In this document: positions 1 through 55,214 of the stretch, in pieces
Position numbering within the stretch: the first letter of the stretch is position 1
Layout: the number at the start of each line of letters is the position of its first letter
Assembly (NCBI GenBank): GCA_001938485.1
Contig: MQRK01227422.1
Coordinates: 1-55,214, forward strand
DNA length: 55,214 nt
Source of the DNA: Girardia tigrina
Lineage: Eukaryota
Direction: 5' to 3'
The notes under the pieces: generated by a model
Told to the model about the DNA's origin: nothing
Databases searched by the model: none
Seen by the model: only the letters and a program-made list of their open reading frames with translations
Made by a program: the position numbers and the translations under genes

Positions 1-867
1 TTTGCATAATAATAAATTTATTAGGATAAAAAAACTCCAACAGGCAAACACGGTAAGTCAGTAATTTATATTTTTAATTTAGTGTCAATATTTTCTATCG
101 ATTTATTTTTTGTATTCAATTGCTGAATTATTATTAGTTTGCATTAGAATCTTGATAACATTTTTGAACATCAGCTTCTGTGATTTAGAATAAAGAAAAT
201 ACGATTCTTTATTCACTGTCGTAGAGATAATGATCAAGTTTATAAATTTGGTTCAGCTACTCATTTTCTTCAACATTGAATGCAACATCAGATCCAGCTN
301 TTATCTTTGTAATGTTTCTTCTTAATGTCAATTAAAGAACTCCATGAAATATCTGAATAGTTTGAAATAATAAATATTTGTAGACAATAAAGAGGTGTTC
401 CATTAATACAACAACTTTTCAAAACTAGATTTTTCTTTTCCGTTTTTGTTTTGTTCATCACGTATTCATAATGTATAACCTTGTTCACACAGCGAATGTC
501 AGGGTATAGTGATGTCCCCAAACACATGCTCGACACACCGGGACATCAAATCAATGACATTAATTTTTCTAATCATTTATCATCTAACTTAATTGTCAAT
601 AATCTAGTCTTTATAAATAGAAATCCTTTTTTTTTTAACTCGAATATTAAAATGAGTATTCTTTCATTAAAAGATACTTAGTCTCATCGTACAAAAAAGA
701 ATCACAACATAAATCCATTATATATCACATTCATCGCACGCAGGAAAACTTATGTACAAAAAAAACAACTAATGAAACTAAGACTTTGTACAATAGTAAA
801 TTGAAAGAAACACAAAGGTCAAAAGACATACAAACAAAACAGTCATGCAGTGTCAGTAAGTAGGGCA

Positions 868-3800
868 CTACACTTTGCATAATTTTTTAAGAATTTCCTG
901 TAATAGTTCGTTAAACCTAAAAAGCTTTTCAAATGGTGAACTGCATTTCTCTATAATATCTTTTTCTTCATAATTTCGAATAATATCGTCCAGTTTTTCC
1001 TCGAAATGTTTTGGTTGTCGGCAAGGTTTCACCAAAACTGGTTCTCCATGCGTTTCGATCTTGTTTTTTGTCAGTAACGTCCTTCCAATATCCCATTTGT
1101 CAGCCATAAATATTTAATTAAATTCTGTTAAAAGTTTCATTAGTTGGTTGTCAACTTTGTTTTCAAAGAGCTCTGTTATTCTCCTCAGTCTATCCTCGTC
1201 AGATGGATTGTCTGGTATTACCAATAACTCATTAGTATTTGATGGTTCTCTCTTTAGCTTAATCCTGAATTTGTTCAAGAAATCTATTCTTGCAATCATT
1301 TAAGGATCTATATCTTTGACCACAAAGAATTCCACTGTTTTCTACATTCTTCTAATTATCACTTTAAGTTGAAAAATACCATAGTTTATAAGTTCTGAAT
1401 CATTCACACAATGTATTCGTCTTTTAATTTCTTTGATCTTGACATCTTTCATATCTTTAATTATCTCTGCTTTAATAACGTACCCCCTGTATCTAACAGG
1501 CATTTGACATATTTATTTTTATACAGAACTCTATACTTGTTCGTCCTTTCAATTCTTTATAATTTATGTTAAACGTTGATAATATCAGTAAATCTTCAGC
1601 ATTCTTTTTATCTTTTTCTCATTTTCTATATTCATACTAGCACATATTTTATTGTCTTCTTTATGTTCATTATCTAATCTCCAGAGGAATATTTTCAAAC
1701 GCATCATCAAATATGCAATCACAAACACATTCATACATACAATCAATCATACATCTACATTGAGTTCCTATTGTAGCACACTGATCACTTCTCCCTGTGA
1801 TCGTGCATACTCGTTTCCCTGATTATACCTGAATTTTCTGTTACCCATGGGATATTCCAGTCTTTTGCCATCTTCTCCTCAATACGCTCCTTCAGAATAG
1901 TCCCCTTTCTAGAGTCTTATCTTATATACAATTCATCATCTAGTTCCTCCAGTTCTACTACTGGGTATTTCCTATTCGTGTATATTGGCCGTTCTCTAAA
2001 TCGTTGATTCGAGTAATTTTGCCTATTATTTCATCAATTATTTCCATTATCCCTTATCCATTGATAACACTCCCTAAACCTATTAGGGTTTTCATAAAAC
2101 TGTGTTCTTAAATGCATTTTTCTATTACAATGACTACTATTCACGTTTGGGCACTCTCATCTAACATGCCCTTCTTCGTTACATGCCAAACAGGTAATGA
2201 TGGTGCAAGAGCGGGCGCAGCGATTTTGTGGCTGCGGCACGCCGGCGACGGGGAGCGAACATCTGGTCGGGGGGTCACATTTAAAATTTTCACCTCGAGA
2301 CTCGGATTAATGACGATCGTATCGACTCTCCGTTTGACGACCGCACATTGACGAATCGCGTCATCGATTTCCCGCGAGTTATTCGATCGATTTTCTGTGA
2401 ATTCAATTTCGACTTTCTGTTTCTGCTTTAAATTGATTAAAACTGGATCGGGAAAAAAGAGCGATCCTTGGATGAGTCTATCGACGACAATCGACTTCCA
2501 TAGAAAGCGAAATGCGAACAAACAACCGATCGGCTGTCGGAGATCGGTGCGATAACACAACCAACCGCAATCGATTAATTCTCTCACAATTGCGTGATCG
2601 ATTTCGGAATTTTTGATGCAATTAATCGAACAAAAAGGAACTCTCAAAATCGACAACAAATAATCGGAATTGCTCTTGGAAATCTCCCTCCACTTGGTCA
2701 AAGAAATCGGGTGGAAGTCATTGCCAAATTCATTTTCAAATTCATTCTTCATTTAAAAATATTAACACAACAAAAATATTTATTTCCCTTTAAAAATCGC
2801 CAAAATAATTACAAATTGATCGATTAAAACAATCGATAAAATTTTTTTTCCTCAAAATCAGCAATTTAATAAAAGTTCAAAAGCTCAATTTACTCAAAGA
2901 GCAATTAACACACGCATGATATTTAATCGATTATTAATAATATTGAAAAAAAAAGAAAAACCAATACTAAAAAGTGTCATTTGATATTGCCGATTTTTGA
3001 AGAAAACAAAGATTTAAANNNNNNNNNNNNNNNNNNNNNNNNNNNNNNNNNNNNNNNNNNNNNNNNNNNNNNNNNNNNNNNNNNNNNNNNNNNNNNNNNN
3101 NNNTTGTTGATTTAATCACCTGATTTTCTTATCTATCGCACCCCCTTTTTACGATCAAACAATGGGGATATGCATTGATTTCAGAAGATAATTAACGAGA
3201 GATCGAGCGATTGTTTCGTGATGATCGACTGAAATCGTTGATAAATCGCAATTAGAAACTATTTCCAACATAATTCGTTCGGAAATCGATTGAGTTTTTG
3301 TAGGAGTTTCTGATGTCGATAAATTCAACAGCGTTCAAAATTCTCGTGTGATACCATTGTTTATCGGAATTATTTAAAAAATTTCGATATTTGATTTATT
3401 TAAAATCGTGAAACAGGTAATTTTTCGCTCTTTAATTTCTTCTTGTTTCTTGTTCTTTGAATTTCTCGTTCTGTGGTCTTGGTGTTCTTTTTATATTTTC
3501 TACTGTTCTCCATTCATTTTCTTTTTTTGTTTCATATGCCGCTACAGGAGCGTTTCTTTTCTTTTTATTATATTCGAACATTCCCGTTTGAATGTCTTCA
3601 ATCTCTTCAGATTTCTTGAAACCTCTGACAGCTATTTCTTTCAGCATGTTCTCATCATCTATCATATTAGCGTAGACCAAATTCGATAGTTCTTTTTTAT
3701 ACAACTTTTTCTCAATTAGCTTTTCAATAATTTAATCAGCCTTTCTAAATACTATTGTTTGATCGCTGGATCCAATTCTCATTTCTACCAGTTCTTTCAT

Positions 3801-4190
3801 TAGATCCAGGATAGATTTTTCCTTTGAAAACACTGATCTTAGTTTCTCTTCACATATTTCACCTGCGCTGCTTCATATTTTATTATGACATCCGGAGTCA
3901 TATATGGTGTTGCTAATAAGATTTTCCTCTCCTCTGAAAATCCTATTATCTTCGCATACCTGTTAAAGCTCGTTATGAATGCCTCAACTTTTGTCTCTGA
4001 TCCATCAAATATCTCCGGACCTCTAATGTTCGGAATCACGCGGTCTTGTATCACCATATTAAGAACACCAACATGGGTTTTCGAACTTTTATTTTCAATA
4101 CAATTTGAATTACTTTTTGGAAATCTCTCAGCCAAGCTGAGAGATGGTAATTCGACATCTCTCGTCATTCGACATCGTAATTCGACTTCG
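868..4190 (-). mobile_element. Decayed Ty3/Gypsy LTR retrotransposon (gag, protease region, start of RT), interrupted by an insertion at 2199-3410
   Basis: ORFs 3839-4168 (PEIFDGSETKVEAFITSFNRYAK, gag N-terminus) and 3432-3704. Manual translation of ~2095-2198 gives a zinc knuckle (TCLACNEEGHVR*EC). ORF 868-1107 (WDIGRT..IETHGEPV..P.RQP.HFEEK..IIEKCSSP) is a typical Gypsy pre-RT segment. Confidence 0.85.
2199..3410 (-). pseudogene. Gene-like insert flanked by an 11-bp target-site duplication, inside Gypsy gag
   Basis: AAACAGGTAAT occurs at 2188-2198 and 3411-3421. Removing the insert and one copy restores gag (EIKERKITCLACNEEGH). The insert is CpG-rich, carries a ~185-codon minus-strand frame (2752 down to 2199), and contains an N gap. 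Confidence 0.7.
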
Positions 4191-6126
4191 TTCTAAATTG
4201 ATAAATTTTAGTTAATGTTTTTTAATAAACAATTATTCGAACAAATATTTCATTATTTTTAGATTTTATTTTTAAAGTTCTAATTTTGTAATTTTAATAA
4301 TAATTTTATCTACGTATTAATTTTATTTAAAAAAAGGATTTTATGTAAAGAAAGAACACTTATTTAATTCAAAACTTAGTTAAAAGTTATTTACTTTATT
4401 TAAATTTTTAATATTAAAATTTGAAACGATTTAATATTTTTAAAGTTTTATAAATATCTTATGCTGTACTTTAAAATACAAATTAAACTTGAATAATTAT
4501 TCATCGTGAACATCCAAAATATCAATTTTCCATCTGGGTGGGAGAAACACATTTCCAAATACTAAACTCAACATACCAATTTCAACATACCAAATTTAAA
4601 ATATTCCTCACGTATACGATTCGAGTTTTTTTGGTAAATATCATCTTTAGATCTTACTTTATTAGTTAATTTTTTTCGAGACTGTAACTATGTCGGTAAC
4701 AATGACTAAAATATAAAAAAATATTACAGTTACTTACCAAAGTTAATTTTCATGGATTAAATCCATGGATTTAATCATGGATTAAGTGGTAAAATAACAA
4801 GAGACATACCTAGGGACAGCGACTTCAGCAAAACAGTCGTTTAAATAAAATTTGGTAGTCCTTTTAGAAAAGGTTGTATTTGTCTTTAATATTCGACTAA
4901 AAGCATTAAGTGGTTAATCACATTAATCAGGAGCTATTACATTTTAATAAATACAGATTACCTTGAAATCTATCCATATTTCGCAGATCATGTTAAAGTA
5001 AAGTCGATTTTAAATTGGTCAGTCTGAAATTCTCTGTAATATTTTACGGTAATATTTAAACAGGTTTTCATATAACATATATTGTTCACATAAAAATATT
5101 TTAGTATGAGACCAACCTGATTTTTATTAGATATTTTTACTCGGTCTTTCAGGAAAATTTTGATTTAATTCATTAAAATTATTTTTTATTTATTTATATT
5201 TGAATAATTTATAAACCAATTATTTAAAATAAATTATTTTTTAACAAATAACCATAATCTGACATTGTAATTATTATGATTCTATAATGTTTGATTCAAG
5301 ATTATGATTCATAAATTTACATAAAAGTTTATTAAACTTTTGCTATTTAAAATTTATCTCTGCCATTTTCTAATTTTGTTAAAGAAATATTTAGATTATT
5401 TTATATTTAATTTATAACAAAATTATCATTTTCAAAATAATTCCGTAAAAATATTTAATCAAACTTTAATTTCTTACGAACTTATTTCTTTCTACTTTAT
5501 AAATTTTACCACGTTTTTTTTGTTTTTATGTTACTTAATTCGTATTTTAAAACCTTTAGTAATTATTTTCCTGTTTAAATATATCAACTTTAGTTTTAAA
5601 ATATATTTTTTAACGTTTTTTATTATTTAATTTATTTAATTTTATTAATTAATTAATTATTTAATTTTGTTGGATTTTTAAAAAATCCTTTTTTACTTAT
5701 TTTTAGTTTTATAGACTTTATGTATTTTTTATGTTTTATGTAATACATCGTTAAACTTTTAAATTAAAGAATTTTTTATATTATTTAGCGAATATAAAAT
5801 TCTAATCAACTCCTCATAGTAATTATTATAAATTAATAATAAATGAAAATTTTAGATAAAAGTTTATTTAAAATTATTTAAATCTTTTTTTTTTAATTTA
5901 TAAATTTAAATTCATTGTATATATTTATATAATTATTATATTTTAGTTCCATATATTTGGTTTTCTACAGAAAAAAGAAAATAATATCAAATAAATCACC
6001 AATTAAATAATACTTCATATTATAATCCAATCAAATTCATTTTATTTTATTTTATTTTTAAAAAGAAATTTTCAAATTGACTAAATATTAAAAATTTTGT
6101 TTTGTTTATTTTCTAGCACGAAAAGA

Positions 6127-6982
6127 ATGAAAAGAAAAGAAACGGAAAGTAAATTGTCAAATAAAAAATGTGAAGTAAATACAATTGGGGTGATTGATAA
6201 AAATGCTTTTAACTTATTTTGTGAAATAAGTTCTATAAGAGGTATGCATAAGATCACAAAAGCTCCTACAGTTTTTCTAAAGATTCTTTGGATTGCTTTT
6301 GTGCTGTGTATGACAACAATGTTGTTCCTGGTAACAGGATTGTTAATAAAAGATTATTTAAATTATTATACGGCATGGCATGTCCGAACGAAGTTTGATG
6401 ATGATTCTGAATTTCCAGCTATAACTTTATGTTCCCACAATCCTTTTTCGCTTCACGCCAACGAACTTTGGAAGAAACCTAACGCATTTTCTCCTAACTT
6501 GTTTCGAGAAAGATTAAAGAAGATGGTCATTGATCAAGTAAAGAATTCGAATACAACAAACGAAATGACATTTTTAATGTTTCATGATAAAATTGAAAAT
6601 TATTATTCAAATATAGATTACGAGTATGCTTTTAATATAAGTCATGGTTTCGAAATGCTGAAATACTGTGCAATCGTCTTGGAGGGGTCATTAGTTATGA
6701 CTACAAATTGTGACACCGAAAGTCCAGATGTTATGGTAGAGAAAAAAATATTTTCCCATCATAAATTCTTCAATTGTTGGACATTGCAAAAGAAGTTTAA
6801 TCACAATTCAACAATTTCTACTTTGATAATCTTGGTGTCTCTTACTCCCGCCGCAGATATACCGGAATTGAAGAATGCTTTTCTGATGGACATTTTAGAA
6901 AGAGGAGAAGGATTAAAGTTGGTTATACATGAACCGAATTCGTATCCGGAAATCGAGGAAGAAGGAATAGATGTTCAACCAG
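6127..6982 (+). CDS. DEG/ENaC (amiloride-sensitive / ASIC-like sodium channel) subunit, first large coding exon, 3' partial
   Basis: Hallmarks in ORF 6097-7005: pre-TM1 FCEISSIRG (HG-motif region), TM1 (ILWIAFVLCMTTMLFLVTGLLI), FPAITLCSHNP, FNCWT and GLKLVIHEPNSYP..EGIDVQPG. There is an acceptor ttttctAG at ~6116, an ATG at 6127 and a donor CAG|GT at 6982/6983. Confidence 0.93.
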
Positions 6983-7612
6983 GTTGTTCAGTCCATAAAT
7001 TTTAATAATATTTATGGAAATTTATTAAATTTTAATGTCTTATTTTTTAAATATTACAAATTTTACAATTTTTTTTATCAAAACAATTATTTGAAAATAT
7101 TAAAATTTATTAATTTAAATTAATTAATTCGTAGTGAATAAATTTTTTTTAAATACAAACATAAAATTATTTATTTTTTTTATATTGAAAATAATGTGTT
7201 TTAAAATAATTATAATATAATAATAAATAATAAATATATAATAAATAATAACAAATATTATATCAATTATTTTTTTAGAGATTTTTTACTGTTGACAACA
7301 ATTAAATATATAATAGTGTTTTTACAAAAGAAATCATTTCATTTTAAAATAGAAAAAAAATAGAAGAACAATAAAAAATTGTAAAACAAATCAAATTATT
7401 ATTGATACTAATTATTTTTTTACAATTTTTCTTTTTAATATTTTAAATGAAATTAAGAAATAATTTCCAATTATTAAAAAAAATAAAATAATCTTTACAT
7501 ATTTAAAAACATTTTAGCCTTCACTATTTAAAATAATTATATTTTTTAATGTTTTAAATATTTTTTGGCAATGCCTAAAAATAATTTATTTTAATAGTAT
7601 AGTTATTTGTTA

Positions 7613-10600
7613 TGTAACAACGGAATAGCAAAAAATAAATTACTAAATTAATATTTATTTTTCCTGAATCGAGTTTTTCAATAACCGCTTATCTGAGGTT
7701 ATTAAAACACAGCGTCAATTTAAATAAACAGTATTAAACATCTTCCAAGATTCGGAAGAATCTTACTCATGCTAGGAGACATATTCAGCAAGCTTCTTTG
7801 GGGGCCGGCCCTATCGTACATTTGATTCAATGTTCTGTTGTAAGGAACCACTCAAATTCGATAGTCTCTACTGAAACCACGGTCTGAGATCATCAACGTG
7901 GTGCAATGAGTCCACTCTACTGACTACCATCCTGAAAACTCCTTCTACCAATCTCTTATCACATCGCTGACTCTGATTAAATTTCACCCATACTTTATCT
8001 TTTTCCTAAAATTTTTGTTATAATTTGTTTTTGACAACATGATCCTTTGAGGGAACAAACTACTTCAACCAAGGTTTATACCAGTTAAGAATCTCGGTGA
8101 TGGTCATTTGATTTTTTCCGGTGGTATTTTCATCCTACAAACAGATTCTTTGAAAGCATTCCTTGCTCTTGAAACCAGGGACTTAACTGTACAATGGCTC
8201 CTTTCTGTTCACGGTGGGATAAATGACATTTACATTCGTGGTTTTCCTTTTAGATTTAAAGGCTTATAAGTGAAAAGATTAACTGTTGTTCAACAGCAGT
8301 TCATTATGAACTCGCATTTATGAAAAATATTTCTTAAGTTCTTGATTACTCCATGGGCTCCCTTGTCTTTATTTCTCTTCTTATTGCTAACTTTGCCAGT
8401 CCATAATCAATCAATGTAAGAAATTTGGGCTATTAATACCATGTAACATTGACAGAAATTCTCTACCAAATTTCATGGGCTTCAAGACTGCTCTTTTCAT
8501 ACTTTTTAGTTACTGGGTCTATAGGTGGACAGTTACTACAATGGATAATAGTTTACTAAATATCTTTCTATGTGACATTAATCTTTATATCCTTCGCAAT
8601 GTAGATAGATCGTTGTAACCCCATATGCGTACAATTGTGTATCTTCTTATTTTTTTCAATGTCTGACTTTGTTAAACTGCAGCAACATTACAGTTGGTCT
8701 CAAGTCAGTTTATAAGAATCCATTTATGAAGAATTCTGGTGAGAACAACGTTTATCTTAGACAAGACAAAGACTACACATAATCTTAGTTTATATTCAGA
8801 TACCAGATTATTTTACATATTTAACCTTCTGCAAATTAATAATTCAGAACCGGCCTTAATTTGTTTCTTTGACTGTCCTCCATGGCATTTTATTTCCATT
8901 GACACATTATTAACTATCATAAAGCCAATATACTCACATTTTACCAAACATTGGCTTTGGTTTTGTTTTTACTGATAAAATTACATTTGCACAATAATTG
9001 AACGGGACCTTCTCAATTTGGCCATCGATTGCTTGCTTCAAATCATCCTGTAAGGACTGTCTCAGTCACCGATAGTTTGTCGCTTAATATTCGATGTCGC
9101 AATTCTTAACCGTCGACAGACAGATTTGATACCGATGATACTCGTCTAGTTTTAATATCGTCATGATTTCAATTTAACTTATTTGCTTGTCTCCAACGGA
9201 ACGCACCGTGATTGTCTCGTTGTACTTCTAGACCAAGAAATCATATTTTTCGTGATCTTTCGTAACTAATCCAAATTTCAACAGATGTACCTTAATTTCG
9301 TCAACAATTATGCCATAATTATACCCAACTGCAGCTTCGTTGATTATAGAACAGATTGAAGGACTTTCTCCTCTATTTATTTCCTAACTGTTGGTCCCAT
9401 GTTTAAACCAAAACCCATCCTGATTAACACGTATCTCTTGTTTCTATAACACAATTTGATTCGTTAACATTTAGTCCTCAACAAGTACTTGCATTTATGC
9501 CTCCTTCAGATCCATTATCTTACTTTTTTCAGACTTCTTTCTCCCTTTCCAACGCTTTTTCCGACAGGTCGCTCTAATCCCACTATAGACGACAGTATAC
9601 TTATTGATGTTTATGAAATCAAAAAGGGTCGAACTTCATTTCTTTAAAATAGCTCAAAAAGGAAACTGAACACTTTAGAAGCCCCAACTTACATTCATCG
9701 TACACGATTAATAATTCTTTTTCAATACTCTGTTCTAACACTTCATCCAATTCGTCTTGCGACAAAACAATAATATTATAATCGGTAAATTGATAATCGT
9801 ATTTGAGATTATCTCAGATTGAGATAATAAATTCTAATTTCAAGACTTGTCATATGAAACCTTGAAGTTCTTTTCTGTTTATTTCATGCGGTCGATCTTT
9901 TTTATATCAAAAACATCTAAGGAAGTGCAATTCACTCTCACACAGCCAAAGACTACTTCTCTGTCAATCATTACATCTACAAAATTTTGAATCAGGTCAG
10001 GACCAATGATGGCATTATAATTCGGGAAAAAATTTATTTACATTTAGACCTGTCGTATAACATTTGTTATTGTCAATCGTGAACTCAAAATAAAACTTCT
10101 TGATCTCTTACTACTACCAACCTAGATGGATGCTCCTGAATCAATTAGAGGTAGAACTGCACGATCATTGATGAAAAGAGACGTAATAATTATAATTAAC
10201 CCTAGATCACATCCGGCCTCTAAAAAAAGAAAGTTTGTCTGATTTTTATCTTATCCCATTTCTGTATTCCTTTGAAAAGTGACCTCATTACATATATCAA
10301 AATCTCATCACATCATATTTCTTTGACGACAGGGGAGAACTATTATGGAGATTCTCTTCCGCTGTTTTTGCATCACCATCCTATGGATCTTGTGACTTTT
10401 TAAAGACTCAACCCTTGATCTAAGCATTGGGATCTCATCCACGGCATTCCCTTCTATTTTTAGGAATTCTTTGGTCAGCTTCAGCAACTCCGGAAATGAC
10501 GATGTTTCACATTTTTTAATTTCCATTTTATATATATCACTAGGCCATGATGAAACACGTAGACAGCTAAATTTTTTCACACTTCTTACCAACCCGGTTT

Positions 10601-10982
10601 CGTCATCTCTTAACTAGTAATCCAATAGTAACTCGTATAACGCCCATTACCTGATCATAGGTTTTTCGTTTCTTCTTCGAATTCTCGTATATCTTGAAAA
10701 AAAGATCCTTCTAAAAAAATTGGCAGATGTTTGCCAAAGTCCTTTGAATTTTGAATTCCTTGTGTACTCACAATATTCTCCGTTCTTTGATAGAGATAGA
10801 CCTTCCTTCAAATTTTGGATTCCCTGCTGTTCTGATATCCATGTTCCCGGATAGCTTGTAGCAACGGAATAGCAAAACAAATAACTAAATTATATTTATT
10901 ATGCTAGAATCAAGTTTTTTAATAACTGCCAAACTGAGATTATAAAAACACAGCCTCAATTTAAAATAAATACGATTATACA
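7613..10982 (-). mobile_element. Decayed Gypsy element with a 3' LTR (7613-8039) and a truncated 5' LTR (10857-~10982)
   Basis: A diverged ~120-bp direct repeat beginning TGTA(A/G)CAACGGAATAGCAAAA at 7613 and 10857. The left LTR is bounded TG..CA. Internal frameshifted gag-like (10308-10880), RT-like (RMGFGLNMGP ~9395-9425; DFLGLEV ~9225) and integrase-like pieces. Confidence 0.75.
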
Positions 10983-11289
10983 TGTTATATTAAAAAAAAT
11001 AATATAAATAATTTTTAATTATTCATATTTTCTATGCATAAAGTTAAAATTATTATTTGATGATGTTTTGTCAAATTGTAGAAACTCCATTTTTTAACTG
11101 ATCTGAATAATTTTTTTGACAGAAAGTCGATTTTTAAAAGAGATTTTGAAATATGTATTTACATTGACAAAATGTTTTATATGTTAATTTTAGATGATAT
11201 ACTTAATTAAATGTTATCAATTAGCAATTAATTTTTTTGGTACCTTTTTTTGGCCTTTGGGTCGTGAGTGCACTCAATTATGCACAAGC

Positions 11290-11580
11290 ATATGGTTTGA
11301 GTTTTGCATATATATTTGAGTGTCTCAGTAGGCAAGGAACCTGGTGGCGCCTATCTCCTCTCCAGGTATGGATTGCCGTTGACTCAAAGGAGCTCATACG
11401 CCCTTTGCTAGGTTTTGTTTTTCATCCTGCTAGATGTACATACACCTCTTCACCCAGGTTGCTCTGGGTGAGGCAGCCGATTTAATCGCCAACTATTCGA
11501 CCATGGGACAGGTATTACAGGTTTACATGGTACCTGTAGCAGACAGATTGCCTGAGCTGACCTGATTTACTTAGGTAATG
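11290..11580. other. GC-rich, hairpin-rich island, probably a fragment of a non-LTR (RTE-like) 5' UTR or a SINE
   Basis: Much higher GC than its flanks. Hairpins CTTCACCCAG/CTGGGTGAGG (11448-11473), TACAGGT/ACCTGTA (11516-11538) and CCTGG/CCAGG (11340-11367). No convincing ORF. The family assignment is inference. Confidence 0.4.
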
Positions 11581-11646
11581 TTTATTTACCAAATTGAAAT
11601 ATGACGTCCACTCTTTTTTTGTTCATTTGGATCTAAAAACCATTTA

Positions 11647-13261
11647 CCCTAAAGTTCCGAGTATAACCCGCACCCCGTGAATAACCCGCAGTTCGCTGTT
11701 TTTTTAAATGGCACTTTTTCCTTTGTATAACCCGCACCCCGTGTATAACCCGCACCCTTTAAATAACACCAATAATATTTGGGATGTAAAAATAAATAAC
11801 CCGTTTATTTCTTTATTNNNNNNNNNNNNNNNNNNNNNNNNNNNNNNNNNNNNNNNNNNNNNNNNNNNNNNNNNNNNNNNNNNNNNNNNNNNNNNNNNNN
11901 NNNNNNNNNNNNNNNNNNNNNNNNNNNNNNNNNNNNNNNNNNNNNNNNNNNNNNNNNNNNNNNNNNNNNNNNNNNNNNNNNNNNNNNNNNNNNNNNNNNN
12001 NNNNNNNNNNNNNNNNNNNNNNNNNNNNNNNNNNNNNNNNNNNNNNNNNNNNNNNNNNNNNNNNNNNNNNNNNNNNNNNNNNNNNNNNNNNNNNNNNNNN
12101 NNNNNNNNNNNNNNNNNNNNNNNNNNNNNNNNNNNNNNNNNNNNNNNNNNNNNNNNNNNNNNNNNNNNNNNNNNNNNNNNNNNNNNNNNNNNNNNNNNNN
12201 NNNNNNNNNNNNNNNNNNNNNNNNNNNNNNNNNNNNNNNNNNNNNNNNNNNNNNNNNNNNNNNNNNNNNNNNNNNNNNNNNNNNNNNNNNNNNNNNNNNN
12301 NNNNNNNNNNNNNNNNNNNNNNNNNNNNNNNNNNNNNNNNNNNNNNNNNNNNNNNNNNNNNNNNNNNNNNNNNNNNNNNNNNNNNNNNNNNNNNNNNNNN
12401 NNNNNNNNNNNNNNNNNNNNNNNNNNNNNNNNNNNNNNNNNNNNNNNNNNNNNNNNNNNNNNNNNNNNNNNNNNNNNNNNNNNNNNNNNNNNNNNNNNNN
12501 NNNNNNNNNNNNNNNNNNNNNNNNNNNNNNNNNNNNNNNNNNNNNNNNNNNNNNNNNNNNNNNNNNNNNNNNNNNNNNNNNNNNNNNNNNNNNNNNNNNN
12601 NNNNNNNNNNNNNNNNNNNNNNNNNNNNNNNNNNNNNNNNNNNNNNNNNNNNNNNNNNNNNNNNNNNNNNNNNNNNNNNNNNNNNNNNNNNNNNNNNNNN
12701 NNNNNNNNNNNNNNNNNNNNNNNNNNNNNNNNNNNNNNNNNNNNNCGGATTGACAAAATTGCTTCAACCGTTGGATATTTCTGTAAATAGAAGTTTCAAA
12801 TTAAAAATTAGAGAAGAGTGGGAGAAATGGATGGTAAATGGGTTTCATTCATTTACCAAATCCGGAAAGATCAAAAAAGCCTCGTGTTCAACAGTCTGTG
12901 AATGGATATTACTGGCATTCAATTCAATTACAAAGGATTGTATTATCAATGGATTTAAAAAGGCAGGTATTCTTAATGATGATGAAGAAAACACTTGCAA
13001 TATTGAAGATGATCTTGAGGCTTCTTCCCAGGAAGATGAACTTGTCCATTTTGATGTTCCCGAGGCATTTCTAAAAATATTGGATGAACATTTNNNNNNN
13101 NNNNNNNNNNNNNNNNNNNNNNNNNNNNNNNNNNNNNTTTTTTTTTAATTTTATTAACTTTTAAATACCTAAAGTTCCGTGTATAACCCGCAGTATATCT
13201 TTTTCAAAAAAATTCACTTTTTCCTTTGTATAACCCGCGGGTTATACACGGAACTTTAGGG
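11647..13261 (+). mobile_element. pogo/Tigger-family (Tc1/mariner superfamily) DNA transposon
   Basis: TIR CCCTAAAGTTCCG(A/T)GTATAACCCGC at both ends, TA at 11645-46 and 13262-63, and subterminal GTATAACCCGC repeats. ORF 12750-13093 (LQPLDISVNRSFK...EWEKWM...FKKAGI) is the C-terminus of a pogo DDE domain. The middle of the element is an N gap. Confidence 0.93.
12750..13093 (+). CDS. pogo-type DDE transposase, C-terminal fragment (bounded by gaps)
   Basis: QPLD motif followed by the typical pogo C-terminal helices and an acidic tail. Confidence 0.85.
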
Positions 13262-13539
13262 TAGTAATTATATATTTGGGTCTGAGTATATTAGAGTATA
13301 TATGAGTCATTATACATAACCAAAATGTATAATTTATGATCAATAATCATTGATTATATATGTTTGAATGATGAATTTATTGATAATAATTGTTAATTTT
13401 TTATGGGAGCAGTGAACAGTAATTTATTGTAAAAAACAGCTTTCAGTACCATTACGTTTTCCTTTCAAAACTTTTATTTTAAATTTTTTATTTGGATAAA
13501 TTTATACGATATTGCGTAAAATGACATAACAAATTATCA

Positions 13540-14640
13540 GAAAAGCATGCAGTTCAACAAAAGAAGATGTAATCTAAATAGGGGTTGTGGCTCTCATTCT
13601 TGAAATGCAGAAAATAAAAGTAACAAACAAAATTGAACAAGTATTCTGAAAATAGTAGAAGTTATAGAAAGAATAGAAAAAATCAGCAAAATAATGTTCG
13701 GAATTGCGTCTGCAGGAAGCAGAATGTATAGAAAAGTCAAAGAAACTGTTTGAGATCAATTTCTCAAATAATGATAAAAAAATAAATGAGAATAATTTAT
13801 TTCTCTCAAATTAACAAATGACGGGTGGTAAAATGGATAACATGAATAAAAAACTTACAAAAAGAAAGCAAAATGAAAGAAGATACAGAAAGATTTCAAC
13901 AACGAAAGAAAAAAGAAAAATATGTCTAGAAAGAGAGAACAAATTCTAATTTTATACAATCAATCTCATCTTTGGAAAGTGAAGTTTAACAATAATTATT
14001 GTAACAATAATTATTATAATTAAAATTATAATTTTATGAGTAACTTAATATTGAGCTGATTTGTCAACTCGATCTACTCTTCACATCAAGTGAGTCTGCA
14101 GATAAACGTAAAAGACTGACTTTCATAAATGAGAAACTAACATTTAGTCTTAGTTGTTAAGATTTGGAAATATGGAAAGTTAAGATTTTCCATATCAAAC
14201 TAAATTTCATTTTACAACCTCAGTTACTCGAAAATTTACAAGAATGCATAAAACATCGATCAGAAATTTTTGATGCTTGAAAGAAAGCTTCAATTTCAAG
14301 GGTGGAAGAAATTAATACAAAAAAATGTATTGCTAAAAGAATGTATCAACAAGCTCCTAGAATAACACAACTGTGATCAGAAAGTTTCAGCTTCAGCTTT
14401 CTTATTTGAGGAAATTAATCATAAAATTTGTGATCACATCTGTAAAGTCCTCGAATTCTTAAAATTTAAATTTAATTTAAATTTTGAATTAATTTATTTA
14501 AATTTTTTTCCGCGGATTTTGACACCTGATTTCGACATGTTCGGATCCAATTTTATTTAATAATTTTTACGATTCATAATTTGGTTGATTCTTAGCAACT
14601 AGGTGTCGAAATAATTGGACAAAAATGTCACATATAATTA
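13540..14640 (+). mobile_element. Highly decayed probable DNA-transposon remnant
   Basis: Broken Lys/Glu-rich frames (..IEKSKKLFEINFS..) followed by terminal-like motifs GACACC/GGTGTCGAAATAATTGGAC. Family not determined. Confidence 0.3.
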
Positions 14641-16093
14641 AATAACCAAAAAAATTATTAAGAAAATGAAAATATGTTTGTTTTAATAATAATATAATTT
14701 TTTCCGAGTTTTAAAATTTTTATTTCTCTATTTTTTAATGAGATTCGAATAAATTTTAATTAAATATATAAATTTAAATATTAAATATAAATATAAATAT
14801 ATAAATTTATTAAATATAAATTTTAATTACAATATAAATTTTAAAATAAAAACTTATAAAATAATTTTTAAATAAAAGAGAAAGGTGAAATGATTAAAAG
14901 AAAAAGTTAAAAATCCGTTCTATGTTTTTTCTATTATTGTGTTATTAATGACTTCGTCTATTAATTTTTGATAATAATTGTATTATTATCAATAAGTTTA
15001 TTAAATTATATTTTTTAAAATTATTTATTATTTTCAATCACTTAGTTGCAAATTTTTCCCTTCATCCGTACATCTTACGTGATACATTTCTTTAATTACT
15101 CCACTTTTAAATCATTATTAACATCCTTTGATTTCCGAGGAAAAACTTCCATCCTAATTGATTTTCTATAAATCAATACTAATCAACTTTATTATTATTA
15201 ATTTAAATTAATTGAAAAAAATTATACATCACAATATGAAAAAGAAGTTTTTCTTTCGAAAAAAATCCATATATTTATTTTATATTAATTAATAGATTTT
15301 CACAAAAAGAACAAAAAAAACCATAAATAAATTTAATTTGTAATTTAAAAAAAATGAAATAAAATCATTTCCACCAACAAATTAAACTAACTTGCAAAAC
15401 AAGAATAAAACTGATATAGTTTTATCATATTTAAAAAAGAAAATCTTAGTGGAAAAAAATTTTGGGAAATGATTTGAATAATTTTAATTAAATTTATAAA
15501 AAATTATCGGAAGAAAGTAATTGACCCATGATAAATTTTAATTTAATTTAAATAAACCTTCAAATGAAATTAAATTTAATATAATGTTAGTAAGCAGAAT
15601 TGATAAATGAATTTCTTCCTGTAAAAACAAATTTATTTTTGTAAAAAAATATAAATAATAATAATAAGTATATAAATTGTTTGATAAAAATCAAAGTCAA
15701 ATAGCTGTTAGAGACCTTTCAGATGGTAGTGGTAATTCAAAAAGAAAGATAACAAATAAAAGTTATTTCTGACTTCCTACGTTAACAACGTTTTACAAGA
15801 AAAAAATTTGATTTATCCCTATGGTGATTGGAGTGGAATGTAAACGGAGTGTCTGAACATTCGCCGAGATAACATAAATAAATTAAACAACTTTAAATAA
15901 TTAATTAACTTCCAAAAAAATTATAATTAAATAAAGTAATTAAATTCAATTTAAATAATTAAACAATAAATGTAAAAAATATTTTAAACTTATTAAGGTA
16001 ACAAATACTTTTTAATTTCTTCTGTGACATTGGAAATCGTATTTAATATTCTTAAATTTTAAATATGAATTCTTGTTTTTATAAAAATATATA

Positions 16094-16203
16094 AACGACA
16101 TCACAAAAATCTTGACGCCCTCTCTCCCCTGTCACAAAATGTCGTAAGTTCTCAGAGACCCCATCCTCCCAAATCTTAGACATCATAAATGAACAACCCC
16201 TAA
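16094..16203. mobile_element. One end of a PIF/Harbinger-like MITE
   Basis: Ends GACATCATAAATGAACAACCCC followed by TAA, preceded by C-rich CCCTCTCTCCCCTGTCACA. This resembles Harbinger MITE termini; the other end was not found. Confidence 0.45.
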
Positions 16204-19200
16204 ATGAATAAATAATTTAAATCATTGATGAATTGATTTCAAATTCAAATTGAATTCTGATTAACTGATGATTTCGTTGTCTTTTAATTTTACTTTAATG
16301 ATTTGAAAGTGTGTGTATTCTTTGAAAAGTGTGAGGTTTTGTGTTTGATCCAATGAAATCTATGTATAGGAACGAGGTTGTGTGTCTGCTGTGTATTTTT
16401 GGGGGTTGGTGTGTAATTGTTTGTGTCTAAAAAATGACACAATTTTGAAAAAGAAAAAATTCGAGGCTTTGTCACTTTAAAAATAAAAAAAATTATAAAA
16501 ATTAAACTTTAAAACAATAGTTCTTTTGGTTTACTAATAAATCTATTCAAATTATTATGAAAGACTAATTATTGCTGTCATTCTAAAAACATTATTACGG
16601 AAACCATAAACGAGATTGAAAAACTAATTCTACGGAAAAAATTTGAAAACATCACTAAATCGAATGATCTTGATTCGATAATTGAACGAATTTTTGATCG
16701 ATTTTATAATGAAATTAAATTATTTGCAAATAAATCCGAATTATTAATCGATGATAATCAAAATAGTTCCTCTGGTTTTTCTCGAAAGGAATTGTTGAAT
16801 AACGTTACAGCTTCAATTTGATCGGATCGAATTTTAACTCGCGTTTACGAAATTCATTCGATCAATAGTTTAATGATTGATCTCCGCAACACTGATTATT
16901 AATTTTTTTTATATTTGATATAACTTAATGAATGTTCGTAACAAATACATTTTAAGATTCTTTTTAATTATAGTTCTCTTGATTATACCTTTGTCAAGAA
17001 GAATTTTCAAAAAATGATAACTGATTTTTATAATGGGGCTTGAGGTGCCGACTGGGGACTGAGTGGCGGCGGTAAGCACCTCTTAATTGTGCGGGAAGAT
17101 GCCGAATCGGGAAATCGAACTGTCGATTGAGTGGGTGTCATGAACCGGTCGAGCCCGATTGCCACAAGTCGGCGAGTCGATATTGGTGTGTGGGTGTATT
17201 ATTTTGTTGTGTTTGATGTATGCGTGCAGTTGTTTTATTGTGTTAAAAACGTGGTGTTAAAAGAAATATTTATTGACAATAGACAAATCATAAATAATAA
17301 TAGTGATCTAAATTTTCAATCGATCGTTGATTCGATTCCCAAACATTATAAGCATATCACATGTCGATTTGTTGAAACCTTTCAAGACATCTCAGTTTAA
17401 CGGATTCTAATTTGAAACATATCTGACCGATTGCACCAGAATCTCGTTTAGCATCCATTATGTGGTTGTTTATGTGTCATTAGAATTTCAACATCAACCA
17501 CGTTGAGAATAAATATTCTGTAATTCATCCACGACCTAAAGACACCCCATCAGCGCTGCAATGGCGCGGCTGCACATATGTAAAGGTTCGGTGGTTATGG
17601 TTTTTTCTTAATTTTGAGATTTTTTTCATCTTACATTGTTTCCCATACAAGTAATAATACTACAACACTCAGTATTGCAGTGTTCCCTGGGTTTTCTTAT
17701 AGAAAACAATTAATTAAACACCAAAAAACAAAACATTATTTTTTATACTTAGATATAAAATAATTATCTTACAAGTATTTTTCACAAAACAACATTGCGT
17801 TTTATATTAATATTTATTACCAAATTATCGTTTTGGAGAGAACATTCATTCATGAATTATTTAAATTTTATTGGTTCTTTAATATTTTTTATTATTTTTT
17901 ATTATTTTTTAAATTATCTTTTATATTGTTATAATTTAGAATTTTAATGATAATATGAAACTGGAGATATAGTTTAATTTAGTTTTTCAAACGTAAGTAA
18001 TTATTTACAATATTCTAAACATAAAAAATATTTTCTTAATGAAAGTCTGCGGAGATGATAGAATGATATAAATGATTGTCTCAACCTCGTACACCCTACG
18101 TTAATGTCAATCATGAACGAAACTAAAGAAATAGAACTAAAAAATATATATTCTATGTTTAAAAAAACATAAATATTTTAATTATTTAATATTTTGATTT
18201 TACTTCTAATTTTTTTATCATTCATTTTATAATTTCATTCGTTTAATATATAAAAGACATTATTTAACTAATTTACAATTAATTGATAATTATTAATTAT
18301 TCGATTCTTTTTAGTCAATTTCAGGAGGAGAAATTAAAATATCACAACCTATATTCATTAATCATGAATAAAATTCTAATGTACGAGTACCATCTTTTTA
18401 TCAATAAAAGACCGAATTCTAATAAAAGTGTGGTTTTACTTTGCGTCATTTTTTCCAGACATTGTGAAAAAAAGGCTAACTCTAAAAAGAGACTTTTCTT
18501 TTCTTAATTTTTTATTTATGATAGATAAGTTCATCATATATGTTGGTTATTGTAGTAGTCAGCTACTACTATCATATATATATATATATATATATATGTA
18601 AATAATTATTATTGATTCAATCAAGAATAATGAATTAAATAATTATAAGGTTGCATTTATTCGTTCTTTCTTCGGAAAATCAGTCATAACATAGAAATAA
18701 CGTCAAATTTATCGCTTTTGATGTTTTGAATTAAAATTTCAAGACATTGGCAATATTCATTGTGACCCACACTACAATGTTAATGAAATTCTCAGTCATA
18801 TATCGTTATCTCATTGGACAACAACCATCAAATTAAGTTGAGAGTTTTGATAATGCTGTTTAAAGTGCAGCGATTTCGAACTTGGCATAACTTATGGATG
18901 CACACTATCGCAGAAATCCAAATTACATTTCTAACCCTTTTAACTCTAACGATTCGAATGTACAATTATTTGCAAGTTAACTTCGACTATAGTTCTTCAT
19001 TGTAAAACTTTGAGAAAGAAGTCAAAGAATTAATTGATAATTTCCAACAACAGAGCATGGTGTGACATCATATGTCGAAATAATACAATTATATTATTCC
19101 TATTCAATGCCTAAGTATTCTGGACAATTTGGAATCCGCTGATTTTAGTTGCTTTGGAAAAATCTACAAGCTGAGTTCCCCATTGCTTTTCTGTGACGCA

Positions 19201-19439
19201 TCCAATCAGATTACTATTCATTTGCCGGGTTTTCTGGTTTAGTGGGAACTGGAAATTCTTCTCACATGGCACTCTCTCTGACGAATTTCCATCAAACTAC
19301 CAGCACCTAAACCACTTGAATTGCGAATTCACCCGACAAATGTTTTGTAACAGATTAAACCCGGAAATCAGCATTTGTACAAGTTCCAGAAGATAATTTC
19401 GGTTCAATCATTTAGACTTGGTCAGAAAGATACTTATTG

Positions 19440-20665
19440 TCGCTGAATGATTTGACATTTACTTATATTCATTAGCAATCTGATGTCTATTGAGTACCTA
19501 ATAAATATTATTCATCTCTTTATCAAATTATTCTATATAACGTTAAGAGAACAGAAAAATATATCTCAATTCTCTTTTCATTACAGTTATAAAGTCTATA
19601 AAGTTATGAAAAATCAACCTCAGGTTGTTTATCTGCTTCATAGTGTTGCATTGCTTTCTGTAGCTTATCTGCATCGCCTTGAGAACCTGCTCCACTTTCG
19701 GTGAGATTCTTCTTTGTATTACTTTCAGCATAACCTTGATGAGTGCCTTGTCATACTTATTGTTCTAAATTCGCTGCACATTTTGCTATATCCATTTTTT
19801 GAAATTGGAATGAGGAAAGATTCAGTCCATTGATAAAGAAAAACTTTTGTGTTTTAAATTTTTTTGTATATTGAGTGGGAAATTGTCACTGTATATTCGC
19901 CTCCATTCCGGATTAGTTCTGCACTAATATTGTCTATTTCTGGGGCTTTGTTCATATTCAAACCGTTTATGATAGCCTTTATCTTTGATCTTATAATTTT
20001 GCATTCCTGATCTTCATCATCTTTCTTTGTTTCACTATCTTCGACATCCGCTATGAAGCCATATTGTTTACTGAAATATTCCTTCAAACTTTGAGCGATT
20101 TCTGTACTCCATGTATTATGTTTCCATAATAATCATCAATTATCTTTCTTTGTACTCCTTATTGGTTTGTCATTTTCTTAAGTATCTTAAGTGCTTCTCT
20201 AGAATTGTTCATTTCAAAACTGCTATCTATCAATATTGCATACTTTTCCATCCAATCCTTTTTGGTTTTCCTCGTTAAACTCCGATTATCCTTTTTGGTC
20301 TTCGTGTATTCTTGTATCTTCTCCTTGTCGTAATTTCTCTTGCTTTTCAATTGACATCATCTGTCACAGTAGTTCAGAACTTCTCACTTAATCCATAGTT
20401 TCTTCGTTTTTTCCCTAAACCTTCTCGGTTGTATTTGTGATAATGTTTGTGAAATCTTCCAAGAGTTTTTTTGTGGTTGCTGATTCTTGAATAGCGAAAG
20501 GTGGCAAATTTCAATCATATGTCACTCTGAATTTTTTTTCTAATTTTATTATTCTTCAGTTTCTTTAGGTCGAAGAATGTTCTTCCATGTTTTGTTCTGG
20601 TCATTGTGGAAAGCTTTAGTTTGAAAGTTTTCATGCCAAGATACAGATTGATTCCAGTCTCTGGT
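19440..20665 (-). mobile_element. RTE-clade LINE fragment (linker and N-terminal RT)
   Basis: ORFs 20159-20350, 19854-20087 (NKAPEIDNISAELIRNGG) and 19543-19731 (KVIQRRISPKVEQVL). Collinear with and homologous to the copy at 33.1-35.8 kb. Confidence 0.9.
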
Positions 20666-21005
20666 TTTCATGAGCATTATTGATATTATTTAATATTATT
20701 GGTATTTTGAGTATTATTTTGGTTTTGTTCACGCTATATTTTAATTTCTTATGCTGCTATGTGCATGCTATATTGTCCTTATTGATATCTGGTTTCTATG
20801 TAAGTTATTTGTTGTTGTCTGGTACATCGTTTTGGTGTTGGGTCCATAATATTTTTTTGTCAATTAAATCATCAGTGTCGATCTCGGGAGTATCAATTAT
20901 TATTATGTCCTCATTTAACATACAGCAATTCTCGTGCCCGTAAAACACTTCAATACAAGATCCTCGTTCGAAATGACAATCTTCTTCAAAATTAATATTC
21001 TTTTT

Positions 21006-21215
21006 TTATGAAGAAATATCAAATTTTTGATTGTAATGTGAGAAAAATGATTGACAAGAAGTTTTCTTTATTTCAACAAAACAGTTGATAGTTTGACCGT
21101 ATCCAGTTGGGAGATCATTTTCTTTAATAATAGCATTTATTAGAGTGGATTTTCCCACATAAGCATTGCAGAAAATTTTAAATTGTTTTTCTTTTCTTAC
21201 TAATTTCGGTTGTTT
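21006..21215 (-). pseudogene. Mitofusin/dynamin-like GTPase P-loop fragment
   Basis: Manual translation KQFKIFCNAYVGKSTLINAIIKENDLPTGYGQTINCFVEIKKT compared with the mitofusin motif GRTSNGKSTVINAML..KVLPSGIGHTTNCF. The first G of G1 is replaced and a stop follows ~20 codons later. Confidence 0.7.
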
Positions 21216-21644
21216 CGTTCGGAATTATTTTTCCTTTTCGTATCTCAAATTATCATTAATTTCAACTGACAATTTCCATTCGATTATAAATTCTTTATAC
21301 GATTCAACCAATGGAACTATCGATATCGATCAGAATATTATTTAATTGATCAAATGAATAAATAGTGTCTCTAACAGCGCTGATTCGTGTAAATTTGAAT
21401 TACCAAATTTATTTGAGTGAGAAGACAAATATCATATTAACATTTATTGTTCAGTAAAAATTTCAAAATGATTTTCATAACCCAAACAAATCACAAGTGT
21501 ATTTAAACAATGCAATAAATCAAAAAAGTCAAACAAATACCGACCAAATTTCATCATTTTACAAAATATTTTTCTTAATTTTGGTATATAAAAATATATA
21601 TTTTTTACATTAAAAATTTTCAAAATAATAAAAAAAATTTTTTA

Positions 21645-22012
21645 TTTGTATCCGGAACATTATACTGCAAAATCATCTTCTGTCTTTCTGCAAATTCAAA
21701 GTTTCAAATCCCTCTCTGTTGTGATGTGTTATCCAAATTTTTCGACTGAGAAACGGTTAATGACTTCAATTTGCGCACTAAAGTCACCAAAGATAATGAT
21801 CAAATCTTATTTGAATTTTCATAAAATCCTATGATGACTTATTCATCGTAGTCGTTTTTTAGTGGTAGTAGTGTTAAAAGGTTTACTAGCAATTCTGATT
21901 GAAATAATTTTTTCTGAGACTGGCGTGCCCCAGGCACAGTTGTTGCAGTAAGCTTGTCCACTAAGAATCCCATACCGTGTTGTGTCTTGTTTTCATGATC
22001 ACAGTACCTGAT
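21645..22012 (-). mobile_element. APE-endonuclease fragment of an RTE-like LINE
   Basis: Minus-strand MIIFGDFSAQI (GDFNA-like) and HGMGFLVDK...IRIASKPFN motifs. Same orientation as, and upstream of, the 19.4-20.7 kb RT piece. Confidence 0.7.
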
Positions 22013-22674
22013 AGACAAGATTAAAATTGACTAGCTTCTGCAAATAAAAAATTTATTTTGTTTTAAGATTTGAATAAAATTTTTTCAACTTAATTTTTAG
22101 TAACAGTCATACTAAAAATGTTTTTTTTGAAAAAAGGAAATAACATTTTGTTATTTTATGAAATTAATAAATTTCATACATAAAATATTTATTAGTTAAA
22201 ATAATTAAAATTTGTTATTTGTTCTAAGTTAAAATAATAAAAGTTTTATTGTTTAAATTAGTATTTTGAAAGATAAATTTGAACTAATCTCGCACCGAGA
22301 ACTATCTAATTCATATAAATGTCTTTAAAATTTAAAAGGAAAATCAATTTCCATTGTTGTTGAACATAAAGAATTTCTTTTAATGAGTTTCAAAAGAAAT
22401 ATTTATGTCAAAAAAATCTTTTGAAATATAATATAACAAATATTTTAAAGAAACATGTTTTTTGTTTTATGTAAAGATATAAAATTTATTATTTGTATCA
22501 TTAAAAATTATTATTGAATTTCTATCAAAGTAAATTTTCTGTTTATATTTATAAGTTTATTTATTTTTTATTATTAACTTTCACTGCATTTTCTTAAAAA
22601 AACCTTTTTAAATTAAAAAATCCAAATAACGAAAAATAATCTTGTTAGGGAATCAAATTTTTTTTAAAAATTGT

Positions 22675-22890
22675 TAAGTTCTTGTCTATAAGCCGGACTC
22701 GTGTATAAACCGGTTTCTCAAAATTATATATATTCTAAAAAAATTTTTTTTATCTTAGATAAACCGGACTCATGGATAAGCCGTAAAGTTTTTCGATTTC
22801 GAAACAATTTGATGTTCACTTTGTGATCAAACAATTATCAGCTACTTTTGTAAGATTAACGCCGCGGTTTATAGACAAGAACTTAGGGTA
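22675..22890. mobile_element. pogo-type MITE
   Basis: TAAGTTCTTGTCTATAAGCCG ... CGGTTTATAGACAAGAACTTAGGG-TA inverted termini with internal ATAA(A/G)CCGG repeats. The terminus resembles the element at 11647. Confidence 0.75.
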
Positions 22891-23612
22891 CTTTTACTTC
22901 AAAAATAGTTTGCCTTTATCGATTTTGTGTTGTTGATTTTAAATCTGCATTTGGAATTGCCTATCACGTCCCATTGAAGAGGAATTTTCGTTTTCCAGAT
23001 TGTGAAGGACATGTCCATTCTTTAAATTTTTGAAATAATTAATTTTTATAAATAATCTCTAAAATAAGGAAATATTTCAAATCAAAAGTTTTCTAAACAG
23101 TTATAACTAAAAAATATCTTTAATTAATTTTTCAAAGTTATTTTCATAAAAAAATAAATTTTAATTGTTTTGCATTTATTTTAAAAGTTATTCTGAAGAA
23201 TAACTTTATGAAATTTTTGTTGTCAGAGATGTAATAAAAAAGATAATTTTAAATTTAAAAGTCAGTCTGCCAATTAAAATTCGATAAATAATGAATAAAG
23301 AAATATATATATAGAAACTGCCATTAAAAATTTTATAATTAATGAATCGTAAGCAAATAATAATAAATTTAAATATTGCTTAAATTAAATATTTTTGTAT
23401 TTTAAATTCGTAAATTGTATTTCAAAAATGTTGACATGTAAAACAAATGAAACAAATAAATAGTTAAAATAATTCTAGATAATGAAATAGTTTTTTAAAA
23501 GAAATTGAAATATTGATAATAAATAAAACGTTAAACTCTTTTTTTTTGTTAATTTGGTTAAAATAAATTTTGCTGATTTAATACTGATTTTAAATTAAAT
23601 TTTATCAAATAA

Positions 23613-24015
23613 TAACGGATAACATGAAATAGTAGGTGGACATGAAATAGTAGGTGTAATGAAGTTTTCAAAAAATTTTCCACCTACTATTAAAATAGTA
23701 GGTGGAATCAAATAGTAGGTGTATCGTTTTTAAAGCAATTTATTTAACATGATGTGTATGGTGAACGTTTTGTAAAAAAGTATTTGTCGGAATCCCAAAA
23801 AGAAACTGATCACAGTGATAGTGAAGAAATATTAAATATCTATGATGAATAAATTCTTATTTTTCCAGTTTAATTCTTATTTATTTTTCAAGTTTAAGAC
23901 AAGTTCAAAACAAAAGCACCAAATAGTAGGTGTAAACCAATATTGGGCGCCTTTTCAATTTTTTTCCACCTACTATTAAAATAGTAGGTGTCCTACTATT
24001 TCATGTTATCCGTTA
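23613..24015. mobile_element. MITE, copy 1 (TA-flanked; TIR ACGGATAACATGAAATAGTAGG)
   Basis: Perfect terminal inverted repeat, multiple AAATAGTAGGTG subterminal units, and a near-identical copy at 46602-47014. Confidence 0.92.
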
Positions 24016-24289
24016 GAAGTTGCGATATGTTCAACCAGCGATACATAGTTCCGGAGTCTTATGTTACCGAGGCAGTTCTGGACTACATCTTTGAACGCGT
24101 GCCACCCCATTAGCTACGCTCCTTGTAACAGTCTATGAAACTCTTTGTCGCTGAGAACTTTCCTAATATTTGGTAAACTGAAATTCCTTCATTAATTTGC
24201 CATCACTGATACGTAGACACAGTCTTCTTGGTTTTTGATTATAATTAAAATATTTTTATTAAAATTTTTATTAAATGATTTTTGGGTTT

Positions 24290-24460
24290 TAATCGGAAAC
24301 TTTGATTATAATTATGAAAAAAGTAACTACTGAAACACTTATAATTAAGTTTTTTTAATTTTATAAGCCGTATAAATTGAATTAAATACAGAACTGATGA
24401 TGCCAATAAAAGCAAAACATATTTTCCTTAAATAAACATTTTTAATGGTGTTTTTGTGTT
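24290..24460 (+). mobile_element. Penelope-like pLTR relic with a decayed hammerhead
   Basis: AATTAAATACAGAA-CTGATGA-TGCCAATAAAAGC-AAAAC-ATATT (24394 onward), with a downstream tail similar to the 38.3-kb pLTR. Confidence 0.6.
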
Positions 24461-26114
24461 TTATTTTTATTAAGTGTTTTTTTAATAAAAAAAATGGAAA
24501 ATCTCTAGAAACTTTCAATTCATTGGTTTTTTTAATAAAGTTATTAATTTTCTATTAATATATTTTTCGTATTCAAGGGGGGGGGGATAATTCAATTCGT
24601 TTCTAAATGTATTCAGTGAATTCAATTTTTCTATTTGATCATATAATGCCATTTAAATCTTCCATCTAATCTTAATCTACTAAAAAATATACTCAGAGAA
24701 TAATGAATTGAAATCAATCTAAATAAATTACTAGGATTTTTTTAAAGTAAAATGTAGATGCAGCTTCAGTGTCTTAAACATTATGGGCCTGCTAAATTCT
24801 GAAAGGATTTTAACTTTTAATTCTTTAGCTCAAAGAAAATTTAACAAAAAGAAATGATTGTTAAATACCATTAATTTTTGTTTGTATACCTTTTAAACGA
24901 TACAAATGTTTAGTCCTCAACCTTTCAATGTTTTAAGAATAAAATCATCCCATAGCCATTGTATAGGCCTTCAGCACTGGCAATAGAAGTATTCTTAAGA
25001 ACTCTAAGATTCTCTAAGGAGTCCATATCAGCATGAATAACAATTGATAACACTGCATATTCGTTCTTGTTGTCGACAATTATGAGTTTAACATTATTCA
25101 ACCTTTCTTCTTAAAGGATGACATTGGACTTGAAACTAACAATTACATTAAGAAACAGAGGGACAACATAAAATTTGAATGAACAGAGTAGTTGGAAGCA
25201 AACAATAAGTGTTCTATGAAAGCATGGCAACAGCAAAAAGTTCCTAAAATTTACGCGGAGCTGTATAACATTATTGGTATTTTAACGTGAGGCCACCCTC
25301 GTAGTAAGAAGGTTCAAATACAAGACCTATAACATAATATATGTTCACTGTTTATAAAATAGATTACTTCAATAGAAAGTAATCGTCAAGACCTATTCTT
25401 CTTTCTTAAGCCTGTCTTGAGAAATTTTTGCGATAAATAATCTTTTAAATAAATTTCTTGTCTCTATTTTTATCTCTATTGGCAAACTACTCGTTTTTTA
25501 TTAATATTCATCCACTTTACTGATGAGCCTTTCTACGGATTTTAACGATGATTTTGTCTTGTGCCTCCCCCAGCACCACTAATTATGATTTCCGCCTACT
25601 TATATACTTTATATAAGTCATATGTCTTATACTTCACCCTCCGACTACCAGCATTCAATGGATGTGAAGTAATTGACCTCCTCATATAACTGATTCACTC
25701 CTTATGAGAATGATTGAATGATAGAAGCAGCTCGTTTAGCACATTCAAATCAAAGTTATCACCATTCCTTTTTTGCTCTTTTATACTATTTGGCTCATCC
25801 ATATTACGTATAGAGCCCACCGAAATGTATTATCATTCTATTCTATCCGGTTTAGTTAGCGATCCCTTGATACATGCAATCTCTTTAGAAGGACCATTGC
25901 GTCAAATAATATTTGACGTTCTATATTGAACATATGATTGCAATGCTGCTGATCTTCTTCGGTTAGACCTGAAAACTGGTTGTCTAATGCCTAAGAAATG
26001 TTGCGTTCAAAGTTGATTATATTTTGCGTAACAATTCGTTCAAGTCTGTCTTACATTTTTATTGATAAATGTATTTATATATTCTATTATCGTCTGAAAT
26101 TTCCTTTCAATAAT

Positions 26115-26880
26115 TCAACAATCTGTATGCATCTCTATTGGCTCTCCAAATTTTAAAGTCATTTTGTCATTATTGTACGTTTTAAAATAACTAATGACAG
26201 AATGTCGGTAGCTCTGAGGATGCGATCCAGTGTTGGTGGGTTCTCGGGTCGTGAGGTGATACATAATTGTAAAAGCATCACTGTGAAAAAACTCGGTCTC
26301 ATTGCCCACCGTGAACGATCGAATATCGCCGACAATCGCCTCCAACACCCTCACTGTATTACGAGAGCATTTAATTTCCATTTCCAGTTCGACTGATTCA
26401 ATTTAAAATTCGTTTTACTGAAGTTTTCCTTCAATCGTATTCAAATATTCAGAGTTGAACACAGAAAATACAGCTATAGTGGTGAAATATTTGGAGGAAC
26501 AAAACAGATAGAATTTCGGTTTATTAAGATACTCGTAGAGTTCATTTGTTAGTGAGACTTGAGCGCTAGCGAGACTATCAGATTTCGTTTTATCAACCAC
26601 GTTTAAATGTCGTCACAGTTATTTTAAAACATGACAACCCGAATCTATAACGTGTTTCATTTTCTATTTCAGATACTCGACATCTTTGATATTAGAGAAA
26701 ATGATATCGAGTCCAAGAGAGAACATGATATGATTGTCGTTGGTCGAGCTGATAAGCTGACTCAACTGACCAGACTCATTGACATTGTGCAATTCTCTCC
26801 ACATTTGTCAATGTTTTTCGGTGTATATAAATACATATTCATTTCTAATGATTTTATTCTCTTAGAGTTTCAAAAAAATG
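26115..26880 (-). pseudogene. Long unidentified reading frame interrupted only by in-frame stops
   Basis: ORFs 26415-26600 and 26115-26381 are in the same frame, which continues upstream (NKIIRNEYVFIYTEKH*QMWRELHNVNESG...). About six stops and no apparent frameshift. Confidence 0.55.
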
Positions 26881-26924
26881 ACACAAATAACTTTATTTTC
26901 AATTCAAATCACTGTTCCGGATTG

Positions 26925-26953
<29 letters not shown>

Positions 26954-26956
<3 letters not shown>

Positions 26957-27532
26957 TATGCCGAATTTGTGCAATTGCCGAATTCACTAATTATATGAAA
27001 AATATTCAATTTAATATGAAATTTTCTAAATTAAAAATGAAAGATTATGTACTTATTATGAAAAATATCAATTTAATATGAAAATGGGTATTTAATATGA
27101 ATTAATATTAATTTTACATGAAAAAATCAATATTTTATGAAAAAAATTATTTTAATATAAAAAAATGAATTTAATACGAAAAATATGTATTTAATATGAA
27201 AAATATAAATATATTATGAATAAAAATCTTAATTTATTATGCAAAATAGACTCCAAATGTTAAATTTTATTTATAGTTAATTATACTTCTTCCTTGGTGG
27301 TAAGCTGAATTGCAAACATTTGTATTTTAAAAATTTTTTCTTATTAAATTTATATTTATCATATTAAATTGATATTATTTTCGTTTTAAACACAATTTTC
27401 TTATTAAATCGATATTTTTTCAAATTAAATATTAATATCAATTTCACAATTGAATTAAAAAAATTTTTAAAAAATTGCCAAGTTCGTGAATTGAGTTCGT
27501 GAATTTGTCAATTACACAAATTCGACATAACA
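26954..27532. mobile_element. MITE with ~35-bp TIRs and an AT-rich, internally repetitive body
   Basis: TGTTATGCCGAATTTGTGCAATTGCCGAATTCAC versus GTGAATTTGTCAATTACACAAATTCGACATAACA. The TTTAATATGAAA repeats switch orientation mid-element. A solo end is at ~39024-39059. Confidence 0.8.
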
Positions 27533-28102
27533 TAATACAAAACCGCTCTGTTTATCTTTATTACTTAAACAAAAACTGATTTTTCCAGAACAATATAGTT
27601 ATTTTTTTTCAATTACAGTTTTAAAACAACTTAATATATATATTAACAACATCACAATTTGAATGCAAACATTTATTTACAACACAAACAGATTCTTCAC
27701 AACAATTTTCAGTGGTCATCCTTCTTTGATTAATATAGTTTTTGATTAAAAATTTAAATATGAAAAAATTAATGAATGGGNNNNNNNNNNNNNNNNNNNN
27801 NNNNNNNNNNNNNNNNNNNNNNNNNNNNNNNNNNNNNNNNNNNNNNNNNNNNNNNNNNNNNNNNNNNNNNNNNNNNTTTCATTAGATTCAAATAATTAAT
27901 CAAATAACATATCAATCCCATTTGGGTAGGAGAGTCACAAATCTAAACAGCATACAAACAACAAACTTACAACATTCACAATTATCCCTCACAATATATT
28001 AAGTTTTTTTAAAACTGTAATTGAAAAAAAATAACTATGTTGTTCTGGAAAAATCAGTTTTTGTTTAAGTAATAAAGATAAACAGAGTGGTTTTGTATTA
28101 TG
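27531..28102. repeat. ~110-bp inverted repeat pair flanking an N gap
   Basis: 27531-~27640 (CATAATACAAAACCGCTCTGTTTATC...) is the near-perfect reverse complement of ~27995-28102. Confidence 0.85.
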
Positions 28103-28369
28103 ATTTTTTTTGCGATATCGTGTTATAAGTGAATATGCTATTGTCGGGTCGTTGTGTTTGCAAATAATTCACCGTAACGGAATTTCCAGTTGATATTTGT
28201 TCGATCAATTAATTAATTAAGTTCGGTTAATTAATTATAAACAAATGGCCATTTTTGTGATACCATTCAAATTATGTGATAAAGCTTAAATTGAATTTGA
28301 TCGATTATCGGGCATCTGAAAAACTCGATGGTTAGCGTTGCTACTACCTACTGAAATAATTTTAAAATA

Positions 28370-29372
28370 TTTAAACCACTAAAATCTTATTTTCTTTCGA
28401 CAAATAAATGTCCAACTATTTTACAAAAAACTTATTTTCGGACGAGCATGATGAAATTTGGTTACCGTTTTTTCACAATCATTATTATTCTCTCAATCCA
28501 TACAGAGATTCGAAGGTGAAAAAATGACGTTAATGGAAATTTCTTCCGAAATTATTAACTTGATTTGCAAATTCAAAGATAGTATGTCTTAATTTATTCC
28601 TATTGTTGAAAAATCTGCAATAAAAAAATTCTAAGGATTATTCAAAGATGGAGATCTTTTTTCCTCAATTTATTAATTTTTACTCCAATTGCGTTTCTTA
28701 TTCAGAAAAATGAAGTACATAATTTGATACACAAGAAACTTTATCATGGATTATGTTAAGAAATGTAATCAAATGGGATAATATGGATGAGAGCATTTCG
28801 TTTGCTCAAAAGTATCTTCAGGAAGAAGAATTATCCGTAAATTATTTATTCGACGAAATTTCATATCGAAAACGATAAGCTACTTCTGAAAAAAATCAGA
28901 ACAGAGCGTTTGTTTTCTCTTATTAATGATATGTGGACACCTGAGAAATCCATTCTAAAAGTGGACACATTGAAAGCAAAAGTTATTTTAAGTATAGTAT
29001 TTCAAAAAATCTTGTGAAGAATTTACGAAAATATTTTGAAGACAAGTGCATGCTGCAGGAAAATATTAATTTGAAAAATCTTGTTTGTAAAAATGTTAAT
29101 TATATTTCTGTATATTCGTATTACAAAATAAATTTAAAATTTTCTTAATATGATATTATAAATAAAAAATATAATAAAATAATTAGAAATTATATTTTGC
29201 ATCTATATGTTATTTATTTTATCCATTATTAAAAGGGATTATTATTAATATATATGTATATTTAGCACATTAAAATATTGTACTAAAATATATTCACGTA
29301 AAAAAATTGTATTTTTTAATTTTAAATTTTTTTGGTGTCCCGGTTTGGGATTGAGAACATCTATTCACCCTA
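28370..29372 (+). mobile_element. hAT (Blackjack-like) transposon, 3' remnant
   Basis: TERLFSLINDMWTPEKSILKVDTLKAK (~28900-28985) resembles the hAT dimerisation domain. The right terminus is TGTCCCGGTTTGGGA..ATCTATTCACCCTA. Confidence 0.75.
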
Positions 29373-29379
29373 TTCATGG

Positions 29380-31200
29380 TGTATGAACCATATGCGAAAA
29401 CTATATACCTATTGTTTTGTCTTTTTGTGACAGTACTGTTCAAAACTGGAATTTGTGTACAAATTAATTTCTTTCTCGAACTCTTGTATTTCCAAGGATT
29501 GATAGTGTAGTTAAATCTTCCTTCATCTCTTCTAAAGCTTTTTCACATGTCACTGTGCATAGAAACTTATTTTTGTTCAAACCACATTCTTGCACTAATT
29601 TCTTGGCCTTGGTTGCACAATCTTAAACAAATCTTCTGTCATAGTTACAAATTCTTAATTATCAAATATTTACAAATTCTTATGTTATCACCACTCCTTT
29701 GGTAGCAACTACTACTACTGTCTATTTATACTACTATCTTTACTACGATCCGTTTTAAGTTTTCAAGCACATTTTTCATTAGTTCCTGGAACTTTCTCGC
29801 TGCCTCTGCAATACCCAATGACATTCTTTTAAAACAGAATTTTTCTAATTTAATTACAAAGACAGTCTGTAATTTTGAGTCTTCCTTAAGGTCTACTTGG
29901 TAATAAGCATAACCTAAATCTAATAATGCAAAAAAATGTTGGAAATCGAAAGTGCTTTAAAATTTACCTCGAATGGCTTCAATTCTATCTAGGCGTTGTA
30001 TTTCTGATGTTTGTTAGAAGACTGAAACCCAAGACAGTAATGATTTTTTTGTACAATAAAAATTAGTTATCTTCTTTTGCATCAAAATCTGGAACAATTT
30101 TGATAGCCTGTGAATTGTAAAATAATTACCTAATTCTCTTATTTATTAACAAATATTTAATTAATCTTTATTTTATGAATTTTAATTAAATTTAACTATT
30201 GATAAATTTAATTAGTCTTGATAAATTATTTTGAAGATAAATTACTGATTCGACAATTATTTTTGGGAGAGGCAACACACTCACATCATGCGACACATTA
30301 TACTAAACTTCCTCACAGTGTTCATTTTTTGCCACTGATTCATCAAATTTTCCTAAATGTTTGCAACGATTCTTCAGTTATCTCATCACATTCAGTCTTC
30401 TCTACTTCTATACTGTTGTTGGTTGTACACCCATTCTATATGTTGTGTTTTCTCCAAGTAATCTTGTATAACATTCATTTACTCTGCATTCTATATTTTG
30501 ACAGACTCTTTTTACGTTGTCCCTGTTTTTCACAGTCATACCCTATAACAAGTTTCCTTTCCGTGTAATTTTTATAATGTATCCTTCCTTTTCACATCCA
30601 AAACATATCATTGATTCTTGCTGTGTAACAACTTTGCTTGAGTCCTTTTTCTTCTCAAAATTTCGACTTCTAAACGATTAATCTTAAGAATATCTTATGT
30701 TATTTGTATTACCAACTCTTGCTTGATTCTGTTCGTATCTATTGTAATTTCAGTCACTACATCTCGGAAACTTTTAACTGTGTTTTATATTCAATTATTT
30801 TAAACTATATTTACTTGTTCTGTCACACTTTTAATGTTGTGTACCACTTTAATCTTCTTTTTAATCTTCTTTACTCATTTCATTTTGCTTTATTGAACTT
30901 GTATATTTATATTTGTATATTTATATATTTATATACTTGTATATTTATATCTATATTGTTGTTGAAATTACCATTCCAAAAGAAACTATCTTTTGATAAA
31001 TTGTGTTTCGAAATTCTGACAGCAAGTTTCTCTATTTTCTCGAAAAGAAACTTCCTTTATGTCATCTTTCCTTGTACTGGCACGTATCGGCCAGGTCCTC
31101 AAATTGAGATTGTGGTCGATCAAATGCTTCTTGCAGTTGTCTTTGTATCCTAGTATTTTTTATCTTTCACTTTATACTTGTCATTCGCATATCTGTCCAA
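29380..31200 (-). mobile_element. Decayed Gypsy remnant (gag with zinc knuckle, RT/RNase H pieces)
   Basis: CFGCEKEGY knuckle-like motif at ~30580-30607; KFLCTVTCEKALEEMK..LTTLSILG at ~29490-29570; Lys/Glu-rich gag-like frames. Confidence 0.65.
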
Positions 31201-33103
31201 TGGACAAAGTACATTAATCTCTTGTTTGGCTTTTGCAAAACTCGCAAATTGAAAAAAAAGGTTGTGAAATTAATGATTTTTCATTATCGCTTTTTCTGAA
31301 TTTTTCCGAAAGCAATTGATTCATGAAAATGTTTCATCATAGTAAGCGTTGCCATGTAAGTTACGTTCACATTGTTTGCCATATTCAAACTATAATTCAT
31401 TATTATTAAATTTTTAATTACTTTTAAAATTAATTTGATTAAAGATTTTTTAATGGAAAAACAATTTAAAATACTTTATAAATAAATATTATTGCACAAT
31501 TAAAGACAAAACATTTTCGTTTTTGAATTCTTGGATATATATATTTTTCGGTATTTCGCAACTTGTATTTTTAAGAAATTTATATTGAAACATTTTTAAT
31601 ATCAAAAAATGAAATCTAAATTAAAAAAAGTTAATTACTATTATGTATGAAAGATTAAATTTGTAAGTCTAATTTAACGGAATTATTTTAAAATTAAAAA
31701 TTTGTCTCTAATTGACGTTTATGTCTTTAATCATGATTTTTTATCAATTCTTTCACCGATAAAAAATCGATGCAAAATATTTTAAATCGACAGATCGCGA
31801 TACCCGTTATGAAGGCGGTCGGCCTGTAAAACTCTATGAAAGTCTTGATCCGTATGGGATCATTAAAATTTATATGTTCATTGTTGAGAAAGGTTCGACT
31901 TAAAAGGAAAATAATAATCTGATAGGAAATGAATTGTGTTAGTTACATCGATATCCGTAACGCATGTTAAATGAATTTGTTAATTATAAAAATTGTTTAT
32001 TTTTATGATTGTTGTTATTATTTAGAAAACATGTAAATTTTTACACATTTGTTTTTTTTACATGAAAAAAATATGTTGTTTAAAATATATAAAAAAACGG
32101 TAATGCAGTAGATAATTATTAAATCAATAAAAAATATTCAGTCGTTATCGTTATTTAGTCGTTAATATTTATTTACCGCTATATCTAAAACGATAACAAT
32201 CATAAACGAAATTTCAATTAATTTTTCCTCTTCAATTCCTAATTTAATAATCATTTCGTCGATCTCTAATATTCAAAATAATTTTGTTTTAGTACCAAAA
32301 CTTTTTTTTAACTTCTTTTAATTTCAATGAATTTTAAATTTATTTTATTTATCCCCGAAATATTTTTTTGTTGAAATAAAATATTTATTCTCAATGACTT
32401 TTAATATTAATTTGAAAATTATAATTATTCTACTTCCATTATAAATTTGTTAAAAATAAAAAAAATATTTAATTGAACATTAATTTTTAAATATTTAATT
32501 TAATTAGTGAAATAAGAATTAACTATCTCCTACTGTAATATCTCCTGTTGATTTTATTGTGAATAAGTTGATGTATGACACTTGATACCGCCACAATTTA
32601 TGCCGACACTTAATCCCTGTAACAGTTAATACATGTGACAGATAATCCCGCGATATTTAATATCAATATATTTAAATTCGCAGAAAAGCACCAAAAAAAA
32701 TGAAATTTATAATAAAAAATGAAAATAATTATTGAATTTATTTTAATCTAATAAGGAAATTTACAAAAAAAATAAAAATATATTATATATTAAAATATAA
32801 GGAACTAAATAAGTATAATATAAGAACTAAATCAAATATTAGGTACTAAATAAGTTAATACAAAATTTTTATAATATCAAAATTGAAATTTATCTCCCAA
32901 AATAATTTTAAAAACAAATGATAATGAATTTTGATATAAAGAGTTTTTAAAATAAAAAACAAACTTAATAAGTTTAGAATAAAATACTATAAAAAAAATT
33001 TGAAATATAAATATTAAAATTAACAATTTAAAAAAAGTAATAAATAAATAATAAAATGAAGTAACAATAATAATAAATTTTATAATACATTACTTTTACG
33101 TAT

Positions 33104-35796
33104 CTCTCCACAACTAAAGCTCTCCACAAAAACCAAAACAAAACATCATAGAGCGCTTTTCGATCTTAAGCAACTGAAGGATATTAAAATTAGGGACAAA
33201 TTTCAGAGTGAACTGTCATCAAAATCCGTCCCTTGCTGCTACTATAAGACCAGCAGCCACAAAAGATCTGTGACGAGTTCACAAACATTATCCCAGATAC
33301 TACCGAAAGCATTCTGGGAAAAAGACGAAAGACGAAGAAACCATGGGTTAATAGAAAGGTATTGTAATGCTGTGATAGACGACGTCAACTGAGAAGCAAA
33401 AGAAATAACGGCGAAGAGTATATAAAAGATTACAGGAAGGTGAACAAGGAAGTTCAGAGACTACTGAGGAAGGCCAAAGAGGATTGGGCGAAGAACAAGC
33501 AAAATTGATAGAAAGTAGTTTTGAAATAAACAATTCTAGAGAAGCATCCAAGACAATTAAGAAACTGACCGAGTCAGGAAGAAGACAAATAAATGTAATT
33601 GAAGATCAAGATGGAAACTTACTTACAAAAAGTACAGAGATGGAAAGATTACTGTTGCGAATTATACAACTTTAAAGCAGATGTCAACAGGAGCGTTATC
33701 TCACAAGATGTTGAAACAAATGGAGATGACGAAGTTCGTGAATGCGAAATTTTAAGATCTGAAGTAGAGGCTGCCATAAAAGGTTTGAAGAGGAACAAAA
33801 GCCCAGGAATGAACAACATCAGCGCGGAACTAATTCAGAATTGAAGGCGATAATACAGTGACTATTCTCCATGTAATAAGCAACAAAATTTTAAAAAGTG
33901 GAGTTTGGCCCTCACAATGGAGTGAATATATCCTCATTCCAATACCGAAGAAAGCAAATAGTTAAAAGTGCAGCGACTTTAGAACGATTAGTTTGATCAG
34001 TCACGCATCAAAGGTTATGTTGAAAGTGTTACAAAGAAGATACACACCGAAAGTGGAGCAAGTTCTTAGCGAGATGCAGGCAGGCTTCAGAAGGGACCGC
34101 AGCACTATGGTGCAGATAACCAACTTAAGACTGATTTGTGAGAAAACAAGAGACCCCAAACGAATAATTTGCATAACTTTATAGATTTCAAAAAAGCCTT
34201 TGATATGATGTGACATGAAGCACTATGGCACACAATGAATAAACACAACATAGGAAAACATATCACGAAAATTATTAAGAGCCTTTATGAAGACGCAAAG
34301 ACAAAAGTGTTGACTAGTTTAGCGACTGGTTTAAATCATCAGTAGGAGTAAAACAAGGTTGCATTCTTTCACCAACATTGTTCAACCTTTTTCTTGAGAG
34401 AATTGTTATGGAAGCTATGAGGGGTTAATTTAAATTTTCATCTCGCCAGAATAATTTATTATTTTTTTAATTTAAATGTTAAAATATTTTAATGTTAATA
34501 TGCTTTTAAATATTTTAAAAAATTAAAAATGATATAATAAAAGAAAATCATAAAAAATTAAATATCTATTTAAAAATAAAAAATATCTTTTTAATGTATC
34601 TATTAAATATCTTAAAATTAAAAATGATAAGAAAACCATTAAATATTAAATATTTATTTATAAATAAAAATGTTTTTACAGTCATAACAATTTATATATG
34701 TTAATATAAGTTATGAAACGATTTTAAATAAATTTTAAAATAAATTTTTAGTTTTAATGTGAAATGTATTTAATAAATTTGCAAGATTTTAAAAATTGAA
34801 TAGAAAAGAATTTAATAGATTAATATGTTGCGAGATAATTAAATTAACAGACAGATTTGTTTAAATATGTGAATTGTTGTTATATTAATAAATTTTGGTG
34901 TTAAAAATGAATTCAGATATTGATGTTGCAACCACTACTCACAGAAACAATATAGGATGTTGGAATAAGCTGCGGAGGAACAAAAATAACCGACCTACTA
35001 TTTGCTGATGACATAGACCTAATTGGCAAAGAGGAGGCAGAGATTCAGGAACATACGAACAGATTACACAAAGCGTCAAACAAATTTGGAATGAAAATCA
35101 ACAGACAAAAAAGCAAAGTAATTGTTTCAGGAAACCATAACAACGAGGTTAATCTAGAGATTTTCATTGAAGGGGAGAAGCTGGAACAAGTTAAGAGTTT
35201 CAAATATTTAGGCTATATTATCAAAGAGAATGGGGGAAGCGAAGAAGAAATCAGAAGCCGGATTGGTATATCAACAAGCGCAATGATTAAACTTAGCACA
35301 GTTTTTAACCTCAAAAAATCCATCTCAAAAGCATATTAAAGATCACTAAGGCTATTGTCTGGGCAACACTCCTCTATGGATGCTAGAGTTGGACAATAAA
35401 TCAGAAGAGTATGGATAGACTTAAGGCGTTTGAAATGAAGTGCTACAGGAGAATGCTGAAGATCACGTGGAAAGAAAAGAAGACAAATGACTTTGTGTTT
35501 GGAGGAGAGTGACAGTAATACTAGGTAAAAGACCGGAATCAATAGAAGAGAGCATCAAGAGATGGAAGCTAAAATTCTACGGTCATCAAATAAAAAACAA
35601 GCACTAGCAAAGGTTATGATTGAGGGAAAAGTGGAAGGAGAAAGACAAAGAGGCAATGGATGGACTATTTAAAAGAATGAACTGGACTGAGTATGGAATA
35701 TCTGAGAAAAGAAACTACAAATAGAAAGATGTGGCGAAGGCTTGTTTATAATTGGGTGCACCCACGGCCCAACGGCTAAGGTCAAAAGAAGAAGAC
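33104..35796 (+). mobile_element. 5'-truncated RTE-clade LINE with an 8-bp TSD, split by an AT-rich insertion
   Basis: TTACGTAT at 33096-33103 and 35797-35804, and a (GAA)n 3' tail. RT motifs KSPGMNNISAELI, ISHASKVML, QAGFR, DFKKAFD, GVKQGCILSPTLFN, LLFADD (35001-35012) and FKYLG. Many stops and frameshifts. Confidence 0.95.
34419..34940. mobile_element. AT-rich insertion within the RTE RT domain
   Basis: The RT reading frame stops at ..MEAM and resumes ..NNIG.GISCGG. The ends are weakly inverted (GAGGGGTT / AACCACTACTC). Confidence 0.6.
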
Positions 35797-36789
35797 TTAC
35801 GTATAAATGGTTTCAGCAAGAAAATGAAGTGTTCCTTTGAAATTCTTTAAAAAACTTGATTAAAAATATTTTATTTTGTTGTTATTAAATAAAAGTTTTT
35901 AAAATATCAACTTCTGATTTTTAAACTGCAAATTATTATGAAACTAACAGGAAACATTCAGCTTAAAAAAATAACTTGTCAAAAAAATATAAGTATACTT
36001 CGATATAGAAATAGCTACTTATAATTAAAGATCAAATGTTTGGAAATCAAGTACTTCAAAGAATGATTGAATCTGATCAAAGAATACAAATAATAATATA
36101 TTTGATTTATAAATAATATTATTATTTTTATTTATGTCAAATATATTGCGTCTATGTTTAATTTGTAATTTTACTTTCATAATTTGTAAGATAACATTTT
36201 AATATGTTCAAATTTAAATGTTAATATAAAAAATAAAGAATATAATAAAAATATTAAAATGAAACATATTTTGAAAATAATTTTTAGCTAAGTCTTCATT
36301 CGAATCAACATGCAACTCAAAAAAAATAAATAAAACGACCAATTACAATAATAAATAATTTAATCCTATTTCAATTTTGCATTTTTTAATATTTTTGAAT
36401 ATATATGAAATAATAGAGATAACGATAAATCTTCCATTTTTGTAACATACTTCATCGTAAATCATGTTACAACATCATTCAAGTTATATAACAATAATCT
36501 TCTGCTCTGCTTAAGAGACATTCCAAACAAACTATTCAAATTTCCTCTATAACCGTTAGAGTAAATTGAAATGTTTGATTTGGTACATTTGCTTTATCAT
36601 TTTATGTCATATAATTTTTTTATTTCTTATTTTCATGTATTGTAACAATAAAAACATAAATAATCTACTTAAATAATATTATCTAATTATTAATATATAT
36701 ATATATATATATATGTATAATTTATTTAGTCTTGTGAACGCTAAATTGATATTTTTAGAAATTGATTACTTCAGAAGTATTAGATTTTA

Positions 36790-38153
36790 CCGAACTACAT
36801 GTAAGAAAAAAATAACATGACCACTAATGAGCCTCAAATTCTAGACTGCAGAACAATTTGGAATGGGTTAGTGAACATGTGGGATAGACTCCTCATTGTA
36901 AAGTCAGCTGATCAGAAAGCGCTGATAGATGTAAATGCAAGCATCCGTCTAACCGATAAAGATTTCGAAATAATGAAGAAAATCGTTTTTGCACTAAAAC
37001 TATTTCAGATAGCTGTGGCAGCTATATGCAGATACGACACTGCACTTTTGACTGCAGAGGCATTAAAAATGTTTCTTCTAGAGGAGCTGTAAGCATGACC
37101 CCATTTTCTTTAGAACAGCTTTCTTTAGGCGAATTTGAGAACAGGGATACAATAAAACATTAGTTGTCTTTCTATAACTGCACAAACCGCAAGCACAGTT
37201 AGCAAAAAAGAAGATAATGAAAGATTTTTGCAAAAAACCACTTGTTTGTCGTATGCCATTGCAATAAAAAGGGCTGAAGTACAAAATCTGAAAGTGAATT
37301 CTCAAGTTTAAGAAAAGGCAATGAGTCATCACTATCGAATGATCATCTTACAATTGAGCACCGACTACAAGATATTTTTTCGGCTACTTTTTAAATACAA
37401 TTATTATACCTACAATAGAGTCGGAATCTTATTCAACTCTTATTAATTATTAGCTTAATATTACTGTCCAGCCAGGCAAACGAGGACCCCATTTAGAGAG
37501 TGTGTATTAACGTTTGGTGAGATTTCTTCCTACGTCTCTGGTATTGGAAAGAGTCGTCTCTTCCACTGAATACTTATGTAATAAGATCCGTTCCAGTTTG
37601 AATGATTACACTATTGACAAATTATCTTTACTACGCTTTAATCTTTCATGAATTTGATTGTTATCCCACAAATAAATTTTATGTATTATAAGAATCTTTT
37701 TATGACATCGATTATTTTATTGTAAAAAAATTTATATCCTTTAAAATTAATTATCTTTATACAATAATGAGTTTCCAAAAAATAAAAAAGATTCATGAGT
37801 TTTAGAAGTAGTATAGTCTTATATCTAAATACTAAGGAATATGTTTAATTGCAGAGACCAAAAATTCCTTTAAGACGCAGTAATTGACATAATTATTTCA
37901 AACATAAGTCAATTTAGTAATGATTTGATTTTAAAGTAGTCACAAAATACACCATTTTAATTTTAAGTAATTAAACTAAAAGCTGCTTTCTTATAACCAT
38001 TTCAAAAAGTTTGAAATATATTAAACGAAACGATATGTCTTAGATTGAAGAAAATGTTTTATAAATCCAGAGTAAAATAATCCAGGTTTTATAATCCCGG
38101 AATCCTGGGATTGGGATAATTGTAATACCGAAATCCTGGAATTGGAAGCTCTA
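36790..38153 (+). mobile_element. hAT transposon, 3' remnant
   Basis: ILDCRTIWNGLVNMWDRLL (TRWNS-like) in ORF 36817-37092; RSSLNDYTIDKL at ~37590; a terminus of AATCC(C/T)GG(G/A)ATT repeats ending GCTCTA. Confidence 0.8.
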
Positions 38154-38269
38154 ACTACATTACTTAATATTCAAAATTGGCAAAGTTAGGCCGCCTCATT
38201 TTTTTCTAATCTTTAAGCTTTGCCAATAATATCCATTGAAATCATGAAACAATTATTATTTACTGATTA

Positions 38270-38305
<36 letters not shown>

Positions 38306-38308
<3 letters not shown>

Positions 38309-38946
38309 TAACAAACACCATTTTAAAAGTTTTTTATTTCTCAAAATATGTTTCGCCATTACGGCATCATCAGTTGTGAAGTAAATTTCAAATTACAAGT
38401 CATTTATATGGCACATTGACTATTACACAATTAATCTTTTTTTAATTAATATTAAAAGATTTTAACATGATTGGATAATTCACTTTGAACATTTAAGTAT
38501 GTTTAAAATGCTTTATTAATAATGCCTCAGTGACTATCATCTCATGATATTCCTACTATTCCTACTCATTTGGGTTTGTTCAGCTATTCTAGTGCGGAGA
38601 TGACGATTTGTTTCTCCAATGTACAAGGATTCACACTTGTGACATTTAAATTGATATACTAGATTAGCTTGGACACCCGATGGAGTTTTTGATTTATTTG
38701 AGAAATATCTCGATAGTTTATTAGTTATAAAGATCACCCGCAAATTAAAACCTGAAGGAACCTTTTTCATCAGACCTTTCCTCAAATCAGACGCACCTTC
38801 AGAAAATGGTAATTTTAAATTTATTGTTTTTATTACATTACTACTATCATTATTTATAATGTTTTCATTTTTATTATTAGATGATGCCGTAATGGCGAAA
38901 CATGTTTTGAGAAATAAAAAACTTTTAAAATGGCGTTTGTTATTCA
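38306..38946 (-). mobile_element. 5'-truncated Penelope-like element: GIY-YIG endonuclease end, pLTR and an inverted partial pLTR, inserted in (TA)n
   Basis: ORF 38537-38947 contains NLVYQFKCHKCESLYIGETNRHLRTRIAEQ. 38306-38371 and 38880-38946 are inverted copies of each other. Flanked by TA runs. Confidence 0.92.
38338..38380 (-). ncRNA. Minimal type I hammerhead ribozyme (Penelope pLTR)
   Basis: Minus strand reads UUCACAA-CUGAUGA-UGCCGUAAUGGC-GAAAC-AUAUU-UUGAGAA, giving the catalytic core, stem II and stem I (one mismatch). The inverted copy retains the palindromic ACAUGU in stem III. Confidence 0.85.
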
Positions 38947-41254
38947 TATATATATATACATATGAAATTAATAATTTTGCATTTTACATAGACTTTTAAA
39001 ACAATTTTTAATTTTCCCTTGTTTGTGAATTCGACAATTTCACAAATTCAGAATAACATATATATCATGCTGTGGCGATTCGGAATGTCAATGATCAAAA
39101 AAATTAATTAAACTTAAAATTTGTAATCAAAAATTAAATTTTGTATTAAAATAAAAACAAAATAAATTGCGAACATTACAAAAATAATAAATGATGTTTG
39201 ACATTTTTTATCAATAAATTTTAATTGATGTACAATCGCTTTTCCTTTTTTCCACACAACTGCCAATTCGCAAACGATGCAATGGGACCTTTCACCGCTG
39301 ATTGGTTAACCAATTAGAACGAGTTTTCACAATTTTCTTTCTTCATATGACAACACACCAGTCTGGCTCTCTCCTTTAATAAAAATAATAATTACTCGTT
39401 ACACATACTGGCTGAAAATTAAAATGACTCGATAAGTCCATCGACTAAAATGTCAAACGACAGGCAACAGTCCGAAAAAAGACATCTTTTGTGTTCGATT
39501 ATTTTAAAATTCTTTTTTTATATAAATTATTTTATATCTTATTTAATTATTTTCTTTTTTTAATTTTTACCTTTAAATGTTAATCATTTATCTTTATTTT
39601 ATTTAATCTTTTTAAATTATTTTTCTTTTAGTTTGTAATTATGTAATTTATTTTCTTTTAAATTTAATTTGAAACATATCAAATATATATTAAAAAAGGA
39701 GAATTAAAGCAATAAAAAATCAGAGATAAATTTCAGTGATGGTATAGATCATTTTGATCATTCAATGGTATAGATCATATATTTTCTCGATTGGAATTTT
39801 TATGACTTTAATAAAAAAAATAAATTATAAATATAATATATTTTCACGTTAATTCAAGAAAACTTCATAAATATAATCTAAATCCAAATTTTGTTCGTAT
39901 ATCAACATAAAATTGCTATTTGAATAACAAAATATTTTTTAATGAAAAACTCAATAAGATTATAACTTATTATTTTATCAATTAAAGAAAAATAATAAAT
40001 AATTATATATATATATATTTAGCCTAAATAATGTAATAATAATACAATTTTAATTAATTTATATTAAAATATGAAATAATATATGAAATTATTTTTAAAT
40101 ATTTTATTATCTTGAATTTATCTTATGATCTCATTTTTTTATAAAATTTACTATTGTTGACTGAGAGTAATAAAGAATTAATTGTTTCACTGAAAAAATG
40201 ATATTCTTTTGAATATTGAAACGAAGGATTTTTTTTATAAAAATAAAAACAAAATAATCAACAATTAACATCTGCCAACATTTACTTTTCAAGAGTCACT
40301 TTTTATTATATTACTTTTTATCAAAACAAAATTTGTTTTTCTTTTATAAAATAAAAGAATGTTTATCTAATAATATTCATATTTAGCAAAATATATTTTT
40401 AATTAAGAAAAAAAATAATAATTAAATCATAATAATTAATTATTTAATTAATTCAAAAGAATTTTTAATTCTTCAAAAATTAAATCTTATTTTCAAGTCT
40501 TATGATAGAAAAACTCGGTTTTTTAATAGAAACTGAGATAATTAAGAGAAAAGAACATCCTCTTGACCTAAAAGTTTCTTTAACTTGGATTTAATTAATG
40601 TTGTATCAAACGTGAAGCAAAAGAAAACTGAGAATAAATAATTATTTCTTTTCCAATGAAAAAAGCCCTACGATATTAATTGTCTTCATATGGTGAGCCT
40701 AGATTTAATCAGTGACTATTTTATCCAACGTCTGGGTTTTGGTTTGTTAATGAATGAGCAGAAATTATAAACTTTATAGGAGTTTTTAGAAATGTCTTAA
40801 TCAATTGAAAATAATCAGTAAAAATATACTTTCATGTTAAAAAAGCACAAAAAAATCTATTTTTTAATATTTTATGGTGCATTTCATATTCTCATTAAAA
40901 TAATTAAAAAATAAATTTTAATTAAAAAAAGTCTCGAAAACCGAGATGATCTAATTCCTATAGGCAAACTAAATTGATCTAAAATTTGATAAAATTCATT
41001 AATGATATTTTTACATGAAAGGAATTTTGATCCTAAATTATTTGACTTGAAAATATTTTACAATATATAATTTATTTTAATTTCTATTTTCATTAAATAA
41101 ATACTTTTTTTATTTCATTTATATTTTACAAAAAATAGATAAATTATAAAAATATTTTATGAAATAAATTATAATTTTTTGTAATAATTCTTGTTAATAA
41201 ATTGAAAATTACTGTTATTTTGATCTCGTGATCACTGGGACAAGACACCTTACT

Positions 41255-41628
41255 GACATGTTTATCACTGCTGATACACTGCCTGCCGTTTCTTTACCTC
41301 AGTAGAATCTTTCGCCTTATTGCAGTTGGTAAGACTGATCTCAAGAGCCGATCAAAAATCATCGTACAGCTCGTCGAGTCATCCTGACTTCCAATAAACC
41401 TTTCCGCGCCAATAGAAGGCCTTGAGCTAGCGTGCCCCTTGCACAGCACTACCGAGCAGTTATCCACGGCCGGAGCAAATGTGTGCTTCCGTAACAGACA
41501 TTTTGCAACAGCCGATCGCACCCCCAATTTCATCAACCCTGTACTTGTGTACCCATAAGAGGCTAAACTCCCATACACTCAGATCAGTCTCAGTCCAACT
41601 TCATAGTTCATCATCGTCACTCTCAATC
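41255..41628 (-). pseudogene. TPR-domain fragment of the FKBP/cyclophilin-40 co-chaperone type
   Basis: MMNYEVGLRLI*...KLGVRSAVAKCLLRKHTFAPAVDNCSVVLCK / frameshift / LKAFYWRGKVYWKSG*LDELYDDF*SALEISLTN..KAKDSTEVKKRQ matches the three-TPR pattern. Confidence 0.7.
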
Positions 41629-42139
41629 TATTTAATTTTAATTATTCGTTCCCCTTCCCTAGATAATGATCGTCCAATTGACATACATACTTGTCATTCT
41701 ATCTCATCAACGGCGCTTTCTCCAGTCGATTTATCGTCAGGAAAAATAGTATCAAGTCCAATTTTTAATATTTATTGTTGTGTTCACTAAATCGGATCAT
41801 CAGCAGCAACCAATTAAGAGTTTTTTTTCAGGTGATATGTAATTCAATTTTTTGATTTTTAATTTTGAAAATATTTCTTAATTGGATTTGCGACCCCTGA
41901 AATTTTTGAGATTAGAAAAATTCAAACGAGCATTACAAAAAATTCTAATACAATTAACAATTAAAAAAATTATAATTATCGAAAAAACTTTAAATGAATT
42001 AATATTGGTAATTGTTTTAATAAATACATTTTTTTATCGCGGTCTTTAAATTTGTTTTCTTTCGTAATTAAATATTTGAAACCATTCTAATAATAAGAAG
42101 GCCACTGTTTCAACAAGCGCGATTTTTAAAGAAGTCGAG

Positions 42140-42945
42140 ATGGACAACTCTCAGTTCTCCGAAATGCTTGGAGCGGTCGATAAATTTTTTTCTCACCGAG
42201 AAATCACCGAAGACGACATCAAATCGCTTCAGGAGAATATTAACACGAATAATATTTTTTCAAATCATTCCAATGAGAATTTCATCAGAAATTGTCAAAT
42301 CTCTCTTCCGATTCTCCATCAACCGACGTTTCCATTCACCGCGAATTCCGCGAAAAGGTTGTCGTATTTAACGAATGGCAGTCCGATAGTCGGGACGGAG
42401 TTTTTGTCCGATTGCTGCTCGTCGACATCGATCGTTTCTTCCTCAATCAATAACGGCCACAATTCCAATAACAATCGAAAAATAATCACAGCCAGATCGA
42501 ATTCGAAATATTTGACGTCGAAAAAGGAAAAGCCGAAGAACTATCGGAATTGTCGTCGTTCCCGGTGAATTGCTATATGAATATCGGAGTGGTGGATTTG
42601 TCGTTGAGTTTCTCGGGGCCTCTACCAATCGCTCCGATTAACACCGGTAACCACAGCAACAACAACAATCAGAATCCAGTGAAATTCGTGTCCAATAACA
42701 ACAACAACTCGATAATCACCGCCAATAATCATTCGCTCATTCAAAAATCGTCGAATAACAACAGCAACTATCAGAACAACAATCACCACCAAAACGGATT
42801 CTGTCACGCGGGCGGCAAATCAAACGTGATCGGGACGGACGCGATCATTTACGCGACCGATATCGGTGACTCTGGTCACATCATTTATTATCGCGAATCG
42901 TGCCTCTTTGCTAACGCTCCTCATCGATACACACCTCTTGATTAG
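42140..42945 (+). CDS. Probable exon or gene of unknown function, Asn/Ser-rich, with one apparent frameshift
   Basis: ORFs 42140-42568 and 42550-42945 join if one A is added to the A5 run at 42478-42482 (..NNRKNNHSQIEFEIFDVEKGKAEELSELSSFPVNCY..). CpG-rich codons and no other disruption. Confidence 0.6.
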
Positions 42946-43645
42946 TTTCAATCCAAGTTTAGCGATCTACAAAATTTTGAGAATTTTAACTCGAATTTTG
43001 AGTGATAATTTGAGGGTAAATGTGATGAACAATAAGTCTTGTTCCTGCAAAGGGATGATATTAGAGCAGGGTTTTGTTATCGATTTGAAGAATTTTATCA
43101 AATTTCGTTTTAATCAAATCACTGTTCATCGATTAGTATATCGAATTTACTGATTTAATAGAACTTTGCTCAAAAAATCAAAATGACTCAAAAATAAAAC
43201 ATACCACAATTTTTGTCAAAACAGATTGTTTTCAGAATTAAATTAATTGCTTTATTCATGTATCATTTGAAACATTAAATTAATATTTTATTCAATTTCG
43301 GAAACAAAATAGTTTTTACATAATATTAGTAAAGTTACTAATTACTAATTATCTTTTAGGCAATCAGATGAAGTATTTAGACTCGACCAAAAATTAGCAA
43401 CCGATTTTATTAAAATTTATAACAATAAACACGTAATCAGTCTTGGTTTATCTCAAAATGTAAGCTCAGCCAAATAATACGCATCTTTCCCATCCTAAAA
43501 TTACTTCCAATATACTTTTTGCATAAAATGTTTTTGGGTACAAAGTCGTTAAATCCGTGACAAGCTTCTGCAAATAATTTGCAAAATCATAGATTTTTAC
43601 TCAGAAAATTTACGTTTGATCGTCCGATATTTTCGGTTCTAGAAT

Positions 43646-43925
43646 AAAACATCACTGGACAAAATATCTTTAGAGTTAGGGTTAGGGTTAAGGGTTAGTA
43701 TTAGGGTTATGGTTAGGGTTAAGGTTCTGAATCTACATTTAAATTTGTTTCAGATAATAAGAATTAAAATATTAATCAACCATGTTGGTAGGAGAGACAC
43801 AATCCAAACATTTCTCACAATTAACATTTAGATTTTAAATGTTTAAAATATATTGCAATAATTTCATTGGTAATACTTGGCAATCATTGTCTTAGTGATA
43901 TAGTGTCCTGTGGTGTTTTTTCCGA
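43646..43925. mobile_element. MITE-like element containing degenerate TTAGGG repeats
   Basis: AAAACATCACTGGACAAAATATC (43646-43668) is an imperfect inverse of GATATAGTGTCCTGTGGTGTTTT (43897-43919). A TTAGGG-like array lies at 43670-43727. Confidence 0.6.
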
Positions 43926-44049
43926 TTATAAATATGTTTTTACCGATAAAAAGGTATCATCTTTTTAATTATGTTCGAAAATTGTATTAAATCAGCTAAA
44001 GTATGTTGTAAAAAATAATTAAATTTTAGATTTCCTAATCGCTTTATTA

Positions 44050-44096
<47 letters not shown>

Positions 44097-45199
44097 ATAT
44101 GGAATAAAATATCCTTTCAAACTTCTGAAGTTATTTCTAATTAATTTTTGATATGAAAAACTTCTAATTAAAATACATTTTTTCGAATATTAAGGAAATA
44201 AAATCATTAATTAATATTTATTTTCATTTTATTATTGTATTTTTTTAACTAATATTATTCGTTCGAAGATTTTCGAAATTATTTTTCAATGGTTATTTGT
44301 ACTTATTTGTAATAAAAACTGTTATAAAAGTCAAATAATTTATAATTTTAAAAAATGAAATTGTTATGCCATAAAAATTATGTTATTTTTTTAATTTAAT
44401 GTAAAAAAGAAAAACTTTATTTGTTTGAATTTCCTGAAAAAATTAAATGAATTTATATCAAAAAAAATTATATTTCGTTTTAATTCTTTTTTATTAAATA
44501 TTTAAACAAAAGCGAAAATTGAAATTTGTAAATTTGAAAATTATTTTCTCCACAAATATTTCGATTTTTGTTTTTTATAATTTTTAAATTAAAATATTAA
44601 ATTTAAAACAAAAATATAATTTAACCATTGATAAATTTTAAATTTAGTTTTTTTTCTGTTAAAACTTGATACAAAATTTTTAAATAATTAAAAAAAAACA
44701 TTTGATTTGTTTTTTAAATGTTTCTATATTGAAAAATCAGTTTTTATTAATCAATCATAATTTACATTTGTTCAAACTAAATAATCTGGTAGAATGAAAT
44801 TAAATTATATTCTTCTGTTTCTATTAAAATAATATAATAAAAAATAAGTTGTCAATGTAAATAATTAAAAAACGTTGGTAAGGTTTGCTTGAAAACAAAA
44901 TACTTCATATATATATATATATATATATTAAATATTTTGTTTTTAAGCTATGTTTACCAATGTTTTTTACTGCAAATAAATTAGTCAAATCATCAAGACA
45001 AAAATAAGAATTTTAAAGGACATAGTTATATAACATAAAGAGACCTTAATATGTGTAGTGACCTTCCTTATATTATATAAATATGAAAATTACATAAAAG
45101 ATTTAAAAAATCGATTTAAATATAGATTGTTGTTATAATATTGTAATTAAAATTTATTTGGAATAAATATTTATTATTGTTCTGTGGAATTTTTACTAA

Positions 45200-47220
45200 A
45201 AGTGGAAAAAAAACACATATTTCAAAAGATTAAAGAATCGGGCCTTCGGATAAACCCTGAAAAGTGTCAAAATGTCAAGAAAAACTATTAATACTAATAA
45301 TAACAACCAACAATTTTTTTCTAAAAGCGAATTAACATTAGAATCAACAAACGACAAAAAGATACATTTTGGGATACCAGACTGGTAAAATTAGTTGACC
45401 AACTCGGTAAAATTAATCACACAGACCAGAAAACATTATGCACAGCTACAATTAATAAATTACCAAGTAAAATTTTAAATGAAATAGCGGATAATTTCGA
45501 TGAAATATTAAACGACAAATATCCTTGGAACTCGCTACAAAACTGCATACTGAAAATATTTAAAATTAATAAGAAAAACATTTTCAACAACTTTATGAAC
45601 GATACAAGTATGGGTGATAGATCACCATATATGTATTTAAAAGTAATTAGAGAAAATTTAAAATTGTTGGATTGCGAAAACGAAGAAATGACCAAACTCG
45701 TTTTCATGAGATCTTTGCCAGATGCTACACGACTAATCTTGGCAGCTAATAAGAATAATACTTTGGATGAAATGGCGGAAATAGAAGATAATATACATGA
45801 GGAAAGAAAGAAGGAGGAAATTAACGATATTAATTTAGCATTGAAAGTTTGTAGCATTAACAACAACAAAAATATCGATATTAATAAAAAAATTAGACGA
45901 AATCTTAGTCAGACTAGGGAAATTAGAAATTTAGAATGAAAATCAAAAATTTAGAAAACCCGGAAAATACCCCGAAAATAATTTAAAATATGAAGAAAGA
46001 AACACCAAAGAAATGAACCCAAGGAATATTTCAAATACAGAATGTTGTTACTTCCATAACATATTCGGAAAGAATGCATACAAATGTATACCGCCGTGTA
46101 ATTATAAGAATTTAAACCGAAAGAGTCTCCCGCCAAAGCACCGAGGTGAGGAGACACAATAGCTTCAACATTTACGGTGCAACCAGTTAATAGTTCAAAG
46201 TTGTTTTTAGTTGACACAGGCTCTGTTTTATCAATTTTACCAATTAAATTTAATAAGAATCAGTCAATGGACAAATTAAAAGAACACATTTAATATTTTA
46301 CGCAGCTAATAACACACCTATACAAACTTTCGGATATAAAAAGCTTGATATAGTTCTTAATAACCGTTCTTTTCCATGGAATTTTTTGATCGCCGATGTT
46401 AACAAACCTATTTTAGGAGCAGACTTCCTTTCATATTATAACCTGTTAGTCGATTGTAGAAATAAACAAATAATCGGAAGAGATAAAGACGTCTAAATAA
46501 AACTAAAACCAACTTACGAATATAAAGTTGGAACAATCCAGTCTACAGAAACTGAGAAATTCCGAGATTTTTTTATAACTCAAATAGAAATAGAGATAAA
46601 ATAACGGATAACATCAAATAGTAGGTGGACATGAAATAGTAGGTGTAATGAAGTTTTCGAAAAATTTTCCACCTACTATTAAAATAGTAGGTGGAATCAA
46701 ATAGTAGATGTATCGTTTTTAAAGCAATTTATAAAAAAATATTTTTAAAAATGAAAAAAGAACTTTATAAAAATTAAAAAAAAAGAAACTGATCACAGTG
46801 ATAGTGAAGAAATATTAACTGATGATGCTTTTATTATCTATGATGAATAAATTCTTATTTTTCCAGTTTAATTCTTATTTATTTTTCAAGTTTAAGACAA
46901 GTTCAAAACAAAAGCACCAAATAGTAGGTGTAAACCAATATTGGGCGCCTTTTCAATTTTTTTTCCACCTACTATTAAAATAGTAGGTGTCCTACTATTT
47001 TATGTTATCCGTTAATTAAAAGTTTAGGAGATCATTATAACCAAAATAAAGACATTCTGGCAATCAATGTGAACAATGAGGTACAATCAAAATTAAAATC
47101 AGAAGATAATGATTTAACAAAAACATTAATAGACGAAACGACTGATCTAGAATTAAAACAAATATTAAAAACTTATCTTGTTAAACAATCGGAAAATAAT
47201 TATAAAACTAGACCCTTAAT
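45200..47220 (+). mobile_element. Gypsy gag-protease remnant, interrupted by a MITE
   Basis: MGDRSPYMYL..VFMRSLPDATRLIL (gag), CYFHNIFGKNAYKC.PPC, protease FLVDTGSVLSILP (~46205) and IADVNKPILGADFL. Confidence 0.88.
46602..47014. mobile_element. MITE, copy 2 (same family as 23613-24015)
   Basis: Same TIR and TA flanks; inserted into the Gypsy remnant. Confidence 0.92.
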
Positions 47221-47269
47221 CATATCTATTAATTATAATTAATAATATATCTATTAATTAAACTATTTC

Positions 47270-47350
47270 TAATTAAATACAGAACTGAAGATGTAACAAA
47301 AGTGGCGAAACATGTTTTATAATAAAAATTTTAAAATGAAATGGAGTTAT
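47270..47350 (+). mobile_element. Penelope-like pLTR relic with a hammerhead core
   Basis: AATTAAATACAGAA-CTGAAGA-TGTAACAAAAGTGGC-GAAAC-ATGTT (47285 onward); stem II is damaged. Confidence 0.65.
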
Positions 47351-47868
47351 TTGAGTTTAAATATTAATGTATTTATATTTCTAAAAATTATACTAAATAA
47401 ATACGATAATTATTTTTTTTGTCAAAAATTAAGATTCTTCTTAATAAAAATCTCTAATTATTTTGGATACATTCACTAAAACAAGTCGGTCGTTACAACG
47501 GAAAGTATTTTTTAATTTTTACTTATGTCACGTTGTCACAATTTTTTGTTTAGTTTAATATTTCTTTTTACTATATGAGAATGTTCGTATATTTTCGATA
47601 AAAAAAATCTGAAAAAAATAAAAATACATTTAGATGATATCATTTTTAGTCTTAATTAAAAATATTATATTTTTAATTCAAAATAAAATCCATAAAAAAC
47701 AATGTTTTAAGTAAAGTAATCAAATATAATTCAGTTATTCAATTATATGCTATAGCATAATTTTAATAATTTAAATAAAATAATATAATCTTTCTTAATT
47801 TTTTTAATAAAATTATATTATTACGAATAGAAAAATATTTTTTATAAATAATAAATAGGAAAATATAT

Positions 47869-50800
47869 TGTAAAGAACGCAACTAGATAATTAAATTTAT
47901 TATATAAAATATTGATCGGGGTTTGCTAACCAATTAAACTTGGAAATCTTCCCCTTTTATATTAAGGCATTTTTATATAATATACCCGGGGTCAGTTGAT
48001 GTAATTAAAGTTGACCTTGCAATTTCACATTCCGGTGATGTCATGACATATGAAATCCCCGGAATTTGAACTCTACTGATGTCATGAAATTTGACATCAT
48101 TGAAATTCAATATTACTGAATGCGGTGAGGAATGGCATCACCACAAATCCCCTTGGAGAAGAACGGAGTTCGGGGTGGTTCTTGTCTTGGGAAAAACCGA
48201 ATGCTGGCTTCAGAAGCTCGAGAGTGATGGTTTGTTGGGTATCTTGGGTTTTAATTTTTGCAACATTACCTTTAATAGAAATAACCGGAAATGTTCCAGT
48301 ATAACGAGGCTTCATATGATGGGTATCTTTTTCATGGATCCAGACAAACTTGACTGAGAGCACTGAACGTGACAGATGAGTTGATTTCTGGGCAGAATTG
48401 CCAAAAGATGGGTTTGTATCAGAGGAGAGGAAGTGTTTTCGGGCGGCTTGTAGAGCTTTGAGATCAGTTTTAATAGTTTCTCTAAAAAGCTCATCATGGA
48501 AAGCTGTTCCAGCTCCGAATAACATAACACTAGAATGAAAATTATTTCACCAACCTAATAACACGAGTGGAAGAGAATCATGCCAGTTTGAAGAGGTACC
48601 TAAACAACGTAGAGAAGTCTTTAAGGTTCGATGAAAACGCTGGACAAGACCGTTCGATTATGGGGATACGACGATACGAAAGGACATGTTTGAATCCAAG
48701 ACGTTTTGCAAGAGCCTGAAATAAATTGCTTTCGAATTGCCGATCTTGATCCGTGATAACTTGAGAAGGTACACCGTACCGAGTATAAAAGTGTTCACAA
48801 AATGTCTAGCAACATTTTCGGCAGAAATCGGGAAGATTGGAACTACTTCAGGCCATCTTGTTTTCCGATCAGTCATTGTTAAAATATATGAGCATCCATT
48901 TGAAGGTGGTAGTGCACCGACAATGTCTAGATGTACAATCTCAAAACGATTCCTTGTTGAAAAATCTGATAACTGGTGGTTTAATATGCTGAGTTACTTT
49001 CTGTTTTTGGCGATCGGTACATTATTGGCACCATATCTTGATGTTTGTCCAGACAAAACGAGTATGAATCAGCTCAAATGTTGCTTTTCGACCCGGATGG
49101 TGCAATTTGTGGAATTTTTCGAAGATGCGCATGCGTAAACCGGTAAGAACGGTGATTCTTCGGACACCGAGATCCACAGAATCATAAGTTATACCATCAG
49201 TGTCGGTATAATGATTTTGGAAATCAGCGAGCTCTTCTTTGGAAAGATTTTCAGACTGAAGCAACTCGAGAGCTGAATCTGGGAGAAGTGATATTGCTGA
49301 AACTGGATTTCTGGATAAAAAATCAGCAACAACATTTTACTTACCGGGAAGATGTGAAACTGCAAAATCAAATTGTGATAAATATAAAATCTGTCGATGT
49401 TGTCGAGGTGACGCGTTTTTCATTTTGATAAGGTGCACCAGCGACTTGTGATCGGTTAATAGCTCGAATGGGCGGCCTGAAACAAAATGTGAAAAAAGTG
49501 AAACAGCGTCATGATTTACTAGGAGTTCTCGATCAAATGCTTAATATCGGGTTTCAGTGTCTGAAAGCTGTCGAGAGAAGAATTCAATAGGTTCAAGGAT
49601 CTGTCCCTTTTTTGATGTAATGCAGCTACAATTGCAATATCGGATGCGTCGCAGGTTAACATTAACTGTAATGATGTGTCATAGAACATAAGAGTTGGAC
49701 AATCGGAAATTTTTTTCTGAATTTCTGAAAATAGGGAAGTTAAATCTTCAGTCCAATTGAGTTTGAGAGTCTTAGGTCCAGTTGAAAAGAATCATGTGGT
49801 AAGAATCGATGATAGAACTTTACCGTGCCTATAAAACTCCTGATTTGGGATACTGTGACTGGCAATGCGAGTTCATAGATTGCTTTTATCTGATCTAGGA
49901 TAGGAGCGATGCCGTCGGAATTGATTTGGAATCCAAGGAACTTCACTGAAGTCTGAAAAAAATACATTTTATTATTAATTTGGAGATTGATTTCATTCAA
50001 TCTAGTGAAAAGCGAATACAAAGTCTGAAAATGTTGATCTTAGTTATTTGATGCAATGAGAATATCGTCCAGATAAACGAAAACACCATCGAAGTCAGCT
50101 GTAACCGTATCAATGTAGCGCTGGAATGATTGATCTGCATTTCTTAGACCAAAAGGCATTCGAAGAAATTCAAATACGCCAAATGTGGTGATTATTGCAG
50201 TTTTCTCTATGTCCTCATCCGCGACGGGGATCTGGTGAAAAACTTTCTTCAAATCAATTTTTGAAAATACTTTTGAACCGGTGAGTCGATGATCAACGGC
50301 ATGGGATAGGAATCGTGCACTATGAGAGAATTTAACGCTTGATAATCTCCACATTGGCGAATGATTTGTCCGGCTTTTCGACAACATGAATAGCTGAGGC
50401 CCATGGGGAAGAAGAACGACGGGTGATACAGTCTTTCTGTAACTGTCGAAATTCTTCTTGAACTGCAGATCTGGATTTAACTGGAAGTTTGCGTCGCCTG
50501 TGCCTGACTAGATGACATGGCTTGGTGATTATTCGGTGAACCACCGGATAAACTGGAAAGAAAGCCGGATCACGGGACAAACATTTGGGAGCAGAATCTT
50601 TGATAAATGATTGTATAGAGGCCGTCTTTGAACAACTCGATATGATTGGTTATAAAGAAGTCGATGGGATCGAAATTTTGGAAAACGAATGAGCTTCAAT
50701 AATTTTATGAAACCTACAATCAACCGAAAAACCAGAACTGCTTAAGAAATCGGTTTCAAAAAGTGGGTGGACTGTGTCGACAACGGTGAAGGTAGACTGA

Positions 50801-50945
50801 AAATCTTGCTGAAATCCGGAGATCCTCAATTGAAGTTTGATGGTTCCATAGATCTGGATCGGTGAACCTTTAGCGGCACGGAGAGTGGTTTTCGGAGAGC
50901 GTGTTGGTGCTATTCTCGGGGGAATAATAGAAGGCACGAACCGGA
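47869..50945 (-). mobile_element. Gypsy pol (protease-RT-RNase H-integrase) with PPT and 3' LTR (47869-48145)
   Basis: ORFs with FSKIDLKKVFHQIPV, MPFGLRNA, VYLDDILIAS, FLGF, TDHKSL, HHPGRK and TRWPEVVPI in Gypsy order. PPT-like AAGGGGA before TGTGG; the LTR is bounded TG..CA. Confidence 0.95.
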
Positions 50946-51009
50946 GTCGATTAAGAAATCAATGTTGTTGGTTTTGGGACCGGAATCTTCCGCTGGACTA
51001 CAGCCTATT

Positions 51010-52520
51010 GTTTTTTGTTTTGTTGAGTTTAATGAGAATTCCACTTCTGGTAATATATCTGCCCACTCAAGGCATTCCTTTCTTTTAAACTAGCTTGAAT
51101 GAATTCTCAAATGGTCCTGAATTGTCTTTCGATTATTCCATTTGTATTGTGGTGGTATGGACTGGAGAAAATTATTTTAACGCCTTTATTCTCCAACATT
51201 TCTCAAAATTTTTTTGCCTCGAAGCTCTTACCACAATCAACATGTATCTCCTTTGGTGCACCAAATTTTAATATCCATTTTTGTAATATTGTTTGTACAA
51301 TTGTTTCTTCGTCCTGTCTCTTGATTGCCGGCAAGCTGATGTACTTGCTAAAGTGATCTATCATTTCGAGAATGTATCTTTCTCTTCTTACTGTCTCATG
51401 CCACGGTCCACATATAAACCTTTTCAAATATTTCTGACGCTGTTATTTTAACTTTTTCTTCCTTTGTCTTCGTGATCATTGTCTTTGTTTGTTGGCACTC
51501 TATACATGTTCCGACTACTTCCTTTACTGTTTTCTTTTCTTCCTCCATATCAAACTTGTCCCTTAGATATTCATATACTTTTTCTGCTCTTGCATGATAC
51601 AATAATCTATGTGTCTATATGATTAAATCGTTCCGTTTTTCTTTTGGTATCCATTCCTTTTGACCTGCTCTCGCTTGGCTCCTTGTAGTCACTGCTAACA
51701 ATCTAGTCTTATTCTTACCCTTTTTACCTTCCTCATGTTCCATTTGACACTGGGTACACGTGTTGCAATTTCATCTGGATAGCATATCCGCGTTGTTGTG
51801 TAGTTCCCCTTTCCTGTATTCTATTTATATATCTAAACTACTCAAGTAATTCATCCACGTTTGGAATCGAGCTGTTAATGGTTCCTTTGTATGAAACATG
51901 AACGTTATATAGCTTTATAGTCCGTTCTCAGTTTAATTTTTTTCCAGTACAAGTAATGATTGAAATGTTGGCAAAAGTAAAAAATTGCCAAAAGTTCTTT
52001 TCTTGCTATGTAATATCCTTTTTCATGTGCTGACATTGAATGTGATCCATATGATATTACTTGCTCCTTGCCTGATTCACCTATCTGCGATAGTACCGCC
52101 CCTATACAGTCAAAACTAGCGTCTGTATCTAGAATAAACTGTTTCTTGAAATTTGGAAAACTCAATATTGGTGCCGTTATCAATGCTTTCTTAATGTCCT
52201 GAAAAGCTATTTCCCATGCATCTGTCCAAATTAATTTTTCTTTATCGAGCCACACATTCCTTCCATTATTTTAGCTTTCTTCGCATATCCATTTATAAAC
52301 CTTCTGTAGTAATTGCAAATTCCTAGAAAACTTCTTAAATTTTTTATACATATGTGTCTTTAAAATTCTCTATTGCTGCTATTTTATCTGGGTCTGTCTG
52401 TATCCCTTTATCATTTATAACGTGTCCTAAAAATTTTACTTCTTGTCATAATATTTTAAATTTCGATAGTTTGATTCTTAATCCTGTCTCCTTTATTCTT
52501 CCAAATACTTCTTTGACTAC
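51010..52520 (-). mobile_element. Second Gypsy family pol fragment (RT end, RNase H, integrase)
   Basis: FILDTDASFDCIGAVLSQ, KELLAI, LRTDYKAI, YHARAEK, CIECQ, IDHFSKY, FGAPKEIHVDCG, SPYHHNTNGIIERQF. Confidence 0.93.
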
Positions 52521-54128
52521 TCTATCAAAGGGATAATTACAAATGCAAATACAAATAATACTTCTGATTTTTATTTTTACCGGTATGTGTCGTATAAATT
52601 TTGTAATTTTTTTTCTGAGTACGTGTTAAGAAGACATTGTGTCTTATTAAATAATGGTGAATGTCACCAACTTAAAGTGGAAGAAGAAAAAGAAACAGTG
52701 GATTATATTTTTCCCACATTACAAACTAATCCCGCAAATTATTATTATTTGAGACATATAATCCAGAGTATGGTGATTGTTTTTCATGTATTTATTTTTA
52801 TGTATAATTAGTCATATCTTTTATTTTGTATGTTACAATCGAATATGTTTCTATGTATTTACTTCCGTCTACTTTTTATTTTTTATTATATACCAACAGA
52901 TGCAAGGACGGATCGACAAAAGAAAAAAAGGAAATTTTTTGCTCAATTAAAGAAAATACAAATGAGGTCATAAATAAAAGAAAGATTCGGGATTGCAAAG
53001 CAAAGGAAAATAATGAATTAGATGTATAAATTATAATAATTTCAATTTAAAATTCAAAAAATCATTCAATGGATAATTAATAATATTTTACTTACCAACG
53101 ATAGCTGAGAATTTGCATTCTGCCTACAAAACTGATCATTGGTTTTACTGAGATATCTCTAATATAACGAACTATATTCATATCATATCTTTTGATAATT
53201 GTTACGTTATCGAACGTTTGTAAAAAATTATCATAAAGATTAAACTTTTAGTTTGTTTACTGATTTTGTTAGATCATTTGAATACTTAATTTAGTTAGTT
53301 CATTCTTAACCGCCCTACCCATACGAACGTACGCGATACGGCCGCTATATTATCGCCCGGACGCAACAAACCGTATCCCGTACGTTCAGGCACAAAAAAA
53401 CTATATTCGAAGCCCACAAAACGTTCGTGATACGTTCGCTCGTGATTTTATCGTCTTTCCCCCTATAAATTAAAATAAAAATGTAAAATGTTTGGTTTTA
53501 TTTGTATTTTTTAGTGTAATAAAATAAAAATAAGTGCTAAAATATATGATTTTTATTATGAATAAAAAATCGCTTTGTAGTAGTGAGGTCCATATCCAGT
53601 ATCCTCTCACCCCGAAAAGTCCTAAATCACGAGCCTTTTGAACACCAACAATATTTTTTTATGAATTGAGATTATGTTGATAGATATATTACATTCAATA
53701 CAAAATATATTAGCTAAAATATTCAATAGATTATTATTAGAAGAATTATTCGGCGACTTCTTATGTTGAGAACATCTGACTTGCAAAGGATACAAAAAAT
53801 GGTCATAAATGAGTCTATTGAGTAAAAGTTTTTTCTGGTATATTGTAAACAAGTATTATTATTTCAAAATATGATGAAAAAAAACCCGATGTTTTTTTAC
53901 CTACTTTTTGAATAATAACCCAGAGGTAGGGCGGTTAACTACGTTCATCAAATTAAATAAATTTTTCTTTTGGTTAACCTAGTTTATTTTAATCACAGTT
54001 GAAATAACGAATTTATCACTTAAAAAATGAGTGGATATGTTTGCTATTTTAACACAAATAATAAGTAGAAAGAATAGTAATGCAAACATTTGGTCTATCA
54101 AAGGGATAATTATAAATGCAAAAACAAA
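52521..54128. repeat. ~35-bp direct repeat pair (52521-52555 and 54094-54128)
   Basis: TCTATCAAAGGGATAATTA(C/T)AAATGCAAA(T/A)ACAAA. The first copy coincides with the truncation point of the Gypsy RT. Confidence 0.75.
53310..53934. mobile_element. piggyBac-like non-autonomous element
   Basis: TTAA-CCGCCCTACC ... GGTAGGGCGG-TTAA (TTAA at 53306-09 and 53935-38), with a CG-rich subterminal region. Confidence 0.85.
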
Positions 54129-55214
54129 ATAAGCTTTTCAATCATTTTTGTTATTCGTTTCAGGAAGCAAATACAAAGAACGACGTAAAAAACTAATTTA
54201 AAAGGATGTAAATAAATTAATCTCATTGACAAATAAATCAAAATTACAATTACGTTTTGTAACAATTAAACAGTTTGATAGAAACTTTAAATATTTATTT
54301 AAATTTACTGTTTCCCAAAACGAATTTAAGTCAAAAGGAAAAATACTTTGAAACAAAATATCTTTATCTTTTGTTATTTATTTTTTTAAAAGAAAATCAA
54401 AGGCCTCATTAAATGGTTAAGTTTCAGTTATCAATTAAAAGCATTGAACATTTAAAATTTTTTTGAAAACTGAAAATAATTATTTATATTTTTTAATAAA
54501 AATAATATAAATTAAATTTTCTGTAAAAAAATAAACAAATGTGTAAATATTGAATTCTGAACAATTTAGAATGGTGAATACTTTCAACTTTGCGAACGGC
54601 AGAGAAATGTTTGAACAAAAAATTTATCTGGGTTTTAGAAATTTATTAAATTATTTATTAATAACAATTTTAGTTAAATTATTAAAAATTTAATATTACT
54701 TTTTTTTCTTTGGAAACGAACAACATTTTTTGAAGTTTTACTTTTTATTTTTCTATATTTATATTTAAAGCCAAAAAGAAGAAATTAAAATTAATTCTTT
54801 TCATTTCTTATGCTTTTATCCATTAAATGGTTCGTTATTTCCGTTTACGATCCATTTATCTTTTAAATGTTTAATACATAAAAAATATAGGACATATCTG
54901 GCTCGTTTTAGGAGTTTCTTTACACGAATTCCTCTTTACGTGTTATAATTACATAACGGTTTCTTCGTCGGCTGCCAAAATTTATTACAAAATCTTGTTT
55001 CTTTTTCCTTTAACATCTATTTTATTCTAAGATTATTCAGTGCTTTCATTTAAAACACCCATGCACAGTCCACCACAGTAAACATCCTTCTGTCTTGACG
55101 TGAGGGAAGTACAAGTCTAAATATGGCAATATATTCCGTATGCTAATTTCCGTCATTACGATGGCAAGTAATCAAAAAATTTGCTGTATTAAAGTAGGGG
55201 AAAAATGTATGTTC

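Follow-up and report, generated by a model that had tools for sequence, protein, structure and literature searches.

A young chimeric insertion in Girardia tigrina DNA joins the front of a TEDC1-like gene to a 121-nt terminal module found behind other gene fronts

Described systems that move host-gene fragments

There is so far only a partial explanation of how animals lacking L1-type poly(A) recognition retropose their mRNAs. Chimeras made by LINE elements are a known class. In the LINE-1/mRNA 5' chimeras, first exons of unrelated genes are found in sense orientation 5' of a mobile 3' part, with one duplication of 14–17 bp (PMC13174262; this and the other sources cited here are compared within the limits of excerpts). 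The insert at 2199–3410 of our window, by which we mean the whole stretch of 55,214 nt that was analysed, shows the same order of a gene front in sense followed by a mobile 3' part, and a single duplication. However, those chimeras end in an autonomous L1 that is nearly full-length and has poly(A), whereas the 3' part here is 121 nt long, non-coding and without poly(A) (PMC13174262). The MINE chimeric retrogenes of Magnaporthe are similar in that a cellular RNA is fused in sense to the 3' part of a retroelement, with direct repeats of 10–20 bp and in a non-mammalian host, but there one full-length RNA is joined to a variably truncated LINE, and here many truncated fronts of putative mRNA origin are joined to one nearly fixed tail (PMC2104539). 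Tailless retropseudogenes resemble the insert as 3'-truncated RNA copies with a duplication and no poly(A); unlike it, they have no shared 3' module and are reportedly L1-dependent (PMC5322556).

Penelope trans-mobilisation in Adineta offers another parallel, as a short cis repeat is enough to move host genes there, with duplications of 8–10 bp; in that case, two or three repeats surround a cargo with retained introns, whereas a single module is present here (PMC3846280). Pack-TIR/Pack-MULE elements (PMC8277862) and LTR-mediated retrocopies (PMC5131818) also place host-gene fragments on mobile elements in animals, but in both the cargo has element sequence on each side, while the insert has it at one end only and the LTR element around it is no more than the target. 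The RTE-flanked duplications of Schistosoma serve as a further comparison (PMC3434034).

When the features of these systems were looked for at the locus, a direct repeat in the 10–20 bp range of LINE-made chimeric retrocopies was found around the whole chimera (11 bp, at 2188 and 3411), and none was found at the second module locus, L001. The 5' part corresponds to a cellular gene, presumably by way of its transcript, and has the same orientation as the 3' part, an orientation that is biased by the search. The insert has no poly(A) or A-rich tail, and its 3' part showed no LINE or SINE identity in Rfam, in a tRNA search or within the window. Among the longest inverted repeats and self-matches, no pair flanked the cargo as in Pack-TIR/Pack-MULE elements, and the at least two terminal repeats framing the cargo of Penelope were not found, one module copy being present in the window and one in L001. 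Discontinuous LTR sequence on both sides, as in LTR-mediated retrocopies, was also absent, and L001 has other flanks. Helitron capture leaves no target duplication and has a CTRR 3' end; the insert has a duplication and another end sequence. The insert works like the LINE-1/mRNA chimeras and MINE, the closest of these systems, except that it has no tail of their kind and that no family is assigned to its 3' part. On our best reading, the very short and fixed tail without poly(A) is what differs here from the known class. In the literature listings searched, a shared tail this short was not described; it may be listed in a transposon library as the end of a SINE or LINE, or in supplementary repeat catalogues.

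The insert at 2199–3410 and its terminal module

The window has 28% GC and five N gaps and is crowded with decayed mobile elements. Its open reading frames contain pieces of reverse transcriptase, RNase H, integrase, DDE transposase and GIY-YIG by Pfam, and MITEs were seen by self-match. One DEG/ENaC frame of 306 codons is intact (6085–7005; Pfam E 2e-25) and is a mark of animal DNA; no further downstream exons of this ASC gene were recognised by Pfam in the scanned parts, which included 51 ORFs, 46 taken from a list of 125. The features of the insert and its target are the following.

2141–2198, minus strand: target, CCHC zinc knuckle of the gag of a decayed LTR element (zf-CCHC E 0.013–0.038, below the cut-off); the reading resumes directly past the insert
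2188–2198, no strand: first copy of the 11-bp target-site duplication, identical to 3411–3421
2199–2319, minus strand: terminal module, 121 nt, 58% GC, 3' end of the insert, common to other chimeras (DNA of L001, translation of proteins P0002–P0004)
2320–2752, minus strand: cargo, putative front of the coding sequence of a TEDC1-like gene, without stops, sharing the reading frame of the module and matching protein P0001
2753–3410, minus strand: 5' part of the insert, with an AT-rich stretch, an 85-N gap (3019–3103) and a CpG-rich stretch by composition, without Pfam match
3411–3421, no strand: second copy of the target-site duplication, matching the first
3422–4192, minus strand: target, upstream gag-like part of the same LTR element, with an ORF at 3839–4192; gag-like by eye, without Pfam match; its reading enters the duplication

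By our analysis, 2199–3410 is a young insertion: it is flanked by an exact target-site duplication of 11 bp and splits a gag-like reading. Among random boundary pairs, an 11-bp repeat was found in 0 of 400 in tight windows and in 11 of 400 with windows of ±60. As the ends may have been picked by the first-pass annotation from the repeat itself, independent support for them was needed. It is given by the target, in which both flanks read the same tripeptide into the CCHC knuckle at the duplication, and by the module in L001, which ends at the same base as the 3' end of the insert. The flanks are continuous except for the duplicated 11 bp, and the zinc-knuckle reading is interrupted exactly at the repeat. 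The insert holds an open frame of 184 codons with no stops (0 of 2000 shuffles reached 180), while the target is rich in stops, so the insert is the younger of the two. A search of the Atlas with 2144–2752 at 0.9 gave no match. The 5' part of the TEDC1-like gene and the module were inserted as one unit, the duplication lying outside both.

The module is 96.7% identical to L001:1475–1596 over 122 nt and has the same 3' end. The sequence upstream of it in L001 differs from that of the window, and the remaining matches between L001 and the window are of low complexity only. A protein search over 1.84 billion representatives returned five proteins at E 0.001 (P0001–P0005), and a second search, limited to 101–322 residues, returned the same three of four candidates. 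The translation of the module ends P0002, P0003 and P0004, each of which is a single sequence on one contig. Two of the four module copies were seen as DNA and the others as protein. All four share one 3' end, for two of them at residue level, and in three the 5' boundaries lie no more than about a codon apart; P0004, whose match is limited to its last 30 residues, is shorter or variant. P0005 (E 6.5e-4) was dropped as repetitive. Among metagenome contigs, 3 of 36 pattern matches passed, and two of these, L002 and L003, were dismissed as chance (66% and 59% GC; E 2e-4 and 4e-4; without similarity to the window at the DNA level). Viral and prokaryote contigs, scanned for exact matches, returned nothing, and one of 63 viral-contig candidates, at 50% identity, was set aside as weak. 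It might be asked whether the module comes from an adapter, a vector or an error of assembly, as it is GC-rich against the background and present in assemblies from different sources. We consider this very improbable: the copies differ by substitution (4 of 122 nt; 75–97% identity at the protein level), and the copy in the window borders a duplication within another element.

The cargoes in front of the module are different. That of the insert matches residues 7–144 of P0001 (34% identity over 146 aa, E 2e-22), and P0001 matches Pfam TEDC1 at 83–222 (E 1e-11). The cargo itself has no Pfam match, and its TEDC1-like label is therefore transitive, via P0001. P0002, P0003 and P0004 match the insert frame only over its last 30–46 residues, and their upstream parts are mutually unrelated. 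The cargo of P0003 is sideroflexin (Pfam positions 2–226 of 319, E 4e-77) and that of P0004 is MAP65/PRC1 (Pfam MAP65 2–135 of 477, E 1e-6; PRC1 E 3e-4). P0002, encoded in L001, matches no Pfam family; its cargo also had no PDB match, and a single-sequence model reached a pLDDT of 42. By eye only, it resembles Nup88. All three identified cargoes begin at the N-terminus of their family, end early and are uninterrupted over 125–213 residues, which fits an origin from mRNA. For the TEDC1-like, sideroflexin and MAP65 fronts, the orientation of the cargo is that of the module. The sense, in-frame joins of P0002–P0004 were favoured by the protein search that found those three of the four chimeras. 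The module is reused with four different cargoes and, as judged from these comparisons, the same mobile tail carries different host-gene fronts.

The nearly fixed boundaries on both sides are what a complete small element would have, and the module could be an independent SINE or MITE lying in first exons, with the truncated gene and the element moved or cut later. This is unlikely, since the duplication encloses cargo and module together and no return to the host gene is seen behind the module: not in the window, not in L001, where the flank beyond has 17% GC, and not in the 30 residues that follow it in P0003. Searches for the identity of the module pointed to no small RNA. Rfam gave 0 matches at E 1, ARAGORN found no tRNA in the window or in L001 and hence no tRNA-related SINE head, and the folding energy was not unusual (z-score 0.06). 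The idea of a tRNA, an Rfam RNA or a stable fold was dropped after these three negative searches. The single match in the window also means that the module has no counterpart in the window's LINE 3' end or Penelope-like repeat, and no longer element ending in it was found.

Origin of the chimera

We propose, at a probability of about 55%, that such insertions are chimeras made by retrotransposition, in which the front of an mRNA is followed by the module, which would serve a non-LTR retroelement system as its cis element at the 3' terminus. The leading part of a host transcript would be joined to the module by a jump of the reverse transcriptase at the 5' end of the module, or by splicing or ligation before copying. 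Non-LTR enzymes are known to perform end-to-end template jumping. Reverse transcription of the chimeric RNA would then be primed at the target nick, starting from the fixed 3' end of the module, and the chimera would be integrated with the 11-bp duplication and without poly(A). The insertion, its duplication, the order of cargo then module and the reuse of the module with four cargoes are seen directly; from these we infer an RNA intermediate, a joining step and an enzyme. In favour of the proposal, the layout equals that of published LINE chimeras, as far as the excerpts describe it (PMC2104539, PMC13174262). Against it stand the DNA 5' of the cargo, which is unassigned, in part AT-rich and, at about 660 nt including the 85-N gap, long for a 5' UTR, the failure to find a parent gene from which intron loss could be read, the lack of a duplication around the L001 chimera, whose 5' end may lie off the contig, and the absence of poly(A): the module abuts the duplication directly, with no A-rich microsatellite and no clear tandem tail found at its 3' end.

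The upstream DNA is also the point at which a serious rival must be weighed. The module could instead terminate an element that takes up genomic DNA or unspliced RNA, either a Pack-type DNA transposon with unlike ends or a Penelope terminal repeat acting in trans, and the cargo would then include promoter and intron DNA. Long AT-rich stretches lie upstream of the cargo in both the window and L001, and a duplication of 9–11 bp fits Mutator. Penelope repeats are reported to move intron-containing genes with duplications of 8–10 bp and to capture unique spacers before the 3' repeat, according to the excerpts of that source (PMC3846280). On the other side, the insert has no second module copy, inverted or direct, and no terminal inverted repeat among the window's longest inverted repeats or self-matches; L001 shares nothing with it but the module; and the identified cargoes are uninterrupted coding fronts. 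We therefore regard capture at the DNA level by an element with unlike ends as doubtful, while keeping it as the serious rival of the retrotransposed chimera.

As a more tentative extension of the retrotransposition proposal, the module may be a dedicated carrier RNA of 121 nt and not a broken LINE end. It would be joined at a fixed point to truncated fronts of numerous unlike mRNAs and would license their reverse transcription and insertion, as a general shuttle of gene fragments in a genome whose retroelements skip poly(A). If this is true, it could account for most of the pseudogene scraps in the lineage. If a 121-nt element suffices for trans-mobilisation, it would be a compact model of template recognition by reverse transcriptase. 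A short fixed tail behind four unrelated gene fronts is moreover a searchable tag, by which copy count, junction rule and driving enzyme are testable in one genome.

The other six islands

The first-pass annotation had listed seven islands, 2199–3410 among them, as intronless, host-gene-like scraps without motifs of transposable elements, and had attributed them, as a hypothesis, to one frequent process that pastes pieces of mRNA or foreign DNA, for example by trans-mobilisation through RTE or Penelope elements or by RNA-templated repair. The remaining six, with their neighbouring features, are given below.

16561–16902, plus strand: CpG-rich island, no Pfam match in six frames; 16561–16818 without Atlas match at 0.9
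17030–17190, no strand: GC-rich island (56%), no Pfam match in six frames, unrelated to the module
19611–20621, minus strand: LINE remnant, 72.8% identical to 33112–34137, which has RVT_1 matches
20856–21206, minus strand: decayed mitofusin GTPase N-terminal piece (MFN2 construct 77–197, E 5e-12; Dynamin_N E 7.6e-5)
24016–24230, minus strand: transposase-like remnant by translation only, abutting a MITE at 23611–24015
26118–26402, minus strand: open frame continuing the O-GlcNAcase piece, no solved-structure match better than E 1.3
26418–26822, minus strand: decayed O-GlcNAcase catalytic-domain piece (human OGA 100–242, E 2e-23; NAGidase E 1.9e-9)
41283–41432, minus strand: decayed TPR-protein piece within 41255–41628; only designed consensus TPR proteins match

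These six look like a mixture of transposon remains, unassigned sequence and pseudogene pieces of greater age; the seven islands are not one class. Four of the seven proved to be host-gene-like (mitofusin, O-GlcNAcase, TPR and the TEDC1-like front), while 16561–16902 and 17030–17190 were unmatched and 24016–24230 is transposase-like. The three matched pieces among the six have no introns in the matched stretch, and the intronless character of the islands holds to that extent; the human mitofusin gene has introns in the matching region. The alignment of 17030–17190 with the module gave a local score of 20 against a shuffle maximum of 27. The MITE next to the transposase-like remnant has a second copy at 46600–47014 (88% identical), and the remnant itself, which we take to read as a Chapaev/CMC type transposase, had no Pfam match and none among 8 candidates of a word-based homologue search. 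The absence of transposable-element motifs is contradicted by 2199–3410, which ends in a mobile module, and probably by this remnant. In the O-GlcNAcase piece, 244 codons contain 7 stops, and one of its two deletions of 4 residues removes the catalytic aspartates; a word-based homologue search with this piece found 0 of 470 candidates. An internal deletion in this copy was suspected and dropped, as the second half (26118–26402) did not match OGA. The TPR piece, which bears out the earlier label by consensus matches only, has 8 stops in 131 codons. The word content of 20900–27000 was present in two DNA read runs at 0.75 and 0.53; 17 rows with small shares were not counted as evidence.

The mitofusin piece, correctly named before at 21006–21215, is longer than was then supposed. 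A LINE remnant in the same orientation, presumably RTE-like, lies 235 nt downstream of it, and this order of a gene front followed by a retroelement, together with three more host-gene pieces free of introns, could be taken to favour a single capture process behind all seven islands. Such a process is improbable: the module was absent from the other six in a window-wide search, none has a convincing boundary duplication, two islands are without identity and one is transposase-like. The mitofusin piece and the LINE remnant could be a chimera, or the LINE may simply have inserted into an older pseudogene; no mitofusin continuation was found beyond the remnant. In 3 of 12 further boundary tests over kilobase ranges, AT-rich repeats of 11–13 nt appeared and were treated as chance. 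By eye, the mitofusin piece extends to about 21440, with changes of frame.

As one common phenomenon, the cluster is not supported, and frequent pasting, foreign DNA and RNA-templated repair found no support either. What stands of the proposed pasting process is one member of the seven, with its exact duplication, split target and module shared with three chimeras; it reveals a real, repeatable capture unit. The lack of poly(A) was confirmed for all islands, the longest A/T run near any end being at most 8 nt. The compositional contrast was borne out in part, as six of the seven islands exceed both 500-bp flanks in CpG and four do so in GC; 21006–21215 exceeds them in neither, with 0.95 CpG per 100 nt (14th percentile). 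Richness in CpG is not specific to these islands. The LTR-element stretch at 48088–51000 has 4.05 CpG per 100 nt, and two islands absent from the earlier list, 42080–42945 and 53250–53440, reach 8–9 CpG per 100 nt.

The DEG/ENaC frame and further CpG-rich islands

Features outside the islands listed in the first-pass annotation were as follows.

6085-7005 (+), intact DEG/ENaC (ASC) frame of 306 codons, whose match to the ASC profile runs from position 1 to 254 (of 455)
42080-42945 (+), coding-like island that is rich in Asn and strongly enriched in CpG, with two overlapping frames of 162 and 157 codons
17260-17440, 28100-28960, 31740-31960 and 53250-53440, additional CpG-rich islands

Since no exon was detected downstream of the DEG/ENaC frame within the scanned parts of the window, a large share of the window may be intronic, or the frame may be one more gene front. 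Pfam and PDB searches with the Asn-rich island returned no match, and those of the four additional islands that were scanned gave no family.

Mobile elements in the window

33103-35795 (+), 5'-truncated LINE with RT matches
38288-38963, Penelope-like remnant, weak GIY-YIG match between inverted arms
23611-24015 and 46600-47014, a MITE present twice, with 88% identity between the copies
27531-28102 and 44866-44969, other inverted-repeat elements
48088-51000 and 51200-52480 (-), pol regions of LTR elements, both decayed

The LINE ends 3' in a short AAG-repeat in place of poly(A), has an apparent 8-bp repeat on its flanks as judged by eye, and contains an AT-rich insert at about 34430-34955. The Penelope-like remnant, whose inverted arms measure 84 nt (96%), adjoins a TA microsatellite. 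The CpG richness of the pol region 48088-51000 equals that of several of the previously listed islands.

Decayed gene copies and the L001 locus

Small in-frame deletions were observed in several decayed gene copies, namely the O-GlcNAcase piece 26418-26822 (two, of 4 residues each), the TEDC1-like cargo 2320-2752 (one of 17 residues against the database protein P0001) and the truncated sideroflexin piece of P0003; the single-frame alignment is partly responsible for these deletions. At L001, a separate locus carrying the module behind unrelated cargo, inspection by eye suggested a putative Penelope-like RT piece (1-200, -) upstream of the open cargo frame (751-1473, +; 241 codons), itself a candidate for likeness to the Nup88 front.

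Follow-up and report, generated by a model that had tools for sequence, protein, structure and literature searches.

The window, by which we mean the whole stretch of 55,214 nucleotides of Girardia tigrina DNA that was analyzed, contains a composite insert within the gag region of a Gypsy element (Table 1). The host Gypsy is decayed and is disrupted at many further places. A piece of its left flank matched the zf-CCHC knuckle (E 2.3e-4). The segment at 3422-4100 had no Pfam match and is presumed to be gag from its position. Similarly, we take the flanks to run in the order gag, DTG protease motif and RT/RNase H-like remnants.

Table 1. Features of the insert and of the Gypsy element around it (positions in the window)
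Feature	Position	Strand	Remark
Zinc knuckle, protease DTG motif near 1480-1500, RT/RNase H remnants; many stops and frameshifts	850..2187	-	Six-frame reading
Left copy of the 11-bp target duplication AAACAGGTAAT	2188..2198		Last T possibly element-derived
Fixed GC-rich 121-bp terminal module (tail, 3' end relative to cargo); inner edge CGATCG	2199..2319	-	High copy, common to different cargos
TEDC1-like host gene, 5' coding part, reading in frame into the tail	2320..2718	-	51-nt in-frame deletion near 2576-2582
AT-rich spacer: 5' UTR, intergenic DNA or another fragment	2719..2887		In family contigs X3 record 11 and X4 record 19
Segment matching the 3' end of an apparent second polyadenylated transcript	2888..3018	-	X4 record 20
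Assembly gap, 85 N	3019..3103		True size probably ~150 nt, from X3 record 12 and bin depths
Gene-like cargo; 59-codon open stretch at 3158-3334	3104..3359	-	99-100% covered by X3 record 13 and X8 record 28
Far end (head), ~45 bp common to higher-copy sequence	3360..3410	-	Deep contigs cover 3384-3388
Right copy of the 11-bp target duplication AAACAGGTAAT	3411..3421		First 5 nt (AAACA) also family sequence
Decayed Gypsy gag, upstream part	3422..4100	-	High depth in all four runs (X1, X3, X4, X8)

The sequence AAACAGGTAAT occurs exactly twice across the window, once at each border of the insert, and the match cannot be extended on either side. The left boundary of the insert is uncertain by 1 nt and the right one by 5 nt, which leaves 5-6 bp of unambiguous duplication within the 11-bp match. 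The T preceding the module (2198) was also seen in the metagenome locus L009 and in three X8 contigs with loose ends starting before 2198. Because 70 comparable pairs of 11-mers (at least three G/C, spacing 0.5-3 kb) make up the chance background in the window, an 11-bp repeat by itself is weak evidence. The left-flank sequence, however, is fused directly to 3412 in contigs from other Gypsy copies. Such empty-site loose ends were found in 14 contigs of X1 and in one contig each of X3 and X8, and among the joints listed, 11 of 15 skip the whole insert. The empty site comes from paralogous Gypsy copies, and it settles that the insertion is real. On the minus strand the right flank (ending in EIKERKITC) and the left flank (ITCLACNEEGH), each translated by itself, agree in frame around the repeat. 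The exact target-site duplication (TSD) that an earlier sequence-only reading of this DNA had noticed is borne out, as is the empty site that it had proposed to confirm in other Gypsy copies. The TSD is known from one family copy, that in the window, where 5-6 nt of the 11-bp match are also element sequence; none was found around L009.

The same reading had noticed neither poly(A) nor a terminal inverted repeat (TIR) in the insert, and we came to the same result. No poly(A) or tandem or simple repeat was found at either insert end. Compared end to end in inverted orientation, the insert scored 17; the null averaged 16.6 and 210 of 500 shuffles did as well. The best direct repeat between the ends was the TSD itself.

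A stop-free frame of 184 codons (2752-2201, minus strand) runs out of the insert. It had been described as a frame of ~185 codons without a stop and unrelated to transposable elements; the frame is present, but its last 40 codons belong to a high-copy mobile module. Judged by sequence comparison, the frame is a chimera of ~133 codons from a TEDC1-like host gene and the fixed 121-bp end. The window frame matched the protein P0002 (phmmer E 8.2e-14), which carries the Pfam domain TEDC1 (E 1e-11). The TEDC1-like part gave 34% in BLASTP with a 17-aa gap, and X4 record 18 aligned at ~89% over 2399-2718 with 51 additional nt. The window ORF alone had no Pfam match.

The module is identical to positions 277-397 of L009 at 117 of 121 bases, and the sequences on either side are unrelated. 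Its translation forms the end of P0001, P0003, P0004 and P0007-P0009, and a shorter form ends P0005. The outer end is identical to the base in the window, in L009 and in 7/7 tail-bearing proteins. The inner edge is identical in the window, in L009/P0001 and in three X8 contigs; the X8 loose ends comprise three contigs before 2198 and three behind 2319. At the junction with the module the cargo ends in GATA in the window, AAAC in L009 and CTCC in the X8 loose-end consensus. An exon-end AG is seen in none of the three, unlike a cargo joined by splicing. There is no second copy of the module within the window. Exact-pattern scans for it returned none in viral contigs and none in prokaryote genomes, 0 of 21 candidates for P0001 in viral contigs were confirmed, and no autonomous element with the 121-bp tail was found in the window or in the viral or prokaryote collections. 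The tail gave no RNA folding signal (z -0.95 to 0.18), and no lysine run follows it in any of the seven tail-bearing proteins. Rfam returned nothing on the insert at the gathering score (two chance matches, E 6.8 and 9.9), ARAGORN found no tRNA, and the insert thus shows no tRNA-, 7SL-, 5S- or snRNA-derived head of the kind that marks a classical SINE. The CUGANGA core of the hammerhead ribozyme, which is a feature of the Penelope terminal repeat, is absent from both strands of the insert and of L009.

No source was found for the spacer next to the TEDC1-like part; GC is 0.22 across 2750-3018. At 2888 the element lacks the final 13 nt and the A-run of an apparent second transcript. This transcript is represented by X4 record 20 (982 nt, depth 39.9, 7 mismatches, 3 gaps), whose loose end consists of nine T and 13 nt before 2888. 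Our guess is that X4 is an RNA run, and record 20 could be another element family instead of a host gene. Beyond the gap, the source of 3104-3359 was not found, with no match in Pfam and 0 of 19 candidates scored. At the far end, contig depth at 3384-3388 was 48.8 (X3), 65.9 (X4) and 77.3 (X8) as compared with 5-10 for cargo, the deep contigs extending over 32-43 bp of the bin. X3 record 13 and X8 record 28, which come from different studies, match to 3415 and are followed by four unmatched letters. These two family contigs, as judged from record lengths, extend 9 nt beyond 3410, and just the first five (AAACA) are common to the window. The window copy looks truncated at its far end with a 5-nt microhomology; truncation with microhomology is a pattern of target-primed reverse transcription (TPRT). 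Searching the window for the head pattern returned one extra match with three mismatches, which is near chance level. A spliced-leader origin of the head is unsupported: flatworm spliced leaders end in AUG, according to the relevant section of PMC12582326, and the common stretch stops short of a nearby ATG.

Could the insert be an assembly artefact, that is, a mis-join at the N gap or a collapsed repeat? The gap does lie inside the insert, and among the contigs listed none spans the whole insert or either outer junction of the window locus. However, X3 contigs that overlap one another cover 2276-2846, 2852-3018 and 3174-3415 with an identity of 96-100%, X3 record 8 contains the module-cargo junction, and X3 record 12, which is 449 nt long, enters the gap from 2852 and appears to bridge it. 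Bin depths imply that it continues to ~3236, which is where the estimate of the true gap size comes from. An exact duplication in frame with gag is also unexpected from a mis-join. An artefact is thus very improbable, including the mis-join at the gap that had been named beforehand as a possible source of error.

In public records the 121-bp end is joined to three further cargos, namely a beta-propeller gene piece, sideroflexin and PRC1. The four cargos share one module, with a constant 3' part and a variable 5' part. All four lie in sense with the tail at the 3' side. TEDC1, sideroflexin (profile 2-226) and PRC1 (profile 2-135) start at the protein N-terminus and read without an intron-sized break, a pattern biased to open frames in that the search yielding the other cargos was made at the protein level, through the single open frame of the tail. 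Such chimeric frames already sit in protein collections as proteins of 290-420 aa; P0004 and P0005 could derive from transcript assemblies, and P0006, one of five phmmer matches, was dropped for its repetitive frame. Five propeller-family records reach the tail and continue into five different sequences, so that chimeras amplify as families. The propeller cargo itself had no match in Pfam and nothing significant in PDB. In the Atlas it fell into generic beta-propeller clusters (up to 0.93), and a single-sequence AlphaFold model was unusable (pLDDT 29.6). Its resemblance to the Nup214 N-terminus is tentative. For sideroflexin and TEDC1, no solved-structure match was found.

The contig comparison covered four (X1, X3, X4 and X8) of 24 listed runs, and runs with a small share contributed no evidence. 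Contig depth does not equal copy number, and the X1 sums are inflated by overlapping contigs. In X3 the depth was 416 over the outer tail, ~172 over the inner tail, 49 over the head and 5-10 per cargo contig; the corresponding values in X8 were 343, ~141, 77 and 5-6. Depths over cargo ranged from 5 to 32 as compared with the above tail values. The order was reversed in X4, with the head at 65.9 and the tail at 13-21. Identity to transcript was ~89% for the inner cargo and ~92-95% for the outer cargo, and the greater divergence of the inner cargo fits sequential 5' accretion. In the metagenome scan, one of 11 loci, L009, was a true relative; the other ten were dropped as chance because their matches span 20-25 bases. 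In our own reading of its translation, L003 presumably resembles the end of a bacterial outer-membrane receptor gene. The flanks of L009 we take, on their motifs, to be Tc1-like on the left and Penelope-RT-like on the right, and its contig may be nested or chimeric. No far end common to the window and L009 was found.

The insert is therefore one copy of a multi-copy composite element that codes for nothing needed for mobility. It combines the 121-bp terminal module, which is fixed, with cargo derived from host genes and a common far end, and it entered the Gypsy gag with a target duplication. The module also carries the 5' parts of other host genes, and two chimeras at least, those with TEDC1 and with the beta-propeller, have multiplied. 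This revises the original interpretation, in which RTE machinery would have copied one host mRNA once, by internal priming. The host-gene cargo, the 11-bp duplication and an RTE-like element that is indeed present in the window speak for it, and the retrocopy idea holds to the extent that part of the insert is TEDC1-like. However, the 3' end is not TEDC1 sequence but the common module, which ends at the same base with at least three other cargos. The cargo is composite and is itself multi-copy, at odds with the assumption that the insert is not a high-copy element; L009 and P0001-P0009 contradict a one-off event. The window's RTE-like copy ends in an unrelated AAG-type repeat with no BLAST match to the insert or the module, and the insert ends lack a short tandem repeat. 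We thus give a one-off RTE retrocopy hardly any weight, while an RNA/TPRT route is still the most likely one.

Then, by what route would such an element spread? We favor, with a probability of about one half, a non-autonomous, 3'-anchored retroposon that packs host-gene 5' parts, in which new multi-copy hybrids probably spread via an RNA step. The element would move as RNA, and the module would serve as a 3' tail recognized by a stringent non-LTR or Penelope-type reverse transcriptase supplied by an autonomous partner other than the window's RTE copy. At a staggered nick, priming would begin exactly at the last base of the tail, giving a fixed end without poly(A). Synthesis would then proceed through the cargo and end by pairing of AAACA to the second target strand, a step that would generate the 11-bp duplication and a slightly truncated 5' end. 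New cargo might be joined to the upstream side of the tail in one of two ways: transcription of a host gene could read through into a tail that had inserted in its exon (5' transduction), or the template could be switched where synthesis pauses at a fixed site, the inner edge of the tail. Outer fragments would be added in repeated rounds, and microhomology deletions would shorten them.

The depth falling away from the tail fits 3'-anchored copying, whereas cut-and-paste predicts two equally abundant ends. The 9-nt run-on with five common nt fits TPRT truncation with microhomology. The same outer end and inner edge, the five different propeller flanks and the shorter tail of P0005 also count for a retroposon, as do the sense, N-terminal and uninterrupted cargos from a biased sample. 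Against it count the lack of poly(A) or of short repeats at the tail, although most LINE partners carry one or the other, the failure to find an autonomous tail-bearing element in the window or in the viral and prokaryote collections, the lone TSD, the absence of a folding signal and the reversed depth order in X4. The common head and the fixed inner edge would also be expected from a DNA transposon with asymmetric ends.

Such a transposon could be a non-TIR Pack-MULE, a non-autonomous Mutator-like element whose two ends differ. It would pick up genomic gene fragments in the course of gap repair, transpose by cut-and-paste and leave a 10-11 bp TSD. The precise outer end, the lack of poly(A), the several fragments with microhomology deletions and the common second end agree with it. 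The element also continues beyond the point where the second transcript appears to be polyadenylated and has no A-run there, as expected of genomic DNA. MULE TSDs measure 8-11 bp and some MULEs lack TIRs, among them the flatworm Curupira group with a 9-bp TSD (PMC6446971, Table 1), and multicopy Pack-MULEs are known from animals, as in Ssk-FB4 (PMC8277862). However, the family runs past 3410 (AAACA and four more nt), so that either the right end is not intact or the TSD is just 5-6 bp. In X3 and X8 the depth over the tail exceeds that over the head by a factor of 3-8, the four cargos of the biased sample showed no intron, and no transposase partner was seen. Overall we consider a Pack-MULE unlikely.

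An integrase-type insertion would place the element at 2198-3415, with a TG start, a CA end and a 5-bp TSD of GGTAA, as in a solo LTR or similar element with host gene pieces inside; the 11-bp match would be coincidental. TG...CA termini with a 4-6 bp TSD are the LTR signature. The T at 2198 is indeed common to L009 and three X8 contigs, AAACA at 3411-3415 is common to two family contigs, and the four extra letters might start an internal region. Nevertheless, a six-base chance match is required (p ~5e-4 from local composition, yet first readers notice long matches). The five propeller-family records, each on one contig, have five flanks at the TG end with no common polypurine-tract flank, and the two ends differ in depth. 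This route is accordingly improbable. It is more improbable still that the family is real and this copy was patched into a staggered double-strand break by microhomology-mediated templated repair. Microhomology is possible at both junctions (1 nt and 5 nt), but random repair would not place the left junction at the very base where it lies in all other copies seen. Flanks other than Gypsy around further copies led us to reject LTR-mediated retroposition within Gypsy RNA. Helitrons, which leave no TSD and have TC...CTRR ends, do not match an insert with a TSD and different ends.

The closest parallels are of several kinds. L1/mRNA chimeras are mostly in sense and come from transcript starts (PMC13174262), WEIRD-MGL chimeras of Magnaporthe arose by template switches at hot spots (PMC2104539), and SVA_F1 with MAST2 is a 5'-transduced subfamily founded by a chimera (PMC3287187). 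Like our insert, the LINE/mRNA chimeras in these accounts have a sense 5' part of a host transcript followed by a mobile 3' part that is constant, with a TSD on both sides; they can found a subfamily (SVA_F1) and have junction hot spots (MGL). Unlike them, the family here has a constant part of just 121 bp with a fixed inner edge, no poly(A) and no exon-end AG at the junction, and it involves several unrelated genes with at least two amplified chimeras. Pack-MULEs and the animal Pack-TIRs (Ssk-FB4, PMC8277862) resemble the insert as non-autonomous multi-copy carriers of host fragments with internal deletions and TSDs of 8-11 bp, whereas the insert has no TIR, ends of unequal depth and an apparently truncated far end. 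Non-TIR MULEs themselves are described, but gene-packing ones in animals are not in the relevant sections of PMC6446971 and PMC8277862. In Adineta vaga, host genes framed by Penelope pLTRs show that a short cis-acting terminal sequence suffices to move host genes in trans with a TSD, and poly(A) goes unmentioned in that part of the account (PMC3846280), like the poly(A)-less insert. Unlike these genes, the insert has no direct-repeat pLTR at both ends and no hammerhead core, and its family comprises many cargo types and amplified families as compared with the few single events covered there (PMC3846280). An RTE-clade retrocopy shares the TSD size and the lack of poly(A), but the insert differs in having no short-repeat 3' end, no similarity to the RTE end of the window and a separate fixed module. 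A search of published papers returned no description of a gene-packing family with the 121-bp tail.

Plant DNA transposons and Helitrons are well known to capture and amplify pieces of host genes on a large scale, which is, to our knowledge, rare in animals. A family that has neither TIR nor poly(A) and joins many cargos to a single short fixed end would give chimeric pseudogenes a new way to arise and gene fragments a new way to expand. Its chimeric copies can pass as genes in annotation and could feed small-RNA silencing of the parent genes TEDC1, PRC1 and sideroflexin. More tentatively, and with somewhat less than even chances, we suggest a gene-packing non-LTR retroposon system, an RNA-based animal counterpart of plant Pack-MULEs, in which the high-copy 121-nt tail licenses any fused 5' part of a host transcript. 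If so, many host genes would each give rise to a chimeric family that amplifies, in several cases with a reading frame that stays open across the tail, and a reverse transcriptase would have in the tail a natural cis-signal of minimal size for RNA-templated gene insertion. The family offers a clear genome-wide test of DNA versus RNA capture, and if the RNA route is true, the 121-nt tail and its partner enzyme would make a compact and directly testable RNA-templated insertion system.

The insert at 2199-3410 is one copy of a composite, multi-copy element that is non-autonomous: one of its ends is fixed, its host cargo varies, and the copy is flanked by a target duplication. The 11-mer AAACAGGTAAT is present at 2188-2198 and again at 3411-3421, with no third occurrence on either strand of the window. 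About this repeat, the minus-strand translations of the two flanks lie in a common frame (right, ...EIKERKITC; left, ITCLACNEEGH). The left piece matches the zinc knuckle zf-CCHC (E 2.3e-4) and is followed by what we take to be a DTG protease motif and then RT/RNase H-like remnants with many stops, so the host is a decayed Gypsy. Pairs of 11-mers with at least three G/C, spaced 0.5-3 kb apart, number 70 in the window, and an 11-bp repeat by itself is therefore not rare. The insertion is confirmed by the empty site in other Gypsy copies, in which the left-flank sequence runs straight into 3412 (contigs of public sequencing runs: X1 14, X3 1, X8 1); the whole insert is jumped by 11 of the 15 joints listed, with 24 further joints beyond these. 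That the insert is an assembly artefact is very improbable. The sequence-only reading had proposed an exact 11-bp TSD and an insert with neither TIR nor poly(A). The 11-bp repeat is exact, and the other two points hold: the inverted end-to-end score of the insert ends is 17 against a null mean of 16.6, the insert has no poly(A), and its ends carry no terminal tandem repeat.

The insert contains a frame of 184 codons (2752-2201, minus), which gave five matches at E <=0.001 in a search of 1.84 billion representatives. P0002 aligns with codons 19-146 at 34% identity with a single 17-aa gap, and has Pfam TEDC1 (E 1e-11); the window frame alone gave no Pfam match. P0003, P0004 and P0005 resemble the frame over its final 30-46 residues only, and P0006 was dropped as a repetitive chance match. 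Word-index searches added P0001 (one of 248 candidates) and found P0003 and P0004 again (two of three). The sequence upstream of the common stretch differs between these proteins: sideroflexin in P0004 (profile positions 2-226 of 319, E 4e-77), PRC1/MAP65 in P0005 (profile 2-135, E 1e-6; E 3e-4 to human PRC1), and in P0001 and P0003 a piece that is beta-propeller-like (Atlas scores up to 0.93). The resemblance of P0001, P0003, P0004 and P0005 to the window ends at the insert's left boundary. The frame is a chimera: what was first described as a non-TE frame of about 185 codons has a TEDC1-like part and ends in a module common to other cargos.

One metagenome scan returned 11 loci, of which one, L009, is a true relative. 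Its sequence is identical to 2199-2319, the 121-bp GC-rich tail, at 117 of 121 bases and unrelated to either side. Contigs of X8, a leaf-litter run, leave the window before 2198 (three) and behind 2319 (three), and both module edges are therefore fixed. In the P0001 cluster, four of five members reach the tail; these four and P0003 are 98-100% identical before the tail and continue into five different sequences after it, and the propeller-plus-tail chimera is therefore a recently amplified family, although at low coverage an assembly may attach arbitrary flanks to a repeat. P0003 has an internal deletion that breaks at the module edge. A 393-codon frame stays open through the tail in four near-identical records (P0001, P0007-P0009), with about 100 codons preceding the propeller part; the open frame could reflect recent amplification or selection. 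A 3-nt deletion at 2225 (depth 83/376 in X3, 112/244 in X8) and an X1 joint from 2296 to 2435 that omits 138 bases (depth 2948) suggest module subfamilies. At L009, what we take to be a decayed Penelope-type RT fragment (1490-1871, +) adjoins the 5' side of the cargo in opposite orientation after (AAT)n, and a presumably Tc1-like terminus (38-70) follows (TA)n on the tail side; the arrangement may stem from nested insertion or from a chimeric contig, or it may reflect a true connection with a Penelope partner.

The TEDC1 chimera is a family as well. Contigs of X3, a run of 105 million contig letters guessed to be DNA, tile the cargo at depth 5-10 and 93-100% identity, record 8 crossing the module-cargo junction, and the tail depth of 416 in this run is close to that of the Gypsy flanks (500-1,400), depth not being equal to copy number and serving for rank order only, among the rows listed. 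X4 record 19 is a near-identical element piece. X4 record 18, 89% identical, has 51 extra bases at 2576-2582, the length of the 17-aa gap to P0002. The family has therefore undergone an in-frame deletion, and this record is probably the parent transcript of the cargo. X4 record 20 matches 2888-3018 and starts with nine T and 13 other bases; it has the look of a second transcript, polyadenylated and in the same orientation, of which this would be the 3' end, but it may belong to a different element family. X3 record 12 runs into the assembly gap and, to judge by the bin depths, crosses it, the true gap being about 150 nt. The far end is common to other sequence too, since three runs each have a deeper contig at 3384-3388 (X3 48.8, X4 65.9, X8 77.3; 32-43 bp of the bin spanned). 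The proposal of a one-off retrocopy of one host mRNA, made by RTE machinery, gives way before this multi-copy insert and is now highly improbable. RTE-like copies do exist in the window; the one at 33060-35810 (RVT_1, E 1e-8) ends in an AAG-type repeat and has no sequence in common with the module.

The T at 2198 is common to L009 and three X8 contigs. X3 record 13 and X8 record 28 match through AAACA (3415), then have four unmatched letters, and end 31 bases past a private 1-nt indel at 3388. The simplest reading is that the family sequence continues past 3415 and the window copy stops short, 5 nt being common to element and target. The alternative, an integrase or LTR-type element that spans 2198-3415, has TG...CA termini and made a TSD of 5 bp, is improbable; it requires six further bases to match by chance (p about 5e-4).

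We favor retroposition, at a probability of about one half. Reverse transcription would be primed at the last base of the tail, and cargo would be acquired either through 5' transduction or when the template is switched at the module's fixed inner edge. This is suggested by the depth gradient from outer tail through inner tail and head to cargo (416, ~172, 49 and 5-10 in X3; 343, ~141, 77 and 5-6 in X8), the shorter tail of P0005, the far end truncated with microhomology, cargos in sense and from gene starts, and an inner cargo older than the outer one. Against it count the X4 head, deeper than the tail, an insert with neither poly(A) nor a repeat tail, the biased cargo sample, the single TSD with none found in L009, and the failure to find a partner with the tail in the window or the viral and prokaryote collections. 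Templated repair from a family member is still less probable than the integrase-type element. Splicing onto the tail is unlikely, as none of three junctions ends in AG.

The window is about 28% GC and is not depleted in CpG. This composition, a DEG/ENaC gene and the occurrence of the sequence in leaf-litter, biofilm and freshwater records, of which the leaf-litter run X8 was used here, suggest a free-living flatworm, presumably a planarian; the comparisons below with work on flatworms depend on this assignment.

Other features of the window
Feature	Position	Strand	Remarks
DEG/ENaC (ASC) channel gene exon	6085-7005	+	Pfam E 2e-25; looks like an ordinary host gene
DNA transposon remnant, presumably Pogo/Tigger-like by its translation	11640-13270		subterminal motifs recur around two N gaps
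RTE-like LINE copy, decayed	19611-20621	-	73% like the next copy over 1 kb
RTE-like LINE copy, decayed	33060-35810	+	AT-rich stretch of ~500 bp interrupts RT region
MITE-like pair, 405-415 bp, 88% alike	23611-24015, 46600-47014		a short motif forms inverted repeats at the ends and inside; TA or TAA apparently at flanks
109-bp inverted repeat, 97%	27531-28102		both sides of N gap 27781-27876; foldback element or assembly artefact
GIY-YIG (Penelope-like) fragment	38288-38983		E 0.018; beside (TA)n runs; 84-bp inverted duplication, 38288-38371 and 38880-38963
Gene-like region, CpG-rich, Asn-rich	42080-42945	+	two overlapping frames; no notable Pfam match in the one scanned
Second decayed Gypsy pol	48097-50958	-	pieces resembling protease, RT (E 3e-15) and integrase

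In its manner of working the element resembles L1-mRNA 5' chimeras (PMC13174262), SVA_F1 (PMC3287187) and the chimeras of Magnaporthe, in which switches occur at hot spots (PMC2104539), as passages of these papers describe them, but it is without their poly(A) and splice features. In outcome it resembles Pack-MULEs and Ssk-FB4 (PMC8277862, in part), differing in having no TIR. Flatworm non-TIR MULEs are listed with 9-bp TSDs in passages of PMC6446971 and PMC8293314. As an explanation of the insert, a non-TIR Pack-MULE is rather unlikely. Penelope pLTRs move host genes in trans (passages of PMC3846280), whereas the element has neither a pLTR pair nor a hammerhead core. Planarian genome papers report LINE/R2 and many unclassified repeats, and the passages of PMC11410931 and PMC10899757 do not describe such an element. 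Searches of the largely open-access literature, module sequence strings included, returned no description of it; Repbase and Dfam lay outside these searches, and the tail may already be catalogued as an unclassified repeat. We assign the element to none of these systems. Tentatively, and at lower odds than retroposition itself, it may represent a gene-packing non-LTR retroposon system in which a 121-nt tail would license the 5' parts of host transcripts fused to it.
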